Shown here: positions 1 through 64,000 of the stretch, one piece after another
Position numbering within the stretch: the first letter of the stretch is position 1
Layout: each line of letters opens with the position of its first letter
IMG/VR virus record: IMGVR_UViG_3300033182_000980
Span: 1 to 64,000 of that record
Length of the DNA stretch: 64,000 nt
Direction: 5' to 3' (one strand)
The notes under the pieces: generated by a model
Databases searched by the model: none
What the model was told of the DNA's origin: nothing
What the model saw: only the letters and a program-made list of their open reading frames with translations
Program-made: the position numbers and the translations under genes

Positions 1-10
1 AGAGCGATAC

Positions 11-871
11 TTGGCTATCGTTCTCCTCGACATAATAGGTAGTACAGCATTTGTCCAGAGGAATGGTGCTGTGGTCGCCGCGAAATGGTTTCAAGTACAT
101 GATCGTCTTGCTCGATCACTTGTCTATAAACACAACGGTAGAGAGATTGATCGGTCTGATGGATTTCTACTATCCTTTGATCGCATCATTGATGCAGTAA
201 ACTTTGGTCTGGCTTACCAACGAACAGTACCTAAAAAAACGAACCTACAAACTCGCATAGGCATCCATTGGGGCAAAATCATCGAGGTTAAGCAAGATGA
301 TGTCTTTGTCGGTGCTGGTGCAAAGCGTGTAGAGCTTGAGGGTCTAGCCAAAAACATAGCCGCTCGCACAATGAGCCTCTGCCAAGCAGGACAGGTTTTA
401 CTTACTAAAGAAGCCATGTCAGCAACGAGAAATCGTACCTCACATAACCTCCCTAAAGATGCGAGGTATGTCTGTGTCGGGATGTACAAGTTTAAAGGGG
501 TGAGCAAGCCCCAAGAGATATATGCTGTGGGTGAAACCATCCAATCACTACAGCCACCTAAAGGGTCAGACAAAGTTAAACGGCTCGGAGGTCCTAAATA
601 CATCCGTAAGAGAGCAAGGGATCGGAAGTTCTTCGACTGGATGTCTTATTTTTTTTGGAGGGTCGGGTTTATAGCAATGCTCTTTTGGCTATGGGTCATA
701 TTTCAACTTACATTAAGACCCATGACAAGAACCTGGATTGGACTCCCCTACCATATGCCTCGATACGATGCTTTCATTGAGTATGTGATTGACTCCTACT
801 ATGTGGTCACTCAACAAGAGGAGAAAAGAAAACCTAAACCTAAACCCCCAAGAAAACGAAGGCGATATTAA
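11..871 (+). CDS. Class III adenylate/guanylate cyclase domain protein with C-terminal TM helix (may be 5'-truncated by window edge)
   Basis: IVLLDIIGST, DRSDGFL, RIGIHWG and G.AKNIAART...GQVLLT match class III cyclase motifs; hydrophobic FFWRVGFIAMLFWLWVIF. Confidence 0.8.
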   Translation: MAIVLLDIIGSTAFVQRNGAVVAAKWFQVHDRLARSLVYKHNGREIDRSDGFLLSFDRIIDAVNFGLAYQRTVPKKTNLQTRIGIHWGKIIEVKQDDVFVGAGAKRVELEGLAKNIAARTMSLCQAGQVLLTKEAMSATRNRTSHNLPKDARYVCVGMYKFKGVSKPQEIYAVGETIQSLQPPKGSDKVKRLGGPKYIRKRARDRKFFDWMSYFFWRVGFIAMLFWLWVIFQLTLRPMTRTWIGLPYHMPRYDAFIEYVIDSYYVVTQQEEKRKPKPKPPRKRRRY

Positions 872-1383
872 TGAGTACAAATAAACAGTTCACTCAGTCC
901 GAGAAAGCTAAGAGAGGATGGTATGCCTCTGTAGTCTTTATGTTCCTTATCTGTGTCTTAATCTACTTTCTATCTACACATGAGATTGTAGAGAAGAACA
1001 GAGACATCCTAATTGGCATCATAGGTATGCTCACAGGTAGCATCTCCTCTATGCTCGCCATAGCGTCTGGTAGAGATCCTTCCGAGGTAGAAGAACTCAA
1101 GGATAAGCTCGCCTCTGCTAATGGGGATCGAGAAGCACTTATAGCTCGCTTGAGGGATGCACAGATTCAGATGCAACTGCTTCGAGAACAAATCTTTGAG
1201 CTACAGTCGGCGGTCATTGAGAAGCTATCCATCTTCCAAGGACAGACGGTCATCAAGACCAAGACCGAAGATGAGGTCGAGCTTAAAGGTGTAGTTAGTC
1301 AGTGGATCAATCCCAAAAAGAAATCTGACGATGAACCAGATGAAAAGGTAGAGATCACTTTCGAGGACGGAGATGAAGGCTAA
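871..1383 (+). CDS. Two-TM membrane protein with coiled-coil tail
   Basis: Two hydrophobic segments then heptad-rich region; TAATG-coupled to the cyclase. Confidence 0.7.
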   Translation: MSTNKQFTQSEKAKRGWYASVVFMFLICVLIYFLSTHEIVEKNRDILIGIIGMLTGSISSMLAIASGRDPSEVEELKDKLASANGDREALIARLRDAQIQMQLLREQIFELQSAVIEKLSIFQGQTVIKTKTEDEVELKGVVSQWINPKKKSDDEPDEKVEITFEDGDEG

Positions 1384-1395
1384 TAGTTTATTTAT
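1381..1395 (+). promoter_or_regulatory. Motif B (putative late promoter) TAATAGTTTATTTAT
   Basis: One of ~16 copies, each in sense orientation a short distance upstream of a start codon. Confidence 0.6.
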
Positions 1396-1439
1396 GACCT
1401 CTACTAACTTAACCCTTAACCGACAATGGAGAATGAGCC

Positions 1440-1817
1440 ATGAGAAGAACAGCTAGTGAAATTATCAACGATCTTGAGCGTAGAGTTGCTCGTCTTGAAA
1501 GACAGGCAAGCCACTATAGTGGGTCCGAGACGAGTCTATATACTGGGATTAAAAAACTGCTTGGTCGCAAGTATAAAACCCTAAAAGATCTTAAGAGAGA
1601 TAATGAGATCATCAACCTCCATGAACTTCACTCTGACCGCTTTACATATAAAGGGATGGTTGAATGGGAAGAAGAGGGGCTTATCAATGTTGATATGGTC
1701 AATAAAGAATCGTACTTAACTGATCGTGGAGTTGAAAGGTATGAAGAGATGTTAAAATATGATGAAAAGGGCTATTTTGACCGCGAACCCCATACAGTAT
1801 TCACTTTTGGGTTTTAA
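1440..1817 (+). CDS. MRRTASE-leader family protein 1
   Basis: N-terminus MRRTASEIINDLERRVARLERQAS shared with four other ORFs; GGAG RBS. Confidence 0.8.
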   Translation: MRRTASEIINDLERRVARLERQASHYSGSETSLYTGIKKLLGRKYKTLKDLKRDNEIINLHELHSDRFTYKGMVEWEEEGLINVDMVNKESYLTDRGVERYEEMLKYDEKGYFDREPHTVFTFGF

Positions 1818-1831
1818 TCAATAAATCCTTT

Positions 1832-1872
1832 ATGATCTCCCTGTAAGTAAAAGACTTATAAAGGGAGATCAT
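1832..1872 (+). promoter_or_regulatory. RBS-sequestering hairpin upstream of 1874
   Basis: 11-bp inverted repeat ATGATCTCCCT/AGGGAGATCAT; 3' arm contains the SD; 5' arm overlaps a motif B variant at 1819-1833. Confidence 0.6.
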
Positions 1873-1873
1873 T

Positions 1874-3250
1874 ATGGCACAGCATGGCTGGTACGACAGT
1901 AGAAGTCCTTGGCCAGTACCACCAAGGAATACAAGTGCTGTCTCCCCTTTCGCTAAGGGTGAGATAGATGTGCATTGGGATAATCCATCAATCCTACATG
2001 GGAATGAGGGCTGGATTATTCGTGGTGTGAACATATATAGATCGGGCAACTCTGATCGTGGTCCTTATCGTAGAGTGAACATCACCCCGATTGGTGGGAC
2101 GATTTACAGAGATCGTATCGACACATGGGCTGTCAACGATGAGGTCATCACAGCCGACAAGTGGATTTCTAAAGGGGATCAAGGCGAAGATCCTTATCGC
2201 TTTGTAGTGGAGTATCCCATAGCTCGACAGAACAGCATCAATGATCCAGCAGATTCACCAAGAGATGTAGTGGTAATGATTAATGGTGTGATTGTTCCCA
2301 CAGCAAGAGTGCTTGGTGAGTTTGGTGAAGTGACTTTGTTCTATACAGGTAGAGCCAAGCCAGATGCGATCACTTTAACCGAAGATCGTTTACCACCACC
2401 TATAGATGATAACACAGTAGTGACTGTGAGCTACATTGCTTATGATCCAGAGAGTCGGTTGAGACTCGGTACAGATAAGAGAGATTTCTATCGGATAGCT
2501 ACAGTAGCAGAAGACCCAAAGACAGGTGCTTTATTAGAGACACCTTTAGAGCATTGTAAGCCATTCTCTGATCGTGAGCTTGAGCGTGTGGATTATATGT
2601 GGAGAGAAGGTATTCGTAGAAACAACTGGATACTCGAACAAGGGGGAGAGCGAGTTAAGTTATTCACTCGTAGGATCGCAGGTATCCCTTGCTACTGTAC
2701 CTCATTCAATAAAGAGACTCTTAAATACGCAAAGCAACCCGACAGCCTATGTGAGATTTGTTTCGGCACAGGCATAAAGGGTGGATATGATGGGCCTTAT
2801 GACATCATCATCGGTCCTAATGATGGAGAGCGTAGGATTTCTCAAGAAGATAGAGGTAGACGCAAGGAACATTCATACGAGGTATGGATAGGACCGAGTC
2901 CGATTGTGAGTCAGAAGGACTTTATCGTTAAGCCGAACAACGACAGGTATTCATGTGGAGCTGTTAATATGCCGTCCAATAGAGGTAATGTTCTCCAACA
3001 GCATTTCAACATAGCGTATCTCGATAGTGGAGACATACGATACAGATTCCCTATTGAGGGAGTTCCTGTTTCATGGCCAGAGACTCGTTATGGGTATTGG
3101 CCTCAAAGGGATACTTACACAGCTCGTGGAGATGCGATTTATCCTGTCACACCCGACAGTGCTTACCCTATGGACTCTGACAAGGCTACGGTATCCAATG
3201 CGTTGGAGAAGCGTGGTCGTACAGCGACTTGGGAGAACCAAAACTATTAA
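1874..3250 (+). CDS. Putative virion structural (neck/head-completion-like) protein
   Basis: 458 aa; Fn3-like N-terminus (VHWDNP..NIYRS); CxC..CxxCxGTG motif; motif B variant upstream; next to terminase. Confidence 0.4.
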   Translation: MAQHGWYDSRSPWPVPPRNTSAVSPFAKGEIDVHWDNPSILHGNEGWIIRGVNIYRSGNSDRGPYRRVNITPIGGTIYRDRIDTWAVNDEVITADKWISKGDQGEDPYRFVVEYPIARQNSINDPADSPRDVVVMINGVIVPTARVLGEFGEVTLFYTGRAKPDAITLTEDRLPPPIDDNTVVTVSYIAYDPESRLRLGTDKRDFYRIATVAEDPKTGALLETPLEHCKPFSDRELERVDYMWREGIRRNNWILEQGGERVKLFTRRIAGIPCYCTSFNKETLKYAKQPDSLCEICFGTGIKGGYDGPYDIIIGPNDGERRISQEDRGRRKEHSYEVWIGPSPIVSQKDFIVKPNNDRYSCGAVNMPSNRGNVLQQHFNIAYLDSGDIRYRFPIEGVPVSWPETRYGYWPQRDTYTARGDAIYPVTPDSAYPMDSDKATVSNALEKRGRTATWENQNY

Positions 3251-3254
3251 TAGT

Positions 3255-6200
3255 TCATTTCTTACCAAAGCGAGAATTGATTGAGTCTCTAAGGTTATAG
3301 CGTGGAGATTTAGGTGCAATCCTTTTAGCATCTGACCCACCTCGACCTGTATATCGACCACCTGTGGCAAAGGTTTTACCTCCTGCCATTGGGTGTCGGT
3401 ATTGCCTACTGCCTTTAGAACCAGAAGCAAAGTATCGACCTTTGCCGATGTTATTAGAGGCAAGCCATGTCATGCGTACAAGTGCGTCTGACATATCGTC
3501 ATGCTTACCTTTAGTCTGTGGAGCTTCGACTGTGATGAGGTGTTTACCATGCACCGTTTGCTGTAGCTCTAGGAGTTCTTGGATATAAGGCTCATGCCCT
3601 TCTGTCTCATAATTGGGGCGATTATATAGCTTGATTTTTTGATCCCACATCATGTCCTTAAAGTTTTGGTACATCTGTGAGGATAGCTGTTTAGTCATAT
3701 TGTGAGAGGTAAGATTTTTTAGACCTCGCTTCTCAAGTGCTTGTTGAAAGGGTATGCCAGCCCATTGGTCAAACATACCCTCTGTGATGTAGAACTTCTT
3801 TGTGTATTCTAGTACCCAATCAGCGACATCATCGAACTCTAATCGCTCTTTGTCTTGGTAGATCCCTTCACCAGCTTTGATTTGAGCCACGAGGTCTACC
3901 ACGATTTCTTCACCTTCGAGGTGTCCAATAGCGATAGCTGTACCGTCACCTACAAGACCCAAGTCGATTCCCATAAAGTGTGGCTTACGAGCAGGTGCTG
4001 ATCTCTGAGGTTTTAATTGAGGGTCTACACAAGATAAGAGGTCTTGTTCATCTGTGATCCACCCTCTTGTTCTGTCTGTAAACTCGCCACCATACTCTGT
4101 AAAGAACACAGCGGCGTTCTTGAGATAATGCTTCTCGAACTCTTGAGCAGGGACAGTTGGGTTTACTTCCCAAGTAGGTGCTTGAACAGCGAGAATGTTA
4201 TCGGCAGCCGCTCCACCACCCATACCGATTTGGAACAGGTTATAGAACAAGCCCTGTTTACCCAAAGGAGAAGAAATCAAGATAACCCGACCCTCCACCT
4301 CCCCAATAGGAACTGTAGGGTTGTTAGGATCTTTAGCTGAATACGCAGAGGTCGAAGGAACAACAGCGTTATACACTTCTTCTGCACCCGATTGACCCGA
4401 CTCTGTAAAGTGAGCAACCTCGTCAAGAATAACGCATATATTACCAGCACCACGAAGGCCCTTAGCTACACAAGACCTAAATGTAACCTTGAGTGTAGCT
4501 TTAGCAGAGGGATCTTCAATGTATCGACCGTACTTCTCAACATCAGCGGGTGTTTGGAAGCGAGCATAGGATAGGGTGTTATTCGCTGTATATGGTCCAA
4601 AGAAGGCACAGTTGCTTGTAGCGATGTTCCCCTCTAACACAAAGGAATGTGATCCAGGTACTGTGGCACAATATACTTTCTCAAAGCGAGAGGTGGGTTG
4701 AACATCAATAACCGTCCAAGAGCTTGTGTCTCGCTTAACTTGAGCGTGTTTGAGGAAAGACTCTTTGTGCTTAGGGATGATGAAGAATGACTCATCGAGC
4801 GTATGCTTCATCAAGCACATCTTATACATGGTGTGCGGCTTACCTGTTAGGTTTGAGACTCTATGATCCTCTCGGATGCTATAACAACCAATCCCTAAGA
4901 GATAACAGACATCACGAAATGCCTTAATGTTTTCAACAAAGGCACTTGTCATCACAACCTGTCCATTAGAAACAGATCCATCCGCCGCAAAGTATCCAGC
5001 AAGCCACCCTAAGAGGTATGACTTACATTCACTTAGATCGGGTATCTCTTTAAAGTGGTTTGGAGTTCCTGTGAATGATACACCCCCTTTGATTTCTTTA
5101 CGCTTACACATAGAGAAATAAGGCATGAGGGAGGAGTCTTTATCTCCAAAGAGGCAAACACCATTTACAGATCGTGGGTTTTTAGAGTTAGTTCCGTCAC
5201 CAAAAGTGAAGCCATGAGCAACCCCAAAAGGGGAAGGAGTGATGAGGTTCTTGTAGCTTTGACCATAGGTGGCTTGTAGATGATGTTTATTTGGTCTTAG
5301 TTCGTGAGTTTCAAACTCTTGGTAGCCTTTCCCTCTGTATCGCTTTCTGGCATCTCTAGCGAACCATTTATGATCTTTAGTGGCGTATATGGTTTTGAGG
5401 ACACCTTGTCTTTTAAGGGTGATCTTATAGAGCTGTTGTTCGCCAAAACATCGGACAGGTGCTTTGACCCAAGCACCCTCTCTCGTAAGCAAAGTAGGCT
5501 CTTGACCCTCTAGTTCTCCAAGTGTTTTGACACCTAGTGATGTAATGACCTCTGTCTCTGGAGCGAAGCAGTTGCGATAGTGTCCAGACACCTCTTGATA
5601 AAGCAGACCAGCTTGGTCTTTATCAGTCGCCACAGAGATGATTTGGATGTTATTGCTTTGAGGTAGTCCGTAGAACTTTTGTGGGTTTTCTTTTTTGATG
5701 AGCTTATAGGTTTCATAAGCGGCGATACACGCAGAAATCGTAGTGTTATGATTAGTGAACCCATTGCCGATGAACATTGCACCATTAGGCACATTGAGAT
5801 CAAAGACATGAGCTTCACGCTGTTCTACTTTAATGATAGGGTCAAAAAAGTAATCCAGATCAATGAGGTTATATAGTTGAGACTTTGTGGTTTGACTTAG
5901 ACCCTCATGGTCAGCGATCTTCTTGATCTTCCAATAGGGTGTATATTTAGTTGTAGGGCTTAGGTCATGTTTGAGATCGGGGTGGAACTTCTTGAGTCGT
6001 TCAGCATATTCATAGAAGAAGGGAACACCCTCATTAGACCCTCTATAAGAAACGCTCGACATTACACCCTCAAGGCATTTTTTCTTACGCTCTGATATGA
6101 ACCCTATATGTTGGTCAAAAAGTCGCTTAGACTTTGATCCTTTGAGTCTTACACGATACTCGGTTCGATCTTCCCGATTACTTTTGGAAAGGTTAGATGT

Positions 6201-7340
6201 GATGCCGAGATTAAGTAGGAGGAGTTGTGTCTCTCTTGCAAGCTCATAAGAGGCAGTTGAGAGCGTAATGGACTGTGCGTAAGCCGAACCATCAGTTTCA
6301 AACAAACCTCTTAGAAAAGCACAGACTACGCTTTTAGGGGATTGCATGATTGTATGTGGGATTTGCTTGGTAGTTGTCGTGCAATCAACAACCCAACCTA
6401 GATTATTAAGGAACTGTCTTATGTCCTTCCCATGAGCCGAGACTCTGCCAACATCTACTTTCCTCTTATCTGGATAATAAGAGACTTTACCAAACAAGTC
6501 TCTGAACAGACCCATTAAGTATTTCTCAAATGGCTTCTCTCCCACAGTGATCGTGATCGCCTTGTCATTAGTCCAATGTCCGTCCCCTGCGAGTAGACCT
6601 AGTAGTTCACCCCAACGCTCATCAAGGTATTTAGGTTGACCCTCGCTTGTATGGTGCTGGCTTATATCAACATATTCATTGGGCCAGAGTTGACTTGAAC
6701 GATTGATGCAAGCCACATCACCTTCTTCGATCTCTTCAAGGTACTTCCATTCGATCTTACATTCTGGAGTCATCACTTTGATACGATGATTTCCTGTACC
6801 CTCAATCCTGTACCCACAGAATGTCTCTAGGTACTTGGTGGGCTTGACCCCTCCATTATAAAAGTAAGCTGATCTTGAGTTTGCACCCGACTCTTGTGCG
6901 ACATTAACTTGTAAGGGTTGTATCTCTTCACCATTAGGGTCGCCTAAAGAGTCAATACGAACCATGCCCTTATTAGTAGGGATAAGGGTTTCACCTGTGA
7001 CACATTTACCAGACCTACGACCAATGGAGAGGATCATCTCTCGTCTTTGCTTGCCTGGTATAACTTCACCTATATTGCAACGACCTTCTTCATAGATTTT
7101 TCGCAGGTAAGATTTCTCGGTGTGAGTCTCTATTTTGGTTCTTGTCCAGTCCGAGATTTGAAAGGTCTTTTCGTCATCAAGCTCAAGACCATAGTGTGCT
7201 TTGAGGATAACTCTTTGCACAGGGAATAGGGTCATCTTCAAACCCCAAGATGCTTCTACGAACTCAATGATGTCTGCATCTTTCTCTGACTTTTTACCAG
7301 CTCTCGCACTCGCAGAGATCGCTACCGAGGATAAACTCAT
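3255..7340 (-). CDS. terL: Terminase large subunit with two inteins (mature ~621 aa)
   Basis: Walker A GRRSGK|TT, Walker B VILDEVAHF, ILISSP motif, RNase H-like nuclease FMGIDLG...HDDMSDA. Confidence 0.92.
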   Translation of the reverse strand: MSLSSVAISASARAGKKSEKDADIIEFVEASWGLKMTLFPVQRVILKAHYGLELDDEKTFQISDWTRTKIETHTEKSYLRKIYEEGRCNIGEVIPGKQRREMILSIGRRSGKCVTGETLIPTNKGMVRIDSLGDPNGEEIQPLQVNVAQESGANSRSAYFYNGGVKPTKYLETFCGYRIEGTGNHRIKVMTPECKIEWKYLEEIEEGDVACINRSSQLWPNEYVDISQHHTSEGQPKYLDERWGELLGLLAGDGHWTNDKAITITVGEKPFEKYLMGLFRDLFGKVSYYPDKRKVDVGRVSAHGKDIRQFLNNLGWVVDCTTTTKQIPHTIMQSPKSVVCAFLRGLFETDGSAYAQSITLSTASYELARETQLLLLNLGITSNLSKSNREDRTEYRVRLKGSKSKRLFDQHIGFISERKKKCLEGVMSSVSYRGSNEGVPFFYEYAERLKKFHPDLKHDLSPTTKYTPYWKIKKIADHEGLSQTTKSQLYNLIDLDYFFDPIIKVEQREAHVFDLNVPNGAMFIGNGFTNHNTTISACIAAYETYKLIKKENPQKFYGLPQSNNIQIISVATDKDQAGLLYQEVSGHYRNCFAPETEVITSLGVKTLGELEGQEPTLLTREGAWVKAPVRCFGEQQLYKITLKRQGVLKTIYATKDHKWFARDARKRYRGKGYQEFETHELRPNKHHLQATYGQSYKNLITPSPFGVAHGFTFGDGTNSKNPRSVNGVCLFGDKDSSLMPYFSMCKRKEIKGGVSFTGTPNHFKEIPDLSECKSYLLGWLAGYFAADGSVSNGQVVMTSAFVENIKAFRDVCYLLGIGCYSIREDHRVSNLTGKPHTMYKMCLMKHTLDESFFIIPKHKESFLKHAQVKRDTSSWTVIDVQPTSRFEKVYCATVPGSHSFVLEGNIATSNCAFFGPYTANNTLSYARFQTPADVEKYGRYIEDPSAKATLKVTFRSCVAKGLRGAGNICVILDEVAHFTESGQSGAEEVYNAVVPSTSAYSAKDPNNPTVPIGEVEGRVILISSPLGKQGLFYNLFQIGMGGGAAADNILAVQAPTWEVNPTVPAQEFEKHYLKNAAVFFTEYGGEFTDRTRGWITDEQDLLSCVDPQLKPQRSAPARKPHFMGIDLGLVGDGTAIAIGHLEGEEIVVDLVAQIKAGEGIYQDKERLEFDDVADWVLEYTKKFYITEGMFDQWAGIPFQQALEKRGLKNLTSHNMTKQLSSQMYQNFKDMMWDQKIKLYNRPNYETEGHEPYIQELLELQQTVHGKHLITVEAPQTKGKHDDMSDALVRMTWLASNNIGKGRYFASGSKGSRQYRHPMAGGKTFATGGRYTGRGGSDAKRIAPKSPRYNLRDSINSRFGKK
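4611..5570 (-). mobile_element. Intein 2 (320 aa, LAGLIDADG) in terminase
   Basis: Starts CFAPETEVIT, block B ATKDHKW, ends GNIATSN|C; HGFTFGDG and LAGYFAADG blocks. Confidence 0.9.
5745..7004 (-). mobile_element. Intein 1 (420 aa, LAGLIDADG) in the terminase Walker A
   Basis: Starts CVTGETLI, ends GFTNHN|T; LLGLLAGDG and FLRGLFETDG blocks. Confidence 0.92.
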
Positions 7341-8059
7341 TACTTATCACTTTCCATCGCCTTTTTTGCGTCTGTGAGCCATTCTGGATCGTCAACCATC
7401 TTCCCAAAAGTAGCAAAAACGCTCTCGGCAAGTTCAGGACGAACACCAGCCTCATCACACGCTTTGCGGAATGTTTCAGCGATATGTCCGAATACTTTTT
7501 TAAATGCCTTAGACTCCAAGTCGATAGACTTAGAAGACATTAACTCTTTCTTCTTGATCCAAGTATCACCCACTGCTCTTAGAGCGTTCACTCGTCTAAG
7601 AGAAATCTGTGAAGTGGACTCGCCTCTACGCTCTGCTTCTTCTCTTTCAAAGGCAAGAGAAGCGGATTCTTCAGCTAGACCGACAAGGACATGGGTAAGC
7701 ACATCAGATGAGTCTGCATTCTTTTTAGTAGTATCAAATACAGCATCGTTATTAAGTTTAGCTTGTTTGCGTTGCTGAAGCTGATTGATATTCGCCTGTG
7801 GGTTTGAGGACGGAACAGGAGGGGGTGTGTTGACAGGGGTCTGTTTTACATTAGCATTATTGGAGCTTGGCTGACCAGGCTTACCAAACATAGCGTAAGG
7901 TTCACCCGTCCTAAAGTTAATGCGTATTGTATCGGTGTCTAAGACTTCGGAGGGTTTACGCCAAATCAGTTTGCCATATTCATCTTCTACTTGTACTCTT
8001 GTAGCCCCTGGTGGAATAGGTATCGACATATAAACCCCACTTAACTTATTAAGACTCAT
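7340..8059 (-). CDS. Candidate terminase small subunit
   Basis: Directly upstream of terL, TAATG-coupled, helical C-terminal half; positional inference only. Confidence 0.4.
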   Translation of the reverse strand: MSLNKLSGVYMSIPIPPGATRVQVEDEYGKLIWRKPSEVLDTDTIRINFRTGEPYAMFGKPGQPSSNNANVKQTPVNTPPPVPSSNPQANINQLQQRKQAKLNNDAVFDTTKKNADSSDVLTHVLVGLAEESASLAFEREEAERRGESTSQISLRRVNALRAVGDTWIKKKELMSSKSIDLESKAFKKVFGHIAETFRKACDEAGVRPELAESVFATFGKMVDDPEWLTDAKKAMESDK

Positions 8060-8714
8060 TCATAGGTAATATACCATTAGGTCGTACTAAAATTACACCC
8101 GACCCTCCTTCTGCAACAGTTGGGTCATACAGAGTGTTTCCGTTCATATCTTCAATGATGAAGGGAGGGTTTCCATTAAGTAGCAAGTAAGAGAAGCTGT
8201 ACACTTTAATAAAGAGTGCAGATGAAACTTCATTACTACGCACAAGAACATGGTTGAGGTTTTGGGGGTCTACACTCGCTGTTATGTCCGACACAGAGTC
8301 GTTTAAGACAAGTGCAAGATCAGCGGCGACATCATTAACATTACCAGCTCCGCCTCCTTCGCCACGACCAAAGTGAGTACCTGCTTTAAGAGCGTTGATA
8401 CGATCCACATCTATGTATCCAGATGTTTGAACTTGAATGAGGTCTTGCTCATAGTAAGGTGGAGCATTACCGAGATTTTCATTCCCAAAGTCAGTTGTCT
8501 CTACTTTGATGCGTACTTGATTAGATGTGGCATCTACATTTCCAAGAACACCAGTACCCATATTAGTGGTGATGACTTGAGTTTCAAAGACTTGGCGGAT
8601 AGGCTGTGGATTTCCTGCTTCACCTTTCGAGGGGTCAGATGACTTCCTTAAGTGAGCAACGAGCATTTTAAACTGAGGGGTGGCAACGACCCTACGATTG
8701 TAAGAGGAAAGCAT
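8049..8714 (-). CDS. Hypothetical (probable virion) protein
   Basis: 221 aa ORF with GGAG RBS in the terminase operon. Confidence 0.6.
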   Translation of the reverse strand: MLSSYNRRVVATPQFKMLVAHLRKSSDPSKGEAGNPQPIRQVFETQVITTNMGTGVLGNVDATSNQVRIKVETTDFGNENLGNAPPYYEQDLIQVQTSGYIDVDRINALKAGTHFGRGEGGGAGNVNDVAADLALVLNDSVSDITASVDPQNLNHVLVRSNEVSSALFIKVYSFSYLLLNGNPPFIIEDMNGNTLYDPTVAEGGSGVILVRPNGILPMNES

Positions 8715-8725
8715 ATCCTATCTCC

Positions 8726-11338
8726 TTAAACTTCAAATCCACCAAAGAGAACATCACCTAACTCTTCATGTGAGGGTGCATCATCAACAGACACATCTTC
8801 GCTTGCTGTTAAGTTGAACTCGTTAGCATCATAGTTATTAACGAATAGTGACGCTGTTTGCTCACTATCACTTGCGTTCGCCAATCGGATCATCTCTTGC
8901 TGATAAGAATGAGGACTCTCAACGATCTCATCTGCCGAAGCGATGATTGGCTTATTGTACTTCTGACAAGATCCTCCAGAGTTGAACACGCATGAACCAC
9001 ACTTAGATGTCTTGAGGAGTGTAGGGATTTGATTAGCTCTATGAACTAATGCACCCTTATCACAACCCTCAACACCATTGGTCATGTATGCTGATGCGTC
9101 TACATAAGCATGACCAGATAGACCCTCATGCTCTGCTCTGATGGAGGCAATCCTTGAGCTGTACTCATTGACTACATTTTGATTAAATCGTGTAGCGATC
9201 AATACATCTAACTCTTCACCAGCCGCACCCTCACTCATTTTTTGCCTTACCCATGTGGCAACCTTCTTCTCGGTTGCTGTCATGGCATTTGATTTCTTGT
9301 TGCCAAGAATGTGAGCTGTTTGTTCTCCTTGATACCGAGTAGCGTCAGTTGGTTTAGAAGCGAGGTCAAATGCTTTGCGTACAAAGTCGTTAGGGTCTTT
9401 GATGTTTTTGACCCGATCATAATCCTCTTGGGAAAGGAGTCCAGACTTGAGGAGCTTGTCTACTTTAGCATGAGACTCTTTCCATAAGTTTGCACTCGCC
9501 ATCTTTTGTCTACTGGGGAGAGCTTCAATGGTCATCTTTCTGCTTTTGACCATACGATGTTCTTTGACATCATATTGGTTGTATGTCTCAACTCTCTTTG
9601 GTTTTGAGATGTGTCTTAATACAGAGGACACCTTTTGTTCGGGTGTCTTACCCTTAGCTACCTTCTGTACTTCCTCCACAGAAATCAATCCGGAGTTAAC
9701 TAACTTAGAGATTTGAACCATTGCCGATTTTTGACGAGACTCTAGTTCACGACTACTCTTTTGGGGCACATGGGCGTTAGCGTCCATCTGATGCTTACGC
9801 ATATTGTGATAGGAAGCGTTCTTACCTTGACCCTCATAAGTTGAGGACAGACTCTCAATGTTCTTAGCGATATGATCGAATACGGCTTTAACCTTACCTT
9901 CTGGAGATTCGTGTCGTGAGGTGATAGTGGATGCTTCTTTAGCTGTGATCATCCCTGCCTTAACAATACGACCAATCTTATCTTTAGCCGAAGCGAAGCG
10001 TTGTTCGAGGTTCAGTTCAGAACGAGTCTTAAAGTTTTCCTCGATTTTGCTCTTATGTGGGGTGTGGGCTTTAACTCCCATACCTTGACCTTGGTAAGAA
10101 CCTGATTCACTTGGTGTGCTCGCTAACTCATAGAGGCGTTCGATCTTCTTTGAAGCCGTTCTGTTGGATTCAACGACAGCGGATACTTGCTCCTCATCAA
10201 GAAATCCTTGATTGACAAGCTGACTTGCGATCCGATTGAGCTTCATCTCAATCTTTGATTGCTCAACATCCTCGGAGGAAGCGACAAAGATGTTTTCTTC
10301 TCTGGCGTTCTCTAGTTCTCTACGAGCATGGTCTAGGGAGATAAGGCTGGATTGATCGAGCTGAGTCGGAAACCATGTTGCAGATTTCTCTTGTCTATCT
10401 ACACGACCCTCAATGAGATCAATAAAGGCAGTCTGTAAACGAGCCTTAGCAGATCCAGATGCGAGGCGTACCCCATAAGACTCTAGCTTAGGGAGTAAGT
10501 TCTTAGCGGCTCTGTTCCAAGGTACTTCATTAACGACTTCCATACCTAAGAAGCGATCAAAGGCACAGTCTTTATTCTTAGGGATGATGTACATGGCTGT
10601 GGCACAACGCTTGTTGATGACCTCATCCCACCGACCATTGAACAGACCAGGGAAGTGTTCTTCTTTAATGTAGACACGACCATGTAGACCATACTCGGAA
10701 GCGAGCTTGGATTTGACCTCTAGGACTTGTGATTCATCAACCTCTGACAAGACTACATTCATAGGGTGTCCATAAGCGAGCTTACGGATGTTACGCTCCA
10801 TCTCTTCCCTATAGTCATCACCAGGTAGTTGAGACTGTTCGTCTGTGTAGTTGTTTTTATAAGGTGCGTGATACCTATTCTCATTCGGAATGATGTCAAG
10901 ACCTGTAGTGCTAGTCTGACCCCATGACTGCTCAAGAGATTTAAGCTGATTGTTCGATGGGTTATTCATGTGGCCTTCAGCGAGGTCTTTATAGACCTGC
11001 TCTAGTTCGGCAGTTCCGCTAAGGTCGGGTTCGGGCTGAGAAGCGAGCCATGAATGATCTACTAAAGTCACATCTTGAGTTGCTTCACGAGTGATCTCAC
11101 CCATATTAAGATCAGCTTGATGCTCTACACCATCGGGGAGCATTGAGATGCCCGAACTATCGAGGGGAATCATCCCACTAGGAAGATCAGCTAAACCTCT
11201 TGCTTCGGGGAGTCGGGCTTTCTCTTGAGGACCGCCACCGTATTCGGTGTCGAAATGAAAACCATCCATCATGTAGTTTGACCCTTGAGTAAGGGTATAT
11301 CCACCATTAGGCATATAGCTTTTGTTCTTACTACTCAT
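8726..11338 (-). CDS. Large probable virion protein with internal repeats and Cys-rich C-terminus
   Basis: 870 aa; four related L..G.(I/L)...E units, mostly followed by Y.G(Q/E); CGSC..C cluster. Confidence 0.6.
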   Translation of the reverse strand: MSSKNKSYMPNGGYTLTQGSNYMMDGFHFDTEYGGGPQEKARLPEARGLADLPSGMIPLDSSGISMLPDGVEHQADLNMGEITREATQDVTLVDHSWLASQPEPDLSGTAELEQVYKDLAEGHMNNPSNNQLKSLEQSWGQTSTTGLDIIPNENRYHAPYKNNYTDEQSQLPGDDYREEMERNIRKLAYGHPMNVVLSEVDESQVLEVKSKLASEYGLHGRVYIKEEHFPGLFNGRWDEVINKRCATAMYIIPKNKDCAFDRFLGMEVVNEVPWNRAAKNLLPKLESYGVRLASGSAKARLQTAFIDLIEGRVDRQEKSATWFPTQLDQSSLISLDHARRELENAREENIFVASSEDVEQSKIEMKLNRIASQLVNQGFLDEEQVSAVVESNRTASKKIERLYELASTPSESGSYQGQGMGVKAHTPHKSKIEENFKTRSELNLEQRFASAKDKIGRIVKAGMITAKEASTITSRHESPEGKVKAVFDHIAKNIESLSSTYEGQGKNASYHNMRKHQMDANAHVPQKSSRELESRQKSAMVQISKLVNSGLISVEEVQKVAKGKTPEQKVSSVLRHISKPKRVETYNQYDVKEHRMVKSRKMTIEALPSRQKMASANLWKESHAKVDKLLKSGLLSQEDYDRVKNIKDPNDFVRKAFDLASKPTDATRYQGEQTAHILGNKKSNAMTATEKKVATWVRQKMSEGAAGEELDVLIATRFNQNVVNEYSSRIASIRAEHEGLSGHAYVDASAYMTNGVEGCDKGALVHRANQIPTLLKTSKCGSCVFNSGGSCQKYNKPIIASADEIVESPHSYQQEMIRLANASDSEQTASLFVNNYDANEFNLTASEDVSVDDAPSHEELGDVLFGGFEV

Positions 11339-11958
11339 TTTTTGACCTTTCTTGGTGATGAGAAATCTCTCTTAGGAATGTCCTTACCCTCCGAGTCTTT
11401 TTCAATCTCGCCCTCTTCTACCTCTATAGCCCAACCTTCGGGGTCATCTTTCATTTCCTCAATCTCGTCCATGACTTGATTGAGCATCTTGTCTTGTTCA
11501 ACTTTCCAATGATCAGCAGTGATTTCATCATAGAGGGTATCAGACATAGCAGAGAGAGCTTCTACTACATTCATGTACTGCCTACGGATCGCTTTGATTT
11601 CCATAATGTAGCCACGACCACCTAGATTACCATCGGGGCTAATGTCTCTTGATTTGATCTTGGCAAATGTAGTGTATGCACTCATTGAATGACCAAGAGC
11701 AGATAAGGTAGACCTAAGAACCTTAGCTATGTTCTTATTGCACTTTTGATTGAAAGTGTGGTTCGGATCCATATTGCGTTGACTTGGAGGGTGTTGCCCC
11801 CAAGCCCAAGCATTTGAGTCATCGCCATGATCTTTAATGAAGCGAACTTCACCAGCAGTCTTAACCCTACCTGCTGTCTTTGATCGGGCGTTAATCTTAC
11901 GAGCTTGCTTTATAAGCATATAGCGTTCAGCTACTGCTCTTGGGTTCGCCTTTGTCAT
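11335..11958 (-). CDS. Hypothetical late protein
   Basis: 207 aa; AVAERYM and KTAG motifs; motif B and hairpin upstream. Confidence 0.65.
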   Translation of the reverse strand: MTKANPRAVAERYMLIKQARKINARSKTAGRVKTAGEVRFIKDHGDDSNAWAWGQHPPSQRNMDPNHTFNQKCNKNIAKVLRSTLSALGHSMSAYTTFAKIKSRDISPDGNLGGRGYIMEIKAIRRQYMNVVEALSAMSDTLYDEITADHWKVEQDKMLNQVMDEIEEMKDDPEGWAIEVEEGEIEKDSEGKDIPKRDFSSPRKVKK

Positions 11959-11960
11959 AA

Positions 11961-12013
11961 TATACTCTCTCTTTCTAAATCTTACTGAAAGAGAGAGTAT
12001 AAATAGACTATTA
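11961..12013 (-). promoter_or_regulatory. Motif B plus perfect 15-bp RBS hairpin
   Basis: TATACTCTCTCTTTC (11961-11975)/GAAAGAGAGAGTATA (11987-12001) overlapping TAATAGTCTATTTATA. Confidence 0.65.
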
Positions 12014-12020
12014 AAAAACC

Positions 12021-13085
12021 TTAGAGGCTCTGTCGAAGATGCTCTTCAACTACAGCCTTGAGACGAGCACGAAGGTCGTCTTTCCATTCTCTCTCGGAAG
12101 GCATCTCTGAAGCCTTAGCGATAAAGTACACAGTACCTACTGTTGGGTTAGCGTTGGTGAACCCCTGTGAAACTGTATCGAGGCTAAAGTAGAACGCATC
12201 GTCCTTTTCCCTATGTCCTGCACCCTTCATCTCACCCTCATAGTAGATCTTACCATAATCAGCAAGACCGCCCTCTACGAGATCATCGAACTCACCAGAA
12301 AGAAGAGTTTGACGAGTCCGATCTACATTAGATTTCTCTGCGTACTGCTTACGAATAGCTGGAACAGGAAGTTTGCCACCACGCTCATAAACCATTACAA
12401 AGTTTCCAACCTTTGGCTGTGTGATCGCTTTCTGATAGTGAGCGAGGCTCTTGAACTTGGCACGATAGATACCAACACCATTGTGTGGAGAGAGAGCTTT
12501 CTCTCTCATATCAGCAAGGATCTTATTTACTTGGTTAGTATCACCCTTAGCCTCGGCCTTTTCGAGCTTCTTGGTTAGACCACCAATGCCTCGTGCTGGC
12601 ATAACAGCTTTGAACTCGAACTTCTTGCTTCCAACTCGACCTGTTGTGGTGTCGATTGGAGAAAGCTGATAGATGCAAAGCTCACGAAGGTCAGCAGGCT
12701 CGATACGAGCGACAACGATGCAGTATTGCTCGTTTTCTGGAGTATGCTCAAGAACACCACAGTTTCTCTTGTTGTCGGGGTGGATGCACTTTGAGGGGTC
12801 AACATGAACAATCTCGCCCACCTCAAGAGGACCACTCTTCGATTTGGGTCTAGCTTCTCCAGGCTGACGAATCTTAACACCTGCACCTGCGAGGTATGAC
12901 TTAACCTCATTAGCACTCATGCCTTGTGGGTTAGACATTTTTGCCCAAGCCGCAAATGCAGCCGCATCGTCTGTATTAAGAGCAGTTGCGATTCGGTCGG
13001 TCTTGAGGAGGTTGATGAGTTTAGCCTTGAGAGCTGGATCTTTCTGAGCGAGTTTCAGTAGTTGTTCTCTTTGTGTCTTGTCCAT
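12021..13085 (-). CDS. Hypothetical late protein
   Basis: 354 aa; AAGGAG RBS; motif B at 13130-13145. Confidence 0.65.
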   Translation of the reverse strand: MDKTQREQLLKLAQKDPALKAKLINLLKTDRIATALNTDDAAAFAAWAKMSNPQGMSANEVKSYLAGAGVKIRQPGEARPKSKSGPLEVGEIVHVDPSKCIHPDNKRNCGVLEHTPENEQYCIVVARIEPADLRELCIYQLSPIDTTTGRVGSKKFEFKAVMPARGIGGLTKKLEKAEAKGDTNQVNKILADMREKALSPHNGVGIYRAKFKSLAHYQKAITQPKVGNFVMVYERGGKLPVPAIRKQYAEKSNVDRTRQTLLSGEFDDLVEGGLADYGKIYYEGEMKGAGHREKDDAFYFSLDTVSQGFTNANPTVGTVYFIAKASEMPSEREWKDDLRARLKAVVEEHLRQSL

Positions 13086-13142
13086 GACGGATCTCCTTTA
13101 AATGAAAAAACTGACACTACATAGCGAGCTATAAACAAACTA

Positions 13143-13592
13143 TTAAAGACTCTCTGCCGACACCCCATGCTCTGATAGATACTTTAATCCCTCTTGGTGG
13201 ACATCAGTCTGTAAAGGGGCATACACTTTAATGATGCCTGCATGATGGATTGCCTTTGCACACATAAGGCATGGATCACATGAGGTGAAGATCCACTTAC
13301 CCATCGTAGACATACCGTTTCGAGTGGCATTTAAGATCGCATTGATTTCTGCATGATGACATCCGACATCATTTTGAGTACCGCTTTTGACACCGTACCG
13401 ATCACGCAAACAGTCCGACCCCCCACATAAATCTCCATTACCTCCTCTCGGCGGCCCATTATATCCTTCACTCACAACAACATTACTATCGGGGTCTACG
13501 ATCACAGAACCCACTTTCCTACGACAACAAGTGCTTGCAGAGGCGATAAGGGTGCATTGTTGCTTTCGGATTTCGATGTGTTTGAGCTTCAT
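13143..13592 (-). CDS. dCMP deaminase
   Basis: STC.RRKVG, GYNG, HAEINA, PCLMC; start taken at MKLKHIE. Confidence 0.9.
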   Translation of the reverse strand: MKLKHIEIRKQQCTLIASASTCCRRKVGSVIVDPDSNVVVSEGYNGPPRGGNGDLCGGSDCLRDRYGVKSGTQNDVGCHHAEINAILNATRNGMSTMGKWIFTSCDPCLMCAKAIHHAGIIKVYAPLQTDVHQEGLKYLSEHGVSAESL

Positions 13593-13652
13593 ATTCTTTA
13601 GATACCTTTCGCTTATAGAGTGAGGAGAATATACCCTCAGAATGGAGTCCAC

Positions 13653-14942
13653 ATGACAAAGGCAGTTTTGTTAGATACGAGTGTTCTAATACACGACCCT
13701 ACCTCTATGACCTCTTTTGGAGATGATACCGAAGTCCTCATTCCAATCTATGTTATTATGGAGCTTGATGTCCTCAAAGACACACCAAAGCGTGAGAAAT
13801 CCCATGTCGCTCACCTTGCCCGACAAGCCTCAAACCTCATCCTTGAGCTACAGCCACAAGGTAAGGTCAAAGTAGTCTCTCACGATGGTGAGATCAGCAT
13901 CCGATCTTTAGATCGTGCTAATCAGATTAGGTATGTAGACCTACTCATTCTACAAACTGCTATCCACCTTAAAGATGATTATGATTTAACTCTAGTATCA
14001 AGAGACATCAACCTTCGTATCATCTGTGAGTCCGTAGGGGTTAAATCAGACGACTACACATCAGACACAAGCACAGATACTCTTAATGGCATCGGACTCA
14101 AAGAGTTCGTACCCGATGTTGTCTTAATGAACCAGCTCGTTAAATCATATTGGCAAGGGGCTGTTAGACTCCCACACGAGTTTGATACCCCTTTCCATGA
14201 AAACCAATACGGATGGTTTATAGCACCAGGTGAAAAGACACATCTATTCGTACACAGAGATAACTCACTTTTCCCTGTAGATAAGGTGCGTACCGAGAAA
14301 GCTAAACCTAGAAATCTTGAGCAACGAGCCGCACTTGACGCTCTATTAGATCAAGACATTGAGCTAGTCTGTCTCTTAGGTAAAGCAGGCACAGGTAAGA
14401 CCTTTCTTGCATTAGCTGCCGCTCTGGAGCAGGCTCACACATATCAGCGTATATTGCTCTCGAAGCCTGTCGTTGATGTGGGTAATGGTATCGGCTTCTT
14501 GCCTGGTTCTTTATCCGAGAAACTTGAGCCTTGGATGCAGAGCTTCTTTGATAACCTCGATCAGATCAACCCTCTTTGGGACGCTGGTCCAATGGGTGGG
14601 GAGATGGGTAGCAAAGAGGGCTTCCTTGAGAAGAACCAGATTGAGATCCAACCTATCCACTCTATTAGAGGTCGCTCACTTAAGAGTGCGTTTATGATTA
14701 TTGATGAGGCACAGAACCTCACCAAGCATGAGATCAAATCAATCATCACAAGAGCGGCAGAGGGGACGAAGGTTGTCCTCTTAGGCGATCCTTATCAGAT
14801 AGACCACCCTTACCTCACCAAGCAATCTAATGGTCTTGTGTATGTGATTGAGCGTATGCTGGATCAGCCTTTATTTGCGTGTGTGAGTCTACATAAGTCA
14901 GAAAGGTCAAGTCTCTCTGATATAGCGGCTGACTTGCTTTAA
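13653..14942 (+). CDS. phoH: PIN-domain PhoH-like ATPase
   Basis: PIN LLDTSVL; GKAGTGKT, GFLPG, RGRSL, IIDEAQN, GDPYQID. Confidence 0.92.
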   Translation: MTKAVLLDTSVLIHDPTSMTSFGDDTEVLIPIYVIMELDVLKDTPKREKSHVAHLARQASNLILELQPQGKVKVVSHDGEISIRSLDRANQIRYVDLLILQTAIHLKDDYDLTLVSRDINLRIICESVGVKSDDYTSDTSTDTLNGIGLKEFVPDVVLMNQLVKSYWQGAVRLPHEFDTPFHENQYGWFIAPGEKTHLFVHRDNSLFPVDKVRTEKAKPRNLEQRAALDALLDQDIELVCLLGKAGTGKTFLALAAALEQAHTYQRILLSKPVVDVGNGIGFLPGSLSEKLEPWMQSFFDNLDQINPLWDAGPMGGEMGSKEGFLEKNQIEIQPIHSIRGRSLKSAFMIIDEAQNLTKHEIKSIITRAAEGTKVVLLGDPYQIDHPYLTKQSNGLVYVIERMLDQPLFACVSLHKSERSSLSDIAADLL

Positions 14943-15151
14943 CTCTTAACATAGACCTTTAAGACACCGTTCACCATTTGAACAGATACATCACCTGTCA
15001 TGTGGTGTTCGGTAGTCTGTAAACCATCTTTATCCTCATGGATAAGGACGACTTTATTGAACCCCTTAGCCTCTTGTCTATCTACCCCGACATAGATAAC
15101 AGGCTGGGTGATTTCTTGTGCTTCTTCAAAGCTCTTAACTGGATCGCTCAT
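14939..15151 (-). CDS. Hypothetical protein
   Basis: 70 aa ORF with AGGAG RBS. Confidence 0.55.
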   Translation of the reverse strand: MSDPVKSFEEAQEITQPVIYVGVDRQEAKGFNKVVLIHEDKDGLQTTEHHMTGDVSVQMVNGVLKVYVKS

Positions 15152-15197
15152 GGTCTTGCTCCTATATGAGTGGGTTATTCATATAGGAGCAAGTCAT

Positions 15198-16274
15198 TTA
15201 ATCTTTAATGATCTCGATGTTAGTGACCTGGATGTTCTTAGCGTCAAAGATCACAACCTCTGGCTCACCATTTACAAGGTGTTCCCCACCATACCAAACG
15301 ATAGCGTCATAACCCTCTCGTCTTGCTGACTTAGCCTCTTTCAAGTCACGAACCAACTTGACATTGTTTGCTCTGACCTTGCAAGTAAGGACTTTAGGGA
15401 GGATGGAGTCTGGACTTATGCCTAAGTTTTCCAATGAGTACGCTACGGCATCTCTCCCACTAGAAGAGCTACCACTAAACATTGAAAAGAGATCACCTAG
15501 CGTATCTGCTTGAGCTTGGCTCATTCCATGTGAACCCTCTATAGCGTCAACCACATCAACTAGATCGTTCATGTCTATCCCGATTGTGTCAAGATACTGA
15601 CCACGAGTCATTCCAGAGGGGGCTTTCTCCATCATCATTTCCGTGAGCTTATCATCCCACCCATGATGATAAAGATGGTCTGCATATTGATAGACCTCAG
15701 AGGGTAAACCTTTCTTTAAGAGGGGGAACACCTCGTCATAAGTGATAACAGAGTTCCTACCACTATCGGCATACTTGTAGGCTGTCTTTTTTGACACAGC
15801 GAAGAAGAACCCAGCCCCTATGTATTGAGGTTGGTTCAACAGTTCCTCCCTCATGTACTTAGCGTCAAAGGTCTTAAAATCACTTGTAGTTCCATGATAG
15901 ACAGTAATGGGTTTCCCACTATGTAAAAACTCTGTAAGTTCCTTATTGTAGAAGCTAACAGGTTCTGGGTGGTCTTGTCTTTCATAGTTGAAGCGTACCA
16001 TACCCTTACCAGCCTTCTTGATAAGGTAGCGTAAGACTACCTCATCAGACTTGGTGGCTTCCGAGGATAAGATATGTATCTTGCCATTGACCCACTTGGC
16101 GAAGTCTCCAAGCATAAGCCCCATTTTCTCTAAGACCCGACCATCAGTAAAGAGTGCCTTACCCTCTGCGGGTCTTTCCATGACAAAAGCGTCTATGACT
16201 TTTTTATCTTTAGTCGAAAGCCTGTAAGACGCTTTCATGTATCTATTGGCAACTCTTTGATATGGTTTCATCAT
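15198..16274 (-). CDS. ADP-ribosyltransferase-like protein
   Basis: VYHGT...GAGFFFA...AYKYA...GYDAIV...EVVIFD fits the ART fold of phage polyvalent proteins. Confidence 0.65.
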   Translation of the reverse strand: MMKPYQRVANRYMKASYRLSTKDKKVIDAFVMERPAEGKALFTDGRVLEKMGLMLGDFAKWVNGKIHILSSEATKSDEVVLRYLIKKAGKGMVRFNYERQDHPEPVSFYNKELTEFLHSGKPITVYHGTTSDFKTFDAKYMREELLNQPQYIGAGFFFAVSKKTAYKYADSGRNSVITYDEVFPLLKKGLPSEVYQYADHLYHHGWDDKLTEMMMEKAPSGMTRGQYLDTIGIDMNDLVDVVDAIEGSHGMSQAQADTLGDLFSMFSGSSSSGRDAVAYSLENLGISPDSILPKVLTCKVRANNVKLVRDLKEAKSARREGYDAIVWYGGEHLVNGEPEVVIFDAKNIQVTNIEIIKD

Positions 16275-16624
16275 AAAGTCCCGTCAAAGTCTTCATCTGG
16301 TTCTGGTTGACCAAGAGGTTTACTAGGTTTCTTAGGTGAGGGTGGCTTACCTCCCCCTCCATTCTGCTCAAGTGCGGTAGTCGCTACATGGGTGTACTTA
16401 TCAAGGGCGGCTTGCCCTAAGATGTACCCGATCTGAATAAAGCCACTCGTGACAATCATGGTAACGAGAACCATGAAGGCATAGTGGTCGATTTGAGTCT
16501 TGTACTCCCACACCACATAGAACATAAGGATCTTCCACCCGATGTCAGCGATGAGATAGGCGAGGAACTTTTTGCTCTTGAGGGGAACACTGCTTAGATT
16601 CGTTGGGTCATTCTTAGTAGCCAT
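16271..16624 (-). CDS. Small two-TM membrane protein (holin-like)
   Basis: LKSKKF followed by two TM segments and a charged tail. Confidence 0.45.
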   Translation of the reverse strand: MATKNDPTNLSSVPLKSKKFLAYLIADIGWKILMFYVVWEYKTQIDHYAFMVLVTMIVTSGFIQIGYILGQAALDKYTHVATTALEQNGGGGKPPSPKKPSKPLGQPEPDEDFDGTL

Positions 16625-16629
16625 GATTA

Positions 16630-17121
16630 TTACCTTTCTTTTTCATCAACCCAATAATCAACAAAGTATTTGAGTTGATCTTTGGTTATGCCTTTTATTT
16701 TTAGTTCAGCTTTAGCAATGCCATTTTCTTCACGAAAACGATCAAAATCTTCGTCTTTAAAGTAATCTACCTGATATGGATTTCCATCTGCATAGTAAAA
16801 GTAGATAGTGTCTCTGTTGTTATCATCTTCGTAGACCAAATCACCAAAATTCTCCATAAGGTCATCAGCAATGGATACTAGAGCCTCTGCAACGGCACTA
16901 TCCCTGTCATAGCCTTTACCTTTCTCATCGTACCTTATTTCCTCTTTGGCAATAACCCTGTCATTCTTATCGAGAATGATGTCTGTAAAGGTGTATGAGA
17001 GAGTGTGGGTGTAAGCGTCCCAGTCCAAGTCTCTGCTCCAGTCTGTGCGAGATGCTTGCCTCTCAAGGCGATCAATCCGAGTTTCAAGATCACGAATGAT
17101 CTCTGTTGCTGTTCTTCTCAT
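16630..17121 (-). CDS. MRRTASE-leader family protein 2
   Basis: MRRTATEIIRDLETRIDRLERQAS followed by an acidic domain. Confidence 0.8.
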   Translation of the reverse strand: MRRTATEIIRDLETRIDRLERQASRTDWSRDLDWDAYTHTLSYTFTDIILDKNDRVIAKEEIRYDEKGKGYDRDSAVAEALVSIADDLMENFGDLVYEDDNNRDTIYFYYADGNPYQVDYFKDEDFDRFREENGIAKAELKIKGITKDQLKYFVDYWVDEKER

Positions 17122-17132
17122 AGTGAGATCTC

Positions 17133-17483
17133 CTATTGGTTCACTCTAAGTTTAGAGCGTTTATTAGATGATGTGTTGACAGTTTTAGGGAGGTGATTGT
17201 TACCCATATTGATCCGAGTACCCATTGCCTTCTGAAACTTATCCTCTACGATCTGGGGGTAGTCTTTGGGCTTGGTGCTAAAGGCATAGATTTCGTTGAG
17301 TCGATACTGCTCTTCCTCGGTCATTCCAGGAAGGAGCTTCAAGAAATCGTCTCTTGCTTTCTGATTGTCGTTCGATAGGAACTCTAAGATCAAGTAAGCA
17401 GGGAGTACAGGCATATTGGTGGGGTCATCTTCCACACCCTTAAGAGTGTTTTCACCATTGGGTCTTATCCAAAAGTTTTCCAT
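17133..17483 (-). CDS. Hypothetical protein
   Basis: 116 aa; GAGGAG RBS in an imperfect hairpin; motif B at 17514-17529. Confidence 0.6.
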   Translation of the reverse strand: MENFWIRPNGENTLKGVEDDPTNMPVLPAYLILEFLSNDNQKARDDFLKLLPGMTEEEQYRLNEIYAFSTKPKDYPQIVEDKFQKAMGTRINMGNNHLPKTVNTSSNKRSKLRVNQ

Positions 17484-17542
17484 AACAATCTCCTCTCTTT
17501 TAAGTGGGGATTGTATAAAGGAACTATTAAAGGAGGTGTCTT

Positions 17543-17905
17543 GTGAAACGAAAGACCGTAATGAAGATCACAAGCAGTATGTTAGACTGCAAATGTAAAG
17601 GTGACGGATATATTTTCCTCAAGAAAGGGGGCATGATTAAATGCCCGACACATTATGCCTGTGCATCTAGCGAAGAGTATCGCTTAGAGATGCTAAGGCT
17701 TGAGTATCAGAACATGAGGAACTTCGTTCTCCTCATGCCTGAAATGAACTCAACCTTTATTGATCTCAGTTTGCCAACAACAGCTAAGGGTGTTGATAGG
17801 CACATAGGGGCAAACTTTGTGGTAGATACCCCAGAATCTTGGGTAAAGGCTATCCAACAATATGTGCGAGAATACCTACTCAACTACAAGGTGAAAGAAG
17901 AGTAG
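17543..17905 (+). CDS. Hypothetical Cys-motif protein
   Basis: AAGGAGG RBS; CKC.GDG...CP.H. Confidence 0.55.
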   Translation: MKRKTVMKITSSMLDCKCKGDGYIFLKKGGMIKCPTHYACASSEEYRLEMLRLEYQNMRNFVLLMPEMNSTFIDLSLPTTAKGVDRHIGANFVVDTPESWVKAIQQYVREYLLNYKVKEE

Positions 17906-17908
17906 CCA

Positions 17909-18481
17909 TTGAAGAAAAAGCTCCTAGAGGGTATAGATGCCTCTTTTGACCATTTTGTAATGCAACACCTAGACTCATACTCGAAAGTCTCCCTAAGCCA
18001 AGATAAAGACGCTCAAATAAGATCGTTCGTTAAATCGGTGATAGAGAAGAAGCGAGCCGAGGGTGGTCAATACTTTAAAGACCCAGAGTCATTAGCTAAG
18101 AGGTATCTAACAGGTTGGGGAGGGGAGTGTGCTGTTGAGAAATACATAGGAAAGCCTTTTGTGGACTTCACGATAGGAGACTCACACGACTACTATGTAC
18201 CCGACTTGAGATCGGCAGGGTATGAGGTAGGGGTAAAGACGGTCAACATGGGAGACTTCCCTCTATTGAGGAAGCCCACACCAAGTTCATCAAACACACC
18301 TCAGATTATCGTGATACGAGAGTCGAGGTACGATTTCTACATCTGTGGTTTGGCTACCTATGATGTAGTAAATGACCCCTCAAACTTTTCGCAGTTATTG
18401 GTGCGTAGTGGAGGGGTCTTAGAGGTCGGGGTCAAGTCAGCGTTTTATCGCTTTGACTTGCTCACCCCTCTTACATCTTAG
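17909..18481 (+). CDS. Possible PD-(D/E)xK-type nuclease
   Basis: GECAV...VPDL....VGVKT spacing resembles the restriction-endonuclease fold. Confidence 0.35.
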   Translation: MKKKLLEGIDASFDHFVMQHLDSYSKVSLSQDKDAQIRSFVKSVIEKKRAEGGQYFKDPESLAKRYLTGWGGECAVEKYIGKPFVDFTIGDSHDYYVPDLRSAGYEVGVKTVNMGDFPLLRKPTPSSSNTPQIIVIRESRYDFYICGLATYDVVNDPSNFSQLLVRSGGVLEVGVKSAFYRFDLLTPLTS

Positions 18482-19013
18482 CAAGTTCGCTTGGGCTATA
18501 TGCGAGGAAGTTCTCGTCCCATTCTTTACGAGGATCATCCTCAAAAGGAGGCATATCTGGTCCTGCGTAAGCTGTGATAAGACCTTGCCTACCACCACCT
18601 GCTGGAACGATGATAAGGGTAAGGATGTTAGTAGCCCTCATTGGTCGAGGACGACTGATAAGACGCTGTGGAGGGCGGCCTTCACCACGAGACTTGAAGA
18701 AAAACTCCTCATCTCTCATGTCGATGCGATCTCCCATTTTCTTACCCCAAAGACGAGTCTCGCCTCGGAAGCCAGGTACTTTGAGAGAGGTAGCACCGTT
18801 AGGCATACCCATATCTTCCCACATCTCAAAAGCCTTAGCGAGAGACTTAGCGTCAAACTCTTTAGCGTGGGTTTTAAAGTGAGTTGAAAGAAGCTCGATG
18901 TCATTGCGAGCAAGGAAGTCCTCAACAACCGAGTCTACTGACCCTGCTTGTCTTTCAAGACGGGCAACTCGTTGCTCAAGGCTTCTGATTACTTCTGATG
19001 CTGTTCTTCTCAT
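18471..19013 (-). CDS. MRRTASE-leader family protein 3
   Basis: MRRTASEVIRSLEQRVARLERQAG. Confidence 0.8.
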   Translation of the reverse strand: MRRTASEVIRSLEQRVARLERQAGSVDSVVEDFLARNDIELLSTHFKTHAKEFDAKSLAKAFEMWEDMGMPNGATSLKVPGFRGETRLWGKKMGDRIDMRDEEFFFKSRGEGRPPQRLISRPRPMRATNILTLIIVPAGGGRQGLITAYAGPDMPPFEDDPRKEWDENFLAYSPSELAKM

Positions 19014-19087
19014 AGTGAGATCTCCTTATTGGGGTTGTGGGTGTAAGAACAATAAATGGCTTCAATAAACAATCTACAAATAAGGGG

Positions 19088-19282
19088 TTACACTTCCCAC
19101 CAATCGTACATTGTAAAGCCGAACTCTTCGCTGATCCAGTCCGAGATGCCATCTTCATCCTCATAGGCTATGTCTATAGGTACGAGAACAATATGTGGTA
19201 GTCCAGCTTGTTCCACAGCGTCATCATAGTCGAGCGTTTCAAGCTCAGTTTGAGAGAAGTCCCACTGAACACGAACTTTCAT
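19088..19282 (-). CDS. Small acidic hypothetical protein
   Basis: 64 aa directly downstream of the GS gene. Confidence 0.6.
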   Translation of the reverse strand: MKVRVQWDFSQTELETLDYDDAVEQAGLPHIVLVPIDIAYEDEDGISDWISEEFGFTMYDWWEV

Positions 19283-19285
19283 GTT

Positions 19286-20305
19286 TTACTCCCAAGAGTC
19301 CGAGATGGTTCTAATCAATGCTTCACACACAAGATAAGGGTCAGCATTAGCGTTGGGTCTACGATCTTCAAAGTAGCCACAACCATTCTTAGCTGTCTCA
19401 ACAGGAATACGAACCGAAGCTGTACGGTCAGACACTCCCGACTTAAACTCATCATAACGACAAGTCTCGTGATGTCCTGTTAATCGGATCTCATATCCAG
19501 AACCATAGCGATCAAGGTGCTCTTGAATCCTATGTGACATCTTCTCAACAGCCTTGTTGATTTCTTCAAGACCACCATCTTGCCTCATTGCTTTGGTGGA
19601 GAAGTTGGTGTGCATACCCGCACCATTCCAATCACCGGTGACTGGCTTAGGATCAAGGGTGGCCGAGATGTCGAAATCTTCACCTACACGATATAGAAGC
19701 CACCGAGCAATCCATAGATAGTCGCTTGCAGACAGAGCATCTTGCATAGGACCGCCAAGTTGAAACTCCCATTGACCAGGCATTACCTCTGCGTTGATGC
19801 CTGTGATTGGTAGCTCTGCTTTCAAACAAACATCAAGATGCTTCTCGACTAGATTTCTACCCGACACTTCATCAGCCCCAACGCCACAATAATAAGGTCC
19901 TTGTTCAGCAGGAAACCTACGCTCACTAGGGAAGCCAAGAGGTCTTGATCCCTTATAGAGCGTATACTCTTGCTCAAAGGCAACCCACTCACCTTGATCG
20001 TCAAATGACTTGAGTGCTTCTACGAGCTTGGCTCTTGTATTTGAGGGGTGTTTTTCTCCATCAACAGTCTCGACTTCACATAGAACGAGAATGTTATCTC
20101 CACCTCTAATGGGGTCATCAACAACTCTTACAGGTCGTAGCACACAGTCAGAGGAGCTACCTTCTGCTTGCATGGTAGAAGATCCGTCAAAGCTCCAAAG
20201 GGGTAGTTGTTCTGGTGAAAAAGCAGGAGCTGAAAGGTACTTGGTCTTAGACCTTACTCTTGCTGTTGGGTTTCCACCATCAATCCAAATATATTCTGCG
20301 AGCAT
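19286..20305 (-). CDS. glnII: Glutamine synthetase type II
   Basis: AEYIWIDG, WSFDGSST, QGPYYC, NAEVMPGQWEFQ, DWNGAGMHTNFST, GYFEDRRP; 339 aa. Confidence 0.95.
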   Translation of the reverse strand: MLAEYIWIDGGNPTARVRSKTKYLSAPAFSPEQLPLWSFDGSSTMQAEGSSSDCVLRPVRVVDDPIRGGDNILVLCEVETVDGEKHPSNTRAKLVEALKSFDDQGEWVAFEQEYTLYKGSRPLGFPSERRFPAEQGPYYCGVGADEVSGRNLVEKHLDVCLKAELPITGINAEVMPGQWEFQLGGPMQDALSASDYLWIARWLLYRVGEDFDISATLDPKPVTGDWNGAGMHTNFSTKAMRQDGGLEEINKAVEKMSHRIQEHLDRYGSGYEIRLTGHHETCRYDEFKSGVSDRTASVRIPVETAKNGCGYFEDRRPNANADPYLVCEALIRTISDSWE

Positions 20306-20353
20306 TGAAGCTCTCCTTTCTCAAATAAGAGAGGAAGGATTATAAAGAAACTA

Positions 20354-21058
20354 TCAATCAAACAAGTCGAAGATAGAAATCTGCTCCCCCTTTTGAGGTT
20401 TCGCCTTACCCACTTGAGCTTCTGACTCAATCTCTGTGCCGAGTGGCATCCAATGGCGAATACGAGCCTCGCAAATCTTTGCGTACTCTGGATTAAGCTC
20501 TACCCCCACAAAGTCATGTCTAAGCCGACTCATGGCTATACCTGTAGTTCCCGAACCTAAAAATGGGTCTACAACCTTTGAGTTAGGAGATATATCCCTT
20601 GCACACCATTCCATGATGTCGATTGGTTTAACTGTGGGGTGGATGTTAGCTCGCCCAGCTCCCTCAGCCGACAGACCAGCTTCTCTTTCAGACCGACTCG
20701 CTTTTGATGTGTAGTAAAAGCTATCTGATTTATCTGCTACAAAGATTGCATCTCGAACTTCAAAACCTGTGTCCTCAAGAGCAATAACACCCTTATAACC
20801 AATGTCTTCTGGAATCATTACCACATGAGCACCTGGCTTAAGGATGTCCATGATCTCTTTAGCCTGTTCATCTGTCGGTTCACCTAGTAAGATTAAGCCA
20901 TGCACCATCGGTTCATAAGAAGGGATTAACGCACCCTCCTCATATACCTCTTTCTTGTATGCAGAGAAATCAAGATCATCGAGGGTTGAAACTACGACAC
21001 AAGCGTCATCCACAGGTGGGGTAATCATCGTCTTAAAGTATTCAATCATTTCATCCAT
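20354..21058 (-). CDS. DNA N4/N6-methyltransferase, SAM-binding (C-terminal) subunit
   Basis: FYYTSKASRSERE, HPTVKP, VVDPFLGSGTTG, GVEL; no DPPY motif. Confidence 0.85.
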   Translation of the reverse strand: MDEMIEYFKTMITPPVDDACVVVSTLDDLDFSAYKKEVYEEGALIPSYEPMVHGLILLGEPTDEQAKEIMDILKPGAHVVMIPEDIGYKGVIALEDTGFEVRDAIFVADKSDSFYYTSKASRSEREAGLSAEGAGRANIHPTVKPIDIMEWCARDISPNSKVVDPFLGSGTTGIAMSRLRHDFVGVELNPEYAKICEARIRHWMPLGTEIESEAQVGKAKPQKGEQISIFDLFD

Positions 21059-21133
21059 TTAAAAATCCCATAACTTTGGTTTTGGTTTAGGTTCTTCTCA
21101 CATTCAGAGTCATGTGAGTGTTCAAAGTGTAGC

Positions 21134-21187
21134 TTATATAGATTGTACCTCTGCATATCTGCAATCACCTATTTTGATCTCAATCAT
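21134..21187 (-). pseudogene. 17-codon remnant of a second methyltransferase catalytic gene
   Basis: MIEIKIGDCRYAEVQSI*; first 9 aa identical to the 23555 ORF; same ATGA coupling. Confidence 0.65.
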
Positions 21188-21792
21188 TGGTTATTCTCTT
21201 TCTTAAATTGTTTAAAGAACCTAGAAGCACCACCTTCATCGTTATATCCTTCTTTATATCCTTGTCTTTGAGTAGAAGAACTATGGAAAGAGTTTCCTTG
21301 ATATGGGTTAAAAGTATTATGGTTTTGACTCGACCAACCTTTGACTCGACCACTTTGTTGGTCTAACTCTTTAACAGGACAATCTTCTACACAAGCCCAA
21401 TCTGCCACTGTCTCTTTTCCATCTTCATCTGCATACCCTGCTTTCCCCTTCATATTTACAGGGCTAAAGCTACCTCCTCCCCCATATACATAATTGCTTT
21501 TAGTCTTATTGTCCTGATGAGCAGTACCCGATTTAATCTTCTTTGTACCTTTTAACTCACAACCATCTTTATGAGTGAGGATAAAGTTAGCTGGAAACCT
21601 ACCAATCTCTTGCTCACTTGAGTCTCCATAAATGCCTTTTGTTTTAGAAGCCTCTGACTTGCGACTATGGTTTTTTGTTTTGTCGTGAGAAGAAACTCTA
21701 GTCTCATCTATATTGATAGCTCCGCACCCATGTTTAAGAGTGTTCTCGGCTACAGAACCTTCAAGGGGTTTTCTCAATAGGGTGATAATCAT
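21184..21792 (-). CDS. Methyltransferase variable-region cassette C
   Basis: MIITLLRKPLEGSVAENTLKHGCGAINID...GRFPANF...GGASRFFKQF. Confidence 0.8.
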   Translation of the reverse strand: MIITLLRKPLEGSVAENTLKHGCGAINIDETRVSSHDKTKNHSRKSEASKTKGIYGDSSEQEIGRFPANFILTHKDGCELKGTKKIKSGTAHQDNKTKSNYVYGGGGSFSPVNMKGKAGYADEDGKETVADWACVEDCPVKELDQQSGRVKGWSSQNHNTFNPYQGNSFHSSSTQRQGYKEGYNDEGGASRFFKQFKKENNQ

Positions 21793-23555
21793 TTCTTAAC
21801 CCCAATACATATACTTTCCCATGCTGGTTTAAGAGCAGTACCCCAGCCATCCCAAGTCTTAGCTTCATCCGACACTAAGGCACGAACAGGGATCATAGCG
21901 TTCTTTTGGACAATGCCCACACCCCCTCGTGCAATCCCTCCATGACCTTGTGAGTCCTCAACACTCACACCTGGCTTATGTCCGATGATTTCTCCCTCGA
22001 CCCCTAGTTTCTTTTCAAACTGCTTGGCTAGGTTGTGTGATTTTGGGAATCCGCTATTACCCGTCACAAAAACCTTCCCGTTCCTTCTTGCGACAAAAGC
22101 CCCATAAGGTACTCGCACACACCACATCACACCCTCATAAAACTGAGGTGTTATGGTTGCCAAAGTGGTGCTGGTAGACCATGTGCTTCGTAGAGTTTGT
22201 GATCTCGATTGTTCTTGAACAGCATTAAATTCTCGATCCGATTGTCTGTCGCATCGTGATTGATGTGATGGACACACTCTGTCCGAGTAAGTGGTCTGCT
22301 CAAACGCATAGCAACCTTCAATCTGTGTTCCGCCACATAACCATCTTTCCTCGCCATCTCTTGATACTCCGAGGGGCAACGAACATACTTGATCTTTTGC
22401 TTTGTGTAGTTGCCTTTCCGATTGCGATATGTCACACCACCCTTCCATGCTGGATTGTTTGCCCCCCTCATTGACTCCGAGTATTTCTTTTCTGTCTCCT
22501 CGCTCCAAGCCGACCTCCCCTTGTGTGCATGAGATTTCCACTCTTGACCCCTCACCACCCCGTTGCACTTTTGAGAGCAATAACTGACTTGAACCCTCAA
22601 GGCGTGGCTCGCTGATCTTTTGAAGGTCTTGTTGCAAATAGGGCAAGTCAGAGTTACCTTTTTCTTCTGACACTCTTTCTTGCAATACACCCTTGATCGC
22701 CCCACTTTCCCGTCCGAGACTTGAAACTCCCCCTCGCAACCCCGACACACTTTGGTGATTTTCGGTAGACGCACACACTCGCGACTGCACCGCTCCTGCG
22801 TGGGGCTTTTTGTCTGAAAATCTTGGTCGCAACTCTTGCATACTTTCGTCAGTAGTGGCTTCGCTCTGTGTTTTTGTCTTGGCATACAGATCGACTTTCT
22901 CCTGCCATGAACAGTCGTATCTGTTAGAAAAAGTTTGTTGCAATCCTTGAACTGACATATCTTCCACAAAGGGTATGACTTCTTTTGCTTGCAGGTGTTC
23001 TGCGAGATGAAAAGCTCTTTCTCCCTCTCGTTCAACAATGCAACGGTGGTTTTTAGACACGAGCTGGTCTGTATCATCCGAGTATATTCTGTATGCGGTA
23101 TCCTTGTATTCATATCTCAACATCTCCTGTACTTCTTGGAGATCAAATCGATCTCCCTCTAAGGAGTATGCCACAACCATAGAACCAACATCAAGCTCTT
23201 GATGTTTTGACCACCCTTTATCAGTAAGGATTTCAGTATCCTCACAAAGACACCCATAACTCCAGGCTTCAATCTTGAGATCAGAGAACCCTATTTCCTC
23301 CATCATTGCTATTAAGTGATGAAAGGTTCTTGTACCAGAGAACGCTTTGAGAACCCCATTCGGTTTAAGGACTCTATGAGCTTCAGTTAGCCATCCTCGA
23401 TGCCACTCCCTTTGTTGTGACCCATCTCCGATGTCATCCCAACCTTTAGACATAAACTTGAGTCCATAAGGGGGATCACAGATAATAGCATCAACGGAGT
23501 TATCCTCTAGGTCTTTGAGTCTTTGGGTGCAGTCACCTATCTTGATTTCTATCAT
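21789..23555 (-). CDS. DNA N4/N6-methyltransferase catalytic (N-terminal) subunit with intein
   Basis: IGDC, DPPYG, RVLKPNG, WSYG|SGFPKS, GWGTALKPAWE; 189 aa after splicing. Confidence 0.88.
   Translation of the reverse strand: MIEIKIGDCTQRLKDLEDNSVDAIICDPPYGLKFMSKGWDDIGDGSQQREWHRGWLTEAHRVLKPNGVLKAFSGTRTFHHLIAMMEEIGFSDLKIEAWSYGCLCEDTEILTDKGWSKHQELDVGSMVVAYSLEGDRFDLQEVQEMLRYEYKDTAYRIYSDDTDQLVSKNHRCIVEREGERAFHLAEHLQAKEVIPFVEDMSVQGLQQTFSNRYDCSWQEKVDLYAKTKTQSEATTDESMQELRPRFSDKKPHAGAVQSRVCASTENHQSVSGLRGGVSSLGRESGAIKGVLQERVSEEKGNSDLPYLQQDLQKISEPRLEGSSQLLLSKVQRGGEGSRVEISCTQGEVGLERGDRKEILGVNEGGKQSSMEGWCDISQSERQLHKAKDQVCSLPLGVSRDGEERWLCGGTQIEGCYAFEQTTYSDRVCPSHQSRCDRQSDREFNAVQEQSRSQTLRSTWSTSTTLATITPQFYEGVMWCVRVPYGAFVARRNGKVFVTGNSGFPKSHNLAKQFEKKLGVEGEIIGHKPGVSVEDSQGHGGIARGGVGIVQKNAMIPVRALVSDEAKTWDGWGTALKPAWESICIGVKK
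22056..23252 (-). mobile_element. Intein (399 aa) in the methyltransferase
   Basis: CLCEDTEILT start, block B VSKNHR, ends VMWCVRVP.GAFVARRNGKVFVTGN|S. Confidence 0.88.
22151..23113 (-). CDS. Zn-finger/HNH homing endonuclease nested in the +1 frame of the intein (start uncertain)
   Basis: Repeated CxxC...CxxxC units, NNPAWKGG, YVAEHRL...VHHINHDATDNRIENL. Confidence 0.85.
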   Translation of the reverse strand: MNTRIPHTEYTRMIQTSSCLKTTVALLNEREKELFISQNTCKQKKSYPLWKICQFKDCNKLFLTDTTVHGRRKSICMPRQKHRAKPLLTKVCKSCDQDFQTKSPTQERCSRECVRLPKITKVCRGCEGEFQVSDGKVGRSRVYCKKECQKKKVTLTCPICNKTFKRSASHALRVQVSYCSQKCNGVVRGQEWKSHAHKGRSAWSEETEKKYSESMRGANNPAWKGGVTYRNRKGNYTKQKIKYVRCPSEYQEMARKDGYVAEHRLKVAMRLSRPLTRTECVHHINHDATDNRIENLMLFKNNRDHKLYEAHGLPAPLWQP

Positions 23556-24205
23556 TGGTCATTCCCTGTCTTAAATTGTTTAAAGAACCGAGAAGCACCA
23601 CCTGTATCTCCGAAGCCTGGTTCTCCTTTTTCATGTCCTGTACCCCACCCTGTTCTGCCTTGATTAGAATAGACACCTTGAGCGTTCCCAATACGACCTC
23701 CTGTCGATTTACTTACCCCACTTTGTTGATCTAACTCAACAACAGGGCAACCCTCCACACAAGCCCAATCCATCACCTCCTCTTTCCCATCTTTATCTGC
23801 ATGACCCATCCACGCTTCATTGTCTTTGACAGTTTTCACATCTGTAAGGCTACGATCCTTTTGGTGTTCTTCTTGGTATTTCTTAGACCAAATACCACCT
23901 GGACCATTCGGATAACCTTTATGTCCTTTAACTTTCTTAGTCCCTTTTAATTCACAACCTTCTTTATGGATAAGGATAAAGTTAGCTGGCCATCTCCCTG
24001 TAGTGATCTTGCCCTCGAAGTCCTCTTTAAGACCCGATTGAAAGACTGTACTTTTATGTTTATCGGGAGAACGACCATTTTTAGATGTGTCTTGAATGAT
24101 GTTTCCAATGCGAATTTCATCAATGTTAATCGCACCACAACCATATTTAAGGGTATTGTCAGCAACAGAACCCTCGGTGGGCTTTCTTAATAATGTTATA
24201 ATCAT
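23552..24205 (-). CDS. Methyltransferase variable-region cassette B
   Basis: MIITLLRKPTEGSVADNTLKYGCGAINID...GRWPANF...GGASRFFKQF. Confidence 0.8.
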   Translation of the reverse strand: MIITLLRKPTEGSVADNTLKYGCGAINIDEIRIGNIIQDTSKNGRSPDKHKSTVFQSGLKEDFEGKITTGRWPANFILIHKEGCELKGTKKVKGHKGYPNGPGGIWSKKYQEEHQKDRSLTDVKTVKDNEAWMGHADKDGKEEVMDWACVEGCPVVELDQQSGVSKSTGGRIGNAQGVYSNQGRTGWGTGHEKGEPGFGDTGGASRFFKQFKTGNDQ

Positions 24206-24519
24206 TGGTCATCCTTTGTATCAAATTGTTTGAAGAAATTTGACCCATCACACTTTATATTATTTGTTAAGATGAAGTTAGCTGGCCACCTACCTTTTTC
24301 TTTATACATCTGTATGTCAGATCCAACTTGAGCTACATGACCCGACCAACCTTTTTCTCTAGGGTCTGCTTTCTGTATTTGTCTCGCTTCAAAGTTGATG
24401 CTTTCGTCATCACCAAAAGAAACTCTTAAAGCATCAATATTGATAGCCCCACAACCATGTTTAAGGGTGTTCTCAGCCACACTTCCCTCTAGGGGTTTTC
24501 TCAGTAATGTAATGATCAT
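24202..24519 (-). CDS. Methyltransferase variable-region cassette A (short)
   Basis: MIITLLRKPLEGSVAENTLKHGCGAINID...GRWPANF...FFKQF. Confidence 0.75.
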   Translation of the reverse strand: MIITLLRKPLEGSVAENTLKHGCGAINIDALRVSFGDDESINFEARQIQKADPREKGWSGHVAQVGSDIQMYKEKGRWPANFILTNNIKCDGSNFFKQFDTKDDQ

Positions 24520-25895
24520 CTCTTGCTCCGAATCACATGACCCACAGAACCAATCGTGGTAGCTATGGATATGGATTTGTCTAACAACTCAATCATCCTA
24601 CCGACAGGGAATGGTTCGTATAACTCTTTTATGCCCCAAACGCTTGAGTCATTCTCGGCAGTACCAAGATTATGGCAGACCACTTTGAATGGTGCTTTCA
24701 ACGCTCTGTCCAGATACTCATTGCCTGTCTCGATGTTGTAGAGCGTAGGGATAGCACCTTTGACATAGCCATTCACCTTTGCGTCCATCATAGAAATCAA
24801 CGCTTTCTCGGCAAGTACCCTTCTCCACCTTGCTTCGGCTTCGGTTGCCCCACCTACTCGTAAACGAACTAGAGTGCCATTGAGGGCATTAGCTCTTTTG
24901 CGTAGTAGGTCTTGTGTATGAGGGTGAGGACAAGTCTCTGCTTCTCTAAGAAGTTCATCTACTCGGTCTGCTGTCTTATCTACATGGTCATCATAAGGGT
25001 CTACAATCATCTCACCATAGTTGAGGACTGTGTTAATCGCAGAACCGTAGAACTCTGGTACAAACTTTTCGTATTTCTGATCGACCACAGTTGCCCCTGT
25101 AAACGAAGCAAAGTCATCTAGCCACCCTTTACCCCAAATCACTCTAGGGGCATCACAAGCGTACACTTCAAGCGTTCCCTTATGATTGTTCATTTTGATT
25201 GCTTGTAGGGCTTTACCCCCAACCATTGGAGCGATAATAACTAATGGCCTACCTTCAAACGATCCCATATACTCCATAGCGTTGAGTATATGATCTACTT
25301 CAAATACTGGACGACTAAACAGAGCGAACATTGGACCTTTGAGGTATGCTTCTTTGTCATGGTGTACTTTTAAAGAAGCGTGGAAGGACTCGGTTTCGAC
25401 TACCTCACACCCATTGCCTTCCCATTTTTCAAGAGAGACATGAGAAGATAAAGATCCAGCGAGATAGATTGCTTCGGAGATTTTATCAATGGACTCCTCA
25501 TCAAGCTCACTTTGCAGTCCGATTTCTTTTAGGATGTCTTGGTTAGACTCAAATCGAGGCACAGCATCTACGGCTATATTTACAGCTCGCTTCACCTGCT
25601 CTGTAATAAGAGGGTGTACCTCACCATAATGTCGGTGAAAGGATCTCAAGAGAGATATGGCTATGAACGCACCCCACTTACAACCGTCACCAGATTTACA
25701 GAGTTCTAATAAGGAGGTCTGTATAATTCTAGCGTAGGGTTCTGGTCGGTACGCATTGATGATGGACTTAGCCGAGAGGTTATTCCAAATCTTGTTGTTG
25801 CGAGAGAGTAGGACTGTTCCTCCATTACTCGCATGGCTCAAAACTAAAAGTGATGATAGTTCATTTATTGTAGGTATAAATAAAGATAACGACAT
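24516..25895 (-). CDS. Divergent GroEL-like chaperonin
   Basis: GDG motif, RPLVIIA, AP..G...LDD.A..TGA, L.KR...L.G....RVGGATEAE. Confidence 0.75.
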   Translation of the reverse strand: MSLSLFIPTINELSSLLVLSHASNGGTVLLSRNNKIWNNLSAKSIINAYRPEPYARIIQTSLLELCKSGDGCKWGAFIAISLLRSFHRHYGEVHPLITEQVKRAVNIAVDAVPRFESNQDILKEIGLQSELDEESIDKISEAIYLAGSLSSHVSLEKWEGNGCEVVETESFHASLKVHHDKEAYLKGPMFALFSRPVFEVDHILNAMEYMGSFEGRPLVIIAPMVGGKALQAIKMNNHKGTLEVYACDAPRVIWGKGWLDDFASFTGATVVDQKYEKFVPEFYGSAINTVLNYGEMIVDPYDDHVDKTADRVDELLREAETCPHPHTQDLLRKRANALNGTLVRLRVGGATEAEARWRRVLAEKALISMMDAKVNGYVKGAIPTLYNIETGNEYLDRALKAPFKVVCHNLGTAENDSSVWGIKELYEPFPVGRMIELLDKSISIATTIGSVGHVIRSKR

Positions 25896-25924
25896 GAATG
25901 ATACTCACATAGAAAGGTGAAACG

Positions 25925-26872
25925 ATGTCCTCTATAGTTATACAGACAAGAGCTAACGCTTGCTCATATAATAAAAAGGCAAGTGTCTCTGTTGGGTGGG
26001 GTGGTCAAATCCCCCAATCAGCGATTGAAGCCTATCCTAACCTCGCCAAAGCAGTAGACTCAACAGACTTTGCTCTTGCTGTCGAAGCGTTCCAAGAGGA
26101 TACCTTTGGTGCAGGATCTGGAGTTGATGGAAAGATGGGTCGTGGCACATGGTCAGCGATGTTGAAGAAGTTTGATCGCATTGAGGACGGTCAAGCATAT
26201 TGGACAGTCAATGATCGTAGGGTGGGTGTTGACATTGACCCCAATGTAGAAATCGTCAACTTTGACCAACCAGGTGGTCTTGATCTTCACAGATTTGGCC
26301 ACTTCTCATCTCGTAAAGGTAAGAAGCCGACCATCATTGTTGTGCATTGGGGGGGTCTTGACCCTCACCATTGTCATCGTATCTTCTCAAGTCCTGACCG
26401 ACAAGTCAGCTCTCACGCTGGTATTGGGCTAAGTCCAGAGGGTAATCCTACGATCTATCAGTACCTAGATTTGAACCACAAGTCATGGCATGGTGGTTGG
26501 GCGAACTCGTACTCTGTCGGGATTGACATCTGTCAGCAACCTTCACTCAAGTGGAAGAACCACTATGTGAAGAAGGGTTATGATGTTTACGAGACTACCA
26601 ATGATACAGGTCGTGGAGATAAGAGTATTATCTCCTTAGACCCTAATGTTGCTCTTGCAGTTCGTGAAGCAGTTAAGAGTCTCTGTACAGCACTAGACAT
26701 TCCTTATCAGTTCCCCTGTGGCTCGGACGGTCAATCTTATGACGGAGATTTCTATCATGGGGTTGTCGATAAGAGTTATCTAACAGGTAGCTTCACAGGG
26801 GTTATCGGACACCACCACATCACAGCTAAAAAGTGGGATTGTGCTTGTTGGTGGGATACTCTTTTCGGGTAA
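25925..26872 (+). CDS. Endolysin: PG-binding domain plus N-acetylmuramoyl-L-alanine amidase
   Basis: AV.AFQ...VDGKMG..TW; IVVHW, SSH, WHGG..N..SVGI, IGHH; motif B at 25854-25868. Confidence 0.82.
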   Translation: MSSIVIQTRANACSYNKKASVSVGWGGQIPQSAIEAYPNLAKAVDSTDFALAVEAFQEDTFGAGSGVDGKMGRGTWSAMLKKFDRIEDGQAYWTVNDRRVGVDIDPNVEIVNFDQPGGLDLHRFGHFSSRKGKKPTIIVVHWGGLDPHHCHRIFSSPDRQVSSHAGIGLSPEGNPTIYQYLDLNHKSWHGGWANSYSVGIDICQQPSLKWKNHYVKKGYDVYETTNDTGRGDKSIISLDPNVALAVREAVKSLCTALDIPYQFPCGSDGQSYDGDFYHGVVDKSYLTGSFTGVIGHHHITAKKWDCACWWDTLFG

Positions 26873-26875
26873 AAA

Positions 26876-27175
26876 ATGATCTTGCACTTGGTGTCTGATC
26901 TCAACCGAGCCTTAGAAATCAAAGCTCGGTTAGGTTGTCCTCATATCCACTTTATCATCGAAGAGGATTGTGGGGCATTTACTACAAGCCTCGTCTGGAT
27001 GGAAGTGCTTACGAGAGCAAGTGGTCTATGTCGTAAAGAGGGTACTTGTGTTGTTTCACACAGCGACCTCTCAAGACACAAAGATACACTTAGTAATGAG
27101 GACATCGAGTTTTTACAAAAGATGCAAGCACAGCTAAATGAGAAGATGGTCGGCATTGAGGTTGTAAAGACATGA
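26876..27175 (+). CDS. Hypothetical protein
   Basis: 99 aa between the endolysin and the HTH gene. Confidence 0.5.
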   Translation: MILHLVSDLNRALEIKARLGCPHIHFIIEEDCGAFTTSLVWMEVLTRASGLCRKEGTCVVSHSDLSRHKDTLSNEDIEFLQKMQAQLNEKMVGIEVVKT

Positions 27176-27603
27176 AGTCATGGGCTTATGAAGCGTATCA
27201 GATGTACATACAGGGCATAAGCTACCCTCTACTTGAAGAACACTTTGGAGTTAAACAAAGTACGATCCGACACTACATCAAGAGATACGCTTATGAAAAC
27301 AACCTAGTCTACCCTCGACTCAAGCCAGATTATAAGTTGGCTTTTAATCTATACTACAACACGATGAGTGTCGGAGACATAGCTCGATACTTAGGAGTCT
27401 GTCGGTCAACCGTCAAAAACTACATTCGTAGGTATTCCGAAATGAATGGCATCCCTATGAACCAATCTTATAATAAGGGGCAAGTAGCGTACAATCTTCG
27501 ACAGCAAGGCTATACCTACGACAAGATTTCTAAAATGCTCGGATATGAGAACAGATCTAACTGTTATCGAGCAATCAAAAACTACAAGGACAAGTTATGT
27601 TAG
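27172..27603 (+). CDS. Triple helix-turn-helix DNA-binding protein
   Basis: Three tandem HTH units (e.g. SVGDIARYLGVCRSTVKNYI). Confidence 0.7.
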   Translation: MKSWAYEAYQMYIQGISYPLLEEHFGVKQSTIRHYIKRYAYENNLVYPRLKPDYKLAFNLYYNTMSVGDIARYLGVCRSTVKNYIRRYSEMNGIPMNQSYNKGQVAYNLRQQGYTYDKISKMLGYENRSNCYRAIKNYKDKLC

Positions 27604-27706
27604 CCGTATTAATTTTTGGTGTCTTTTGTTTAACTGCACATCGACTTATCACCACTAAGATAACTCCAGAAGAGATGAGTGATATGTTAAATAGCGATGA
27701 ATGGTA

Positions 27707-28138
27707 TTAAGCGACCTTAGTGCATTTTGAGTGAGCGACTTTCCAATACCTGTTCGGTACTGAAACACCCACTTCTGATAAAAGGTAAAAGCTGTTCCAA
27801 AAGTTTCGGGTGATGAAGCCTTGTACTTTAAGGGTAGCCCCTTTTAACTCGACCTCAAACTCGACTCTTTGACCATTTTCCCATCTAGGAGTATGGCTCT
27901 GAAGTTCATCGCCCTCGACTGTGAACCGACCCTCGGCATTCTGTGTTTCGGGCTGATCAATGTCGTTAGTATATAACGCAAAGACATCTTCGTCATCAAG
28001 ACGAAATCCGTCTTTAATGTTTCCGTCCTCGTCTACAACTTGAAAAGTTTCATTGTGGACGAGGACATCAATGATTGTCATTTTTTTTAGGGTTGTTTTG
28101 CCAACCAAAAATTGGTGGCCTACTCGGTATTCACTCAT
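27707..28138 (-). CDS. Hypothetical early protein
   Basis: 143 aa; motif A at 28179-28196. Confidence 0.6.
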   Translation of the reverse strand: MSEYRVGHQFLVGKTTLKKMTIIDVLVHNETFQVVDEDGNIKDGFRLDDEDVFALYTNDIDQPETQNAEGRFTVEGDELQSHTPRWENGQRVEFEVELKGATLKVQGFITRNFWNSFYLLSEVGVSVPNRYWKVAHSKCTKVA

Positions 28139-28202
28139 GGTTTCCCCTTATTATGATAGTGGTTAGTACCTCACTATTATATAAATAAGGGGTTACGATT
28201 AT

Positions 28203-28787
28203 CTACCAACGAGGCTCTTTCCTACGAAAGTTCCCACGAGGTTGATTTCTGTTATCGTAGTGAGGGTTGTAGTGAGGGTTGTAGTGGGGGTTGTAGTGGG
28301 GGTTGTAGTGGCGAGGTGGGTGCTGATTATAGTGTGGTTGGTTGTAATGTTGAGGACGCTTCTCACGATAAACATCCTTGTCCCAACGCTTCCTCTGCTT
28401 CTGGATTACATGAGCTGGAACATTATGCTCACACCTCTCTGCGAGCTGTCGATCAGATAAGCCTCCGTCATAGAGATTGACGACCTGTACGAAGTAGTCA
28501 TTCTTGTTTGCCATCTCCATGTAAGGATCACACTCCCACTTGCGAGTGAAAGTGTTATGAACGACAATCGTCTGATAATCGTCCTCCATAGCTTCGAGGC
28601 ATTCTTTCTGACACCACTCATGAGCCTCTTTTAGAGACTCATGGTTGAAGTTGTAAACCCCGCTGTCATCAACAAAGAAATCGTCTGCTGACACCATGAA
28701 CCGATTATCCAAATCACCGCAGATCGTCTCTGCGAGAGTTGTCTTTCCCGATCCACTTAACCCCCGTACCAAAATCAGTTGCTTCAC
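28203..28787 (-). CDS. P-loop kinase (AAA_33/N4BP2-like) with PHYN-repeat tail
   Basis: LVRGLSGSGKTT, SADDFF, AHEWC, VHNTF, HNVP. Confidence 0.8.
   Translation of the reverse strand: MKQLILVRGLSGSGKTTLAETICGDLDNRFMVSADDFFVDDSGVYNFNHESLKEAHEWCQKECLEAMEDDYQTIVVHNTFTRKWECDPYMEMANKNDYFVQVVNLYDGGLSDRQLAERCEHNVPAHVIQKQRKRWDKDVYREKRPQHYNQPHYNQHPPRHYNPHYNPHYNPHYNPHYDNRNQPRGNFRRKEPRW
28257..28310 (-). repeat. 12-bp tandem repeat encoding (HYNP)n
   Basis: gtagtg(a/g)gggtt repeated about four times. Confidence 0.85.
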
Positions 28788-28805
28788 TGTGCATCTCCAG
28801 TGCAG

Positions 28806-28976
28806 TTAAAGTTGTATCTCAATGACCCTTTTGGGTTCTCTCTGCTCTTCATTAGGTTTAGGTTTCAACTCCGGCTCTGGAATAGGTAGCCAAAGTCTCC
28901 GACCCTCCTCCTCAAGTTCTCTTTGTCTTTGCTGTTCCTTGAGGCTTTCGATCACAAGAAGGTCTATATCAATCAT
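28806..28976 (-). CDS. 56-aa protein (absent from ORF track)
   Basis: MIDIDLLVIESLKEQQRQRELEEEGRRLWLPIP...KRVIEIQL; AAGGAG RBS. Confidence 0.65.
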   Translation of the reverse strand: MIDIDLLVIESLKEQQRQRELEEEGRRLWLPIPEPELKPKPNEEQREPKRVIEIQL

Positions 28977-29078
28977 ACCAAGCTCCTTTCAATACCATTC
29001 CTAAATTAAATTGTAAACACAAGTCGGGGTTGACCCCAAACTGTTTTATCCACAGCACCCTTTACACGCTCCTACAAG

Positions 29079-29555
29079 CTATTTTCCCTCACTACTCTTG
29101 GCTACCCACTCATCCATCTTTGCTCCTAAGTTAAACCTCTTTGCCTCTCCCCCTGTTAAGGAGGCAACACGGTTCATTGTGTCTTGCCCTAAGTTTTGAG
29201 CCTCTAGCTTAGGCTTGATCTTGAGCTGTGGCACTGGCTTAGTCTCGCTGTAGTCATCGACAAGGCTTGAAGGGATGTCTCCCTTCAAGATTGCATTGGC
29301 AAACTTTTTACGATCCACCTTGATCACAACCTCACCGACAGTAGAGGGGTCGATCCCAAGCTGGTTAAGCTCGGCTAGTAGACCAGCTTCGTCATAGCTT
29401 GTGCGTGATGCGTCCACATGGTTCACATCTCCAAGGGGAGTCTCGATCTTTTCCCCGACAGGGATATGCTGACGCAGAGCTTTGATCTCGGCATCGAGAG
29501 CGTCTTTTAGTGCCTTGATCCGACACAGGTTTTCAGCGATTTGTTGCTTATTCAT
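29079..29555 (-). CDS. Hypothetical protein
   Basis: 158 aa, N-terminal coiled coil, AGGAGG RBS. Confidence 0.6.
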   Translation of the reverse strand: MNKQQIAENLCRIKALKDALDAEIKALRQHIPVGEKIETPLGDVNHVDASRTSYDEAGLLAELNQLGIDPSTVGEVVIKVDRKKFANAILKGDIPSSLVDDYSETKPVPQLKIKPKLEAQNLGQDTMNRVASLTGGEAKRFNLGAKMDEWVAKSSEGK

Positions 29556-29811
29556 ATTGTCCTCCTAGTAGCGAGCCAAACAGCTCTTTCATGTAAGTGG
29601 TTGTTTGTTCTATGGACTCGGACTCTCTTAAAACCTCTGTCCAAGCGTCTTTAAAGTCGAGGTGTTTGTCCTCTTCTACAATGAGCGTCATGTCCTCAAA
29701 TAGATCGAGAAAAGCTAGTGCATCTTCTCTGCTTTCGACCTTAGACAAGGCGACTAAGATCATTCCTGTATCTTGGGTTGTATTGCTGATTAGTTTGTAT
29801 GTGTGCTTCAT
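29548..29811 (-). CDS. Hypothetical protein
   Basis: 87 aa, AAGGAG RBS. Confidence 0.6.
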   Translation of the reverse strand: MKHTYKLISNTTQDTGMILVALSKVESREDALAFLDLFEDMTLIVEEDKHLDFKDAWTEVLRESESIEQTTTYMKELFGSLLGGQYE

Positions 29812-29837
29812 GTTATCTCCTTACGACTTTTATATGA

Positions 29838-30767
29838 TTACCCGACCTCACGCATACAGACTTGCTCGTCTGTCTCGTCTTGGATCTCGGTTTGGGTCAT
29901 CAACTCCATGATGTCCTCAAGGCTTACAACACCGTCTGTTCCTCCAAAGTCATCGACCATGACTGCAAGGTGAGACTTGCTCGTGGTGAACTGCTTGAAC
30001 ATCTCTTCACAAGTGGTTGAGGACTCAACCTTGAGGACGGCACGAGTAAGCTCTTGGACTGTCGGGTTCTCGTCCTTAGCGAGTGCTTGGAAAGCGTCTT
30101 TAAGGAGCATGATACCCTGTACATCATCTCGGCTCTTGCCTAGTACCACAAGGCGTGAGTGCTGACTCTCAAAGAGAGCTGGCTTGATGTCCTCAAGACG
30201 CTCGTCAGCCCTAACAGTAGTCATGTTCACACGAGGTGTACCAACCTGCTCAACAGTCGTGAGCGAAAGGTTGTATGTACCCTCGTAGATCTTCTCAACG
30301 ATAGCACTAGGCTCTGCACCCTTAAAACGAGCTGTGAGCTTTCCGATGACCCAGTTGACAGGTGTGAGTACCCATGAGAGCAATACCATCATAGGAGCGA
30401 AGATACGACCTCCAAGAAGTGGGTTGTTTGCACCGAACGCTTTGGGGATGATCTCCCCACAGATGATGATCGTGAAGGTCAAGACACCCATCACAAGGCC
30501 GACATACTCGCTACCTAACCACAGACCCGCTGAAGTGCCAACAGCACCCGAACCCATGATGTTAAATATATTGTTGCCGATGGTGTTGGTTGAGATATAC
30601 GCATCCTTGTCCTCCATCACCTTAGCGAGAGAACACGCACCAAAGAGCTTGTTCTTACAGGCGGACTTGACCTCAGCCTTAGAAAGACTTGCTACAGCCA
30701 TCTCCCACATAGAGTGGATAGCTGAACCGATGATAGTGATGATAAAAGCAGTAAGTGTGCTGACCAT
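29838..30767 (-). CDS. CNNM (DUF21) plus CBS-pair membrane protein (TlyC/CorB-like)
   Basis: S..EMAV.S, IGNN, GEIIPK, TPRV, HSRL.V, HLAV.VDDFGGTDG.VSLEDI.E. Confidence 0.88.
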   Translation of the reverse strand: MVSTLTAFIITIIGSAIHSMWEMAVASLSKAEVKSACKNKLFGACSLAKVMEDKDAYISTNTIGNNIFNIMGSGAVGTSAGLWLGSEYVGLVMGVLTFTIIICGEIIPKAFGANNPLLGGRIFAPMMVLLSWVLTPVNWVIGKLTARFKGAEPSAIVEKIYEGTYNLSLTTVEQVGTPRVNMTTVRADERLEDIKPALFESQHSRLVVLGKSRDDVQGIMLLKDAFQALAKDENPTVQELTRAVLKVESSTTCEEMFKQFTTSKSHLAVMVDDFGGTDGVVSLEDIMELMTQTEIQDETDEQVCMREVG

Positions 30768-30823
30768 GTTTTGTTCTCCATTGGGAGTGAGTGAATGAGG
30801 TCATTGTCAACCTCGACACTAGG

Positions 30824-30910
30824 TAATAGATAAGGGGTTACAACGCACACCTCCAAGACCTAAGTCATTGTAAAGTAAAGCAAAGTCGGAGTTGTAACCC
30901 CTTATCTATA
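30824..30910. promoter_or_regulatory. Back-to-back motif A pair (putative early promoters)
   Basis: GTAACCCCTTATCTAT on - (30841-30826) and + (30894-30909), facing divergent genes. Confidence 0.65.
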
Positions 30911-30960
30911 GATATGTGTCGGGGGGCTGAACCCCCAACCACTCTCAAAGGAGAAGCCTT

Positions 30961-31185
30961 ATGGCAAAGCAAAAGCTCGCAATCACCACACTCGCAATCA
31001 AGGCTCGGCTCGTTGATCGAGTCGATGGTGAGATCTACAACCCCTCTACCCTCTATGATGACCTCGCTCGGATCATCGAGCAGAATGGGTACAAGATGGA
31101 TCCACGCCAAGCTGTGAAGAAGGTCAAGGCTTTCAGTCAGCGTAAGCACGATGAGTGCTACACCAACTTCGGTGTGGACTACTAA
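30961..31185 (+). CDS. Small early hypothetical protein
   Basis: 74 aa, AAGGAG RBS after motif A. Confidence 0.65.
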   Translation: MAKQKLAITTLAIKARLVDRVDGEIYNPSTLYDDLARIIEQNGYKMDPRQAVKKVKAFSQRKHDECYTNFGVDY

Positions 31186-31262
31186 TCTGACCCTCATGGG
31201 TCTGTAACCCTTTATCTATAACCACACATCATAAACCCAATCACTCCCAACGGAGAAACAAA

Positions 31263-31574
31263 ATGTCTCGCAAGACCACCCTCACCTTTCAAACATACTA
31301 CAATGATGCAAAGTTCTTCTACGCTAAGGGGAACGATACCGAGCTTGGCGTAATCCGAAAGACTCCCTTTGGAGTCGAGGCTTCGATGTTCATCGGAGAG
31401 CGTGGAGCTTGGACGCAGGAGATCCCTGTGTTCGAGGGGGGCTACACTAAGGACTGCGAGAGCTTCCTTCGCAAGCTCTTTGCCGACAAGCAGAAACTTG
31501 TCGATGTAATCGAGGCTTACCGAGCCGAGCAGAACGCACAGCTAGATGCACTCACCAACCGACTCACTAACTAA
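31263..31574 (+). CDS. Early hypothetical protein
   Basis: 103 aa; motif A at 31204-31220; GGAG RBS. Confidence 0.65.
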   Translation: MSRKTTLTFQTYYNDAKFFYAKGNDTELGVIRKTPFGVEASMFIGERGAWTQEIPVFEGGYTKDCESFLRKLFADKQKLVDVIEAYRAEQNAQLDALTNRLTN

Positions 31575-31586
31575 AAGGAGAACACC

Positions 31587-31886
31587 ATGAACCACGATCT
31601 TAAAGAGAAGCTAGTAGAGGCTTTTGAGTCTGCTATCCAATACGCCTATGGGGATTGCACCACCATAGATGGGGTGGGGTCATGGGGTGGCGAATCATAC
31701 TACTACGGAGGGTTCATCACCGAGGGTGATAATCACCTCAACCTCAAAAGGGGTCAAGCTCAACTATCCAAGGACTCTGACTTAAAAGAGATGGGGATCT
31801 CAATCAGTCAGATTGAGACAAATAAAGACGAGGAGTATCTACGAGGTGAAATGGACATTCGTATTTACTTCACCTTAAACGCTTAA
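31587..31886 (+). CDS. Hypothetical protein
   Basis: 99 aa, AAGGAG RBS. Confidence 0.65.
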   Translation: MNHDLKEKLVEAFESAIQYAYGDCTTIDGVGSWGGESYYYGGFITEGDNHLNLKRGQAQLSKDSDLKEMGISISQIETNKDEEYLRGEMDIRIYFTLNA

Positions 31887-31913
31887 ACAGACCGACTCAT
31901 AAAGGAGAACATC

Positions 31914-32159
31914 ATGGGAATCGACCCAATCACACAATGCAATCTTGCCCCTACCTTCCGACTCCGTTTGGAGCATAAGGACGGACACTACAAGTTTTGG
32001 GAGGCCACAGGTCGCTCAGACGGTTCTGTAATCATCCGATATGGACGGATCGGGGATTGGGGTACAGCGATCACTAAGGATCGAGTGTACTTCGAGAAGA
32101 AAGCACCACAAAAGCTCAAGAAGGGCTACACAGTAGAGGAGATGACACTATCATGCTAA
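31914..32159 (+). CDS. WGR domain protein
   Basis: KFWE...IRYGRIG..G...KLKKGY. Confidence 0.75.
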   Translation: MGIDPITQCNLAPTFRLRLEHKDGHYKFWEATGRSDGSVIIRYGRIGDWGTAITKDRVYFEKKAPQKLKKGYTVEEMTLSC

Positions 32160-32938
32160 ACGCAATCAAATCAGCCGACAACATCTTAATCGTAACAGGT
32201 GCAGGGATCAGCACCTCATCGGGCATCCAAGCATGGCGTACAGGAGATGACGCTGTGTGGGCGAATGATGTCCTCGAAAAAGGCACACAACGCTACTTCA
32301 ATCGCAACCCAGCTAAAGCGTGGGAGTGGTATCTCAACAAGTTCAAGGGTGTCTTTGCCCTTGAGCCTAATGACGCTCATAAAGCACTCGTGGAGCTTGA
32401 AACATGGTGTGAGTCCGAGGGTAAGGTCTTTGACATCATCACACAGAATGTGGATCACCTACACAATAAGGCTGGCTCAAAGAATGTCATCGAGATACAC
32501 GGAACAACCAACGCTGTGCGTTGCCCTAATCATGGGTGTGATCATGGAGAACCGAGAGGTTCAATCCCTATGAGCGAGGTATGGGCTGACTATCAAAAGT
32601 TTGAGCAGACCAAAGACCCGAACGATCTACCTATGTGTCCTAAGTGTGATGTACCCCTAAGAGCACACGCTCTATGGTTCGATGAGTTTTACGGAGCTCA
32701 CGAGGACTATCAGCTTGATGACGCTATGGAAGCAATCGAAGAAGCAGATATGGTGGTCTTTATCGGCACTAGCTTCTCTGTCGGGATCACTAACATGGTA
32801 GTTCAAGCAGGTCGGCAAATGAAGAAGCCAATGTATATCATCGACCCTAGCCCTACCCAAGAGTCTAAGAGCTTCAAATACATCAAGGAAAAGGCGGAGG
32901 ACTATCTACCTAACTTAGTGCAACAACTGGTGAAATAA
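32153..32938 (+). CDS. Sir2/CobB family NAD-dependent deacylase
   Basis: TGAGISTSSGI, PNDAH, ITQNVDHLH.KAG, EIHG, Zn Cys pairs, WFDE, IGTS. Confidence 0.92.
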   Translation: MLNAIKSADNILIVTGAGISTSSGIQAWRTGDDAVWANDVLEKGTQRYFNRNPAKAWEWYLNKFKGVFALEPNDAHKALVELETWCESEGKVFDIITQNVDHLHNKAGSKNVIEIHGTTNAVRCPNHGCDHGEPRGSIPMSEVWADYQKFEQTKDPNDLPMCPKCDVPLRAHALWFDEFYGAHEDYQLDDAMEAIEEADMVVFIGTSFSVGITNMVVQAGRQMKKPMYIIDPSPTQESKSFKYIKEKAEDYLPNLVQQLVK

Positions 32939-33306
32939 TGGCTATCTGTGAGCTTCAATCAAGATTGATGGGGGATAAGTCATTTACATTAGTAATGACT
33001 TACCCCCATGCAAGACACTCTGGTCTTTATAACAGAGTATTTCAGTTTCGGAACGGTGAAGTCTCATATCAAACTTACTACTTTGATGATAGTGGCTCGG
33101 ACAGAAGATTTTATATCCTTCAAAAAATATCTGCACCTAAAAAGTTAGATATATCTAAAGTGGAGAAAACATTTTCGGATTTAAAGAGCAAGTCAGTATT
33201 TAAGTTCATTGATTTTATCAAGGGTATTGAACTTGAAGAATCTTTGAAACTTGTTTTCAAAGAGCACATTCACCACTTCAACTCAAAATGCAAAGTCTAC
33301 TTCTGA
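32938..33306 (+). CDS. Hypothetical protein
   Basis: 122 aa, TAATG-coupled to Sir2. Confidence 0.5.
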   Translation: MAICELQSRLMGDKSFTLVMTYPHARHSGLYNRVFQFRNGEVSYQTYYFDDSGSDRRFYILQKISAPKKLDISKVEKTFSDLKSKSVFKFIDFIKGIELEESLKLVFKEHIHHFNSKCKVYF

Positions 33307-33317
33307 ACAAGACCCAA

Positions 33318-33887
33318 CTACAGGAGCTGACGAATAACATCAAGACGCTCATACTGACTCATGTCGTACCAATCGAGCTTCAAGTAGCGTGTGCCACTTG
33401 GTAAGTGATCTGGTATCTGCATGACTTGAGCTTGTAGCTTGTGGAGGTAAGACTCCTCAATCCCCGACTCGAACTCCCGGCCTCTCTTAGAAATCCTCTC
33501 CATCGCTTGCTCCACAGAGACATGAAGGTGGATGCAGACATCAACATGGGGGATATAAGGCTTGAGCATATTGAAGTGCTTCATGTAAGAGGCGTGTTCG
33601 TCCTCTGTAAGCACCCCATCATCTCTTAAGATGTTGGCGAAACATATATCCCCAAAGATTGAGCGATCAAGCATGGTGTTCTCTGGAAGGTGCTTTGAGA
33701 ACCTGTCGTAGAGGAAGTGCATTTGAAGCGTGTAAGCCCATCGCTTAGGATCGTCCGAGTAAAACTTTTCAAGGAATGGGTTATCATCAACCGACTCATA
33801 CATGGGAGTGAGGTTAAAGTATTTGCTGGCTTCTGAAGTGAATGTGGACTTACCGACACCGATAAGACCCTCTACAATGATTCTCAT
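33318..33887 (-). CDS. Deoxynucleoside kinase
   Basis: IVEGLIGVGKST, LEKFY, LQMHFL, DRSIFGD, RISKRGREFE. Confidence 0.92.
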   Translation of the reverse strand: MRIIVEGLIGVGKSTFTSEASKYFNLTPMYESVDDNPFLEKFYSDDPKRWAYTLQMHFLYDRFSKHLPENTMLDRSIFGDICFANILRDDGVLTEDEHASYMKHFNMLKPYIPHVDVCIHLHVSVEQAMERISKRGREFESGIEESYLHKLQAQVMQIPDHLPSGTRYLKLDWYDMSQYERLDVIRQLL

Positions 33888-33970
33888 GTGGGGCTACCTC
33901 CTTTTCATAGTTTATTTATACCTCCCGATAGGCATGAACCATTCAACAATCTCATTTAAAGGAGATGACC

Positions 33971-34507
33971 ATGAGAAGAACCGCATCAGAAGTAGTTAGA
34001 AATCTTGAGATGAGGATCGCTCGTCTTGAAAGACAAGCATCTGGCACTGTTGAATATGACGAGTACGGTCGTACTGTCGAGTACGACATTGATTATTCAT
34101 ATCGACCAGATGTCAAAGACTCTAGGAAATATGTAGAGAAGATTCTCAAAGAGGTCAGCCTCGAATTCCTAGATACCCATGAAGAACCTTTTAGCAAAGA
34201 TCTTGCTGAGTTTGAATGGGAATATAGGGGTATGGAATCAGTAAAAGATCAGCTTTACCTTGTTTACTCCATCTATGCTTTTGGCAGTGAGAAATCCGAG
34301 TCCACTTATCGTTCAGGCTTTCCTCGTGATACAGAGGCTCATCATGTTGGGCTTATTGTGCCGATTGACTGGGGTACAGGAGATGTTGATGCTGAATGGG
34401 AGGACATTGAAAATTTCTTAAAGAAATCAGTCTTAAGAGATAAGACTGCTTTTTCTTACAAGAAGCTAGATGAAGTCGTAAGGCGGTCGAAGAAGTATTA
34501 CCGATAG
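33971..34507 (+). CDS. MRRTASE-leader family protein 4
   Basis: MRRTASEVVRNLEMRIARLERQAS; motif B at 33906-33920. Confidence 0.8.
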   Translation: MRRTASEVVRNLEMRIARLERQASGTVEYDEYGRTVEYDIDYSYRPDVKDSRKYVEKILKEVSLEFLDTHEEPFSKDLAEFEWEYRGMESVKDQLYLVYSIYAFGSEKSESTYRSGFPRDTEAHHVGLIVPIDWGTGDVDAEWEDIENFLKKSVLRDKTAFSYKKLDEVVRRSKKYYR

Positions 34508-34537
34508 AAGATTTTGGTGGGATATAAGCGAGTTAGC

Positions 34538-34873
34538 TTAAAGACCATGCCAGTGCTGATAAGCTCTGCGTATCGTTTTTAAGACATCGTTTCCAAACTC
34601 ATGGAACTCGACATCCCCCTCATAGGTTAGCGTCCATTTAGAGTGCCTGTACGCTATGAGGTGATGCCAATTTTGTCTACGATCTAAAGTAATCAAGAGG
34701 GTTAGATCTGTATCTTGATTATGGATAAAGACAATACCGTCATGATTTCTGTCGTATGAGAAGCCACACTCGGATAACACAGTAAAGATGTATTTAGGGT
34801 AGGAGATACCCTTGAAGTTTGCTTCTACACAAACCCGAATACCATCTTGTTTTTGTGTGTACGGCTTGTTCAT
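34538..34873 (-). CDS. Hypothetical protein
   Basis: Start at MNKPY; RBS inside a 14-bp inverted repeat (34872-34908). Confidence 0.55.
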   Translation of the reverse strand: MNKPYTQKQDGIRVCVEANFKGISYPKYIFTVLSECGFSYDRNHDGIVFIHNQDTDLTLLITLDRRQNWHHLIAYRHSKWTLTYEGDVEFHEFGNDVLKTIRRAYQHWHGL

Positions 34874-34915
34874 TGTCTGTGCCCTCTTATACATAGGGCA
34901 CAGACAATAAAAAGA

Positions 34916-35107
34916 TTACACTATATCATTGACATCCAATGGGAACTCTTCGTCCTCAACACTTAGAGATGTGATGAACTCAAAGATCTCTTTTGCAGTT
35001 GCCAAGATTTCTGTAATCGTAGGATATGCTTGCTCTGGATTTGAGGCGTATTTGCGAGAGTGGTACTCTTCGGCCATTTTCAGAGCTTGATAGACGGACT
35101 CATTCAT
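34916..35107 (-). CDS. Small hypothetical protein
   Basis: 63 aa; RBS inside a 15-bp inverted repeat (35111-35164). Confidence 0.6.
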   Translation of the reverse strand: MNESVYQALKMAEEYHSRKYASNPEQAYPTITEILATAKEIFEFITSLSVEDEEFPLDVNDIV

Positions 35108-35171
35108 AGGTAATCCCCTTGAGGTAGATTGGAAGTTATTCCTTATACCACCTCAAGGGGATTATCAATCC

Positions 35172-35435
35172 TTATGGGGTGAAAACACCTGAGGCGATGT
35201 CTCTAAAGCTAATACAAGCATTGTCCATCATGTCGGGAACACGCATATCGAGTTCTAAGAACCTTTTAGCGAGTGCCTTATAAATGATCATGATGTCCTC
35301 ATCATCATATCCCTCATCTGATCTCTCTTCCTCGAAAGAAACAGAGCCGATAACCTTAGCGTGGCTAATCATTTCCATCATGGGGATTTGGCTGATGTAA
35401 TCAAGCCATTCTTCGATAGTAGCTAAATCTTCCAT
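35172..35435 (-). CDS. Hypothetical protein
   Basis: 87 aa directly after the giant ORF. Confidence 0.6.
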   Translation of the reverse strand: MEDLATIEEWLDYISQIPMMEMISHAKVIGSVSFEEERSDEGYDDEDIMIIYKALAKRFLELDMRVPDMMDNACISFRDIASGVFTP

Positions 35436-35436
35436 C

Positions 35437-38400
35437 TTATTTATCCTTTCTTGCTCTTTGGACTTGGATGAGGTCTGGATCTTCTTCGCCTTCGATCAAC
35501 TCGGCAATGATCTGACCTTGATAGTTCTCAAGTCTTAACTGCTCCCAAATCGCTTGTAAACAAGGATCTTGCGAGTCCTCCCAAAGTCTAATGTCGGAGG
35601 CATTCAACTCTGAACCAAGTTTAATCCTCTGTTGTACATTATCTGCTCTGTACTCTTTATTCGCACTCTCCTCTTGACCAACAGTTCTACTCTGCAATGA
35701 CCTTTGTCCAGGAGCAGGAGTCCTGTGGTCGGTTTGAGGGTCAATCAAGCCATACTTCTTCATGTGTGCCTTGAAAACCTTTTCAGAACCACAAAGTCTC
35801 TCAATCTTCTCACGAAGCCCCTTGTTTGCATACCATGCAGTCCTGTATGCTTCTGGATACTGACTGACGACCTCTGTCCACTTGAGCTGTTGACCCTTGA
35901 CAGAAATCCTGTCGATTTCTTGTTCCCAACACCAGGGATCTTCTGTATTAAGGAGATCCAATGGAGAGTTAAGGAAATCATTCACATCAAGGTTCGCTTC
36001 AAGAGCCTTCTTCTTGAGATATGCGTTAGCAATCTTCATCGAAGGTGTGCCGTCTTGGAGGTTTAAGTACATAGTCATAGAACTGCCATACAAGCCCCAT
36101 AGCTTCTCACCGACAGCGACTCCATACTCTGTTGACTTCTTTGCATCGGGCTTCGGTGGCTTTGGAGTATTTGCGTCATACTCGGAGGCTCTGCGATCCC
36201 AAGCGTCCATCTCTTCTTGAACAACTGTCGTATCAATAGCAGGGCGAGGTGTGACAAGGCTGACATAATCGTTATTTCTAACGAGTGTGTGTGTGAAACC
36301 ATTATCAAGTCTAACGGTAATGTTTCCATGCCCATCAACATCAGTAACCACACCCTCCATATTGTATATATGGGATGCGTGTAGTCTCACTCTCTCGCCA
36401 TCTGCTTTGATCCGATCCCCAACTTGCCATCTCTCTTGCGTTGGCATCACAGGTCGCTCACCAAGAGTATTCTTCTTAGTTTCTTCCCATGCACTCATCG
36501 CATTTTTATAAGCATCTGCGTCTGACTTTTTAACCTTCATAGTTACAATGTCGGCTGTGATCACCAAGAGTTTTAAGAGATCAACAATACCTGGATTTTC
36601 ACCCATGATCTGTTTAACAGCTTGAACATAAACTTGATTAGGGCTGTCAGAGGGAACTCTACTTAGTAAGCCGGTGAGGTTTATGGTGTTAGTAAAACCA
36701 TATTTAGGCCAGACAGCATAACCACTATAGTAGCTATCTCCATCAGATCCAGCGGCGAGACACTTGATTTGCTTTATGCCCATGCGTTTTGCTGTGACGA
36801 TTTCTGCAAATAAGAACCTTGGAGAGAAACCTCTAGGAGCACATGGTTTAGCCTTAACAAAGCCATTGTCGATGGTGTCCCTTCCAATACCAACACCAGC
36901 ACCCTCAATGTACCTGTTCTCTTCTAATCGAATAGCACTACCAGTAACAGTACCTCTTGCATCATTCATGATGAAGTTAGCGAGTGCAGGTCCACCCATA
37001 AGGTCAATGATCTGCTTCTGCTTCTTAGTGAGGCTAGAACCGTCTCTATTGAACCTACCTGCCAACCATAGATCAGCATCATCATAACGACCTGGATCGA
37101 AAGTCATGTGGCTGAGTGGGTTTGCATCGTACTCTTCAAGTTCTTTTTCAGCTCTGGCACAGTTCTCTTCTGTCGGATCAAGGACTGCCCTCATCATAGC
37201 TGGTGTCTTAATCGCAATACCTGTGTCAGAGACACGAGCATCGAGACGAGCTGTAAGATCAGACTTCAAACCATTAACAATGATGTCTTGGAAGAAATCT
37301 TGATCCGCCTCATTAACCAAAGACTTGATTTGGTCAATCGAGAGCATATCAAAGTCATCTTTAACAGTCGCTCGCTCTTTGATGTCCATACCTTCTTGAA
37401 GAACGATCCTCTTAATGGGTTCTTCTTCACTTGGGAGGTTTACAGGGCAAACATAACCCATTGTGTTGAACATCTCATTGAGTTTGGGTTCAAGAACCTC
37501 GGCCTCCTCCCCTTGAGTAGTGAATGTGAATGAGTCTGAAAGAACCCAATCATCTTCATCCCAAATAAAGGTCTGATAGGTCTTACCTTCTTCAAGCTCG
37601 CTACGCTCAAGAGAACGAGCATTTATAAGGTCAACTTTGATACCACGAGCATTATCGCTAACAGTACCCTCTGACTCGGAGTCTGGAGCAAAGGTAGCAT
37701 CAATGTAGATTTCCTCTACCTGTTCAGCTTGACCACCACGATAAGCACGAGCAGTTCTCTGCTTTAAGAGTTCAGAGTCAAACCCTTTACCACGATCAAG
37801 GTGGATGACCTTAGTGAAGGTTTGGAAGTTGAAACCACGAGCATAGTTGTCCGAACAAACAGCAGTCGCTAATGTGCTGTTCTCTTTGACATACTTCTTC
37901 GAGATGTCCATAGCCCATGTTGACTCGGTTTCAGTATCTTCCTCTTCCTCTGAAGCCATCTTGGTGTAGATGCCTGTGTCGAGATACTTTGCATCAAAAG
38001 CGTCAACGCTCATGTTGTCTTGTTCAGTGACCTGAGCGACAATCTCACCGTTCTGATAGAAGATGATCTCTTTAGCCCAAAGGACAGCGTGTACCTTATC
38101 TCTACGAATCTTGCTGTTCTTCTTGATGACAGACTCGGCAAGTTTAAAGTTCGAGCAGAAGTAGAGGCACTTCTCGGTCGAGTTATCCTTAAAGACCTTA
38201 GACCCGACATCAGCCTTAAACATACCTTCGGAAGAAATCCTAATGAGCTTGTTTAAAGCGGTTCTTACTTTAGATGTCGCTCTGGTGAGATCTTGATATG
38301 CCTTACTCTTTGTTCGATCAAAGAACTCGCCGTCAGTATCTTTCATAGTGGCGAGCTTATGACGGAGATCACGATACTTAGCAACCATAGCTTTAAGCTC

Positions 38401-41400
38401 GCCCGAAATGGCTTTAGCTTCGTCTTTATACTTTCGCTGTATAGCAGGAGGCATACGAGTAGTAAGAGTACGAGACTTGAGCTTCAAGAGCTTCGGCAGA
38501 CTAACATCTTGATAATCGACACCAAAGTCGGGGTCTACAGAGATGTCCATCTTAGGTGCAAAGTAAGCGTTCTCTTTGACCCAGTTGTGGAACTGCTCTT
38601 GTAGCTCCCTATTAGGCTTCAGAGCGACCATACGACCTGCGAGTACAACACCGTATTTTTCGGCAAAGGCTTTCTCACTCTTTGCAGTAGGTACTTTACC
38701 TTTAGCAAGAGTAGCGAGTCTATAAAGATCAACAGGATCACGATCAAGTGCAGAAGCAGTCAAGAAAACTTTGCGAGGGTGTCCGAGAGAGGACACAGCA
38801 TAGTTTTTATCTTTACCCGAAGTACCCTTCTCGAAGATCTCATTGATCTCGTCAAAGAAGCAAGCATAGTATCTCTCTTGGTACTTCTTATTCAAAGCTG
38901 GAGAGGACTTAACCTTAGCTTCCTTCTTGAGTTTGTTGTACTGTCTGCGAGACTTAGCAAGCTCTTTCTTCTTCGCTTCCTTTTCAGAAGGTGAGAGAGC
39001 AGGGTAAGAAACGAGTTCTTGAATGAGTTTCGTTTCGTTCCTAGCGGCTGTACGAACGATTGTAGGATCAATCAAGTTGCCGAGTTGGAAATCGACCTCT
39101 TTCCTAGATACCTCACGACCGTTCTTATACTTAACCTCATAGGTGATAGTCGCTTCTTTGCCATGATGCTTGTTTTCACGAGCTAGGCGTTTTGTATCAG
39201 CAACAATCTGTTTTCCGTTGTCCATCTCTAAGATGAGGTCGTCAATGCCCTCGGAACTCTTAAAGTCTGCAACAAAGTCCTCATAAGACATCTCATCAAT
39301 GCGATCAAGAACGATCTGTTGCCAGTTAGGAGTTGTCTCGATTTCACCGTCAGCTCGCTTAAACTCGTCCCCACCTGTCACCATAAAGTTGAGGACTTCT
39401 TTCTTCAAGTTCCCGACAAGGCTCTTAGGTGAAACATAGAGGAATCTACGATTGGTATCATCACCCCCAAGCTCCATGCCCTCGTTAATTGCTTTTTTAA
39501 TCGCAACAAGAGAGGTAAGGGTCTTACCAACACCTGTATCAAGAGCGACAACACCTTGCATACCCGATGCGTCAAGCCAAGCAGCCGCTTCTCTTTGTTT
39601 GTTGTTAAACTTGAACTTGCCTCTAGCTGTCTCTGCAACAAAACCACCAAGAGCTTCGGGAGTGAAACGCTCTGTATTCTCAACAGTAGTAGCGTTCTCT
39701 TTCGCTCTAAGTTTGGCATAATACTCGTCCATAAACTTAGAAGCAGACTCACTTAACGCTACCGAACCAAGAGAATCACGAATCGTCTCGAAATCTTCGG
39801 GTGAGAAAGTGAAGAATGGGTTTTTATTCATGTGCCCTTTAGGAAGATTTGGGTCTTTCACAACAGTGATAGAAGAAATCTTGCTCGCAAGATCCTTCAT
39901 GATGTTTCGGTCAGCCTTACTCGCATTTTCACCAGGAATACCGAGAGTAAGAACACCAGTTTTTGGATTGACCGTAATGTAAGGCTCAATAAGTCTTTGC
40001 TTATAAGTCCAAGAGTCTCCGTCTTTGATCTTATCAACAGTGCGAGCATTGCCGTTGCCGTCAAAAGCGATGCGATCTGTTTCGACCTTAACCGAGCGAC
40101 CACCCTCTTTTTTAACATAGCCACCTTCAATAAAGCGACCTTCCATGTTCAAGATAGTATCAAGCTCATACCCTGCGTAGCGACCCTCAACAATGATCTC
40201 TCTATCCTTGCCCTCCGAGTCTTTCAGAGTAACGAGTCGGAAAGTCTTGCTCAGACCGTCTGATCCCTTGACCTCTCTGAACGAAGGGGTCAAAACTTTA
40301 TCTTTAAGGCTTGGGTCGAGGTCGGGATTTCTACCGAGATTGATACGGTTCAAGGCTTCCTGTAAAAGATCCTTGTAGTGTACAGGATTGTATGTGCTTC
40401 CCGATGGGTACTTGAAGCAAGCAATCTTAACTTTACGCTCGGAATAGACGATTTTCTTACCATCCCAATCGGGGTAGTTTTCGACTGTGATTGTCTCGGT
40501 AGAAATATCTGGCTGTGTGAGCCTTTCTTTCTTCTTGTCTTTACGCTTCTTAAGAACCTTTTTAGCGAGAGATTTCATGTTAGTGAAGCGTTGGTATGTG
40601 TTCCCAAGCTCATCTGTAAACTCACTGCTATAAACGCCTTTAATAAGAGGTTGCATAGCAAGTCTGTAGTTATATACTTCTGTGCTGTGAGCGGCTTTAT
40701 TCTCACAGAGTGCTCTGAACTCTAAGAGCTTGTCGAACAATCTAACAGCTCGGTTGTAAAACTTGAGGCGAGACTTAGGTACTACATACCTAAAGTTAGG
40801 CAATCCAGCCGCGTTATAGCCCGCTTCTGGTTCACCATTAGGGAGTTTACCATACCCCTCTTTAAACTGAGGGATAGAGAAGTTTTTAGCTCGCTGTTGA
40901 GCTTCTTTAATCTGCTGAATGATGAGATTATTCTTCTCTTCTTCACCAGGCTCATAGACTAGAGAAGGTTTACCACTCGCATCTTTTTCGATTGAACACT
41001 TGGGTGCAACGAAGAAATCGTTTGGGTCAGTGTTCGGTCCGTAGACTGTATCTTCGGCCACTAAGCTCTCTAAAGCAATGATGATCTCTTTATCCTTCTT
41101 AGCGAACATTGGAGCTTTAGGCTTGCTTCGTGGCTTAGGGATCTTGGTTGCTTGCTGATCGTAAGCAACAGTGAGGTACGCTACACCACCGTCCAAATAT
41201 ACAGGCTGAGTCTCGACATGATAACCCTGTTCAAGCAAAGATGATTTGAGCTTCGCATCCCGAAGTTTCTTTAGTCTCTCGGCTTTGGCGATTTCCTTTG
41301 CGACCATCTCACTTGAGTTGGCGATCAAGTCGCTGATTTCGTCACCCACAGAGAACTGAACATACCGAATGTTAAACTTAGGGTTGCTTTTAACTTCTGT

Positions 41401-41967
41401 GACAACATTGAGTCCGAGCATACTGAATGCTTGTTTAATGAAATCTGCATAGAAGCCGATTGTTCTTCTGTAATCGGTACTGCCAGCGGCCCCCTTGAGT
41501 CCACCCATAATCTTATTGATGTCAGACCCCTTCATTACAGCGTCAAGAGCACCATTGATATTTTTATCAATCTCTCCTAATCGAGCTTCAACTTTAGTCG
41601 CAAGCTCTCGTGTTCCTCTTGGGGCGTTCATCGCATACTTTTGAAGCAAGTACCTCCAGCTTTTTGCAAAGTCTTTTTTTAGTGTAGACATGGGGTACGG
41701 AGGTTGACCAGCTTTAAGACACCCCTCATAAAGCATCTTAAAGTATTCGTCCACAAGACAAATGTTATAGTAGATCTCAAATGCGTCAGTTACTTCTTTG
41801 CGTCTGACTCTGACGATCTTACCTTTGATGGGATTACCATCTCCATCAGTCTCTTCAACCTGTTGCCCTAAAGCGTTAAGGACAGGCACATATGCAAAGT
41901 TCTTAACCACCATGTCATAGAGCTGACCTCTAAATGGTTTGACTATGCGATTTCTTCTTACAGCCAT
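35437..41967 (-). CDS. Giant (~2176 aa) SNF2/SF2 helicase-containing polyvalent protein
   Basis: Q..A..., LDTGVGKT, VSPKSL, FFDEINE, LTAS, ARGFNFQ, QRTARAYR.GQ; C-terminal GYAVWPKYGF (GNAT-like) and KOW/SH3-like segment; start at MAVRR after AAGGAG. Confidence 0.75.
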   Translation of the reverse strand: MAVRRNRIVKPFRGQLYDMVVKNFAYVPVLNALGQQVEETDGDGNPIKGKIVRVRRKEVTDAFEIYYNICLVDEYFKMLYEGCLKAGQPPYPMSTLKKDFAKSWRYLLQKYAMNAPRGTRELATKVEARLGEIDKNINGALDAVMKGSDINKIMGGLKGAAGSTDYRRTIGFYADFIKQAFSMLGLNVVTEVKSNPKFNIRYVQFSVGDEISDLIANSSEMVAKEIAKAERLKKLRDAKLKSSLLEQGYHVETQPVYLDGGVAYLTVAYDQQATKIPKPRSKPKAPMFAKKDKEIIIALESLVAEDTVYGPNTDPNDFFVAPKCSIEKDASGKPSLVYEPGEEEKNNLIIQQIKEAQQRAKNFSIPQFKEGYGKLPNGEPEAGYNAAGLPNFRYVVPKSRLKFYNRAVRLFDKLLEFRALCENKAAHSTEVYNYRLAMQPLIKGVYSSEFTDELGNTYQRFTNMKSLAKKVLKKRKDKKKERLTQPDISTETITVENYPDWDGKKIVYSERKVKIACFKYPSGSTYNPVHYKDLLQEALNRINLGRNPDLDPSLKDKVLTPSFREVKGSDGLSKTFRLVTLKDSEGKDREIIVEGRYAGYELDTILNMEGRFIEGGYVKKEGGRSVKVETDRIAFDGNGNARTVDKIKDGDSWTYKQRLIEPYITVNPKTGVLTLGIPGENASKADRNIMKDLASKISSITVVKDPNLPKGHMNKNPFFTFSPEDFETIRDSLGSVALSESASKFMDEYYAKLRAKENATTVENTERFTPEALGGFVAETARGKFKFNNKQREAAAWLDASGMQGVVALDTGVGKTLTSLVAIKKAINEGMELGGDDTNRRFLYVSPKSLVGNLKKEVLNFMVTGGDEFKRADGEIETTPNWQQIVLDRIDEMSYEDFVADFKSSEGIDDLILEMDNGKQIVADTKRLARENKHHGKEATITYEVKYKNGREVSRKEVDFQLGNLIDPTIVRTAARNETKLIQELVSYPALSPSEKEAKKKELAKSRRQYNKLKKEAKVKSSPALNKKYQERYYACFFDEINEIFEKGTSGKDKNYAVSSLGHPRKVFLTASALDRDPVDLYRLATLAKGKVPTAKSEKAFAEKYGVVLAGRMVALKPNRELQEQFHNWVKENAYFAPKMDISVDPDFGVDYQDVSLPKLLKLKSRTLTTRMPPAIQRKYKDEAKAISGELKAMVAKYRDLRHKLATMKDTDGEFFDRTKSKAYQDLTRATSKVRTALNKLIRISSEGMFKADVGSKVFKDNSTEKCLYFCSNFKLAESVIKKNSKIRRDKVHAVLWAKEIIFYQNGEIVAQVTEQDNMSVDAFDAKYLDTGIYTKMASEEEEDTETESTWAMDISKKYVKENSTLATAVCSDNYARGFNFQTFTKVIHLDRGKGFDSELLKQRTARAYRGGQAEQVEEIYIDATFAPDSESEGTVSDNARGIKVDLINARSLERSELEEGKTYQTFIWDEDDWVLSDSFTFTTQGEEAEVLEPKLNEMFNTMGYVCPVNLPSEEEPIKRIVLQEGMDIKERATVKDDFDMLSIDQIKSLVNEADQDFFQDIIVNGLKSDLTARLDARVSDTGIAIKTPAMMRAVLDPTEENCARAEKELEEYDANPLSHMTFDPGRYDDADLWLAGRFNRDGSSLTKKQKQIIDLMGGPALANFIMNDARGTVTGSAIRLEENRYIEGAGVGIGRDTIDNGFVKAKPCAPRGFSPRFLFAEIVTAKRMGIKQIKCLAAGSDGDSYYSGYAVWPKYGFTNTINLTGLLSRVPSDSPNQVYVQAVKQIMGENPGIVDLLKLLVITADIVTMKVKKSDADAYKNAMSAWEETKKNTLGERPVMPTQERWQVGDRIKADGERVRLHASHIYNMEGVVTDVDGHGNITVRLDNGFTHTLVRNNDYVSLVTPRPAIDTTVVQEEMDAWDRRASEYDANTPKPPKPDAKKSTEYGVAVGEKLWGLYGSSMTMYLNLQDGTPSMKIANAYLKKKALEANLDVNDFLNSPLDLLNTEDPWCWEQEIDRISVKGQQLKWTEVVSQYPEAYRTAWYANKGLREKIERLCGSEKVFKAHMKKYGLIDPQTDHRTPAPGQRSLQSRTVGQEESANKEYRADNVQQRIKLGSELNASDIRLWEDSQDPCLQAIWEQLRLENYQGQIIAELIEGEEDPDLIQVQRARKDK

Positions 41968-42026
41968 CGTGTTCTCCTTTGGGTTTAAAATCCACACATA
42001 CAAAGGAATGATAAATGATCTACAAA

Positions 42027-42278
42027 TCAGTCCTCTATGATGTATCCCTGCTTCCTTAGCTTGATCGTTAGGTGTGCAAGTTTGATCGGGTCGTTGGAGC
42101 TGATCACAATCTTGTGGTCCTCTATGATGCTTACATCCCAATCTTCTCTTTGAAGGTTGCGTATAAACTTCTCCCCGAAAGGATACTCTTGAGGGTGGAT
42201 CGTGATGTCATAGTTTTGAGTCATCACTTCGGCTACCCATCTCTTTACAATATCTTTGGGTAAGATCTTGTCCGTCAT
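42027..42278 (-). CDS. Hypothetical protein
   Basis: 83 aa, coupled to the upstream ORF. Confidence 0.55.
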   Translation of the reverse strand: MTDKILPKDIVKRWVAEVMTQNYDITIHPQEYPFGEKFIRNLQREDWDVSIIEDHKIVISSNDPIKLAHLTIKLRKQGYIIED

Positions 42279-42841
42279 AAAATCACCCTCTTCCTATCCA
42301 CATCCTCTGGTAGAACTCTGAGGAGAGTGATGTTTTCACTTATGACTTTAAAGGTATTGTATACATCTCTTAATTTTGGTGATTGTTCCATAGCTTTTAA
42401 ACACTTCAAGTATCTGTATCTGATTTTCCCTTGTGTATCACCTAAAAGACGAGCCACATAGCTTTGACTAGAATAGGTATATAAAAGGACTAATACTTCA
42501 ATGTCTTTGCTGTCGATAAAGAAACTAGAGAGTAAATCTCTTAGTTCAGCTTCCTCATATATTGTGATCTGAGCATAGACTCTTAATCTATCTAATCCTC
42601 TATTAACCCTATAATGGACATTTGGTTGAGTATACCCAAAGATTTTTCCGAGATATGCTTGGCTGAGTCCATGCAAGAGGTGTAGCTCAACCATATCCGC
42701 TTCTACTGGAGAAACTTTGCTCATGTGTTCTAAGATTGAATGTATCTTTTCAATCTGATCGTCAGAGACATAATTTGGAGTCGGGCAGGTATGGAGCCCT
42801 TGCTCGTCTGAAAAAAGCTGTTCCATTAACTTCTGATCCAT
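42275..42841 (-). CDS. Protein with two sigma70 region-4-like HTHs
   Basis: LSQAYLGKIFGYTQPNVHYRVNRGLDRLR and SQSYVARLLGDTQGKIRYRYLKCL. Confidence 0.6.
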   Translation of the reverse strand: MDQKLMEQLFSDEQGLHTCPTPNYVSDDQIEKIHSILEHMSKVSPVEADMVELHLLHGLSQAYLGKIFGYTQPNVHYRVNRGLDRLRVYAQITIYEEAELRDLLSSFFIDSKDIEVLVLLYTYSSQSYVARLLGDTQGKIRYRYLKCLKAMEQSPKLRDVYNTFKVISENITLLRVLPEDVDRKRVIL

Positions 42842-42842
42842 T

Positions 42843-43367
42843 TTAAACTCCTTCTATGGAAAGGCAATCTATAGTGTGTATGATTTCTACACTCCTAAAA
42901 GAAAGGTGGACGGCGTACATACGAACATCGCCCTCCCTCCAAGTCATCACTACCTCTCCCTCAAAGCTCTTAAAAGGACCAGACTTTAAGCGTACCCTGT
43001 CTCCTTGTTTGAAAGAACCTCCAAGGTTGTCTACTTTCTTAACCATCCTCTTCAAATCAGAGTCGGGGATGACTCCCATACTCATAAGACCAGTACGAGT
43101 ATCGAGTTGGGAGATAATATCTCTTACCAGACCACACTGCTTTAAGCTATAATACTCAACAGCACCGTATCCGCTCTTGATGAAGATATACCCCTCCATT
43201 AACCAAATCGGTTCATGGTATCTCTGAACCATCAGAGGGATATAAATGTCATCAACATTAAAAGCAGTGCTGGAAACGATCCTATCTTTGAGCGACCCTT
43301 TTAGGGCTTCTTCTTCGCCTTTAGTTGAAAGCTCAAGGACAACCCACGAAGTTTCTCTCATAGACAA
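42843..43367 (-). CDS. NusG-like transcription factor (NGN plus KOW)
   Basis: W.V.....GEE, IYIP, LMEGYIFI, FKQGDRVRLKSGPFKSFEGEV. Confidence 0.85.
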   Translation of the reverse strand: MSMRETSWVVLELSTKGEEEALKGSLKDRIVSSTAFNVDDIYIPLMVQRYHEPIWLMEGYIFIKSGYGAVEYYSLKQCGLVRDIISQLDTRTGLMSMGVIPDSDLKRMVKKVDNLGGSFKQGDRVRLKSGPFKSFEGEVVMTWREGDVRMYAVHLSFRSVEIIHTIDCLSIEGV

Positions 43368-43389
43368 CTCACAGTAAAAAAGAATGGTA

Positions 43390-44583
43390 TTAAATAGATA
43401 CCATTCCTTTTACCATCTTGCTAAACTCCGAGAGCGAAAGTTGTTTCTTTGGCGGTGGTTTATCTACCTGTGGTTCTGGAAGAGGGGTTTTTTCTTCAAA
43501 CTTTATTTGAGGCACTTGTAGGGTTTGTACCCCTCCGATCTTCCATTTCAACAAATCACACTTGAACATACCACCTGTCGGCCTAATCGGGCGACTCGCT
43601 AAATTATCTGCAAGACTAAGCAAAGGCATACCGTACTTATCCCAGATCTCTTGCAGTAGAGGTCTGTTCCAATATGGAGGTGGCACACCTGCCTTCATAC
43701 CAAGAGAAATCGCAAACATACACGCTGATTGCAACCTGTCATAAGCAATACCGACAGGAGTCGATTGTAATAACTCATCGACCAAGCTCAAAGACTTAGC
43801 ATTATCACTCAACAAGAGCTGACAGATTACATCATTACGATCTACATGGAGGTATGCCCTTACCCCCTGTAGACCCACTTTACCCTCATTCGATGAAGCT
43901 ACACCCTCAATGGCTTTTAAAGCATCTCGGATATGACCCTCTGTAAAGTCAGCAATCAAGACCAACGCTTCTCGCTCATATTCAAAGCCCTCCCACTCAC
44001 ACACCTTTTGCAAACGGTCAGCGATTTCTTCCGAGTCTACATGGCGAATGATGAACGCAGGAGCACATCGACTCAATACAGTCTGTCTCATCTTCTCTGG
44101 TTCGGTAGTGGCAAAGATACAGACGAGCTTCTTATCAAAGCTACCCCGATCATTCTCCTCCATCGGTTTTAATAACGCATCCAGTGCGTCTTTAGAGAGC
44201 TGATGGGCTTCATCGAAGAGATAGAGTTTCTTCTTCCCCGAAAATGAAGCATACCCTAGCTCTTCTAAGAGCTTCTTTACATCTGCTTTACCACTGTTGG
44301 TCGCCGCGTCCACCTCAATGAATGAGTCATGGCTACCCATTAACATAGCCTTGCAAGAATGACATTCATCACAAGGCTCTCCGTCAACAGGAGACTCACA
44401 CAATAAAGCACGAGCCATGATCCGACCAAGTGTGGTCTTGCCCGAACCATAAGGACCAGCGAACAGATAAGACTGCCTCCAACCTGCGTCAGACTTGATA
44501 AAGCCTTTGAGCGTTTGGATTGTAGCCTTTTGACCAAGTACATCGCTGTATGTTCTCGGTCTGTATTTGGTGTCTAAAGACAT
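43390..44583 (-). CDS. dnaX: DNA polymerase III gamma/tau-like clamp-loader subunit
   Basis: KYRP..DVLGQ, YLFAGPYGSGKTT.R, PC.EC.SC, EVDAA, DEAHQL, ATTE, SRC, G.IRDA. Confidence 0.92.
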   Translation of the reverse strand: MSLDTKYRPRTYSDVLGQKATIQTLKGFIKSDAGWRQSYLFAGPYGSGKTTLGRIMARALLCESPVDGEPCDECHSCKAMLMGSHDSFIEVDAATNSGKADVKKLLEELGYASFSGKKKLYLFDEAHQLSKDALDALLKPMEENDRGSFDKKLVCIFATTEPEKMRQTVLSRCAPAFIIRHVDSEEIADRLQKVCEWEGFEYEREALVLIADFTEGHIRDALKAIEGVASSNEGKVGLQGVRAYLHVDRNDVICQLLLSDNAKSLSLVDELLQSTPVGIAYDRLQSACMFAISLGMKAGVPPPYWNRPLLQEIWDKYGMPLLSLADNLASRPIRPTGGMFKCDLLKWKIGGVQTLQVPQIKFEEKTPLPEPQVDKPPPKKQLSLSEFSKMVKGMVSI

Positions 44584-44681
44584 CTTCTCTCCTCTCGTAT
44601 AGGGTACACATACCCTTATACTATTTCGGAAGTAAATGGACTCGGTATCATTCATATAAAGGGAATGGGAGAAAAGACACC

Positions 44682-45803
44682 ATGCAAGTTAAAATAGAAA
44701 ACTACCAATCTATCAAACACGCTGAGTTTGAGGTCAAAGGTCTGACTGTCATTACAGGACCGAACAACACAGGCAAGTCTGCTTGTGCTAGAGCTATCGC
44801 TGGTGCTTTCTCTAACGCTAGAGGTTATTCCCATGTTCGCAAAGGTGAGCGTTTCTCAAAGGTGTCAATCGACTTTGATGATGGCAACTCGGTCATTTGG
44901 GAAAAGGGTAAAGGGGTCAACAAGTATGAGATCAACGGACAAAAGCTAGATAAAGTTGGATCAAAGACTCCCGATGAGCTTGCCGACTTAAACATTATAT
45001 CAGTAGATGTTGATGGAAAAACAGTATGGCCTCAGATCGCCCGACAGTTTGAACAAATCTTCTTGCTTGATATGCCCCCTAGTGTCCTCTCTAGTGCGTT
45101 ATCTGATGTCAAGACAATAGAAGCCTTAGAGAAAGCCTCAAGTCTCTCTAGGAGCGAAACTAAGAGCCTTAATCAACGCATTAAGGTTAAGCATGAGGAT
45201 TTAGAGTATGAGCGTAAGCGATTACCTAATTTCAATGAGCTGTCAGACGCAGAGACTACTATCAATCATATAAATGATCTTGAGGGGTCGATTAAGACCC
45301 TTGAAGAAAGAGTTAAAAAGCTAGAGGCAATCAAAGAAAAGAGAGAAAACCTTATGTTTCAAACACAGTTCGTATCTGCCTTGCAAAATGTAAACTTTCC
45401 ACAGGTCAATCCACATGACTTCATGGGGATCAAAGACCTTGAGCGTATTCGTAGAGAAAAGAACCGACTAAGGATCATGGAAGGTATCGTGGGTGTCGGC
45501 TTAACATCATTCCCCTCTTTGCCCGATGTTGATGTCAAAGACCACGCACCACTTGAGCGAGTCTTGAATAAGCGTAAAGAGCTTGACCAAACAATCAAGT
45601 CAATCTCAATGCTAGAGGTTGATCTGCCAGAGGTAGATACAAGCATTGAGAATGACCTTAGAATAGCCTCGGAACGCTTTGATTTATATCAGCGTATATC
45701 TCGCACCGAACAAGAGGTAGAAAGGCTCACAGACGAGCTTGAGGCGATTAAGTGCGAGATTGGTGATACTTGCCCTTTGTGTGAGCAAGGGATCGACCAC
45801 TAG
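44682..45803 (+). CDS. Rad50/SbcC-like ATPase, N-terminal half ending at the zinc hook
   Basis: IENYQS, GLTVITGPNNTGKS, Q-loop, coiled coil, terminal CPLCEQ; no ABC signature or Walker B. Confidence 0.8.
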   Translation: MQVKIENYQSIKHAEFEVKGLTVITGPNNTGKSACARAIAGAFSNARGYSHVRKGERFSKVSIDFDDGNSVIWEKGKGVNKYEINGQKLDKVGSKTPDELADLNIISVDVDGKTVWPQIARQFEQIFLLDMPPSVLSSALSDVKTIEALEKASSLSRSETKSLNQRIKVKHEDLEYERKRLPNFNELSDAETTINHINDLEGSIKTLEERVKKLEAIKEKRENLMFQTQFVSALQNVNFPQVNPHDFMGIKDLERIRREKNRLRIMEGIVGVGLTSFPSLPDVDVKDHAPLERVLNKRKELDQTIKSISMLEVDLPEVDTSIENDLRIASERFDLYQRISRTEQEVERLTDELEAIKCEIGDTCPLCEQGIDH

Positions 45804-45828
45804 CCGAGCTGTCTCACCGAAATCTTAT

Positions 45829-46164
45829 CTAAAAGATCGAGTATTCCGCCCCATATACTAAGTAGATGCAAACATAAGCGATCTCTCCAGAAATACGAGT
45901 ACAAGGCACTTTTATTTCTGTGGCATCATCCCCATAACCTACCCAGAGCTTGATGTTTGTAGTATCCGCATCACACCCAAACTCCCTCTTGATGCAAGAT
46001 GCTATACCTCTTGAGGTAAGCTCACATTTAACTTTTTTATATGGACTAACGGCATCTCCGTCTGCGTTAAAAGCTCTGACTGACATGGATGAAGCTGTTT
46101 TGCCCTCAAGTCGGGCAATACGAGTCTCAAGATTTCTAATTACTTCTGAAGCTGATCTTCTCAT
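45829..46164 (-). CDS. MRRTASE-leader family protein 5
   Basis: MRRSASEVIRNLETRIARLEGKTAS; GGAG RBS before 46164. Confidence 0.8.
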   Translation of the reverse strand: MRRSASEVIRNLETRIARLEGKTASSMSVRAFNADGDAVSPYKKVKCELTSRGIASCIKREFGCDADTTNIKLWVGYGDDATEIKVPCTRISGEIAYVCIYLVYGAEYSIF

Positions 46165-46221
46165 AAGATTTCTCCATTTGGTTAAGGGTTTAAAGATCAC
46201 TTATTGGTGGGGTATAAACTA

Positions 46222-46758
46222 TTAAAATCTATAGCCCATGCCATAGATTAAACCCCAAACCAAATCACCCTCTGGATTATAAGGTGAGGTTGTCACCCCT
46301 GCATACATCGTGCTGTCCTCGTCTTTAACGAACTTCAAACGAAAAGCACCCACAGGGAAAAACTGACCGTCAAGCGTAATCGTGTGCCCGACTGATGCAC
46401 CGACATCAAGGCCCACAGATTTCTTTTTGGCAAACTCGTAGCTCAATAACTCATAACTCGCACCCAACATAAGACTAGGTGGTGTTTGTGTCTCCTCAAT
46501 GAACCCTTCTTCTGTATACCTCCTGTTAGAAGTAGTAGGCAGATTGAACACAACCCATAATGCAAAACTCTCATACACCTTACGAGATAAGATGAATGTA
46601 GCAGAGTTAGTAGGTACAGGTATCGAACCCTCTTCGTACCCACCGATGAACATCTGTGTTGTCCCTAAGCTCACTTCCCAGTTATTCTCATCAGCGTGAG
46701 AAATCGTAGGTGTGAGCAATACAGATAAGATTAAGAGTAAAGCGATAGTGAGTCTCAT
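46222..46758 (-). CDS. Outer-membrane beta-barrel protein with signal peptide
   Basis: Sec signal ending SHA; amphipathic strands; C-terminal YGMGYRF. Confidence 0.7.
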   Translation of the reverse strand: MRLTIALLLILSVLLTPTISHADENNWEVSLGTTQMFIGGYEEGSIPVPTNSATFILSRKVYESFALWVVFNLPTTSNRRYTEEGFIEETQTPPSLMLGASYELLSYEFAKKKSVGLDVGASVGHTITLDGQFFPVGAFRLKFVKDEDSTMYAGVTTSPYNPEGDLVWGLIYGMGYRF

Positions 46759-46770
46759 GTCACTTCTCCT

Positions 46771-47418
46771 TTAGGTTGGTCGTATTGTTGCTTGAGTGCG
46801 TCTGATTACTTGATACCAATGGATGCGACCACTCTTTGTTTCAAGTACATCTTTACGAGGTATCTGTAGCTCGAACACCTCTCTACCCCGATCATGTGCA
46901 AGACCTATGGCATCGCTATAATCAGATGTGAGAAACAATCCCTTCTCTACATACCTGTTTCGATCAAAACCTTTTGGTTGAGCTGTGTAAAGAGTGATCT
47001 CTGTTTTCGTCTTTGTTGATCCTGGTTCTTTTATCTCGCCCACAAGGTTTTGATAATCTTCCATCTCTTCGGAAGATGAGAAATCTTGTGGGTCTTCTAA
47101 TATGTCCTCAATATGGTTGCCACCCATGTGAGTAAAAGAAGCAGACCCTACATAGATTGAAATACTCCAGTCGATACCCTCATATCCATCATAGACATCC
47201 GACACCACAACATCTACTTTAGAGCGGTTCCAACCTTCAATCCTAGAGAGAGCAGGTGCGACAAGAGTTGACTCAACCTCTTTAAGATCATTGAGGGCAA
47301 ACTCACTTAGGTGTTCTGCCTCTGCCTTGATCTCATCCACACTCATGTATTTCGACATAGTGTCCAAGAGCAACTGCTCTATTTCAGAGATCATGTCTCT
47401 CTTAGTCTTTAGTCTCAT
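46771..47418 (-). CDS. Hypothetical late protein
   Basis: 215 aa; motif B at 47449-47464. Confidence 0.6.
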   Translation of the reverse strand: MRLKTKRDMISEIEQLLLDTMSKYMSVDEIKAEAEHLSEFALNDLKEVESTLVAPALSRIEGWNRSKVDVVVSDVYDGYEGIDWSISIYVGSASFTHMGGNHIEDILEDPQDFSSSEEMEDYQNLVGEIKEPGSTKTKTEITLYTAQPKGFDRNRYVEKGLFLTSDYSDAIGLAHDRGREVFELQIPRKDVLETKSGRIHWYQVIRRTQATIRPT

Positions 47419-47473
47419 GGTGTATCTCCTTTATGGATAAGAGACACCTATAAAGAAACTATCAAACCCTAGA

Positions 47474-48385
47474 TCACTCCACACCAAACTTAACCATCCA
47501 GCGACCTACTGTACTCGCACCACAATCAAGATACTTGGCTATCCTACGCTTACTCCAACCCTTACCCCTAAGCTCCAATAACAAGTCCTTATCCATCTTC
47601 TTCTTGATGCCATTGTTGCGACCTTGAAACCCAAAGTCCAACTTGTACTTCATACAGTCGGGTACATGAGGGCTAACGATCTCAATAAAACGCTCGGCAT
47701 CTTCCTCTCGGAAATGGAACTCTCCTGTCTCACCTTTTTTGAGCTTCCATCGGGGAGATAGACCAAACTTCTCAAAAATCAAGTAAGCGTTTGCTCGACT
47801 CTCTCCCTTTGCACCAAAAGTAATGCAAGGCCAATGACCACTAAATCCGTCATCAAGATACCACATCGCAAACGCTAACTCGTCCACTTGATCTACGACA
47901 TCATACTTAACTACCTTCCAACCCTTATCCCTCTCTTCATAGAATAAGTCTCGGTACTCATTAAGCATAGGGTGAGCATGAGTGCGAAAGATGTATGAGG
48001 TAAACTCTCGGCTCTTAGCTGTGGTCAACTCGCCACTCGACCACTTACCCCACTTCTCTTGCTTCCACTCAAGGTACTCTTTCTGGTTCGGTGCGTGTCG
48101 TTCCTCATAATGTGAAGCGTTCTTCCTAAAGGCAATGCGTCCGTCACCAAGCATTGACCCGATAAGGATTGACCTTAGATCACCCTCAATCTTAGGTAAG
48201 CCAAGTCGATCATGTTTAGCCACTGTCTCAATCTCATAGCGTAGTCTCCAGCTACGAATACGCTTCATGCTTGAGTCAAGACCCTCAGAAATCAACAACT
48301 CGTTGATCTGCTTCTCGGTTAAGCATTGGTTCACATAGAGGTCTACAAACCTCTCTCTACTGATAGGGCAAGGTATAGCTCTCAT
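47474..48385 (-). CDS. Free-standing LAGLIDADG homing endonuclease with C-terminal HTH
   Basis: LIGSMLGDG and AMWYLDDG; WSKRRIAKYLDCGASTV. Confidence 0.85.
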   Translation of the reverse strand: MRAIPCPISRERFVDLYVNQCLTEKQINELLISEGLDSSMKRIRSWRLRYEIETVAKHDRLGLPKIEGDLRSILIGSMLGDGRIAFRKNASHYEERHAPNQKEYLEWKQEKWGKWSSGELTTAKSREFTSYIFRTHAHPMLNEYRDLFYEERDKGWKVVKYDVVDQVDELAFAMWYLDDGFSGHWPCITFGAKGESRANAYLIFEKFGLSPRWKLKKGETGEFHFREEDAERFIEIVSPHVPDCMKYKLDFGFQGRNNGIKKKMDKDLLLELRGKGWSKRRIAKYLDCGASTVGRWMVKFGVE

Positions 48386-48696
48386 AGAACACCTTTAAGT
48401 TCTTTTCCAGTTAGCAACTGGTATGTCACCCCAATCGACCCAAGGAACAAGAAGATAAGAGCGTACAAAACACCTACGGAAAACCAAAACACAAGAGGGA
48501 ATGAAACATACCATAAGAGCCATCCCAAAAAGTCATCATAACTAAAGTAGTCAAGAATCATACCCCCTACAATGAACCCTAAGAGACAAGCCAGCCCGAT
48601 ACAAAGATACAGCATTGCAAGAATAAGGAGGAATTTTCCTACCTTTGCGAAGATACTGCATATACCATCATATATGCGTTCAAAAGCGTTCATCAA
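48382..48696 (-). CDS. Membrane protein
   Basis: Two long hydrophobic segments. Confidence 0.55.
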   Translation of the reverse strand: MMNAFERIYDGICSIFAKVGKFLLILAMLYLCIGLACLLGFIVGGMILDYFSYDDFLGWLLWYVSFPLVFWFSVGVLYALIFLFLGSIGVTYQLLTGKELKGVL

Positions 48697-48785
48697 TCAC
48701 CTCTTTTAAGGTCTAGTGTGTTTGGTTGTGTACCATGTGTGCCACTAAGAACCTAGAGAGGTCAAGTTTTATTTCCCCTAGATAC

Positions 48786-48824
48786 GAAAAAACCCCATCT
48801 CCCTATGGAAGATGAGGTTCTTTC
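48786..48824 (-). terminator. Rho-independent terminator after the capsid gene
   Basis: Minus strand AACCTCATCTTCC-ata-GGGAGATGGGGTT followed by a T-run. Confidence 0.7.
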
Positions 48825-48886
48825 TAAGTACCTCTAGTAGCCTATCTACAAAGTAGCTAGGCTAAGTACAAGCATTAAATCAAAGA

Positions 48887-49765
48887 TTAACGCTGTACAG
48901 TAAGGCGAGCAAGACCACGAGGGTTGTAAGCTCCAATACCCAAATTCTCAAACACTGAGAAGCCGATTGTACGAGCTTTAGGATCGTCAGCAGAAAGGAC
49001 GGTAAGCTCGGTACGAACAGGGATACGACCAAACATCTCTGGCTCACAGCAGACATAAACAGTTCCAACAGGAACAAGTCGGCTAGTGATGATCTGAGCA
49101 CCCCAAAGGGTAGCCTGTAGACCAGTCTTGAGAAGTGCCGCTTGGCTCTCAATGTCGAGAATGTCACGACCGAACTTACGGATGTCAGCGTAATCACGAG
49201 CATTCATGAATACACGAGCAACACGAAGGTCATGACGCTCAATGAGGCTGTATGCGTCAGCAAGAACAGCACCATTAAGAGGGGCGATAACAGGAATGTC
49301 AGCGTTAGTCTGACCTGCAACGCTATCAAATCCGTTAGCCGCAACTGCATCGAGGATAGCGAATACACGCTCGTCCTCGGCCGCCTGGATCTGAGCACGA
49401 GCAAGATCCTGTGCCCTCTCGATGAGGTCGAACCTACGCTCTTTGATCTGAGTGAGTGGGATCTCTGGGTTAGAGGCGATCTCAAACAGAGGGAAGATAA
49501 CACGGCGTGGCTTGGTGATAGCGAGAATGTTCTCACCCTCTTCACCAACTACGAACGCAGTGACATCTGGGTCTTTGTCGTAGATAGGAAGAGCACCGTC
49601 TGGAAGTTGCTCGACTAGGAAAGTCTTGCGACCTACAGAGGTGTAGTCACGGCGAAGGCGTAGGGGCTGAGTCATAGAAGCGGCGAGCTTCGCACGACCC
49701 TGTGGAGTCTTGATGTAGTCAGAAATGATCTTCTGCTTTACTGCATTATCAACGGTATTACTCAT
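48887..49765 (-). CDS. Major capsid protein (HK97-like, inferred)
   Basis: Last gene of the protease-scaffold-decoration run, followed by a terminator; AAEDERVF, LWGAQII, terminal G..NP.G. Confidence 0.78.
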   Translation of the reverse strand: MSNTVDNAVKQKIISDYIKTPQGRAKLAASMTQPLRLRRDYTSVGRKTFLVEQLPDGALPIYDKDPDVTAFVVGEEGENILAITKPRRVIFPLFEIASNPEIPLTQIKERRFDLIERAQDLARAQIQAAEDERVFAILDAVAANGFDSVAGQTNADIPVIAPLNGAVLADAYSLIERHDLRVARVFMNARDYADIRKFGRDILDIESQAALLKTGLQATLWGAQIITSRLVPVGTVYVCCEPEMFGRIPVRTELTVLSADDPKARTIGFSVFENLGIGAYNPRGLARLTVQR

Positions 49766-49783
49766 AATATCACTTCCTTTCTA

Positions 49784-50410
49784 TTAAATGCGTTGATCGT
49801 AAACCAACTCATCAGAAGTTGAGTCGGGAGTGATTTTAACAATAGCCATTGCACCAAGACCGAGTTCAAGATCACCTTGAGCAAGAGTACCTGCGATAAG
49901 AGCAGAGACTGTTGCGTGGTCGTGGTTTGCATCGCCAGTTACAGTGGTCAAGAAACCATTAACCGATGGGAACAATGGAGCACCAGGAACATATGAAGCA
50001 GTGATGTCAACACCTGTGTCAACATTTACTGTCTCATACAGAAGGTTAGCATAAGTACCCTGTGCAGAAACATATGGACCACGGTTAGAAGCAACACCAG
50101 GCTGATTCTCGAAAGCGTTGCCCGAAGCGTTGTTGATGAATACACCAAGTACAGATGCACCGTTTACTGGTCCACCATGCTCATTGGTAGAACCAGTCTG
50201 AGCAAATGCGATAGAACCACTAAGTACACCGAGTACATTAGTAAGAAGACCAGGTGCGGCAGTATTATGATTCGCACCAGAAACGGGGTTTGCCTGAGTG
50301 AAAGCACTTGCCGACAACTGTCCGACAGTGTTGCGAATACCCACATGGAGGATACGCAACGCAGAGCTTGACTCAGTAAAACCACCACTAGCTTGTCCAA
50401 GTAGAGCCAT
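49784..50410 (-). CDS. Head decoration/cement protein
   Basis: Gly/Ala/Thr-rich 208 aa between scaffold and capsid genes; motif B at 50524-50539. Confidence 0.55.
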   Translation of the reverse strand: MALLGQASGGFTESSSALRILHVGIRNTVGQLSASAFTQANPVSGANHNTAAPGLLTNVLGVLSGSIAFAQTGSTNEHGGPVNGASVLGVFINNASGNAFENQPGVASNRGPYVSAQGTYANLLYETVNVDTGVDITASYVPGAPLFPSVNGFLTTVTGDANHDHATVSALIAGTLAQGDLELGLGAMAIVKITPDSTSDELVYDQRI

Positions 50411-50554
50411 GAGATTTCTCCTATTTAGCTCGTACTCTCTGTTTTCAAGAGAGTAGTGTTGTTTTGAGATAGGGTGGTTTTACAACCAACCCCGAAAAGG
50501 TTTTCCAATATAATAGCGTCAGCTATAAATAAACTATTAAAAGTTTATCTACTC

Positions 50555-52096
50555 TTAGCCGAAGAACTTGCTGACATCTGGAGCAGACTCCCAGAGCTTA
50601 GAAAGCTCATCAGAAGCACTTGAAGCCTCACGAGAGATGTTGCCGAGAGTCTTAACAGCCGCTTTACGAGCAGAGGTGCGTGGGCGATAAGAAGCCTTCT
50701 TCTCGGCCTTTTCCTCTTTAGCCTCTTCTTCGGTAGACTCTTCTTCGGTAGACTCTTCTTCGGTAGACTCTTCCTCGGTAGCTTCTTCCTCGGTAGCTTC
50801 TTCCTCTTTAGCCTCTTCCTCTGCGTCCTCATCGGCGGCAGTGAAGATAGAAGCGAGGCGTGGGTCCATAGCCATAGATTCGTCAGCGTCCATGTCAAGA
50901 CCCATGACATCTTCGCCCATCATGTGAGCTTCAGTCTCGTCAGCAGTATAACCATACTGTGCATCATTCTGCTCACGAGTGTCATCAGCCTCAAGCTCTG
51001 CAAGGAGTGAAGCCATCTCGTCATTAGCAGTGGTGTCCATCTCTGCCATGTAGCTTGAAAGAGCTTCTGCAAGACGCTCAATCTTTGCAAGACGCTGAGT
51101 AGGCTGACCCTCTGAAGGCTCGTTAGCTGGAGTGGTGTCGATCTCAAGATCAGGATCTTCACCTTGGTAGTCAGTACCAACTTGAACAGCATTGTCAGCG
51201 AGCTTACGAACCTTGCGAGCAAGACGAGCGTTAGCGGCTTTAAGGGTAGCGATTTCTTCTGCGAGAGCCTCGGCAGATGAAGAGTGATCCTCGGCCATCA
51301 TGTGTGCGTGGCTTTCATCAGCCTCAAGTTCAGCCATGATCTCTGCAAGTTCATCATCAGCCTCAAGATCGTCTGCGAAAGACTCACCAAGACCAAGAGC
51401 GATCTCATCACGAGAAAGGAAACCATCCTCATCCTCGTCAAGATCGTCAAAGATCTCGTCAGAACCACCCCACTCGTCCATAGAGATCATGCCATCACCA
51501 TCGAGGTCATAAGCATCAAACATGGTGTGCCCCATAAGATCGTCAGCCTCAAGCTCATCGCTTGCATTGCCTGGACCTGTGAACTCAAGACCCTCATCAT
51601 ACTCTGTACCAACCTGTACTGCGTTGTCAGCAAGACGAGCAACACGGGCATTAACAGTGCGGTTAGGGAGATCCATCATGCGAAGGGCAAGATCTTCGAT
51701 CTCACGCTGTGAAGCACGGCGACCAAGACGGCTTTCAGCGATACGAATGCACTTAGCGGCTTTACGCTCCATAGCTTTCTTAAGGTTCTCTTGGCGAAGA
51801 TCATCAGTAAGAGCGTAATCCTCTACAAGCTCGTCAGTAACTGCTGGATGCTCTGGCTCCCAACCATAAGATGCTGGTGCTGGACCTGAACGATAAGGCC
51901 CTTTGCGAACGCCCTCACCGAACTCCGAGTCGAAGCCATACTGATCGACAGAAGGTTGATCAGAAGAAGCAGGGTGTCCGAAGTGATCCCAACCAAGGTT
52001 ATCATAACCAGGTAGGCCTGAGTTTGCACGACGGCTTCTTCTACGAGCAAGCTCTGCCCTGCGAGACATATTCTTAGAACGAGAATACCTAGACAT
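50555..52096 (-). CDS. Capsid scaffolding protein with EF-hand pair
   Basis: Very acidic coiled coil between protease and capsid genes; DLDGDGMISMDE and DEDEDGFLSRDE loops. Confidence 0.65.
   Translation of the reverse strand: MSRYSRSKNMSRRAELARRRSRRANSGLPGYDNLGWDHFGHPASSDQPSVDQYGFDSEFGEGVRKGPYRSGPAPASYGWEPEHPAVTDELVEDYALTDDLRQENLKKAMERKAAKCIRIAESRLGRRASQREIEDLALRMMDLPNRTVNARVARLADNAVQVGTEYDEGLEFTGPGNASDELEADDLMGHTMFDAYDLDGDGMISMDEWGGSDEIFDDLDEDEDGFLSRDEIALGLGESFADDLEADDELAEIMAELEADESHAHMMAEDHSSSAEALAEEIATLKAANARLARKVRKLADNAVQVGTDYQGEDPDLEIDTTPANEPSEGQPTQRLAKIERLAEALSSYMAEMDTTANDEMASLLAELEADDTREQNDAQYGYTADETEAHMMGEDVMGLDMDADESMAMDPRLASIFTAADEDAEEEAKEEEATEEEATEEESTEEESTEEESTEEEAKEEKAEKKASYRPRTSARKAAVKTLGNISREASSASDELSKLWESAPDVSKFFG
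50722..50805 (-). repeat. 15-bp tandem repeat encoding EE(A/S)TE
   Basis: ttcttcggtagactc / ttcctcggtagcttc units. Confidence 0.8.
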
Positions 52097-52133
52097 AAGG
52101 CAATTCCTTTCTGTGGGTGAAACAGGGCGAGAC

Positions 52134-53582
52134 TTATTTCTGCCCGTAAGTGTTAAGGGATAAGAGTTTAGCTAATCTTACAAGACGGATAGAGTCTTGT
52201 TTCGACAATTTTTTGCCATTTAAGTAGCTTGCTTGCTCCAGATAATCAACTACATCATTATACTGACTGGTTGATCCGAGTAGGCTTGCTAACTTGTAGA
52301 CATGGGTAGGGATTTGAACATTACAATGGTTATTCACCAATGTAATGTTCAGCACAGCTTCCTCAACAGACTTAGCTGTTTTAACAGAAGCGTCTAGGAG
52401 GCTCATATATTTAGAAGCCGACATATTACCCTCTTTGACAATCGTATCGTTTTGCTCAACGACAGACTTATCAATGGGTGGGTTCATAACTTCTTGAGCC
52501 TTCTCTGCTTTGAGTTCATTCTCTAGCTTTTGGCGAAAACGATCTACAATAGCAGTCTCATAAACATCTTCGAGCTGTTTTAACAAAGACTCGGAAGGGG
52601 TGTCGGCTTTATCATCATCACCACCCTCCTCTTCATCGTCCATGTCAAAAGGTCCAGCTTTCTTAGAGAGCTGACCATGAGGGTCATACCAAGGAGATGT
52701 TTGCAAACTAGCGGCTTTAGCAAGCCACTTTTCGGGAACTTCATTTAATTGTTCATCAGAAGCAGACTTCGCCATATCAGCCGAGGGGATTTCTAATGTA
52801 TTGCGAGCAACAGCACCTGTAAATGCAGGGGTTGCAACCCAAGATGCTTCAATGAATGTGACACCTGCTGTACCACCGATTTCTTCATGGCCACAAAGCT
52901 CTGCAACTCTGTGCTTATTGCCTTGCTCATCATAAAAGACATTGCCCTTCTCATATTTAACATGAGGACACATCTCGGTTTCATCAGCGGCTACATGGCC
53001 ACATTTAGTACAAATCGTAAAGTCAACGGAACAACCCATAGACATGGAGTTCATCTGACCCGACTCGATCTGTTTAACTAAATCTTCGTGCTTACGGTCT
53101 GTAGCGACTAAGATGTCTACATATAGAGAGTCACCGATGTCTCTAAGGACAGCATCTATAATACGACCCTTAGAGAGTTCTTCAACTTGGATATGCTCAA
53201 CAAAGTTATGAGCACCAATGAAGGTCTGATAAGACTTCTTAATAACTCCCCTTGACCATGAGTCGAGGTTGTTATTGATAAACTTATCAGTGTCAGAGCT
53301 GATACGGTAGTCAGCGTATTTACGATTGATAGTTTGACCACCCTCTGTAATCGAGCCTGTCTTTGTGTTTGGAGGTGTGATTGCATCGACAGAGCAAACG
53401 ATAGTGGAGTGAGTAAGTAGAAATCTATCGGGAGTAAAAGGTTCGCCTAAGATGTCCTCTGCTTGCTTTTTGAGCGAAGCATTGATGGTTTTAGCACCAG
53501 ATGCGATTCTTACCTTATCCCATTGTAGACCATGAATGGAGGGCTGTACTACATTAGCCCTAGCATATCGTAGAAATGCCAT
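52134..53582 (-). CDS. Prohead protease
   Basis: NNNLD, NFVEH, GRIIDA, SMSMGC...CTKCG, EASWV.TPAF; directly upstream of scaffold. Confidence 0.72.
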   Translation of the reverse strand: MAFLRYARANVVQPSIHGLQWDKVRIASGAKTINASLKKQAEDILGEPFTPDRFLLTHSTIVCSVDAITPPNTKTGSITEGGQTINRKYADYRISSDTDKFINNNLDSWSRGVIKKSYQTFIGAHNFVEHIQVEELSKGRIIDAVLRDIGDSLYVDILVATDRKHEDLVKQIESGQMNSMSMGCSVDFTICTKCGHVAADETEMCPHVKYEKGNVFYDEQGNKHRVAELCGHEEIGGTAGVTFIEASWVATPAFTGAVARNTLEIPSADMAKSASDEQLNEVPEKWLAKAASLQTSPWYDPHGQLSKKAGPFDMDDEEEGGDDDKADTPSESLLKQLEDVYETAIVDRFRQKLENELKAEKAQEVMNPPIDKSVVEQNDTIVKEGNMSASKYMSLLDASVKTAKSVEEAVLNITLVNNHCNVQIPTHVYKLASLLGSTSQYNDVVDYLEQASYLNGKKLSKQDSIRLVRLAKLLSLNTYGQK

Positions 53583-53585
53583 GCG

Positions 53586-54110
53586 TTACCCCTTAACGAT
53601 GTCGGAAGGTTTGATGATGAAAAGGCAAGTATAACAAGCGAGCAGTTTCTCACTCTTACCACCTCTTCTTTTATAAACTGTATTACCGAGTGGAGTTTTG
53701 CACTTAGGGCAACAAGGTTTCTCCTCATCACGACATTGACGATATGTACGATCTTTCTTGTACCAATAAATAGCTCGCTTCATGTACTTGGAGGCGACAC
53801 GACTAGCTTGCTTTTTATTAACAGCACGAGAGGTTACAGGAACAGTACCGACACCACCAGGAACAGTATCTTGGTCATCTTCGTAAATGTTCAAGTAATC
53901 ACCCGAAGTATCTACAACAAGATCTTCTACAGGATAGCGTTGCGATCCGTGAGGGAACTGCACATCGACCATACCAATCGCTGGAAAGATAGCTATAACG
54001 AGTCCAGACCTTGATGGATTCCCACCAAGGAATGGATATACACGCATCCCTAGCTCGAACGCTTGGGATCTACGCTGATAGTCAACATATTGTGTAGATC
54101 GTTTTTGCAT
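53586..54110 (-). CDS. In-frame nested gene (174 aa) with its own promoter motif and RBS
   Basis: TAATAGATCATTTAT (54159-54145) and GGAGG precede MQKRSTQ. Confidence 0.55.
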   Translation of the reverse strand: MQKRSTQYVDYQRRSQAFELGMRVYPFLGGNPSRSGLVIAIFPAIGMVDVQFPHGSQRYPVEDLVVDTSGDYLNIYEDDQDTVPGGVGTVPVTSRAVNKKQASRVASKYMKRAIYWYKKDRTYRQCRDEEKPCCPKCKTPLGNTVYKRRGGKSEKLLACYTCLFIIKPSDIVKG

Positions 54111-57101
54111 GATTTTAGTGCCTCCACTCTTATAGTAGGTGTCAATAAATGATCTATTAAAATAATTTGCTTGTTTATTTGATGATGTAGGCTCACTTTC
54201 TTGTGTCGCTGTGTCATCAAATAGCTGTGTAAGCCTAGTCCTAATGTCTCTGAGCCTCTGTCTCTTAGTCGTTGAGTCTAAACTTTTCACTTTTTCTAGC
54301 TCTTGCTGAATCTGCTCCCACCTAAACTTTTTCGTGCTGTCGCTGTAGAGCTGAATACCGTCAATGCTACTCCGAGCTTCTTCAATCCTCCATCTTGTTC
54401 TAAACAACTCACCTGCGGCTTCTCTCTCTTCTTCGGTGTATTCTTTTCCTGTGGACTGATCTACGCCGTCAACGAACACCTCGAAAAACTTATCCTTGTT
54501 CTCTGCCCAAAAGAGCTTCATTTGCTCTTTAACCTTTTTAGAAGGACCAGTACCGTCCCCTTTAGGCTTGTAGTATCCGTCACCACGAGACTCTTTTTCA
54601 ACGGTGTGGAGATTAACGAACCCTCCGCTCATGTAATCCCTTAACAGCTTCTTCATGTCATCGGACAATGGATTAGGGCAGGGATCATCAGAAGGTAAGA
54701 GCTTCTTGTCTCCCACACCTTTAGCGTTATTTGTTGGACTACCAGGACAGTAGTTATCATCTAATAAATCCAGCATATCCCCATACGGACCTTGCTCGCC
54801 ACCAACCACAGCTTTAAAATCTTCTGTGTCAAGGTTTTCAGTGACCGACTCGATCAACTCTCGTGTCTTACTAGGGTTAGTGCCTTGTTGGGAAAGCATA
54901 CTGATGCCTTCTTCCCAAGCCTCTGATCCTGTTTGCCTTGCGAGTTCAAGTAATCGGTCGGGTACTTCGGCATAACCATCCATAACCCCTTCACTATTTA
55001 TCATGCGTATCGTGTTGAGGGCTGTTTCAGATGCTTTTAAGTTTGCGAGCTTACCCTGTAGTGATTTCTCCTCGTCCTCGGACAGCCCTTTTCCGTCATC
55101 TTCTAGGAGTGCGACTACTTCCTCAATCTCCTCTTTGATCCTGCCAACCATGTTATTACGCTGTTCTTCGGTCATCTTCTTGAAGCGTCTGCCTTGAACT
55201 CTGCGTACATTCTCTTGGTGCTTCTCTTTATCGTGAACATCACCGTCAATAGGGAACTCTTTCAGTCCAAACTCTGGATCTTCCACAATACTCTTTTGTG
55301 CATGGGTGGTTGCTAGGTAGCTACCTAACTTTTGTGCGTATTCCTTTTGAACAGCCCCATAGTTTTCTAAGTCTGACTGTAAACCCTCTAGCTTTTTATT
55401 AGCATCACTCAAGTCGGACTTCATGGACTTCAATGAATCATTCGAGTCAGATAGCTGACTCGTAAAGTCAGTTAGGTCTAACTCTTGGTCAAGAGTGCCA
55501 ATTGAGATTGAACCGATATAATTTTTCTGAATCTCTTCCTGTGCTTTTACGAGGTCAGCTTGACTTAGGTTGCCCTTCGCCTCTAGCTTTGCAACTACGG
55601 AAGCGATGAGGTCATTGTTAGCCTTTTCATCTTCCAACTTCTTCTTAGCCTTAGCTACTTTATCCGAAGCAGACTCAATGTCTTTATTGAGTTGTTCTAC
55701 TGTAGGAGGAGGTGTCGGGGGTTCTAAATCCTTTGCTTCTTCCTCAATAAACGACTGTAGACCATCGAGTCCTTGATTTCTCATTGTTTCTTCGACTTTG
55801 ACAGCACCAGATCCATAAGCGTCCACCATTTGTTGGACTTGATCTTCGGTCAGTTCATCAAGTGCATCCACAGTTTCACTTATCCTTTGAATAAGTGTTC
55901 GGGTGCTTTTTTGAGTTGATGCGAGATCCTTCTTCTCAAGCTCTTTGATTTGTTCCTTGAGATCACGCTTCTCTTTATCACTTAGAGAAGGGTCTTGGAG
56001 CTTTTCTTCGAGCTTCTCGATCTTTTCACTCGTGCCCCTGCTTAATTTATCCCTAAAGGCTCTCTCAAGGCGATCCTTGATTTCTGCCTTTTGGACATAG
56101 CTCGGCTGTTCCAATAAAGGAGCACCTTCAACAAACGGAGGCTCTTCTCTCGGAGGTGGGGTGTCTGTTGCATCATCTCCCTTTGCATCATCTCCTTTTG
56201 CATCATCTCCTTTTGAGTCATCCCCTTTTGAGTCATCCCCTCCCGATTGGTTTCCAGGATTAGTGAGTGTGGTTGGCTCACCCTTACCTTTACCTTTGCC
56301 CTTACCTTTGCCTTTACCCTTGCCTTTGGGTTTTGGTTCTTCTTCTCCAGTTTGCTCCTCACGCTCTTTAGCTCGCTCGTCCAAGACACCTTTGGTTTTC
56401 TTAACATCTTCTTCTTCGATGTCGGATGTCTCTTGAACATTGAGATCCACAGCCTCAATCCCTTCTTCTTCAAGGGAGGTGGTGAGCTTTTCCTCGACTC
56501 GCTTCTTATATGGACCTCGCTTTTTGCCTTTGTCGGATCTTGTTTTTCTTTCCTTCTTGGGTGGAGGCTCACCGACTTCTTCCCGAACCTCTTCATGGAT
56601 GTCCATAAGGAGAGCGAATATGTCTCTCATGGTGCGTTCTTCAACGAGAGACATATCTCTCATATCACGACCATTGTTCATCCTTGAGAGTAGGTCATAC
56701 TGTTCATCGTTGAGAGTGGCCGCCACAGAATAGCTAATATCGTTTCCAGAGTTTCCCTTAGACCCTCTAGCTTTCTCCATAGCTTTATTGAAGTCTTGGA
56801 CAGCTTTAGGGTGGTTGCGATTATAAGCTGTGTTAAACAGCAGATCCTTACCAGTTTGCCGACTCTTATACTTACGACTTTTGAGCTTGTCTTTGACCTT
56901 CTTAACGAGCTTCTGCTCTTTCTTCTGTTTCTTCTTCTGTTCTGGAGAGAGCTTTTGTTTTTTACGCTTTTTCTTAGAAGGCCGCCTAACAGATCCGTCC
57001 TCCATTTTTTTAGGTCCAGAAGCGTACCTACTCGCTTCAAGTAGGAGTCTGTCTGTTTTCTCTAGCTCCCTTTGGAGTTCTAGTAGAAGGCCACTAACCA
57101 T
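53586..57101 (-). CDS. Large charged coiled-coil head-associated protein with C-terminal Zn-ribbon domain
   Basis: 1171 aa; Lys-rich N-terminus; (GK)n and GDD(S/A)K repeats; CPKC..CYTC. Confidence 0.6.
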   Translation of the reverse strand: MVSGLLLELQRELEKTDRLLLEASRYASGPKKMEDGSVRRPSKKKRKKQKLSPEQKKKQKKEQKLVKKVKDKLKSRKYKSRQTGKDLLFNTAYNRNHPKAVQDFNKAMEKARGSKGNSGNDISYSVAATLNDEQYDLLSRMNNGRDMRDMSLVEERTMRDIFALLMDIHEEVREEVGEPPPKKERKTRSDKGKKRGPYKKRVEEKLTTSLEEEGIEAVDLNVQETSDIEEEDVKKTKGVLDERAKEREEQTGEEEPKPKGKGKGKGKGKGKGKGEPTTLTNPGNQSGGDDSKGDDSKGDDAKGDDAKGDDATDTPPPREEPPFVEGAPLLEQPSYVQKAEIKDRLERAFRDKLSRGTSEKIEKLEEKLQDPSLSDKEKRDLKEQIKELEKKDLASTQKSTRTLIQRISETVDALDELTEDQVQQMVDAYGSGAVKVEETMRNQGLDGLQSFIEEEAKDLEPPTPPPTVEQLNKDIESASDKVAKAKKKLEDEKANNDLIASVVAKLEAKGNLSQADLVKAQEEIQKNYIGSISIGTLDQELDLTDFTSQLSDSNDSLKSMKSDLSDANKKLEGLQSDLENYGAVQKEYAQKLGSYLATTHAQKSIVEDPEFGLKEFPIDGDVHDKEKHQENVRRVQGRRFKKMTEEQRNNMVGRIKEEIEEVVALLEDDGKGLSEDEEKSLQGKLANLKASETALNTIRMINSEGVMDGYAEVPDRLLELARQTGSEAWEEGISMLSQQGTNPSKTRELIESVTENLDTEDFKAVVGGEQGPYGDMLDLLDDNYCPGSPTNNAKGVGDKKLLPSDDPCPNPLSDDMKKLLRDYMSGGFVNLHTVEKESRGDGYYKPKGDGTGPSKKVKEQMKLFWAENKDKFFEVFVDGVDQSTGKEYTEEEREAAGELFRTRWRIEEARSSIDGIQLYSDSTKKFRWEQIQQELEKVKSLDSTTKRQRLRDIRTRLTQLFDDTATQESEPTSSNKQANYFNRSFIDTYYKSGGTKIMQKRSTQYVDYQRRSQAFELGMRVYPFLGGNPSRSGLVIAIFPAIGMVDVQFPHGSQRYPVEDLVVDTSGDYLNIYEDDQDTVPGGVGTVPVTSRAVNKKQASRVASKYMKRAIYWYKKDRTYRQCRDEEKPCCPKCKTPLGNTVYKRRGGKSEKLLACYTCLFIIKPSDIVKG
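56165..56330 (-). repeat. Low-complexity GDD(S/A)K and (GK)n repeats
   Basis: 15-bp and 6-bp tandem units. Confidence 0.8.
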
Positions 57102-57107
57102 TACAGA

Positions 57108-58142
57108 TTACCCTCTCAAGTTAAGATACGAACGAGCAACACGCTTCGCCATCTTCTGGCTTCTACGAGAAAGATCGGGATCGCCTTTGTCACCCCGACC
57201 AACCCCTTGCAGATCGGGGTCATCGCTGATTTCTACTCTGTTCTTACGAAGGTCTTTACGAGGTGGTTTCTTCTTAGGTGCTTTACGGATGAGCTTCTGA
57301 GCGGCTTCATCTTCTTTTTCAGCTTGAGTCTTGGTCGCTGTTCTTGCTCTCTTCAAGAGTTGTAGCTGATCTTCAAAATCATCAAGTCTCCATTCTAAAG
57401 CATTAACACCTTTACTATGATACTCATGCTCTTTGATTTCTTTCATCTCCATCTTTAATCCCTTGATGATCGCTTCGACCATAGGGATATATTCGGGCTT
57501 ATAAAAGTATTCAGCATCTAGTAAGCCCGAAGCGTACCTGCTAGGCTCTTTTCCTTTAGGTAATAAATGTAGACCCTTGATGTAAGTGGGTTCGTATGGG
57601 GGTAGACCCTCTAAAGGTCCAAAGTATTCAGCAATCTCCCACTCAAAATCTACATATAAATTGTCGTTCCCACGATTGAACCGATCTAAGAGATCGTCCA
57701 TACTCTCCTCATAGTCGCTGTAGTCTGTGGCGAACTTCATGTGAGGACAGATATATGAACTTGCCTTACGCTCCATACTCGCCATCTTACGGACATCAAA
57801 ACAATGTCCTGCAAAGCTCTTTCTGACAACTCTGAGAGCTTGAGCGAGGATGAGGTAAAACCTATGAGCGTGTTCGCTATCTTTGGTGTCGAGCCAAACT
57901 GCTTGAAGTTTTCTAATCTCTTCGGCTTTACCGTCTAAGACATCTACATATTTTAGGTTCTTATCAAGAGACACAGCTTCCTCGAACAGAGCTTCTATGG
58001 TGATGAAGTGCTTACGGATGCAGTCGGGGCATCTTTTACGAGGCTGGTTAAGGTGATCTTCGAGTAGGACGATCTGCTTACAGATCTCACGAAGATTATA
58101 TAATGGACTCATAATCGGCAATAAACCTTGATCGTTGCTCAT
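57108..58142 (-). CDS. Hypothetical late protein
   Basis: 344 aa; LLEDHL...RCPDCIRKH; motif B at 58185-58200. Confidence 0.65.
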   Translation of the reverse strand: MSNDQGLLPIMSPLYNLREICKQIVLLEDHLNQPRKRCPDCIRKHFITIEALFEEAVSLDKNLKYVDVLDGKAEEIRKLQAVWLDTKDSEHAHRFYLILAQALRVVRKSFAGHCFDVRKMASMERKASSYICPHMKFATDYSDYEESMDDLLDRFNRGNDNLYVDFEWEIAEYFGPLEGLPPYEPTYIKGLHLLPKGKEPSRYASGLLDAEYFYKPEYIPMVEAIIKGLKMEMKEIKEHEYHSKGVNALEWRLDDFEDQLQLLKRARTATKTQAEKEDEAAQKLIRKAPKKKPPRKDLRKNRVEISDDPDLQGVGRGDKGDPDLSRRSQKMAKRVARSYLNLRG

Positions 58143-58249
58143 AACTACACCTCTTTTCTTAAGATACTAACTACAAGAGAGAAATATAAACAAACTATTA
58201 AACTTAGGCTCGTTGTCCGAAATCTCTCGGTTGGCTCGTTAAGTAAATC

Positions 58250-58266
58250 GTAACCCCTTATCTATA
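58250..58266 (+). promoter_or_regulatory. Motif A (putative early promoter); further copies at 58388 and 58872
   Basis: GTAACCCCTTATCTATA; each copy precedes an RBS and ATG. Confidence 0.65.
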
Positions 58267-58319
58267 GACTTGTGTAAGAGGAGCGATCCTCACTAACCCT
58301 CACTCCCAAAGGAGAACAA

Positions 58320-58385
58320 ATGCTACTCAAGCTACTCATAATCGCCGCAGTCATCGCACATCTAAAAGCTACACGAAGGTGGTAA
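58320..58385 (+). CDS. 21-aa hydrophobic peptide
   Basis: MLLKLLIIAAVIAHLKATRRW with its own motif A and AAGGAG RBS. Confidence 0.5.
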   Translation: MLLKLLIIAAVIAHLKATRRW

Positions 58386-58438
58386 TGGTAACCCCTTATT
58401 TATAGGCTCTATGTAATCACTCTTAAAGGAGACACATC

Positions 58439-58852
58439 ATGCAGAACTTCCCACATCTCAAAGGTATCGCAGTCGGATCAAAGGTCATCTTCGGTCGCCC
58501 CAATGGGGAGCAGACCAAAGGTGAGGTCATAAAAATCAACCGAAAGTCTGTCAAGGTACGACAGACAGAGGTTCGGTTCGGCAATGGACGCACACGCTCT
58601 GTTGGGGCTGTTTGGAATGTCCACCCCAACCTTCTTCGTCTTGAAGGTGGGTCTACCCCAACCCCTCGCACTCAAGCCCCACAGACCTCAAACACACGCA
58701 CCTTTAAGCGTGGAGAAAAGGTCAGCTTTCGGGGTAGTAAGGGCGAGGTTCTTGAGGGGTTCGTCAAGAGCGTCAATCGCAAGACTGTGAGCGTTGAGCC
58801 ACAGAAAGGTTCTCTTCAGTATTGGAGAGTACCATTCGGACTCTTTGTCTAA
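58439..58852 (+). CDS. Tandem SH3/KOW-like domain protein
   Basis: Two G.KV.F....G....G.V...NRK.V.V...W.V repeats. Confidence 0.65.
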   Translation: MQNFPHLKGIAVGSKVIFGRPNGEQTKGEVIKINRKSVKVRQTEVRFGNGRTRSVGAVWNVHPNLLRLEGGSTPTPRTQAPQTSNTRTFKRGEKVSFRGSKGEVLEGFVKSVNRKTVSVEPQKGSLQYWRVPFGLFV

Positions 58853-58926
58853 CAGCCTTTATCCAATATGCGTAACCCCTTATTCATATAACTACATAAC
58901 GAAACCCACTCCCACTAGGAGACAAT

Positions 58927-59430
58927 ATGACTGTTTCAGCCCCCCAAAACCCCCGATACATCTTGGTACAGGAAGAATATGGATACCGACATTGGATCGG
59001 TGTCCTGCCCTCCGAGATGACCGTTGAGTCGATCATCGAGTGGTGGAAAGCACTCCCATCGGTCACAGGGATGTTCTTCAATCCAAGTAAGAGCTTCCCC
59101 CTCCCGACTCTTATCGAGCTTGAAGATGTCGCCCCTGATGGTGCAGACAAAGCCACATGGCAATGGGTAGACCCCGATGGTCAAGAGCATATCCTTGATC
59201 GCTCAAATGTAGTGCTGTTCGCCCATGTCCACATGGATGATGACAGCTACCTCAAAATCCCTAGAGGTGAGATTTTCCACCATGCAGGGTATGGGGAGAT
59301 GCCCTTCGCAGATGAGGATGAAGAAGAGTTTGACGAGCCACCTACCGAAGAACAAATCAGAGAGTGGGCTTCCGAGAGCGAGCTTAGTAAGAAGGTACTT
59401 CAAGCCTTGCATCCAGAGGTGAAGCTATGA
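58927..59430 (+). CDS. Early hypothetical protein
   Basis: 167 aa, AGGAG RBS, motif A at 58872. Confidence 0.65.
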   Translation: MTVSAPQNPRYILVQEEYGYRHWIGVLPSEMTVESIIEWWKALPSVTGMFFNPSKSFPLPTLIELEDVAPDGADKATWQWVDPDGQEHILDRSNVVLFAHVHMDDDSYLKIPRGEIFHHAGYGEMPFADEDEEEFDEPPTEEQIREWASESELSKKVLQALHPEVKL

Positions 59431-59597
59431 GTCCGACAGTAGTCGTGCCGAGTGGCTGGGTATTCGCCTATCTGATCGGTATCGTATTTTGCTTTTACAA
59501 GGCACACAAAACCAACAGGGTAGAGCTGTTCTTTGCCATAGGCATGATCTACCTACTCGCACTCTCAATAGGACTCCGACTCCACTATGCCTCTTGA
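59427..59597 (+). CDS. Small two-TM protein (56 aa)
   Basis: ATGA-coupled; MSPTVVVPSGWVFAYLIGIVF... Confidence 0.5.
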   Translation: MSPTVVVPSGWVFAYLIGIVFCFYKAHKTNRVELFFAIGMIYLLALSIGLRLHYAS

Positions 59598-59745
59598 CAC
59601 CTATTATTCGACACTCATTGGTCTACTCTTCATCTCATTTGGGGTAGGTTTGTTTTACTCAACTACAAGAGCGAGATACTTCGCCTATGCCGGTGTCGGC
59701 TCTTACATTATAGGAATACTTTTAGGAGTTTATTGTGGCTACTAA
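59587..59745 (+). CDS. Small two-TM protein (52 aa)
   Basis: MPLDTYYSTLIGLLFISFGVGLFY... Confidence 0.45.
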   Translation: MPLDTYYSTLIGLLFISFGVGLFYSTTRARYFAYAGVGSYIIGILLGVYCGY

Positions 59746-59905
59746 TAAATACGCAAAGAACAAGAGATCAGTTTACTTATCCGACCAAATAGTCCAAGAG
59801 CTAGAGGCCGAAGCCAAGCGTCAAGATAGGACGGTATCTTGGTTGATCAAGAGAGCTTGGCTTGAGTCTCGTGAGAAGATCAAGAAATATCCGGATGCAA
59901 GATGA
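59735..59905 (+). CDS. Ribbon-helix-helix small protein, TIGR04563 (MXAN_4361/4362)-like
   Basis: KRSVYLSDQIVQELEAEAKRQDRTVSWLIKRAW..SREKIKKYP; AGGAG RBS, GTG start. Confidence 0.7.
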   Translation: MATNKYAKNKRSVYLSDQIVQELEAEAKRQDRTVSWLIKRAWLESREKIKKYPDAR

Positions 59906-60243
59906 AAACAGAACTAAGAGATGGTCAAAGGGTGTGGACTAAGGAGTCCATAGAAACCATCCTCAAAAGCTACCTTGGGGAACACCCTTACATAAACTAC
60001 CAAAAAGTCAAAGTGTTGCTACACGAGGGTCTTGAGGAAGCTGGATTTGAGCAGAAAAAAGGTGTCGCTAAAGAAAACCACTTTACAATGGTTTATGAGT
60101 CAGAGAAATGGTTCTGCTCTGTTCACCTCTTGTACTTAAAGGATGAAGCAAAGGTGGTGTTCATAATCGGCTTGAAGATGCACCCTGTAGAAGATTTGGT
60201 CTATCTATGGGACTACATAAGAGCATCATGGTCGAGTAGATGA
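59902..60243 (+). CDS. Paralog family X member 1
   Basis: DGQRVWT...LWDYIRASW. Confidence 0.65.
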   Translation: MKTELRDGQRVWTKESIETILKSYLGEHPYINYQKVKVLLHEGLEEAGFEQKKGVAKENHFTMVYESEKWFCSVHLLYLKDEAKVVFIIGLKMHPVEDLVYLWDYIRASWSSR

Positions 60244-60585
60244 CCAGAAATCTCGAATACGCTCAAAGAGGTTTACAAAGTCGTCCACCTCTATAACAAA
60301 TAGATTTACTGCGTCCTCATCAGCATGACTATCATAGATCACAACTTTAGGATCTGACTTTATGCACTTTATGTAGTATCTACGATCAAGCCAAAAAGTC
60401 TCATCCTTAGACCGAGTTAGACCACACTCTTTGAGGGCATTTTCTATGTGTTCGATAAGTAGAAATCGTGCTTGGGGATTACTGGATATAGCTGACATTG
60501 TAGCCATTTTGCGTAGGTAGTGCAGACCGTACTTAGTCCATTCTCTTTGATTGGACTCATTTTTCTGTGTTACCTGTGGATTCAT
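60226..60585 (-). CDS. Paralog family X member 2
   Basis: NQREWTKYGL...LFERIRDFW; start at MNPQ. Confidence 0.6.
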   Translation of the reverse strand: MNPQVTQKNESNQREWTKYGLHYLRKMATMSAISSNPQARFLLIEHIENALKECGLTRSKDETFWLDRRYYIKCIKSDPKVVIYDSHADEDAVNLFVIEVDDFVNLFERIRDFWSSTRP

Positions 60586-60889
60586 GGCTTTTAGTCCAGT
60601 AGTCTCGTATGATGGTGAATAAATCTTTCCATCTACTATACCCAAACTCTCTACTTGGGAGATGTTCGGACACTAAACTAATGAGTTGTATTTTCTCATG
60701 TATCTCGATCACTATGGGGTCTAGGGTAAAGACTAGGTAATCCTCAACAGGAGTAGGTTCTTGCTTAGTGGCTTCCTTTAATCCGATAAGTATTAAAGGG
60801 TGTAATGAGGTAGTGTAGGATTTAAACAAGGTGGCGTTTTCCTCATGCCAAACTCTCTCCCCATTAACGACATGGGTGAGGTTAGCCAT
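60557..60889 (-). CDS. Paralog family X member 3
   Basis: VNGERVW...LFTIIRDYW; start at MANL. Confidence 0.6.
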   Translation of the reverse strand: MANLTHVVNGERVWHEENATLFKSYTTSLHPLILIGLKEATKQEPTPVEDYLVFTLDPIVIEIHEKIQLISLVSEHLPSREFGYSRWKDLFTIIRDYWTKSHESTGNTEK

Positions 60890-61211
60890 GACAGTTATCC
60901 CAAACGATCCGAATACGATCAAAGAGTGTTGTGGGGTCAACTACTTTTTCAATCGGTTCATCGTCTGGAGAATCTACCTTGCAAATGAGGACTGCACCTT
61001 TATTGTTCACTCGAACAAACATTTCTTGATTGAGCCAGAACATCCTTGAGTCATGTGTAGATTTAAGGCCACATTCTTGGAGTGCGTTTGAGATGATGAT
61101 GGCTTTGAATATGCCACTATCTCTATGGTTTGGGTCGAGCGTTTGAAGCTCACTTAAACCATAAAAGGACCACTGCCTACGGCCATTAACTTTCTCGGTT
61201 AGCGTTTTCAT
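60882..61211 (-). CDS. Paralog family X member 4
   Basis: VNGRRQWSFYGL...LFDRIRIVW. Confidence 0.65.
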   Translation of the reverse strand: MKTLTEKVNGRRQWSFYGLSELQTLDPNHRDSGIFKAIIISNALQECGLKSTHDSRMFWLNQEMFVRVNNKGAVLICKVDSPDDEPIEKVVDPTTLFDRIRIVWDNCHG

Positions 61212-61407
61212 TTCGGATATACCTCAACTTTGCCTCATACTCATCATTTGCAAACAATACATCAATCTCATCTTGGATTTGAGCGGATGCTGACTGAACG
61301 ATTTGCTCTGCTTTGAGATCAAGGTGATCCAAAGGCTTTGCAGAGCCAGTGATGCGAGCGTAAGTGTAAGATTCAATAATCTGGTCGATAGTCATTGTTG
61401 CCTCCAT
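61186..61407 (-). CDS. Hypothetical protein (start uncertain)
   Basis: Likely start at MEAT or MTIDQ. Confidence 0.45.
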   Translation of the reverse strand: MEATMTIDQIIESYTYARITGSAKPLDHLDLKAEQIVQSASAQIQDEIDVLFANDEYEAKLRYIRNENANRES

Positions 61408-61414
61408 AGGTTGG

Positions 61415-61666
61415 TTAGGACTTGTTATATGATTTCTCTTCTTCCAACCCATAAGTTCGGACACCCTCTTTAGCAAACTCACGAGCGATAAGATACTCTG
61501 CGAGCTGTCCATTCAGAGTGGCGATACGCTCGTCTACATACTCGTACGGATCATTTCGCTCTTTCCAATCTTCATACCAGTTTATCATCCTTTGATATGC
61601 TTCGATCTGTGCGTTGATATGATCTATCTTAGATATGTCTATTGTATATCTCGGTAAAGGGTTCAA
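61415..61666 (-). CDS. Hypothetical protein
   Basis: 83 aa, AAGGAGG RBS. Confidence 0.55.
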   Translation of the reverse strand: MNPLPRYTIDISKIDHINAQIEAYQRMINWYEDWKERNDPYEYVDERIATLNGQLAEYLIAREFAKEGVRTYGLEEEKSYNKS

Positions 61667-61714
61667 TAGATACCTCCTTATAGTTTCTTTATACTACCAC
61701 CAAAGAAAAGGAGA

Positions 61715-63145
61715 GTGAATATGCCCACACCACAAGAAGAAAGAAAAATCTTAGCATTTCAACGAAAAGCCCTCACAGCTTTTAAGGCTCTTATCAAAGA
61801 CCTCAAAAGCTACGGAGATCAAGCTAAGTCTGAACATAAAGGTCGAGGGCAAGCTGTCATCAACAAGAGGAAAAGACATATCGTTAAGTCGATCAAGACG
61901 CTCCCTCAAGTTCTCACATTCATGGAGAAGTTTGTCGGGTCAGACGAAGTGAGTGATAAAGCATACTCTTGGAGGAACACCACCATGTACCTCATTCGTG
62001 ATTACTTGGCTGGTCAAAAGACGCTAAAAGATGTGAGCGATACATTCAAGAAAAACAGTATCAGATCATTCAAAGCAATAGAAATCCACAAGAGCCAAGC
62101 GTCTCTTAAATCGGTGATTCCCGTAGAGCTAAGGGCGTATTTACCCGACACAATCACGATTGATGTAGATGAAGAAGGGTACATCAAGAAGATTAACGAT
62201 ATGTTCGGAAACAAGACCTACACTTTATCCGAAAAGATCAAGTCGCAGAAGAAGCTCATCAAAAAGTACAACACAATCGTTAAGCAGATTAAGAAGGATC
62301 TCAAATCAAGAGATGAGAAGGCTAAACTCTCTGCAATCATCACTTCAATCATCATGGAAACAGGGATAAGGCCAGGAAAGATCGGTAATGGGATTGTAGA
62401 AACAGTAGATGATCAAGAGGTGGAAGTTGAAACATTCGGAGCGATCACGCTGAACCCTTCCCATGTTAACTTTGTGAGGGAGAACTTTGCCGAGCTTAGT
62501 TTCAGAGGAAAGATGGGGACTGTAAACACTGCGGCTATCTCTAACTCTGCAATCGTCAAAGTGCTGAAAGATTATGTAGACAATGCTCTTGAGTCTGGAT
62601 CTGATTACATCTTCATCACAAGTGAGGGTGAACAGTTCACCTATCAAGACCTTGTGAGATACTTTAGGATTAACTTTAAGGGATTTAAGATCACTGACTT
62701 TAGGAAGCTAAGAGCAACCCAAGAAGTTTTTGACGGACTCCAAGAAGAAAGAGACTCAATGCTTCGGAGGATTAAAGAAGTAGCAGAGCTTGAGACAGAG
62801 GAGTTGACCCAGCGTGTTGTTGAGATCGTAGCCGAAACGATCAATAAAGCACACGAGAGAGCACAAGTGGCTTTGAGCCATGACAGTGGGTCTACCACTA
62901 AGAAATCATACATTAACCCAGAAGTGCTTTTAAGGTTCTTGAGTACAGCTTCTATGCAAAGCACTCTTAAAGAGAGCATTACAACAGGTAAGACAAAGCT
63001 CCACTTTGATCCAATGATGTTTGTTCGAGAGGCAACTCGGACAGCAAGTATGCTTATTTCTGCATCTGGAAGAACGCTAGAGAGTATAGATACAATCGTT
63101 GATATGTTAGAGCATATTTTTGACAATGGTATAGTAGAAGGTTGA
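61715..63145 (+). CDS. DNA topoisomerase IB
   Basis: Catalytic pentad: GIRPG (R), FRGK (K), DFRKLRAT (R), LSH (H), KKSYINP (Y); TFGAITL...H. Confidence 0.88.
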   Translation: MNMPTPQEERKILAFQRKALTAFKALIKDLKSYGDQAKSEHKGRGQAVINKRKRHIVKSIKTLPQVLTFMEKFVGSDEVSDKAYSWRNTTMYLIRDYLAGQKTLKDVSDTFKKNSIRSFKAIEIHKSQASLKSVIPVELRAYLPDTITIDVDEEGYIKKINDMFGNKTYTLSEKIKSQKKLIKKYNTIVKQIKKDLKSRDEKAKLSAIITSIIMETGIRPGKIGNGIVETVDDQEVEVETFGAITLNPSHVNFVRENFAELSFRGKMGTVNTAAISNSAIVKVLKDYVDNALESGSDYIFITSEGEQFTYQDLVRYFRINFKGFKITDFRKLRATQEVFDGLQEERDSMLRRIKEVAELETEELTQRVVEIVAETINKAHERAQVALSHDSGSTTKKSYINPEVLLRFLSTASMQSTLKESITTGKTKLHFDPMMFVREATRTASMLISASGRTLESIDTIVDMLEHIFDNGIVEG

Positions 63146-63167
63146 AACCCTAAAAAGAGGATGTGTT

Positions 63168-63791
63168 ATGACTAACATTAATGGCATCAAGAACGACCAT
63201 AATAAACAAAGAGGCAAGAACACCTTTGGTGGAGGGAATGAAAAATCTCTTTACATCCCAATGTCGGACATTGAGCAAGAGTTCATTGCTCGTCTTGTTG
63301 AACAGGGAGAAATCTTGGTTGAGTTTCATGGTTGGGGTACGGTTCAGCCTATCGTGACCTTTGGAGATAAGATCATCCATGCTCACATTAAAGTCTTGTT
63401 CCATAATGCACCGCCTCCTCCTGGCAAACCTGTTCCGTTCTTTGACATGGAGCTTCGGACTCAATCGGGGATCTGTCTATACAGACAAAAGATGCCGACA
63501 TCTTATGGGAACACACCAATCACCATCTCTAATGAAGTTGAGCTAGAGATGGTTTGGGATATAGCTCTCAAATATATTGATCCGAAGCTCATCAAGACGC
63601 TCATGCCACAGGTTACAGGGTTCACAACAAGACTTGAAGATCGGGATACTCACGACATCACGGTGACTGGTAATATGAAGCTCAATAAAGAGCAGATTAA
63701 GTCAGCTCATAGCCTTCATCAGAGCGAACAGAACATCAAAGTATATGATGAGAAGAAGCTCGCAGAGGCGATCAATAAAACCTCAAAGTAA
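63168..63791 (+). CDS. Hypothetical protein
   Basis: 207 aa, GAGG RBS. Confidence 0.6.
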   Translation: MTNINGIKNDHNKQRGKNTFGGGNEKSLYIPMSDIEQEFIARLVEQGEILVEFHGWGTVQPIVTFGDKIIHAHIKVLFHNAPPPPGKPVPFFDMELRTQSGICLYRQKMPTSYGNTPITISNEVELEMVWDIALKYIDPKLIKTLMPQVTGFTTRLEDRDTHDITVTGNMKLNKEQIKSAHSLHQSEQNIKVYDEKKLAEAINKTSK

Positions 63792-63998
63792 GACTCTATA
63801 GGGGTGATTATCCCAGGGCACTTCCTTAGCCCCCTTGGGTAAATCAACTCGCACCCTCTTATTGACATCTAAAAAGTAAACGACCTTCTTGCTAGGTAGC
63901 ACTTCATAATAGCATCCACTTAGCTGGTAAAGTTTCCACTTTAGATTTCTCTTGGCGAATAGAACTAAGCTACTAGGGAATAACTCTTCTAGTAGGTA
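63783..63998 (-). CDS. Partial ORF running off the window end
   Basis: Open frame from the window edge to TGA at 63783. Confidence 0.35.
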   Translation of the reverse strand, partial: YLLEELFPSSLVLFAKRNLKWKLYQLSGCYYEVLPSKKVVYFLDVNKRVRVDLPKGAKEVPWDNHPYRVLL

Positions 63999-64000
63999 GC

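What the first reader, a model, noticed from the sequence alone, without database searches (positions are those of the whole stretch)
1440..46164. Shared ~24-aa leader on five unrelated dispersed proteins: candidate capsid-targeting tag
Seen: ORFs at 1440(+), 17121(-), 19013(-), 33971(+) and 46164(-) all start MRR(T/S)A(S/T)E(I/V)(I/V)xxLExR(V/I)xRLE(RQ/GKT)A, then diverge completely. Two share the exact DNA GGAGATCTCACTATGAGAAGAACAGCA. All lie downstream of motif B or a variant, most at operon junctions. The scaffold has similar amphipathic segments (NARVARLADNA, NARLARKVRKLADNA, QRLAKIERLAEA). Known: T4 internal proteins share a short capsid-targeting sequence removed by the prohead protease. 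Inference: a portable promoter-RBS-leader module that loads varied cargo into the prohead via the scaffold for injection into the host.
Basis: partly seen in the sequence, partly recalled or inferred. Interest (0 to 1): 0.85.

Follow-up and report, generated by a model that had tools for sequence, protein, structure and literature searches.

The report
Shared address tag on phage proteins
A lineage of uncultivated marine giant phages puts the same 24-residue helical tag on more than a thousand unrelated small proteins, most likely to load them into the forming capsid for delivery with the DNA, but this function has not been tested.

Summary
Five intact ORFs start with a near-identical leader (consensus MRRTASEVIRxLExRVARLERQAS) and have unrelated bodies.

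The window is bases 1-64000 of a 375,691-bp IMG/VR phage contig that carries at least 17 such genes. A leader profile finds 1060 cluster representatives (50% identity) among 1.84 billion proteins, nearly all at residue 1. It finds none in 185,579 bacterial or archaeal genomes, and none in 50,697 deposited phage genomes at the sensitivity reached. Cargo is almost all ORFan, small and soluble.

Synonymous codon variation at invariant residues shows selection on the peptide. About 71% of leader genes have a TAGTTTATTTAT-type motif 41-52 nt upstream. In the window the same motif precedes the capsid, head-module, terminase and endolysin operons.

New here: the tetrapeptide [RK]-x-A-S is enriched in head-module proteins, at conserved positions of the putative prohead protease and the scaffold. 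It also occurs at leader residues 3-6 and, more loosely, at the leader/cargo junction.

Best reading (about 0.5): a T4-CTS-like prohead-loading tag trimmed by the prohead protease. The proposed leader-scaffold mimicry is not supported. No virion, expression or cleavage data exist.

The parts
1440..1817 (+). Leader-cargo gene 1 (125 aa). The leader is codons 1-24 (1440-1511).
   Evidence: Translation; leader HMM 57.1 bits; weak PHROG hit only.
16630..17121 (-). Leader-cargo gene 2 (163 aa). The leader is 17050-17121. It is the second gene of an operon that starts at 17483.
   Evidence: HMM 52.3 bits; shares an exact 27-nt RBS-to-codon-5 string with gene 3.
18471..19013 (-). Leader-cargo gene 3 (180 aa). 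The leader is 18942-19013. The cargo is conserved at 82-96% identity in 10 metagenomic homologues.
   Evidence: AF2 predicts a helix at residues 5-22 in a poor model, pLDDT 53.6. The ESM Atlas look-alikes are RNase A-like, EndoU and DUF3228 clusters; this is a lead only.
33971..34507 (+). Leader-cargo gene 4 (178 aa). The leader is 33971-34042.
   Evidence: HMM 57.4 bits; no match in deposited phage genomes.
45829..46164 (-). Leader-cargo gene 5 (111 aa). The leader is 46093-46164. It lies in the variable spot downstream of the capsid gene, where close relatives carry 1-3 leader genes.
   Evidence: HMM 48.7 bits; the hot spot is seen in L127, L128, L165 and others.
1381..1395 (+). Promoter-like motif B; it ends 44 nt before the ATG at 1440.
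33905..33919 (+). Promoter-like motif B (1 mismatch); it ends 51 nt before the ATG at 33971.
19065..19078 (-). Motif B variant (TGTAGATTGTTTAT); it ends 51 nt before the ATG at 19013.
46214..46224 (-). Truncated motif B variant (TAATAGTTTAT). It overlaps the stop codon of the upstream gene and ends 49 nt before the ATG at 46164.
17515..17529 (-). Motif B in front of the operon 17483 to 15198, which contains leader gene 2.
52134..53582 (-). Putative prohead (head maturation) protease, 482 aa. It has conserved R25-x-A-S and K289-A-A-S sites.
   Evidence: phrog_18299, E 4.9e-14. 38% identity, E 8e-55, to Tunturi_5 gp331, which is annotated as head maturation protease. Site conservation in 16 homologues. 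No Pfam or PDB hit and a poor AF2 model.
50555..52096 (-). Scaffold-like acidic protein, 513 aa. It has EF-hand motifs, three Arg/Ala/Leu helices, [RK]-x-A-S sites at 126, 466 and 489, and an invariant C-terminal tail.
53586..57101 (-). Head-module protein of 1171 aa. Its N-terminus is a leader-like helix followed by S-R-Y-A-S (residues 24-28).
57108..58142 (-). First gene of the head-module operon (344 aa); it carries K-M-A-S and R-K-A-S sites.
48887..49765 (-). Major capsid protein (HK97 fold family), 292 aa.
   Evidence: phrog_2522, E 2e-51. Identity is 89% to LR745208.1, 46% to Tunturi_5 and 38% to phage G gp27.
50525..50539 (-). Exact motif B in front of the decoration and capsid operon.
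58186..58200 (-). Motif B in front of the operon that holds the 344-aa, 1171-aa, protease and scaffold genes.

Best explanation
The 24-residue leader is a portable sorting tag, analogous to the T4 capsid-targeting sequence, used by one lineage of marine huge phages.

Its middle (residues 7-20) is an amphipathic, heptad-patterned helix: I9, L12, V16 and L19 fall at a/d positions. I infer that this helix docks newly made late proteins onto a component of the assembling prohead core. The candidates are the scaffold, the 1171-aa head-module protein, or the protease itself.

The helix is bracketed by two copies of a tetrapeptide, R3-(T/S)-A5-S6 and (R/K)21-Q-(A/S)23-x. The same tetrapeptide recurs at conserved positions of the putative prohead protease and the scaffold. 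I infer that these are maturation-protease sites, so that the tag is trimmed inside the prohead and the freed cargo stays with the DNA and enters the next host.

Shown: the tag, its scale, peptide-level selection, the promoter motif shared with head genes, and the motif enrichment. Inferred: docking, cleavage, packaging and injection.
For: 1. Same leader, unrelated cargo. Five occur in the window and at least 17 on the 375,691-bp contig.
2. Scale. 1060 representatives at 50% identity reach E<=1e-3 among 1.84e9 proteins, and nearly all matches start at residue 1. 190 leader proteins fall into 144 cargo groups. Pfam hits 2 of 150 and PHROGs almost none.
3. Peptide-level selection. Invariant A5, S6, R15, R18 and E20 use 2-6 synonymous codons each, including both TCA and AGT for S6.
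4. Restricted to phage and metagenome DNA. 0 hits in GTDB species genomes. Every leader-bearing contig that holds the protease gene has one at least 58% identical to the window's.
5. Co-regulation proxy. 82 of 116 distinct leader genes have the promoter-like motif 41-52 nt upstream, against 1.8% of random windows. In the window the motif precedes the capsid, head-module, terminase and endolysin operons, and not the PhoH, clamp-loader, SbcC-like or methyltransferase genes.
6. A variable cluster of 1-3 leader genes lies just downstream of the capsid gene in relatives.
7. [RK]-x-A-S enrichment. 14 copies in 3010 aa of head-module proteins against 8 in 8529 aa of other proteins: Fisher p 0.0002, shuffle mean 2.1, 0 of 300 shuffles reach the observed count, and permuted control motifs are flat.
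8. The sites are conserved. The protease has R25-x-A and K289-x-A invariant in 16 homologues down to 44% identity. Scaffolds carry A-R-Q-A-S and R-E-A-S about 35 and 23 residues before an invariant C-terminal tail.
9. The leader carries the motif at residues 3-6 in 287 of 296 proteins. A strict copy at the junction occurs in 123 of 296, against 2.4% background.
10. In two-domain proteins the C-terminal leader core (R-[VI]-A-R-L-E-[KR]-Q-[AS]) recurs between domains, as expected for a processing or docking motif.
11. Cargo is small (median 124 aa), soluble (5 of 295 with a TM-like segment) and hypervariable, like T4 internal proteins (PMC3012670).
Against: - There are no virion proteomics, transcript timing or cleavage data. 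No cultured phage carries the leader.
- The protease assignment rests on a PHROG annotation, on homology to an annotated but untested Tunturi_5 gene, and on synteny. There is no Pfam or PDB hit and the AF2 model is unusable.
- The leader has no detectable similarity to the scaffold by HMM, and there is no covariation with the scaffold helix.
- The junction site is loose: 173 of 296 proteins lack a strict [RK]-x-A-[SG] there.
- The best-conserved copy, at residues 3-6, would remove only five residues if cut.
- A few proteins carry the leader internally or at the C-terminus. That is unlike a classical N-terminal propeptide.
- R-x-x-S also fits a basophilic kinase site.
- The late-promoter label is an inference from gene content.
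Confidence: 0.5

Rival explanations
1. The leader is a docking or oligomerisation helix for a common partner that has nothing to do with the capsid. The partner could be a host hub such as RNA polymerase, the ribosome or a Clp unfoldase. It could also be the phage's own GroEL-like chaperonin, or another intracellular compartment or assembly. In this reading many accessory effectors plug into one machine.
For: - The helix has a heptad pattern with charged flanks.
- The tag works in more than one position: internal and C-terminal copies exist.
- Some cargo looks like DNA-binding domains (WGR; wHTH-like segments).
- No significant similarity to the scaffold.
Against: - It does not explain the [RK]-x-A-S link to the protease and scaffold.
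- It does not explain the promoter motif shared with head genes.
- It does not explain the leader-gene hot spot beside the capsid gene.
- 2.5 heptads are short for an autonomous coiled coil.
Confidence: 0.2
2. The leader is a regulatory pro-peptide or degron. It keeps potentially toxic late effectors inactive, or marks them for timed turnover, until a phage protease cuts at [RK]-x-A-S or a kinase phosphorylates the Ser. The cargo is not packaged.
For: - The motif is shared with protease substrates.
- One cargo resembles RNase-type toxin domains; this is a language-model lead only.
- R-x-x-S fits basophilic kinases (my own knowledge).
Against: - 144 or more unrelated cargo groups are unlikely all to need the same inhibitory helix.
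- AF2 places the helix apart from the body, but the model is poor.
- Prohead proteases normally act inside proheads (PMC5694885).
Confidence: 0.12
3. The conservation is at the nucleic-acid level. A mobile promoter, RBS and 5' coding cassette would be spread by recombination, or would act as an mRNA element, and the peptide would be incidental.
For: - Two genes share an exact 27-nt string.
- Close relatives share long 5'UTR stretches.
- AGA is strongly preferred at codons 2-3, and CTT at L12 and L19.
Against: - Invariant residues are encoded by many synonymous codons.
- Family-wide, only the promoter core and the RBS are conserved upstream.
- There is no Rfam match.
- Recombination at the cassette may still help shuffle cargo, but that does not explain the peptide conservation.
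Confidence: 0.03
4. The five genes are ordinary paralogues whose bodies have diverged beyond recognition.
For: Tandem leader genes occur.
Against: - There is no cargo similarity.
- Cargo lengths run from 4 to 413 aa and two different Pfam domains were detected (WGR, DUF2958).
- Within one orthologous group the cargo is 82-96% identical while the first half of the leader can diverge.
Confidence: 0.02

Closest known systems
T4 capsid-targeting sequence (CTS) of internal proteins IPI-III and Alt
   Same: Both are short N-terminal peptides shared by otherwise unrelated, hypervariable small proteins. The T4 CTS directs them into the scaffolding core, and the prohead protease then removes it. The cargo is injected with the DNA and counters host defence (PMC3012670, PMC5694885).
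   Different: - No sequence similarity to the T4 CTS.
- 24 residues rather than 10-20.
- No L/I-x-E site; the candidate site here is [RK]-x-A-S.
- At least 17 genes are dispersed over the genome, not gathered in one IP locus.
- More than 1000 cargo families.
- Function is untested.
Propeptides of phiKZ / SPN3US / 201phi2-1 inner-body and ejection proteins
   Same: Giant phages in which many head-internal proteins carry N-terminal propeptides. A prohead protease cuts these at a short motif, often at several sites, and the protease also cuts itself (PMC5694885).
   Different: - Those propeptides are mostly more than 100 residues long and are specific to each paralogue family.
- Their motif is (S/A/G)-x-E.
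- The capsid, protease and scaffold lineage here is a different one, related to phage G and Tunturi_5.
Herpesvirus assemblin and HK97-type scaffold release sites (my own knowledge)
   Same: The maturation protease cuts itself, and cuts the scaffold about 25 residues from the capsid-binding C-terminus, at a small-residue pair (Ala-Ser in herpesviruses). Here R-E-A-S and R-Q-A-S lie 23 and 35 residues before an invariant scaffold tail.
   Different: A basic residue at P3 instead of a hydrophobic one. Cleavage has not been demonstrated. The fold of the protease could not be confirmed.
Encapsulin cargo-loading peptides and microcompartment encapsulation peptides (my own knowledge)
   Same: A short terminal peptide or amphipathic helix plus a linker that sorts diverse cargo into a protein shell.
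   Different: - Those peptides bind the shell protein directly and are not removed.
- Here the shell-binding tail appears to belong to the scaffold, and it differs from the leader.
- Those systems are in cellular genomes, whereas this leader is absent from the 185,579 GTDB species genomes scanned.
T4-type mobile regulatory cassettes (promoter-stem-loop modules that mediate gene shuffling; my own knowledge)
   Same: Repeated promoter-proximal sequences flank hypervariable accessory genes and could serve as recombination points. An example here is the 27-nt identity between two leader genes.
   Different: Here the conserved unit is mainly a translated peptide.

Membership tests
T4-type capsid-targeting sequence | A short N-terminal peptide shared by otherwise unrelated proteins of one phage | tested here: met
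T4-type capsid-targeting sequence | Sequence related to the T4 CTS and ending in the gp21 site L/I-x-E | tested here: not met
   By inspection of the consensus, no L/I-x-E arrangement exists. The Glu residues sit in A-S-E, x-L-E and R-L-E. The relation is therefore an analogue, not a homologue.
T4-type capsid-targeting sequence | Removed by the prohead protease | tested here: inconclusive
   The candidate motif [RK]-x-A-S is shared with conserved sites in the putative protease and the scaffold. There are no cleavage data.
T4-type capsid-targeting sequence | Cargo present inside proheads and virions and ejected | not testable with these tools
   No cultured representative was found.
T4-type capsid-targeting sequence | Made at the time of head assembly | tested here: inconclusive
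   The promoter-like motif is shared with the capsid and head-module operons. There are no transcript data.
Tat (twin-arginine) signal peptide | An RR motif followed by a hydrophobic h-region and an A-x-A site | tested here: not met
   RR is present, but residues 7-24 are charged and amphipathic with no hydrophobic stretch.
phiKZ-like head propeptides | An (S/A/G)-x-E cleavage motif and homology to a gp175-type protease | tested here: inconclusive
   A5-S6-E7 fits A-x-E by inspection. The protease shows no detectable relation to solved or Pfam families.
Ordinary paralogue family | Homology beyond the N-terminus | tested here: not met
RiPP-type leader peptide | A short core peptide after the leader, and a nearby modifying enzyme | tested here: not met
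   Cargo has a median of 124 aa and appears globular. The genes are dispersed, and no modifying enzyme recurred among the annotated neighbours; neighbours were not screened systematically.

The most novel reading that the evidence does not exclude
The leader is a general protein address label of a huge-phage lineage, with 17 or more cargo genes per genome and over 1000 cargo families. It would act through a previously unknown sorting route. One possibility is a high-capacity loading system that ships a large, fast-evolving arsenal of effectors with the DNA. Another is import into a non-capsid compartment. Either way it would be read by a new [RK]-x-A-S-specific maturation protease.
Probability: 0.2. 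Interest if true: 0.9.

Novelty: new variant of a known kind. Interest (0 to 1): 0.78.

Why it matters
If the tag loads cargo into capsids, each of these phages ships a dozen or more hypervariable proteins into the host together with its DNA. The metagenomic pool would then hold more than a thousand candidate first-minute effectors, such as anti-defence or host-takeover factors. All of them could be found with a 24-residue profile.

It would extend the T4 internal-protein idea to an unrelated huge-phage lineage related to phage G and Tunturi_5. It would define a new maturation-protease motif. It would also provide a natural, short encapsidation tag for a very large capsid.

Even if the target is not the capsid, a single sorting peptide on so many unrelated ORFans makes them jointly testable.

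Tried and rejected
- Megablast of 25 kb, and tblastn of the leader and of one leader protein, against 50,697 phage records found nothing. The 25-aa query may have been masked by the low-complexity filter, so absence there is only shown for near-identical leaders.
- Pfam, PHROGs and NCBIfam on the five proteins gave nothing usable.
- A literature search for the leader string found no relevant paper. Jumbo-phage reviews and the phage G multi-omics paper do not mention such a leader.
- AF2 of leader gene 3 (pLDDT 53.6) and of the protease (pLDDT 50) was too poor for fold searches, so none were run.
- Sequence and profile searches of the protease against the PDB and Pfam gave no hit.
- The leader HMM against the scaffold gave no significant hit; the best was 6.6 bits, in L136. 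I rejected the mimicry idea for this reason and for the lack of covariation.
- A word-based search for leaderless homologues of cargo 3 found only the close, tagged family.
- An ESM Atlas query with the leader alone was uninformative.
- No tRNA and no Rfam family in the window.
- The portal of LR745208.1 has no match in the window, so the portal gene lies elsewhere.
- The nine [RK]-x-A-S copies in the 870-aa protein (8726-11338) lie mostly in internal repeats. I left them out of the enrichment test.
Full report
**1. Observation**

Each begins with the same 24 residues (consensus MRRTASEVIRxLExRVARLERQAS) and they then diverge.
- A six-frame regular-expression scan finds exactly these five in the window.
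- A profile built from 64 leaders scores them 48.7-60.7 bits. The next best ORF in the window scores 5.5 bits.
- The quoted 27-nt string occurs exactly twice, in front of and into the genes at 17121 and 19013, with none expected by chance.
- BLASTP of the parts after the leader gives nothing better than E=0.03 in a five-sequence database.

So this is a shared leader on unrelated bodies, not chance and not a paralogue family.

**2. What the window is**

It is contig positions 1-64000 of IMGVR_UViG_3300033182_000980, 375,691 bp.

It is phage DNA with these identifiable genes:
- a large terminase ORF with insertions, PhoH, a GroEL-like chaperonin, an amidase-type endolysin, a clamp loader and an SbcC-like nuclease;
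- a head module.

The capsid protein is 89% identical to that of uncultured phage LR745208.1 (485 kb), 46% to Tunturiibacter phage Tunturi_5 (309 kb) and 38% to Bacillus phage G gp27.

The gene order is: 344-aa protein, 1171-aa protein, 482-aa protein, acidic 513-aa protein, 208-aa protein, capsid protein. This matches the order protease, unnamed 528-aa protein, small protein, major head protein in Tunturi_5. The 482-aa protein is 38% identical (E 8e-55) to the Tunturi_5 gene annotated as head maturation protease, and it hits phrog_18299. That assignment is annotation-level only. Pfam, the PDB and AF2 gave nothing.

**3. Scale of the leader**

- Searching residues 1-40 of gene 3 against 5.8 billion proteins returned 76 hits. 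About 65 had a near-identical leader followed by unrelated sequence. They come from contigs of up to 369 kb in JGI, ENA and Logan data.
- The leader profile, run against 1.84 billion representatives at 50% identity, found 1060 with E<=1e-3 and 66 with E<=1e-10. Almost all matches start at residue 1.
- 190 leader proteins fall into 144 cargo groups at BLASTP 1e-3.
- Of 150 scanned, only two have a Pfam domain (WGR, DUF2958). PHROGs recognises almost none.
It found none in 185,579 GTDB species genomes.
- The window's own contig carries at least 17 leader genes, spread over its whole length.
- One homologue of cargo 3 comes from a Tara Oceans sample, so the lineage is at least partly marine.
- Every leader-bearing contig that also holds the protease gene has a protease at least 58% identical to the window's.
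- A sub-clade at 76% identity uses a variant leader (MRHLTASQKIAxLExR[IL]ARLE...).

**4. Level of selection**

Among 113 distinct leader DNAs, invariant residues use many synonymous codons:
- A5 uses four codons;
- S6 uses both TCA and AGT;
- R15 uses six;
- R18 uses six;
- E20 uses two.

The peptide is therefore what is conserved. Codons 2-3 are almost always AGA, and L12 and L19 almost always CTT. This may reflect codon bias or translation initiation. The sample is partly shaped by the search pattern.

**5. Expression signals**

In the window it lies 25-60 nt upstream of the starts of:
- the decoration and capsid operon, where the leader is longer;
- the head-module operon;
- the operon ending in the terminase;
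- the amidase gene;
- several unknown genes.

It is not found before the PhoH, clamp-loader, SbcC-like or methyltransferase genes.

Four of the five leader genes have the motif or a variant ending 44-51 nt before the ATG. The fifth is second in an operon behind one.

Across IMG/VR, 82 of 116 distinct leader genes have such a motif 41-52 nt upstream, against 1.8% of random 90-nt windows, and 100 of 116 have a GGAG-type RBS. More distant contigs use their own variant (TTTTCATTTAT...). Family-wide, only the promoter core and the RBS are conserved upstream, so this is not a rigid DNA cassette. That these are late promoters is an inference from gene content.

**6. Anatomy of the tag**

- AF2 predicts a helix over residues 5-22 (the model is poor overall).
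- Hydrophobic residues fall at a/d heptad positions (I9, L12, V16, L19), with Arg and Glu on the flanks.
- Conservation stops after residue 23-24.
- The next ten residues are mildly enriched in Ser, Thr and Pro.
- Cargo is small (median 124 aa), has a median net charge of zero, and only 5 of 295 have a TM-like segment.
- In the one well-populated orthologous group, the cargo is 82-96% identical while the first half of the leader can diverge. One member has MRQSSPLNQKLRSLHNRIAKLERQAG. The tag is therefore not part of the cargo fold.
- In about 15 two-domain proteins the last ten residues of the leader (R-[VI]-A-R-L-E-[KR]-Q-[AS]-x) recur between the domains. A few proteins carry the tag internally or at the C-terminus. 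The C-terminal half thus behaves as a short linear motif that works away from the N-terminus.

**7. A link to the head module found here**

I took the leader/cargo junction as a candidate site ([RK]-x-A-[SG]) and counted it in the window's proteins.

| Protein | Observed | Expected from shuffles | Fraction of 500 shuffles reaching the observed count |
|---|---|---|---|
| Putative protease (482 aa) | 5 | 0.59 | 0 |
| Scaffold (513 aa) | 4 | 0.94 | 0.012 |
| 344-aa head-module protein | 3 | 0.42 | 0.004 |

It is not enriched in 14 non-head proteins.

Pooled counts for [RK]-x-A-S are 14 in 3010 aa of head-module proteins against 8 in 8529 aa of other proteins. Fisher p is 0.0002, no shuffle in 300 reaches the observed count, and five permuted control motifs are flat.

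The sites are conserved:
- In 16 protease homologues down to 44% identity, R25-x-A27 and K289-x-A291 are invariant. They flank the conserved N-terminal domain.
- Scaffolds of many clades carry G-[RK]-x-A-S near residue 126.
- Scaffolds also carry A-R-Q-A-S and R-E-A-S about 35 and 23 residues before an invariant C-terminal tail (..DELSKLWESAPDVSKFFG).
- The 1171-aa protein starts with a leader-like helix (LLLELQRELEKTDRLLLEA) followed by S-R-Y-A-S. This is conserved in close relatives.

The leader itself has R3-[TS]-A5-S6 in 287 of 296 proteins. A strict [RK]-x-A-[SG] at or just after residue 21 occurs in 123 of 296, against 2.4% background. When the spacing after R-L-E varies, the motif moves with it.

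The simplest reading is a shared maturation-protease site. This would resemble the self-cleavage and scaffold-release sites of herpesvirus and phage assemblin-type proteases (my own knowledge). A basophilic kinase site is an alternative.

**8. What is not supported**

- The leader HMM does not detect the scaffold.
- The corresponding scaffold helix reads RVARLADNA, KIQRIASDF or KLARLSEED in different leader-bearing clades, while the leader's RVARLE does not change.

The docking partner, if there is one, is unknown.

**9. Mechanism and comparison**

I commit, at about 0.5, to a prohead-loading tag that works like the T4 capsid-targeting sequence.
- The helix docks late-made cargo to the assembling core.
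- The prohead protease trims the tag at [RK]-x-A-S.
- The cargo stays in the head and enters the next host.

T4 internal proteins are described as a highly diverse set of defence-countering proteins sharing only a conserved CTS (PMC3012670). The CTS is 10-20 residues long and is removed by gp21 (PMC5694885).

This leader is not a homologue of the T4 CTS. It has no sequence relation, no L/I-x-E site, and belongs to a different capsid lineage. It also differs in scale and in being dispersed over the genome.

The rivals are:
- a docking helix for a non-capsid hub (0.2);
- a regulatory pro-peptide or degron (0.12);
- a nucleic-acid-level cassette (0.03);
- diverged paralogues (0.02).

**10. Novelty**

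No paper in the searchable library contains the leader string or describes such a leader in huge phages. Pfam, NCBIfam and PHROGs have no model for it. I rate it a new variant of a known kind.

Noticed in passing
window 50555-52096 (-): The scaffold-like protein contains EF-hand calcium-binding motifs (Pfam EF-hand_5, E 1e-7). A paired D-x-D-G-D-G motif is visible in homologues down to about 44% protease identity. A calcium-binding scaffold would be unusual.
   Followed up: partly
window 50555-50630 (-) and homologues in L126-L253: The last ~18 residues of the scaffold (DELSKLWESAPDVSKFFG) are nearly invariant across clades whose proteases are only 44% identical. This is probably the capsid-binding tail.
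   Followed up: partly
window 53586-54100 and 54145-54159 (-): A motif B copy and an in-frame ATG lie inside the 1171-aa ORF, just before its C-terminal zinc-ribbon domain. That domain is a separate gene in relatives (L136 7457-7996; LR745208.1 locus L001 13758-14339). It may therefore also be made on its own here.
   Followed up: partly
window 3255-7340 (-): The terminase large-subunit ORF is 1361 aa. Terminase matches are split (residues 497-577 and 1075-1241), with an endonuclease-like region at 246-408. This suggests intein or other insertions.
   Followed up: no
window 47474-48385 (-): A LAGLIDADG homing endonuclease gene sits just downstream of the capsid gene.
   Followed up: no
window 18471-18935 (-): The cargo of leader gene 3 has ESM Atlas look-alikes among CdiA-CT RNase A-like, EndoU and DUF3228 clusters (scores 0.84-0.94). 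There is no sequence-level support.
   Followed up: partly
window 8726-11338 (-): An 870-aa protein in the late operon upstream of the terminase is built of repeated helical units. Each unit starts with an R-x-A-S-like motif, and there are nine copies.
   Followed up: partly
window 46222-46758 (-): A 178-aa protein with a signal-peptide-like N-terminus lies between the capsid region and leader gene 5.
   Followed up: no
L046 (IMGVR_UViG_3300025707_000006), 445-aa ORF on the - strand: One ORF contains three leader copies, at the N-terminus and at residues ~167 and ~314. The later copies lack the Met. It looks like a fusion of tagged units or a polyprotein.
   Followed up: no
L001 13116-13751 and 15210-15875; L148, L153, L161, L162 upstream of the protease: Distant clades lack the leader near the head module. 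Instead they carry paralogous head-module proteins that share a different N-terminal segment (..KKGA..VT..LD..A.LFQ..).
   Followed up: no
window 24516-25895 (-): A GroEL-like chaperonin gene (phrog_5725, E 1e-21).
   Followed up: no

Follow-up and report, generated by a model that had tools for sequence, protein, structure and literature searches.

The region of interest occupies positions 20,354 to 24,519 on the minus strand of the window, the whole 64,000-nt stretch of DNA that was analyzed here, which derives from a giant phage. Five ORFs in this region map onto consecutive thirds of single-chain class-beta N6/N4 DNA methyltransferases: N carries the DPPY half, C carries motif X and the FxGxG half, and T1, T2 and T3 are paralogs of the middle part, which sits where the target-recognition domain (TRD) lies in this class (Table 1). 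The gene order is T-T-N-T-C, and no further copies of N, T or C occur in the window. Five ATGA overlaps chain the genes, at the junctions between a chaperonin-like gene and T1, T1 and T2, T2 and N, N and T3, and T3 and a remnant of a second N gene. In addition, no terminator-like site lies on the coding strand inside the cluster.

Table 1. Features of the split methyltransferase locus (minus strand; coordinates are those of the window)
Feature	Coordinates	Length	Description	Supporting data
T1	24202..24519	105 aa	Short stand-alone middle module; only variable segment V1, lacks the H/C/C/C block and V2/V3	106-aa ortholog in the relative L004 (7751-8068), dN/dS 0.10; phrog_3008 positions 3-82, E 1.6e-9
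T2	23552..24205	217 aa	Full-length stand-alone middle module; V1 type 0, V3 type 0	35% identical to residues 204-400 of the intact homolog L001; 958 stand-alone relatives found; pI 8.6
N	21789..23555	588 aa	Catalytic half (motifs IV-VIII, DPPY), made as a precursor; exteins aa 1-101 (23555-23253) and aa 501-588 (22055-21792)	Pfam N6_N4_Mtase positions 1-82, E 1.6e-12; exteins 92% and 88% identical to the uninterrupted 189-aa N2 of L004, dN/dS 0.03-0.085
Probable intein in N	22056..23252	399 aa	Inserted in the conserved YG|SGFPKS site; starts CLCEDTEIL, SKNH at the block B position, ends VFVTGN followed by Ser	Boundaries from the empty-site allele in L004; same insertion at the same site in P0053
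HNH endonuclease ORF	22151..23113	244 aa from the probable start	Inside the intein, shifted by one base relative to the intein frame; probable start ATG at 22885; Cys-rich fingers plus an HNH motif	Pfam HNH_3; PHROG HNH families; homologs cover residues 14-244 of the 244-aa version
T3	21184..21792	202 aa	Full-length stand-alone middle module; V1 type 5, V3 type 3	dN/dS 0.21-0.32 against relatives; pI 8.9
N remnant	21134..21187	17 codons, then stop	Start of a second N gene (MIEIKIGDC...) in ATGA overlap with T3; homology to the N start extends down to 21160	Direct repeat D4, 21160-21240 against 23528-23608, 88% identity
C	20354..21058	234 aa	AdoMet-binding half (aa ~113-234: KAS..ERE, HPTVKP, DPFLGSGTT) preceded by a pseudo-N half (aa 1-112) with invariant HG.ILL.EPT in place of DPPY and no last strand	Pfam N6_N4_Mtase positions 151-219, E 5.7e-15; PDB class-beta methyltransferases match aa 132-210; pseudo-N half aligns to the N half of intact enzymes (E 8e-5 and 1e-4); dN/dS 0.064

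The layout of the locus had first been described in a sequence-only reading, which recognized the DPPY gene, the HPTVKP/DPFLGSG gene, the three stand-alone middle paralogs, their ATGA overlaps and a junction strand present on both sides of the N/T boundary. That observation is confirmed. The Pfam N6_N4_Mtase profile (PF01555; 221 positions) is matched by N and C in complementary parts, and N and C likewise hit the N-terminal and C-terminal halves, respectively, of the same Type II methyltransferase models of NCBIfam and PADLOC, whereas the T proteins gave no hit in Pfam, NCBIfam or PADLOC. When compared with L001, an intact homolog of 515 aa, N aligns to residues 21-200, T2 to residues 204-400 and C to residues 399-514, so that the three parts tile the intact protein end to end. 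The class-beta order of motif IV, TRD and motif I holds only when N, T and C are laid on an intact homolog in this way, and the seven-stranded fold, which one polypeptide forms in members of this class, is here divided over at least two genes. The three T proteins share the blocks MIITLLRKP.EGSVA.NTLK.GCGAINID, GR(W/F)PANFIL and FFKQF, with different sequence in between. Both junctions are doubled: N ends with ICIGVKK and T starts with MIITLLRKP, while the intact protein has this strand once, and T ends with GGASRFFKQF and C has SFYYTSKAS, while the intact protein has GGASRFFYCAKAS once.

Three features had escaped the sequence-only reading, and its description of the two core genes was incomplete. 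The gene it called catalytic is two-thirds probable intein plus an overlapping HNH gene, the gene it called SAM-binding also holds a conserved, eroded copy of the N half, in which EPT does not satisfy the (D/N/S)PP(Y/F/W) consensus of motif IV, and the first 27 nt of a second N gene follow T3. The insertion in N (residues 102-500) is in frame and absent from the allele in L004, and it has the residues expected for splicing, i.e., Cys1, the block B SKNH, a terminal Asn and Ser at +1, although the penultimate residue is Gly rather than His. The Pfam Intein_splicing profile matched it only weakly, below its cut-off (E 0.044, 14 bits against a cut-off of 35.8), and a PDB sequence search gave no hit. 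The intein frame contains no stop codons, where about 31 are expected (minimum 17 in 5000 synonymous resamplings).

The three-way split recurs in at least 12 distinct, related jumbo-phage contigs from different metagenomes, with 1-4 T genes, 1-2 N genes and C always last, which shows that it is not a frameshift or an assembly artifact. Whether relatives vary in cassette number and whether the cassettes evolve neutrally had been proposed beforehand as tests of the sequence-only reading; the number of T genes does vary, and the cassettes do not evolve neutrally (dN/dS 0.10-0.37, with dS about 0.9-1.6), all parts being under purifying selection (dN/dS 0.03-0.37). Across 181 stand-alone T proteins, four blocks are conserved and three segments (V1-V3) are hypervariable, and among 148 T proteins, 52 V1 types and 36 V3 types occur in many combinations. 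The variable segments V1 and V3 occur in discrete types that are re-assorted between phages, which fits recombination through the conserved blocks. About 20 natural T-pseudoN-C fusion proteins exist, with N encoded immediately upstream in the one fusion locus examined (P0268), and such two-gene versions, together with the fusions, show that the parts belong to one system. Single chains with 2-4 tandem T domains also exist. Stand-alone T proteins form a large family of 958 clusters, nearly all unnamed or called hypothetical and none with a Pfam domain, and we found no paper on them.

The interpretation given in the sequence-only reading, a multi-subunit methyltransferase whose specificity module can be swapped in trans or shuffled via conserved blocks to widen protection against host restriction, is partly supported. 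There is no sign of programmed DNA shuffling: all cassettes lie in direct orientation without flanking inverted repeats, the only inverted repeat being one 16-nt pair inside T1, and no recombinase gene showed among the ORFs at the locus, albeit without a dedicated search for one. The shuffling is evolutionary.

Based on these data, the explanation that we favor, with some reservation, is that the locus encodes a heteromeric class-beta amino-methyltransferase, probably N6-adenine given DPPY, built from separately translated and translationally coupled parts. In this view, N, once its probable intein has spliced out, would supply the catalytic half of the fold (motifs IV-VIII), and C would supply the AdoMet-binding half (motifs X, I-III) plus a catalytically dead copy of the N half that would act as a scaffold, while each T protein would be a free-standing target-recognition module. 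All T proteins have the same two adapter ends and an internal conserved frame with an invariant H/C/C/C set (T1 lacking this block), which may bind zinc. The N-terminal adapter is the strand MIITLLRKP, which duplicates the last strand of N and is missing from the pseudo-N half of C, and the C-terminal adapter, GGASRFFKQF, duplicates a segment at the start of the AdoMet half. The hypervariable segments V1-V3 lie between these adapters. Because the adapter ends are the same, T1, T2 and T3 could each dock on the one N/C core, which would give several holoenzymes of different sequence specificity, so that the phage genome would be methylated at several motifs and escape several host restriction systems. 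New specificities would arise over evolutionary time by gain and loss of T genes and by recombination in the conserved blocks.

What the analysis demonstrates is the homology of each part to its segment of intact enzymes, the conservation of the split, purifying selection, the mosaic nature of T genes and the existence of natural T-C fusions; the physical complex, the strand that docks at each place, catalysis and DNA methylation, protein splicing, and the role of the T proteins in setting specificity are all inferred. The recognition role is supported by the location of T exactly where class-beta enzymes carry their TRD (PMC7544214) and by the observation that T2 and T3 are the only basic parts (pI 8.6-8.9, against 4.6 for C). 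However, the T domain matches no solved structure, so that this role rests on position, charge and variability, and short T proteins such as T1 lack most of the domain and may act differently. The AF2 model of a natural fusion is confident (pLDDT 83, pTM 0.78), with the N-terminal strand of T modeled at pLDDT 96, whereas the model of C alone was poor (pLDDT 58). It should be noted that the pseudo-N half of C raises a topological problem: if it packs on its own AdoMet half in the usual way, the real N half has no place to insert. Foldseek alignments, which were judged without inspection of the coordinates, suggest that the two halves are not in the canonical arrangement in the model, since the RMSD is 18-21 Å when both halves are aligned and 0.9-1.4 Å for the AdoMet half alone.

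Other explanations are less likely. It is possible, though doubtful, that only one T, or only the full-length ones, assembles with N and C, and that the other T genes, above all the short T1, are regulators, competitive inhibitors or relaxed-specificity variants rather than alternative specificity subunits. The truncation of T1 would fit this view, as does the visible gene turnover, i.e., the N remnant after T3 and a chimeric T with an N tail in the relative L003. However, short T proteins are conserved as such in several phages, the T1 pair with L004 has the lowest dN/dS of all T pairs, all T proteins keep both adapter ends, and the T domains that single-chain relatives carry in tandem are complete. 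It is unlikely that the parts have been re-used for another anti-defense role, such as AdoMet binding or depletion or DNA binding, without N and C forming one active site. The eroded motif IV of C, which could be a closed, inactive, AdoMet-binding fold on its own, and the failure to recover the canonical arrangement in the model could be taken in this sense, but DPPY in N and FxGxG/HPTVKP in C are kept under strong purifying selection, N is always encoded with T and C, and intact single-chain relatives are ordinary methylases.

We consider it very unlikely that the parts are joined during translation into one or several long chains by programmed frameshifting at the ATGA overlaps or by stop-codon recoding. 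All junction stops in the window are TGA within ATGA, and fused T-N-T-C and T-T-T-C chains exist elsewhere. However, junction geometry differs between relatives (overlaps of 4, 1 or 13 nt, a 3-nt gap, and gaps of 125-454 nt), module order is not fixed, and no slippery heptamer lies at the junctions. Moreover, reading through TGA in frame meets another stop within a few codons and stays out of frame with T, and in the T frame a TAA lies two codons before the ATG of T3. An assembly error, or decay of a methylase gene broken up by homing-endonuclease activity, might be suspected because the sequence is a metagenome assembly and a probable intein/HNH element and an N remnant lie in the locus, but this possibility is in practice refuted by the occurrence of the same split in independent assemblies from many samples, by purifying selection on every part with near-saturated synonymous change, and by the duplicated junction segments, which a frameshift does not produce.

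A more far-reaching reading, which remains tentative, is that of a plug-in specificity system that evolved independently of Type I enzymes, in which a single catalytic core, N plus the AdoMet half of C, is re-targeted by a recombining family of free-standing TRD proteins. Each T would dock by strand complementation onto the dead half-fold of C, and the heterotrimer would then reproduce, with one and a half folds, the arrangement of class-beta dimers in which one protomer reads and the other methylates. If so, the stand-alone T family is a large natural library of exchangeable DNA-recognition modules for one methyltransferase scaffold. Phage methyltransferases are a main route of escape from restriction, yet the known multispecific ones are single chains of the C5 class. 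A class-beta enzyme taken apart into a catalytic half, a cofactor half and several exchangeable recognition proteins would be a new way of building specificity. It would explain a large family of unnamed proteins in marine and other jumbo-phage metagenomes, it would give a direct test of the division-of-labor idea for class-beta enzymes, because the recognition and catalytic parts are already separate genes, and it would offer a natural scaffold for retargeting adenine methylation by swapping a protein of 100-220 aa.

Several known systems resemble parts of this locus. In Type I restriction-modification methyltransferases (M2S1, e.g., M.EcoKI), a separate specificity subunit acts in trans on a common catalytic subunit and has variable recognition regions between conserved regions, new specificities arise by re-assortment, and hsdM and hsdS overlap and are translationally coupled (PMC3510504). 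HsdM is a complete class-gamma fold and HsdS is an unrelated protein, whereas here the putative recognition subunit is the excised internal TRD of a class-beta enzyme, the catalytic fold itself is cut in two, several T genes sit side by side, and no restriction subunit is present; as T gave no hit to Methylase_S, the resemblance to HsdS is an analogy and not membership. The multispecific cytosine-C5 methyltransferases of the Bacillus phages SPR, phi3T, rho11 and H2 carry several target-recognizing modules that serve one catalytic core, each giving its own specificity, as protection from several host restriction systems (references 86-87 of PMC7544214). These are C5 enzymes with all TRDs in one chain, whereas the enzyme inferred here is a class-beta amino-methyltransferase with TRDs as separate genes, although single-chain multi-T relatives of the present family (P0001-P0004) do exist.

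Class-beta dimers with division of labor and heterodimers with an eroded motif IV partner (M.EcoP15I Mod2, CcrM, METTL3-METTL14, MTA1-MTA9) belong to the same class; one protomer recognizes and the other methylates, and in the heterodimers the partner has a degenerate motif IV, EPPL in METTL14 (PMC7544214), the position at which C carries a conserved EPT. In those cases both partners are complete folds in one chain each, whereas here the presumed dead copy is only a half-fold fused to the AdoMet half, and the putative live catalytic half is a separate protein. The naturally split C5 methyltransferases M.AquI and M.EcoHK31I also need two polypeptides for one methyltransferase, and M.AquI is cut within the variable region (PMC3404938), but these are C5 enzymes in two parts, with one specificity and no alternative recognition subunits. 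Finally, the probable intein with its overlapping HNH gene adds a clear case to the very few out-of-frame homing endonucleases described. In the ShiLan domain of actinophage methylases and the cyanobacterial dnaX intein, an HNH gene is likewise hidden in another frame of an insertion that stays open in the frame of the host gene, and for the ShiLan domain the host gene is a phage methylase of the same broad family (PMC11855218; bioRxiv 10.64898/2026.09.14.751524); HNH relatives of the ORF in the window lie inside methylase genes of mycobacteriophages Mantra and Totinger. The ShiLan domain has no splicing motifs, whereas the insertion described here has intein end residues and an empty-site allele, as in the dnaX case, but sits in a phage methylase subunit.

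The window forms part of the 375,691-bp viral contig IMGVR_UViG_3300033182_000980, and a search of the phage collection returned no near-identical DNA. On its minus strand, between a divergent chaperonin-like gene (phrog_5725, groEL) and a glutamine-synthetase-like gene (Pfam Gln-synt_N and Gln-synt_C), it carries, in this order, T1, T2, N, T3 and C, in which N and C correspond to the two outer parts of a DNA methyltransferase and the T genes to its middle part. Each gene start overlaps the previous stop in ATGA, and there are five such overlaps, counting the chaperonin/T1 junction and the one after T3. Pfam places N on positions 1-82 and C on positions 151-219 of the 221-position N6_N4_Mtase model and finds nothing in the T proteins, and NCBIfam and PADLOC models of Type II and orphan methylases are likewise hit by N in their first half and by C in their last third, whereas T hits none of them. 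An intact single-chain relative of 515 aa in an uncultured 485-kb phage (locus L001) is tiled by the parts: N aligns to residues 21-200 (39% identity), T2 to residues 204-400 (35% identity) and C to residues 399-514. It should be noted that this intact homologue has DPPA instead of DPPY at motif IV, and that its activity is therefore uncertain. The observation made in the sequence-only reading, that a methyltransferase is split into catalytic and SAM-binding genes plus three stand-alone middle cassettes, therefore holds, including the doubled junction strand. The coordinates of the features discussed here are listed in the table.

Coordinates of features in the window and in related loci
Location	Coordinates (strand)	Feature
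Window	22056-23252 (-)	Probable intein in the N gene
Window	22151-23113 (-)	HNH endonuclease ORF in a different reading frame within the probable intein
Window	24516-25895 (-)	Chaperonin-like gene
Window	19286-20305 (-)	Glutamine-synthetase-like gene
Window	19088-19282 (-)	Small, very acidic protein (64 aa)
L004	10369-10566	Small, very acidic protein
L018	4852-5154	Small, very acidic protein
Window	3255-7340 (-)	1361-aa ORF with a second intein
Window	13620-14942 (+), 61715-63145 (+), 50555-52096 (-), 43390-44655 (-)	PIN-PhoH fusion, type IB topoisomerase/integrase-like protein, EF-hand protein and clamp-loader-like ATPase
L003	2143-2655	Chimeric T gene
L001 (LR745208.1)	3392-4936	Intact single-chain homologue

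Three features of the locus had not been seen in the sequence-only reading. N is 588 aa long only because residues 102-500 are an insertion in the conserved YG|SGFPKS site; a close relative (locus L004) has the uninterrupted 189-aa gene, which is 92% and 88% identical in the two flanks. The insertion starts CLCEDTEIL, has SKNH where block B lies, and ends VFVTGN followed by Ser. We therefore read it as a probable intein, although the match to the Pfam splicing model is weak (E 0.044). The same insertion sits at the same site in an unrelated long methylase (P0053). Inside the insertion, shifted by one base, lies a 320-codon ORF with Cys-rich fingers and an HNH motif, which homologues cover from about its Met77 onward. 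When synonymous codons of this HNH protein were resampled 5000 times, the intein frame carried about 31 stops, and never fewer than 17, whereas the real sequence has none. Both frames are therefore maintained. Such out-of-frame homing endonucleases, of which few are on record, were described recently for the ShiLan domain of actinophage methylases and for the dnaX intein, and relatives of this HNH lie inside methylase genes of mycobacteriophages Mantra and Totinger. A second intein, this one with an in-frame LAGLIDADG domain, is present in the 1361-aa ORF (Pfam Intein_splicing E 3.7e-15, LAGLIDADG_3 E 6e-26). The other two features concern C and T3. The first ~110 residues of C align to the N half of intact enzymes (E 8e-5 and 1e-4), but where DPPY should be they carry an invariant HG.ILL.EPT across 12 relatives, and this pseudo-N half has no counterpart of the last strand of N. 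T3 is followed by the first nine codons of another N gene, which form part of an 81-nt repeat of the T2/N junction at 88% identity.

Searches of viral contigs with T2 and with C returned 26 loci carrying a full or near-full-length relative (of 88 loci returned in all), which represent about 18 distinct contigs from different metagenomes. Every locus long enough to judge has separate N, T and C genes. The arrangements seen are N-T-C (L012), T-N-C (L005), N-N-T-C (L014 and L015), N-T-N-C (L017), T-N-T-C (L016 and L022), T..T-N-T-C (L021) and N-T-T-N-T-T-C (L004/L011, syntenic with the window); C is always last, T numbers 1-4 and N numbers 1-2. Nei-Gojobori estimates against relatives, with dS about 0.9-1.7 where it could be estimated (one C pair was saturated), gave dN/dS values of 0.03-0.085 for the N exteins, 0.064 for C and 0.10-0.37 for T, compared with 0.03-0.055 for the flanking chaperonin-like and glutamine-synthetase-like genes. 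The conserved blocks of the three T genes differ mostly at synonymous sites. Frameshift artefact, decay and recent gene conversion are therefore excluded.

The flanking genes are syntenic in L004, L005 and L007 (related loci), and a small, very acidic protein (...DYDDAVEQAGLPH...EDEDGISDW...) is conserved next to the methylase array; in L018, another related locus, it sits between N and T. This protein matches no family in NCBIfam or PADLOC, and a DNA-mimic or anti-restriction role is merely a guess. Besides the other context genes listed in the table, the window has ORFs of 2234, 1171 and 870 aa without a Pfam match.

A profile of nine T proteins, searched against 1.84 billion representative proteins, found 14,035 proteins at E <= 1e-3. 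Among the best 150, about 60 are stand-alone proteins of 200-230 aa that begin at the same strand, whereas others are ordinary N-T-C chains, chains with 2-4 tandem T domains (P0002, P0004), T-T-T-pseudoN-C chains (P0001) or T-pseudoN-C fusions (P0071, P0095). The single chains P0001, P0002 and P0003, of 899-1164 aa, have three or four tandem T domains or T sub-repeats (T-T-T-pseudoN-C, and N-T-T'x3-C) and are possible single-chain multispecific amino-methyltransferases. A search restricted to 119-380 aa found 958 clusters at E <= 1e-5; in the 120 listed, nearly all are unnamed or called hypothetical and none has a Pfam domain, and several lie on contigs of 290-376 kb. About 20 full T-pseudoN-C fusions exist, one of which lies directly downstream of a 190-aa N gene, so two-gene versions of the same system occur. 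PHROGs has a family of short T-C proteins (phrog_3008) and one of stand-alone N proteins (phrog_6025). No relatives of T were confirmed in the representative bacterial and archaeal genomes, in which only two strict peptide patterns were scanned, and searches of T against solved structures, both as a single sequence and as a profile, gave nothing.

Across 181 stand-alone T proteins, the conserved blocks are residues 1-32, 70-93, 139-163 and 200-212 of T2, and the variable segments are V1 (33-69), V2 (94-138) and V3 (164-199). His80, Cys84, Cys149 and Cys153 are invariant in full-length T proteins; a zinc site is our inference. Clustering V1 and V3 separately in 148 proteins gave 52 and 36 types, respectively, in many combinations; for example, V1 type 0 occurs with seven V3 types. 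T2 and T3 of the window each share V1 with one relative and V3 with another. A footprint of recombination between modules is also seen in the related locus L003, in which a chimeric T gene lacks V1 and ends with the last 25 residues of an N module (...TWDGWGTALKPAWEPVCIGVKK).

In class-beta methyltransferases, the TRD points away from the pocket of its own chain, so they act as dimers in which one protomer reads and the other methylates, and some heterodimers keep a partner with an eroded motif IV (PMC7544214). T sits at the TRD position, is the only basic part, and is the only hypervariable and copy-number-variable part. We therefore take T as the putative recognition subunit, N as the catalytic half and C as the cofactor half. 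The duplicated junction segments look like adapters: N keeps its own last strand and can fold alone, T starts with a copy of that strand, which the pseudo-N half of C lacks, and T ends with a copy of the segment that opens the AdoMet half. The natural T-C fusions tie T to C, and in the AF2 model of one T-pseudoN-C fusion (pLDDT 83, pTM 0.78) the first strand of T is modelled at pLDDT 96, whereas an AF2 model of C alone, built with 12 sequences, was too poor to use (pLDDT 58). Since DPPY in N is strongly conserved and the only AdoMet site is in C, N must meet the motif I strand of C, which requires that the pseudo-N half does not occupy that place. Foldseek is compatible with this view: solved class-beta enzymes superpose on the fusion model at 0.9-1.4 A over the AdoMet half alone, but at 18-21 A when both halves are aligned, and the viral library gives the same picture. 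However, these are only global figures, obtained without inspection of the coordinates, and either the arrangement is non-canonical or the alignment is misleading; this step is therefore a hypothesis. With identical adapters, T1, T2 and T3 would give alternative holoenzymes and several methylated motifs. The coupling through ATGA overlaps and the absence of terminator-like sites on the coding strand fit co-expression. Promoter and terminator scans were at background level. The correspondence of the parts to an intact enzyme, the conservation of the split, the selection acting on each part and the re-assortment of the T segments rest on the sequences themselves, whereas methylation, assembly into a complex and the role of T in specificity are inferred.

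The interpretation in the sequence-only reading, a multi-subunit methyltransferase whose specificity module can be swapped in trans or shuffled via conserved blocks, is partly supported. There is no evidence for programmed DNA rearrangement: all cassettes are direct and the only inverted repeat is a 16-nt pair inside T1, so that a shufflon was rejected and the re-assortment is evolutionary. Joining of the parts by frameshifting or TGA recoding was also considered and rejected on junction geometry; fusion by frameshifting is unlikely because junction geometry and module order vary between relatives, and a stop lies two codons upstream of the T3 start in its own frame. Two apparent parallels did not hold: prophiGD51-1 genes 17 and 18 looked like a two-piece split but are two full methylases, and the long match of C to Alteromonas phage methylases was an over-extended alignment onto a normal single chain.

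Full-text literature searches gave no description of such a split, three-part layout, and T has no Pfam, NCBIfam, PADLOC or PDB match. The logic of the proposed system resembles that of Type I enzymes, which have a trans-acting specificity subunit with re-assorting variable regions, and also that of the multispecific C5 methylases of Bacillus phages, which have several TRDs on one core. The dead half-fold recalls METTL14 and MTA9, and naturally split methylases are known for the C5 class (M.AquI, M.EcoHK31I). None of these combines a class-beta fold cut in two, a pseudo-half as putative scaffold, and several free-standing genes for inferred TRDs.

What the first reader, a model, noticed from the sequence alone, without database searches (positions are those of the whole stretch)
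22056..23252. Intein whose homing endonuclease is hidden in the +1 reading frame
Seen: the MTase intein has normal splicing ends (C1, block B His, GN|S), but its in-frame centre looks like non-protein sequence. The +1 frame is open for 320 codons (23113-22151) and encodes repeated CxxC Zn fingers plus an HNH domain, so two frames stay stop-free over ~960 nt. Inference: an HNH gene invaded a mini-intein, is translated separately (possible AGGAG/ATG near 22885, or by frameshift), and its off-frame translation is spliced out. I recall alternative-frame HNHs being described in other phage methylase insertions, so this may be a new example rather than a first.
Basis: partly seen in the sequence, partly recalled or inferred. 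Interest (0 to 1): 0.78.

Follow-up and report, generated by a model that had tools for sequence, protein, structure and literature searches.

The report
Intein hiding an out-of-frame HNH nuclease
A self-splicing protein insert (intein) in a giant phage's DNA methylase gene carries its homing nuclease in a second, overlapping reading frame; this layout recurs in over 100 related sequences and annotation pipelines usually miss it.

Summary
The methylase ORF 21789..23555 (-) is interrupted at WSYG|SGFPKS by a 399-codon intein (23252..22056). A 320-codon ORF in the +1 frame (23113..22151) encodes zinc ribbons plus an HNH_3 nuclease.

Both frames stay open by selection. Resampling synonymous HNH codons predicts about 31 stops in the intein frame; none is observed.

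Sequencing error is excluded. The same layout, in the same phase, is found in over 100 loci from viral, metagenomic and bacterial contigs, including an Azotobacter vinelandii prophage. Independent assemblies show only 3n indels.

Codon-position variability switches from the intein frame to the HNH frame and back. In the intein frame the centre is predicted disordered (pLDDT about 30). In the HNH frame it folds confidently (mean pLDDT 81).

The likely start is ATG 23113, with AGGAG 10 nt upstream, not 22885. About 55 codons over intein block B are constrained in both frames.

Precedents exist from 2025. [quoted passage not shown] I therefore rate this a new variant of a known kind. No HNH-less mini-intein ancestor was found.

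The parts
21789..23555 (-). ORF of the methyltransferase N-module precursor (588 aa, motif IV DPPY), including the intein
   Evidence: PF01555, E 1.6e-12. The model of the extein part matches CcrM and M.RsrI.
23253..23555 (-). N-extein, residues 1-101, ending ...EAWSYG
22056..23252 (-). Intein, 399 aa, from Cys1 to the terminal Gly-Asn; the next residue is Ser
   Evidence: Removing it gives a 189-aa protein colinear with intein-free orthologues (93% identity to L036).
22923..23252 (-). N-terminal splicing (Hint) domain, intein residues 1-110, with block B ...VSKNHRCIVE
   Evidence: A profile of 19 homologues hits solved inteins 6zgq (E 7e-10) and 7cfv (5e-5). Model pLDDT is 74-90 and the fold matches Hint.
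22182..22919 (-). In-frame spacer (precursor residues 213-458): the stop-free -1-frame shadow of the HNH gene
   Evidence: pLDDT about 30 with no secondary structure. No family match. The most variable codon position is intein position 1, which is HNH position 3.
22056..22181 (-). C-terminal splicing domain (blocks F and G), ...VMWCVRVPYGAFVARRNGKVFVTGN
   Evidence: invariant G475 C479 ... T498 G499 N500 S501. pLDDT 80-90. Synonymous sites vary freely again.
21792..22055 (-). C-extein, starting SGFPKSHNLAKQ... and ending ...GWGTALKPAWESICIGVKK
22151..23113 (-). HNH endonuclease ORF in the +1 frame (320 codons plus TAA)
   Evidence: 764 homologues. Model mean pLDDT 81. Best solved-structure match is I-HmuI, Z 5.4.
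23124..23128 (-). AGGAG Shine-Dalgarno-like motif 10 nt upstream of ATG 23113. A TGA in the HNH frame at 23119..23117 closes that frame just upstream.
   Evidence: Read directly. AGGAG, GGAGG or GAGGA lies 8-11 nt upstream of the homologous ATG in L002, L003, L004, L062, L063, L064, L067 and L074.
22941..23111 (-). Truly dual-coding stretch: intein residues 48-104 (block B region), which are also HNH residues 1-57 (two predicted helices, motif IPxT...LLNE)
   Evidence: Relative synonymous-codon entropy is 0.86 before the ATG and 0.45 after it (Mann-Whitney p = 1.8e-5, 19 inteins). V73 is GTT in 17/17, E74 GAA 17/17, R75 CGA 16/16 and G77 GGA 18/18. HNH residues 1-35 have pLDDT above 90.
22565..22966 (-). 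Zinc-ribbon (Cys4) repeats of the HNH protein, residues 50-183
   Evidence: sequence. (C53, C58, C76, C113, C157 and C160 nearly invariant; C179 and C183 invariant). Weak matches to YacG and eL24 treble clefs.
22187..22279 (-). HNH catalytic beta-beta-alpha-metal motif, ...ECVHHINHDATDNRIENLMLFKNNRDHKLYE
   Evidence: PF13392 match. H282, H283 and H305 are invariant; N295 is nearly invariant.

Best explanation
The catalytic N-module of a split N6/N4 DNA methyltransferase of a 376-kb phage is interrupted, at the conserved YG|SGFPKS site, by a protein-splicing intein. The intein's homing nuclease is not part of the intein polypeptide.

The nuclease is a 320-aa HNH enzyme related to I-HmuI. It has an N-terminal helical module and several zinc ribbons. 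It is encoded in the +1 frame of the same DNA. Its ORF starts inside the N-terminal splicing domain (ATG 23113, preceded by AGGAG) and stops where the C-terminal splicing domain begins.

Ribosomes reading the methylase frame produce a precursor. Its roughly 250-residue centre is a stop-free, disordered 'shadow' of the HNH gene, and splicing removes it together with the intein. Ribosomes that start internally at ATG 23113 make the nuclease.

The nuclease then presumably cuts or nicks intein-free methylase alleles in co-infecting relatives, and repair copies the whole element in (homing).

Shown here: the anatomy, selection on both frames, the switch of the selected frame, dual coding over block B, the conserved start signal, the Hint and HNH folds, the wide and patchy distribution, and the empty alleles.

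Inferred, not shown: actual splicing, internal initiation, and the nuclease's target and homing.
For: - Frames and stop avoidance.
- The same phase in 10 of 10 viral loci, 4 assembly loci including the Azotobacter vinelandii CP092752.2 prophage, 22-23 of 24 genome loci, 77 of 80 metagenome loci and the huge phage LR756508.
- Independent contigs from other studies carry the intein, with only a 6-nt indel inside it. Pairwise indels are 6, and 72, 9 and 3 nt.
- The frame under selection switches at about intein residues 85 and 357.
- Dual constraint over block B.
- Conserved M-x-T-x-IPxT start and SD-like motif.
- Hint identity: profile against PDB, 6zgq E 7e-10; predicted fold, 34 intein/Hint hits.
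- Centre disordered in the intein frame but folded in the HNH frame. HNH_3 match and I-HmuI similarity.
- Precise insertion, with intein-free orthologues at 84-93% identity. Probable intein-less joints appear in the same metagenomes, though they skip 100-230 nt more than the intein and the sequence between is not known.
Against: - There is no expression, splicing or cleavage data.
- The penultimate intein residue is Gly, not the canonical His. Single-sequence Pfam and NCBIfam intein matches are below threshold.
- An SD-plus-ATG four codons before the IPxT motif is present in only about half of the 23 loci inspected. Others have GTG there, or an ATG 18-23 codons further upstream.
- Internal initiation inside a translated ORF is usually inefficient.
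- The structural match to I-HmuI is modest (Z 5.4), and Foldseek on the whole HNH model found nothing significant.
Confidence: 0.78

Rival explanations
1. Assembly or sequencing artefact: two compensating indels hide an ordinary intein whose HNH domain is really in frame.
For: None was found.
Against: Over 100 independent loci at 37-89% HNH identity keep the same two frames. A 13,980-nt contig from another study covers 21695..23270 with only a 4+2 nt deletion inside the intein. All indels between homologues are multiples of 3. The stop-avoidance signature, 0 of 105 at-risk codons ending in T, could not arise from an error.
Confidence: 0.01
2. The HNH is made by a programmed +1 ribosomal frameshift from the methylase/intein frame. 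The product would be a fusion of N-extein, N-terminal intein half and HNH, not a separately initiated protein.
For: The phase is always +1. Not every homologue has a good SD plus ATG at the conserved place. One database ORF (P0151, 801 aa) shows the HNH frame fused to the C-terminal splicing domain and C-extein, so frame joins do occur in this family.
Against: In the window the HNH frame is closed by a TGA two codons before ATG 23113. Conservation in the HNH frame begins three codons after that ATG. An AGGAG-like motif sits 8-11 nt upstream in many homologues. Most homologous ORFs begin M-x-T-x-IP. Free-standing and intein-less relatives are ordinary ORFs with their own starts. I did not search for a slippery site or stimulator.
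Confidence: 0.06
3. The insert no longer splices. The methylase N-module is then inactive or carries the 399-residue insert permanently, as proposed for the intein-less ShiLan-type insertions, and only the HNH gene matters.
For: The penultimate residue is Gly rather than His. The methylase is probably dispensable. Relatives with no Hint domain keep the shadow peptide inside the methylase (L009-L011, L080-L090). In L112 the host gene is broken while the HNH ORF is intact.
Against: C1, H69, the block F Cys and the T-G-N|S-G-F-P-K junction are invariant across 20 diverged inteins. Synonymous sites vary freely while the residues are held, which is purifying selection on the splicing domain. The stop-free host frame is maintained in about 97% of loci.
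Confidence: 0.07
4. The nuclease has been recruited for another job, for example interference with competing phages or DNA processing, and does not mobilise the intein.
For: HNH nucleases have several roles in phages (PMC11855218, section 4.2). The family has many zinc-ribbon variants.
Against: The intein-plus-HNH unit is patchily distributed among near-identical methylases. The same unit sits at the same site in methylases that are only about 35-50% identical. This is the classic footprint of homing. Cutting competitors' empty alleles and homing would be the same biochemical act.
Confidence: 0.08

Closest known systems
[quoted passage not shown]
   Same: An intein whose homing nuclease is a separate ORF on the same strand in another frame. 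The in-frame centre is unstructured. Both frames are open. The elements are patchily distributed and missed by annotation pipelines.
   Different: Their nuclease is endonuclease VII-like and lies in frame 3; here it is HNH_3 plus zinc ribbons in frame 2 (+1). Their hosts are DNA polymerase, minor capsid, terminase and thymidylate synthase of actinophages; here the host is an N6/N4 methylase of a jumbo phage and of many prophages. They state that the second ORF typically lies outside the splicing domain; here it overlaps block B under double constraint.
ShiLan domain: an out-of-frame HNH inserted in mycobacteriophage DNA methylases (Arsenault, Gosselin and Gogarten, Genes 2025, PMC11855218)
   Same: A hidden HNH with zinc fingers inside a stop-free insertion in a PF01555 phage methylase. 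It is distantly homologous to the window's HNH: Mantra gp64 and Totinger match at 32% identity, E 7e-10. Intein-less relatives of the window's HNH resemble it closely (L009-L011, L080-L090).
   Different: ShiLan has no splicing domain, lies at another site, and is in the third frame, which I verified on Mantra. Its proposed start is a GTG without an RBS. Here the shadow peptide lies inside a bona fide intein and would be spliced out.
Canonical inteins with an in-frame homing endonuclease domain (LAGLIDADG or in-frame HNH)
   Same: A Hint splicing domain split by the nuclease-coding DNA, inserted at a conserved catalytic-site motif of a DNA-metabolism enzyme. The window itself holds a canonical one, in ORF 3255..7340 (-).
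   Different: In canonical inteins the nuclease is a domain of the intein polypeptide. Here it is a separate translation product of an overlapping frame.
I-HmuI, the HNH homing (nicking) endonuclease of Bacillus phage SPO1 introns (PDB 1u3e)
   Same: It is the best solved-structure match of the catalytic region (Z 5.4, model residues 224-313). Both are phage homing enzymes with added DNA-binding modules.
   Different: I-HmuI is intron-encoded and not overlapped by another frame. Sequence identity is only 14%. It lacks the zinc-ribbon array and the N-terminal module.

Membership tests
Intein (protein-splicing Hint domain) | Precise in-frame insertion in a host protein, with intein-free alleles colinear after its removal | tested here: met
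   Removing 399 codons gives a 189-aa protein, the same length as 189-aa orthologues and 93% identical to L036. The junction is WSYG|SGFPKS.
Intein (protein-splicing Hint domain) | N-terminal nucleophile (Cys/Ser1), block B His, C-terminal Asn, and Ser/Thr/Cys at +1 | tested here: met
   C102, H170, N500 and S501 are invariant in 20 homologues.
Intein (protein-splicing Hint domain) | Penultimate His in block G (canonical class 1) | tested here: not met
   The penultimate residue is an invariant Gly (T-G-N). Some active inteins lack this His (from my own knowledge, not tested here), so I do not treat this as disqualifying.
Intein (protein-splicing Hint domain) | Hint fold, or sequence homology to known inteins | tested here: met
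   The profile of the N-domain hits 6zgq at E 7e-10, 7cfv at 5e-5 and 9hth at 3e-4. The predicted structure has 34 PDB hits at E<=1e-3, which are inteins, BIL and hedgehog Hint domains, plus the methylases matched by the extein. Single-sequence Pfam and NCBIfam matches are below threshold.
Intein (protein-splicing Hint domain) | Protein-splicing activity | not testable with these tools
   This needs expression and a western blot or mass spectrometry.
HNH (His-Me finger) endonuclease, Pfam HNH_3, I-HmuI-like | Beta-beta-alpha-metal motif with conserved His...Asn...His | tested here: met
   PF13392 scores 25.5-25.8 bits against a cut-off of 24.8. H282, H283 and H305 are invariant and N295 nearly invariant in 92 sequences. 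I-HmuI is the top structural match, Z 5.4.
HNH (His-Me finger) endonuclease, Pfam HNH_3, I-HmuI-like | Site-specific DNA cleavage or nicking of the empty allele | not testable with these tools
   This needs an in vitro assay on the WSYG-SGFPKS-coding DNA.
Inteins with an out-of-frame homing nuclease (Gosselin et al. 2025) | Nuclease ORF on the same strand in another frame inside the intein, with both frames open and the in-frame centre unstructured | tested here: met
Inteins with an out-of-frame homing nuclease (Gosselin et al. 2025) | Endonuclease VII-like nuclease in frame 3, lying outside the splicing domain | tested here: not met
   Here the nuclease is HNH_3 in the +1 frame, and its ORF overlaps block B by about 57 codons.
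ShiLan-type out-of-frame HNH insertion in methylases (Arsenault et al. 2025) | No splicing domain, so the insertion stays in the methylase | tested here: not met
   The window has a Hint domain on both sides of the HNH. Intein-less relatives elsewhere do meet this feature (L009-L011, L080-L090).
ShiLan-type out-of-frame HNH insertion in methylases (Arsenault et al. 2025) | HNH homologous to the ShiLan HNH and in the third frame | tested here: inconclusive
   Homology is distant (32% identity over 148 aa, E 7e-10, to Mantra and Totinger). The phase differs: +2 in Mantra and +1 here.

The most novel reading that the evidence does not exclude
The first roughly 50 residues of the nuclease (two confident helices, motif IPxT...LLNE) may have arisen de novo by overprinting on intein block B and are now selected in their own right. 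The same 170 nt would then encode a Hint beta-region in one frame and a nuclease module in another.

The family also shows several states side by side: free-standing, nested in the methylase loop without an intein, nested in an intein, escaped again (L131), and partly fused in frame (P0151). That would make it a natural series for how homing nucleases and inteins become composite elements, and for the intein acting as a disposal device for the shadow peptide.
Probability: 0.45. Interest if true: 0.75.

Novelty: new variant of a known kind. Interest (0 to 1): 0.6.

Why it matters
It shows that inteins with an overprinted homing nuclease are not a rarity of actinophages. This is a large, widespread family: over 100 loci were inspected here, 764 protein clusters match at E<=1e-5, and carriers include jumbo phages and prophages of culturable bacteria.

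Gene callers systematically mis-annotate the locus as 'HNH endonuclease' plus a truncated methylase.

The family offers clean, quantifiable examples of selection keeping two frames open and of true dual coding. It also gives testable material for the 'splicing domain first, nuclease invades later' model of intein evolution.

Practically, 'mini-inteins' and 'decayed' inteins should be screened in all frames.

Tried and rejected
Rejected. That Met is absent from L002, and a start there would omit the conserved N-terminal region and the first zinc module.
- **Search for an HNH-less mini-intein ancestor at this site.** The 23 in-frame relatives of the splicing domain all have inteins of 269-427 aa, and none was found. 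This is not proof of absence. The search is word-based, and only proteins 0.55-1.75 times the length of the 588-aa query (about 320-1030 aa) were candidates.
- **Sigma-70 promoter or terminator scan of 20200..26200.** Counts equal those of shuffled sequence, and there is no site on the minus strand upstream of the HNH start. This is uninformative for a jumbo phage.
- **Foldseek of the whole HNH model against PDB.** No significant hit. Only the VIA re-alignment put I-HmuI on top.
- **HNH profile against PDB sequences.** Only a weak eL24 zinc-ribbon match.
- **Direction of change between intein-borne and intein-less forms.** The trees cluster the states (2-6 changes) but the backbone is unresolved, so no order of events is claimed.
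- **Apparent block B remnant in the closed frame of L131.** Too weak to claim.
- **Phage GenBank collection.** The only close DNA or protein relative is the unannotated huge phage LR756508.
- **RNA evidence.** None was obtained.
Full report
**1. What is in the window**

On the minus strand, ORF 21789..23555 (588 aa) starts as a PF01555 N6/N4 DNA methylase with motif DPPY. After ...EAWSYG it continues CLCEDTEILT..., and 399 codons later it reads ...GKVFVTGN|SGFPKSHNLAKQ.

A 320-codon ORF, 23113..22151, lies in the +1 frame entirely inside the intein. It matches Pfam HNH_3 above the gathering score. It also contains three Cys4 modules plus a degenerate one.

The window comes from a 375,691-bp viral contig, IMGVR_UViG_3300033182_000980. 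Nearby genes are phage-like: PhoH/PIN, an amidase, and a second, canonical LAGLIDADG intein.

**2. The double openness is not chance**

I held the HNH protein fixed and redrew synonymous codons from the window's own codon usage. The intein frame then expects 30.8 +/- 4.2 stops, with a minimum of 18 in 3000 draws. None is observed.

Permuting the ORF's own codons still gives about 21 stops. The mechanism is visible directly. None of the 105 codons that precede an AA-, AG- or GA-starting codon ends in T, against 68 of 214 elsewhere. The third frame carries 15 stops.

**3. It is not an error**

- All ten viral loci with an HNH homologue (45-67% identity) have the HNH inside a much longer open frame in the same relative phase.
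- The same holds for loci found through database proteins. These include a prophage in the Azotobacter vinelandii chromosome CP092752.2, where annotation shows 'HNH endonuclease' overlapping a truncated methylase.
- It also holds for 22-23 of 24 bacterial or archaeal genome contigs, for 77 of the 80 best metagenomic loci, and for the huge phage LR756508.
- Contigs from other studies laid on the window include a 13,980-nt contig. They cover the intein at about 95% identity, and the only indel inside it is a 4+2 nt deletion. Probable intein-less joints occur in two of the same metagenomes; they skip 100-230 nt more than the intein, and the sequence between is not known.
- Pairwise indels against L063 and L002 are 6, and 72, 9 and 3 nt.

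**4. Which frame is selected where**

In a codon alignment of eight homologous inteins the least-constrained position changes along the sequence. It is intein position 3 for residues 1 to about 85, intein position 1 (which is HNH position 3) for about 85 to 355, and intein position 3 again from about 357.

Pairwise substitution counts agree. In the centre they are 33/19/13 (against L063) and 114/73/54 (against L002) at intein positions 1/2/3. The centre is therefore selected as HNH, and the ends as intein.

**5. True dual coding and the start codon**

Synonymous codons of conserved intein residues vary freely in residues 1-46 and 366-399. They are nearly frozen from residue 51 onward: T52 is ACC in 16/17, V73 GTT 17/17, E74 GAA 17/17, R75 CGA 16/16 and G77 GGA 18/18. 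Relative codon entropy is 0.86 before and 0.45 after, Mann-Whitney p = 1.8e-5, in 19 inteins.

These frozen bases spell the conserved HNH N-terminus, IPxT...LLNE. I5, P6, L27, N28 and E31 are nearly invariant in 92 proteins. That region is predicted as two helices with pLDDT above 90.

The freeze begins three codons after ATG 23113. This ATG follows a TGA in the same frame at 23119..23117, and AGGAG lies 10 nt upstream at 23128..23124. Most homologous ORFs begin M-x-T-x-IP. Many loci have AGGAG, GGAGG or GAGGA 8-11 nt upstream, while others use a GTG there or an ATG 18-23 codons further up.

**6. Identity of the two proteins**

*Intein.* Single-sequence profile matches are sub-threshold. A profile of 19 N-terminal domains, however, hits the solved inteins AceL NrdHF (6zgq, E 7e-10), Spl DnaX (7cfv) and a PolB intein (9hth).

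The AlphaFold model of the precursor is confident for the extein and for intein residues 1-110 and 358-399 (pLDDT 74-90). It has pLDDT about 30 and no secondary structure for precursor residues 213-458. Its ordered parts match inteins, BIL and hedgehog Hint domains, and CcrM and M.RsrI for the extein.

C1, the block B His, a block F Cys and TGN|SGFPK are invariant. The penultimate residue is Gly, not His.

*HNH.* The model has mean pLDDT 81. The best solved match is I-HmuI, at a modest Z of 5.4.

**7. Mobility footprint**

Removing the intein gives a 189-aa protein, the same length as intein-free orthologues in many related phages. Identity to them is 84-93%, and the junction is WSYG|SGFPKS.

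The same intein-plus-HNH unit sits at the same site in methylases only about 35-50% identical to the window's, including single-chain methylases. This pattern fits homing. The activity itself is inferred.

**8. The wider family**

- There are 764 protein clusters at E<=1e-5, and 108 representatives of 50%-identity clusters at E<=1e-30.
- A second arrangement carries the same HNH lineage, again in the +1 frame, in the variable loop about 12-20 codons downstream of SGFPKS with no Hint domain (L009-L011, L080, L081, L085-L090, L174, L177). This resembles the published ShiLan domain.
- The ShiLan-type HNH of Mycobacterium phage Mantra is a distant homologue (32% identity, E 7e-10). It lies in the +2 frame at another site.
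- Truly free-standing copies are rare among close relatives. L121 lacks the N-terminal module. L131 has it, with the other frames closed, and it groups inside intein-borne lineages with moderate support. That suggests escape from an intein.
- In L112 the host gene is broken but the HNH ORF is intact.
- P0151 is an 801-aa ORF in which the HNH frame runs into the C-terminal splicing domain and the C-extein.
- The trees cluster the states but do not resolve the order of events.
- No HNH-less mini-intein relative was found.

**9. Comparison with what is known**

Two 2025 papers from one laboratory are the precedents.

- PMC11855218 describes the intein-less, out-of-frame ShiLan HNH in mycobacteriophage methylases.
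[quoted passage not shown] These occur in polymerase, capsid, terminase and thymidylate synthase. The authors note that such ORFs typically lie outside the splicing domain.

Further full-text searches found nothing closer.

The present element combines the two themes. It differs in nuclease family, phase, host gene, host range, family size and the constrained overlap with block B. Hence I rate it a new variant of a known kind.

**10. Verdict**

Splicing, internal initiation and homing remain to be shown experimentally.

Noticed in passing
window 3255..7340 (-): A 1361-aa ORF contains a second, canonical intein. Pfam Intein_splicing (E 3.7e-15) flanks an in-frame LAGLIDADG_3 domain (E 6e-26), at about residues 127-532. 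The host protein was not identified.
   Followed up: no
window 20354..24519 (-): The methylase is split into modules encoded by separate ORFs joined by ATGA stop/start overlaps. Three paralogous 'MIITLLRKP...GCGAINID...RWPANFIL...FFKQF' middle modules lie at 24202..24519, 23552..24205 and 21184..21792. The DPPY N-module carries the intein. A C-terminal FxGSGTT module lies at 20354..21058. Single-chain relatives have all parts in one protein (L003, L007, L008). This may be a combinatorial, multi-specificity methylase.
   Followed up: partly
L062 (Azotobacter vinelandii CP092752.2, 4117898-4126827); also L064 and L066: Public annotation and gene calls list the nested ORF as 'HNH endonuclease', followed by an overlapping truncated methylase. 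The N-extein and N-terminal intein half are left uncalled. The long frame is in fact open throughout.
   Followed up: yes
L131:2501-3286: A free-standing copy of the HNH that still has the N-terminal IPxxEF...LNELE module. Both other frames are full of stops and no methylase is nearby. In the tree it groups with the intein-borne L074 and L101 (support 88/95 and 89/81).
   Followed up: partly
L112:2501-3292: An intein-borne HNH with an intact ORF, while the host methylase/intein frame has stops and a frameshift in the N-extein. This is either a decaying host gene or a contig with a different genetic code.
   Followed up: no
P0151 (801 aa): A database ORF in which the HNH frame continues, without a stop, into the C-terminal splicing domain (...GKAFITGN|SGFPKS) and the whole C-terminal methylase. 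It is a natural or artefactual frame fusion at the 3' end of the HNH gene.
   Followed up: no
window 22056..22181 and alignment A4: The intein has an invariant Cys in block F (VWC) and Gly instead of the penultimate His. Its best sequence and structure match is the class 3 AceL NrdHF intein (6zgq), yet Cys1 is invariant. The splicing class is uncertain.
   Followed up: no
window 22049..23356 and 22052..23485 (contigs of runs X1 and X6): Contigs from the same metagenomes join the methylase flanks while skipping the intein region. These are probably intein-free alleles of related phages coexisting with the carrier. The joints are imprecise because the flanks diverge.
   Followed up: partly
L098 (Mycobacterium phage Mantra gp64): Besides the +2-frame ShiLan HNH, the methylase carries an in-frame LAGLIDGEG segment right after DPPY with no Hint domain. 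This is the 'lone LAGLIDADG' already described in PMC11855218.
   Followed up: no
window 15198..16274 (-), 19286..20305 (-), 13620..14942 (+): Neighbouring ORFs match ART-PolyVal (an ADP-ribosyltransferase of polyvalent proteins), glutamine synthetase N and C domains, and PIN plus PhoH. ORF 24516..25895, directly upstream of the methylase cluster, has no Pfam match.
   Followed up: no
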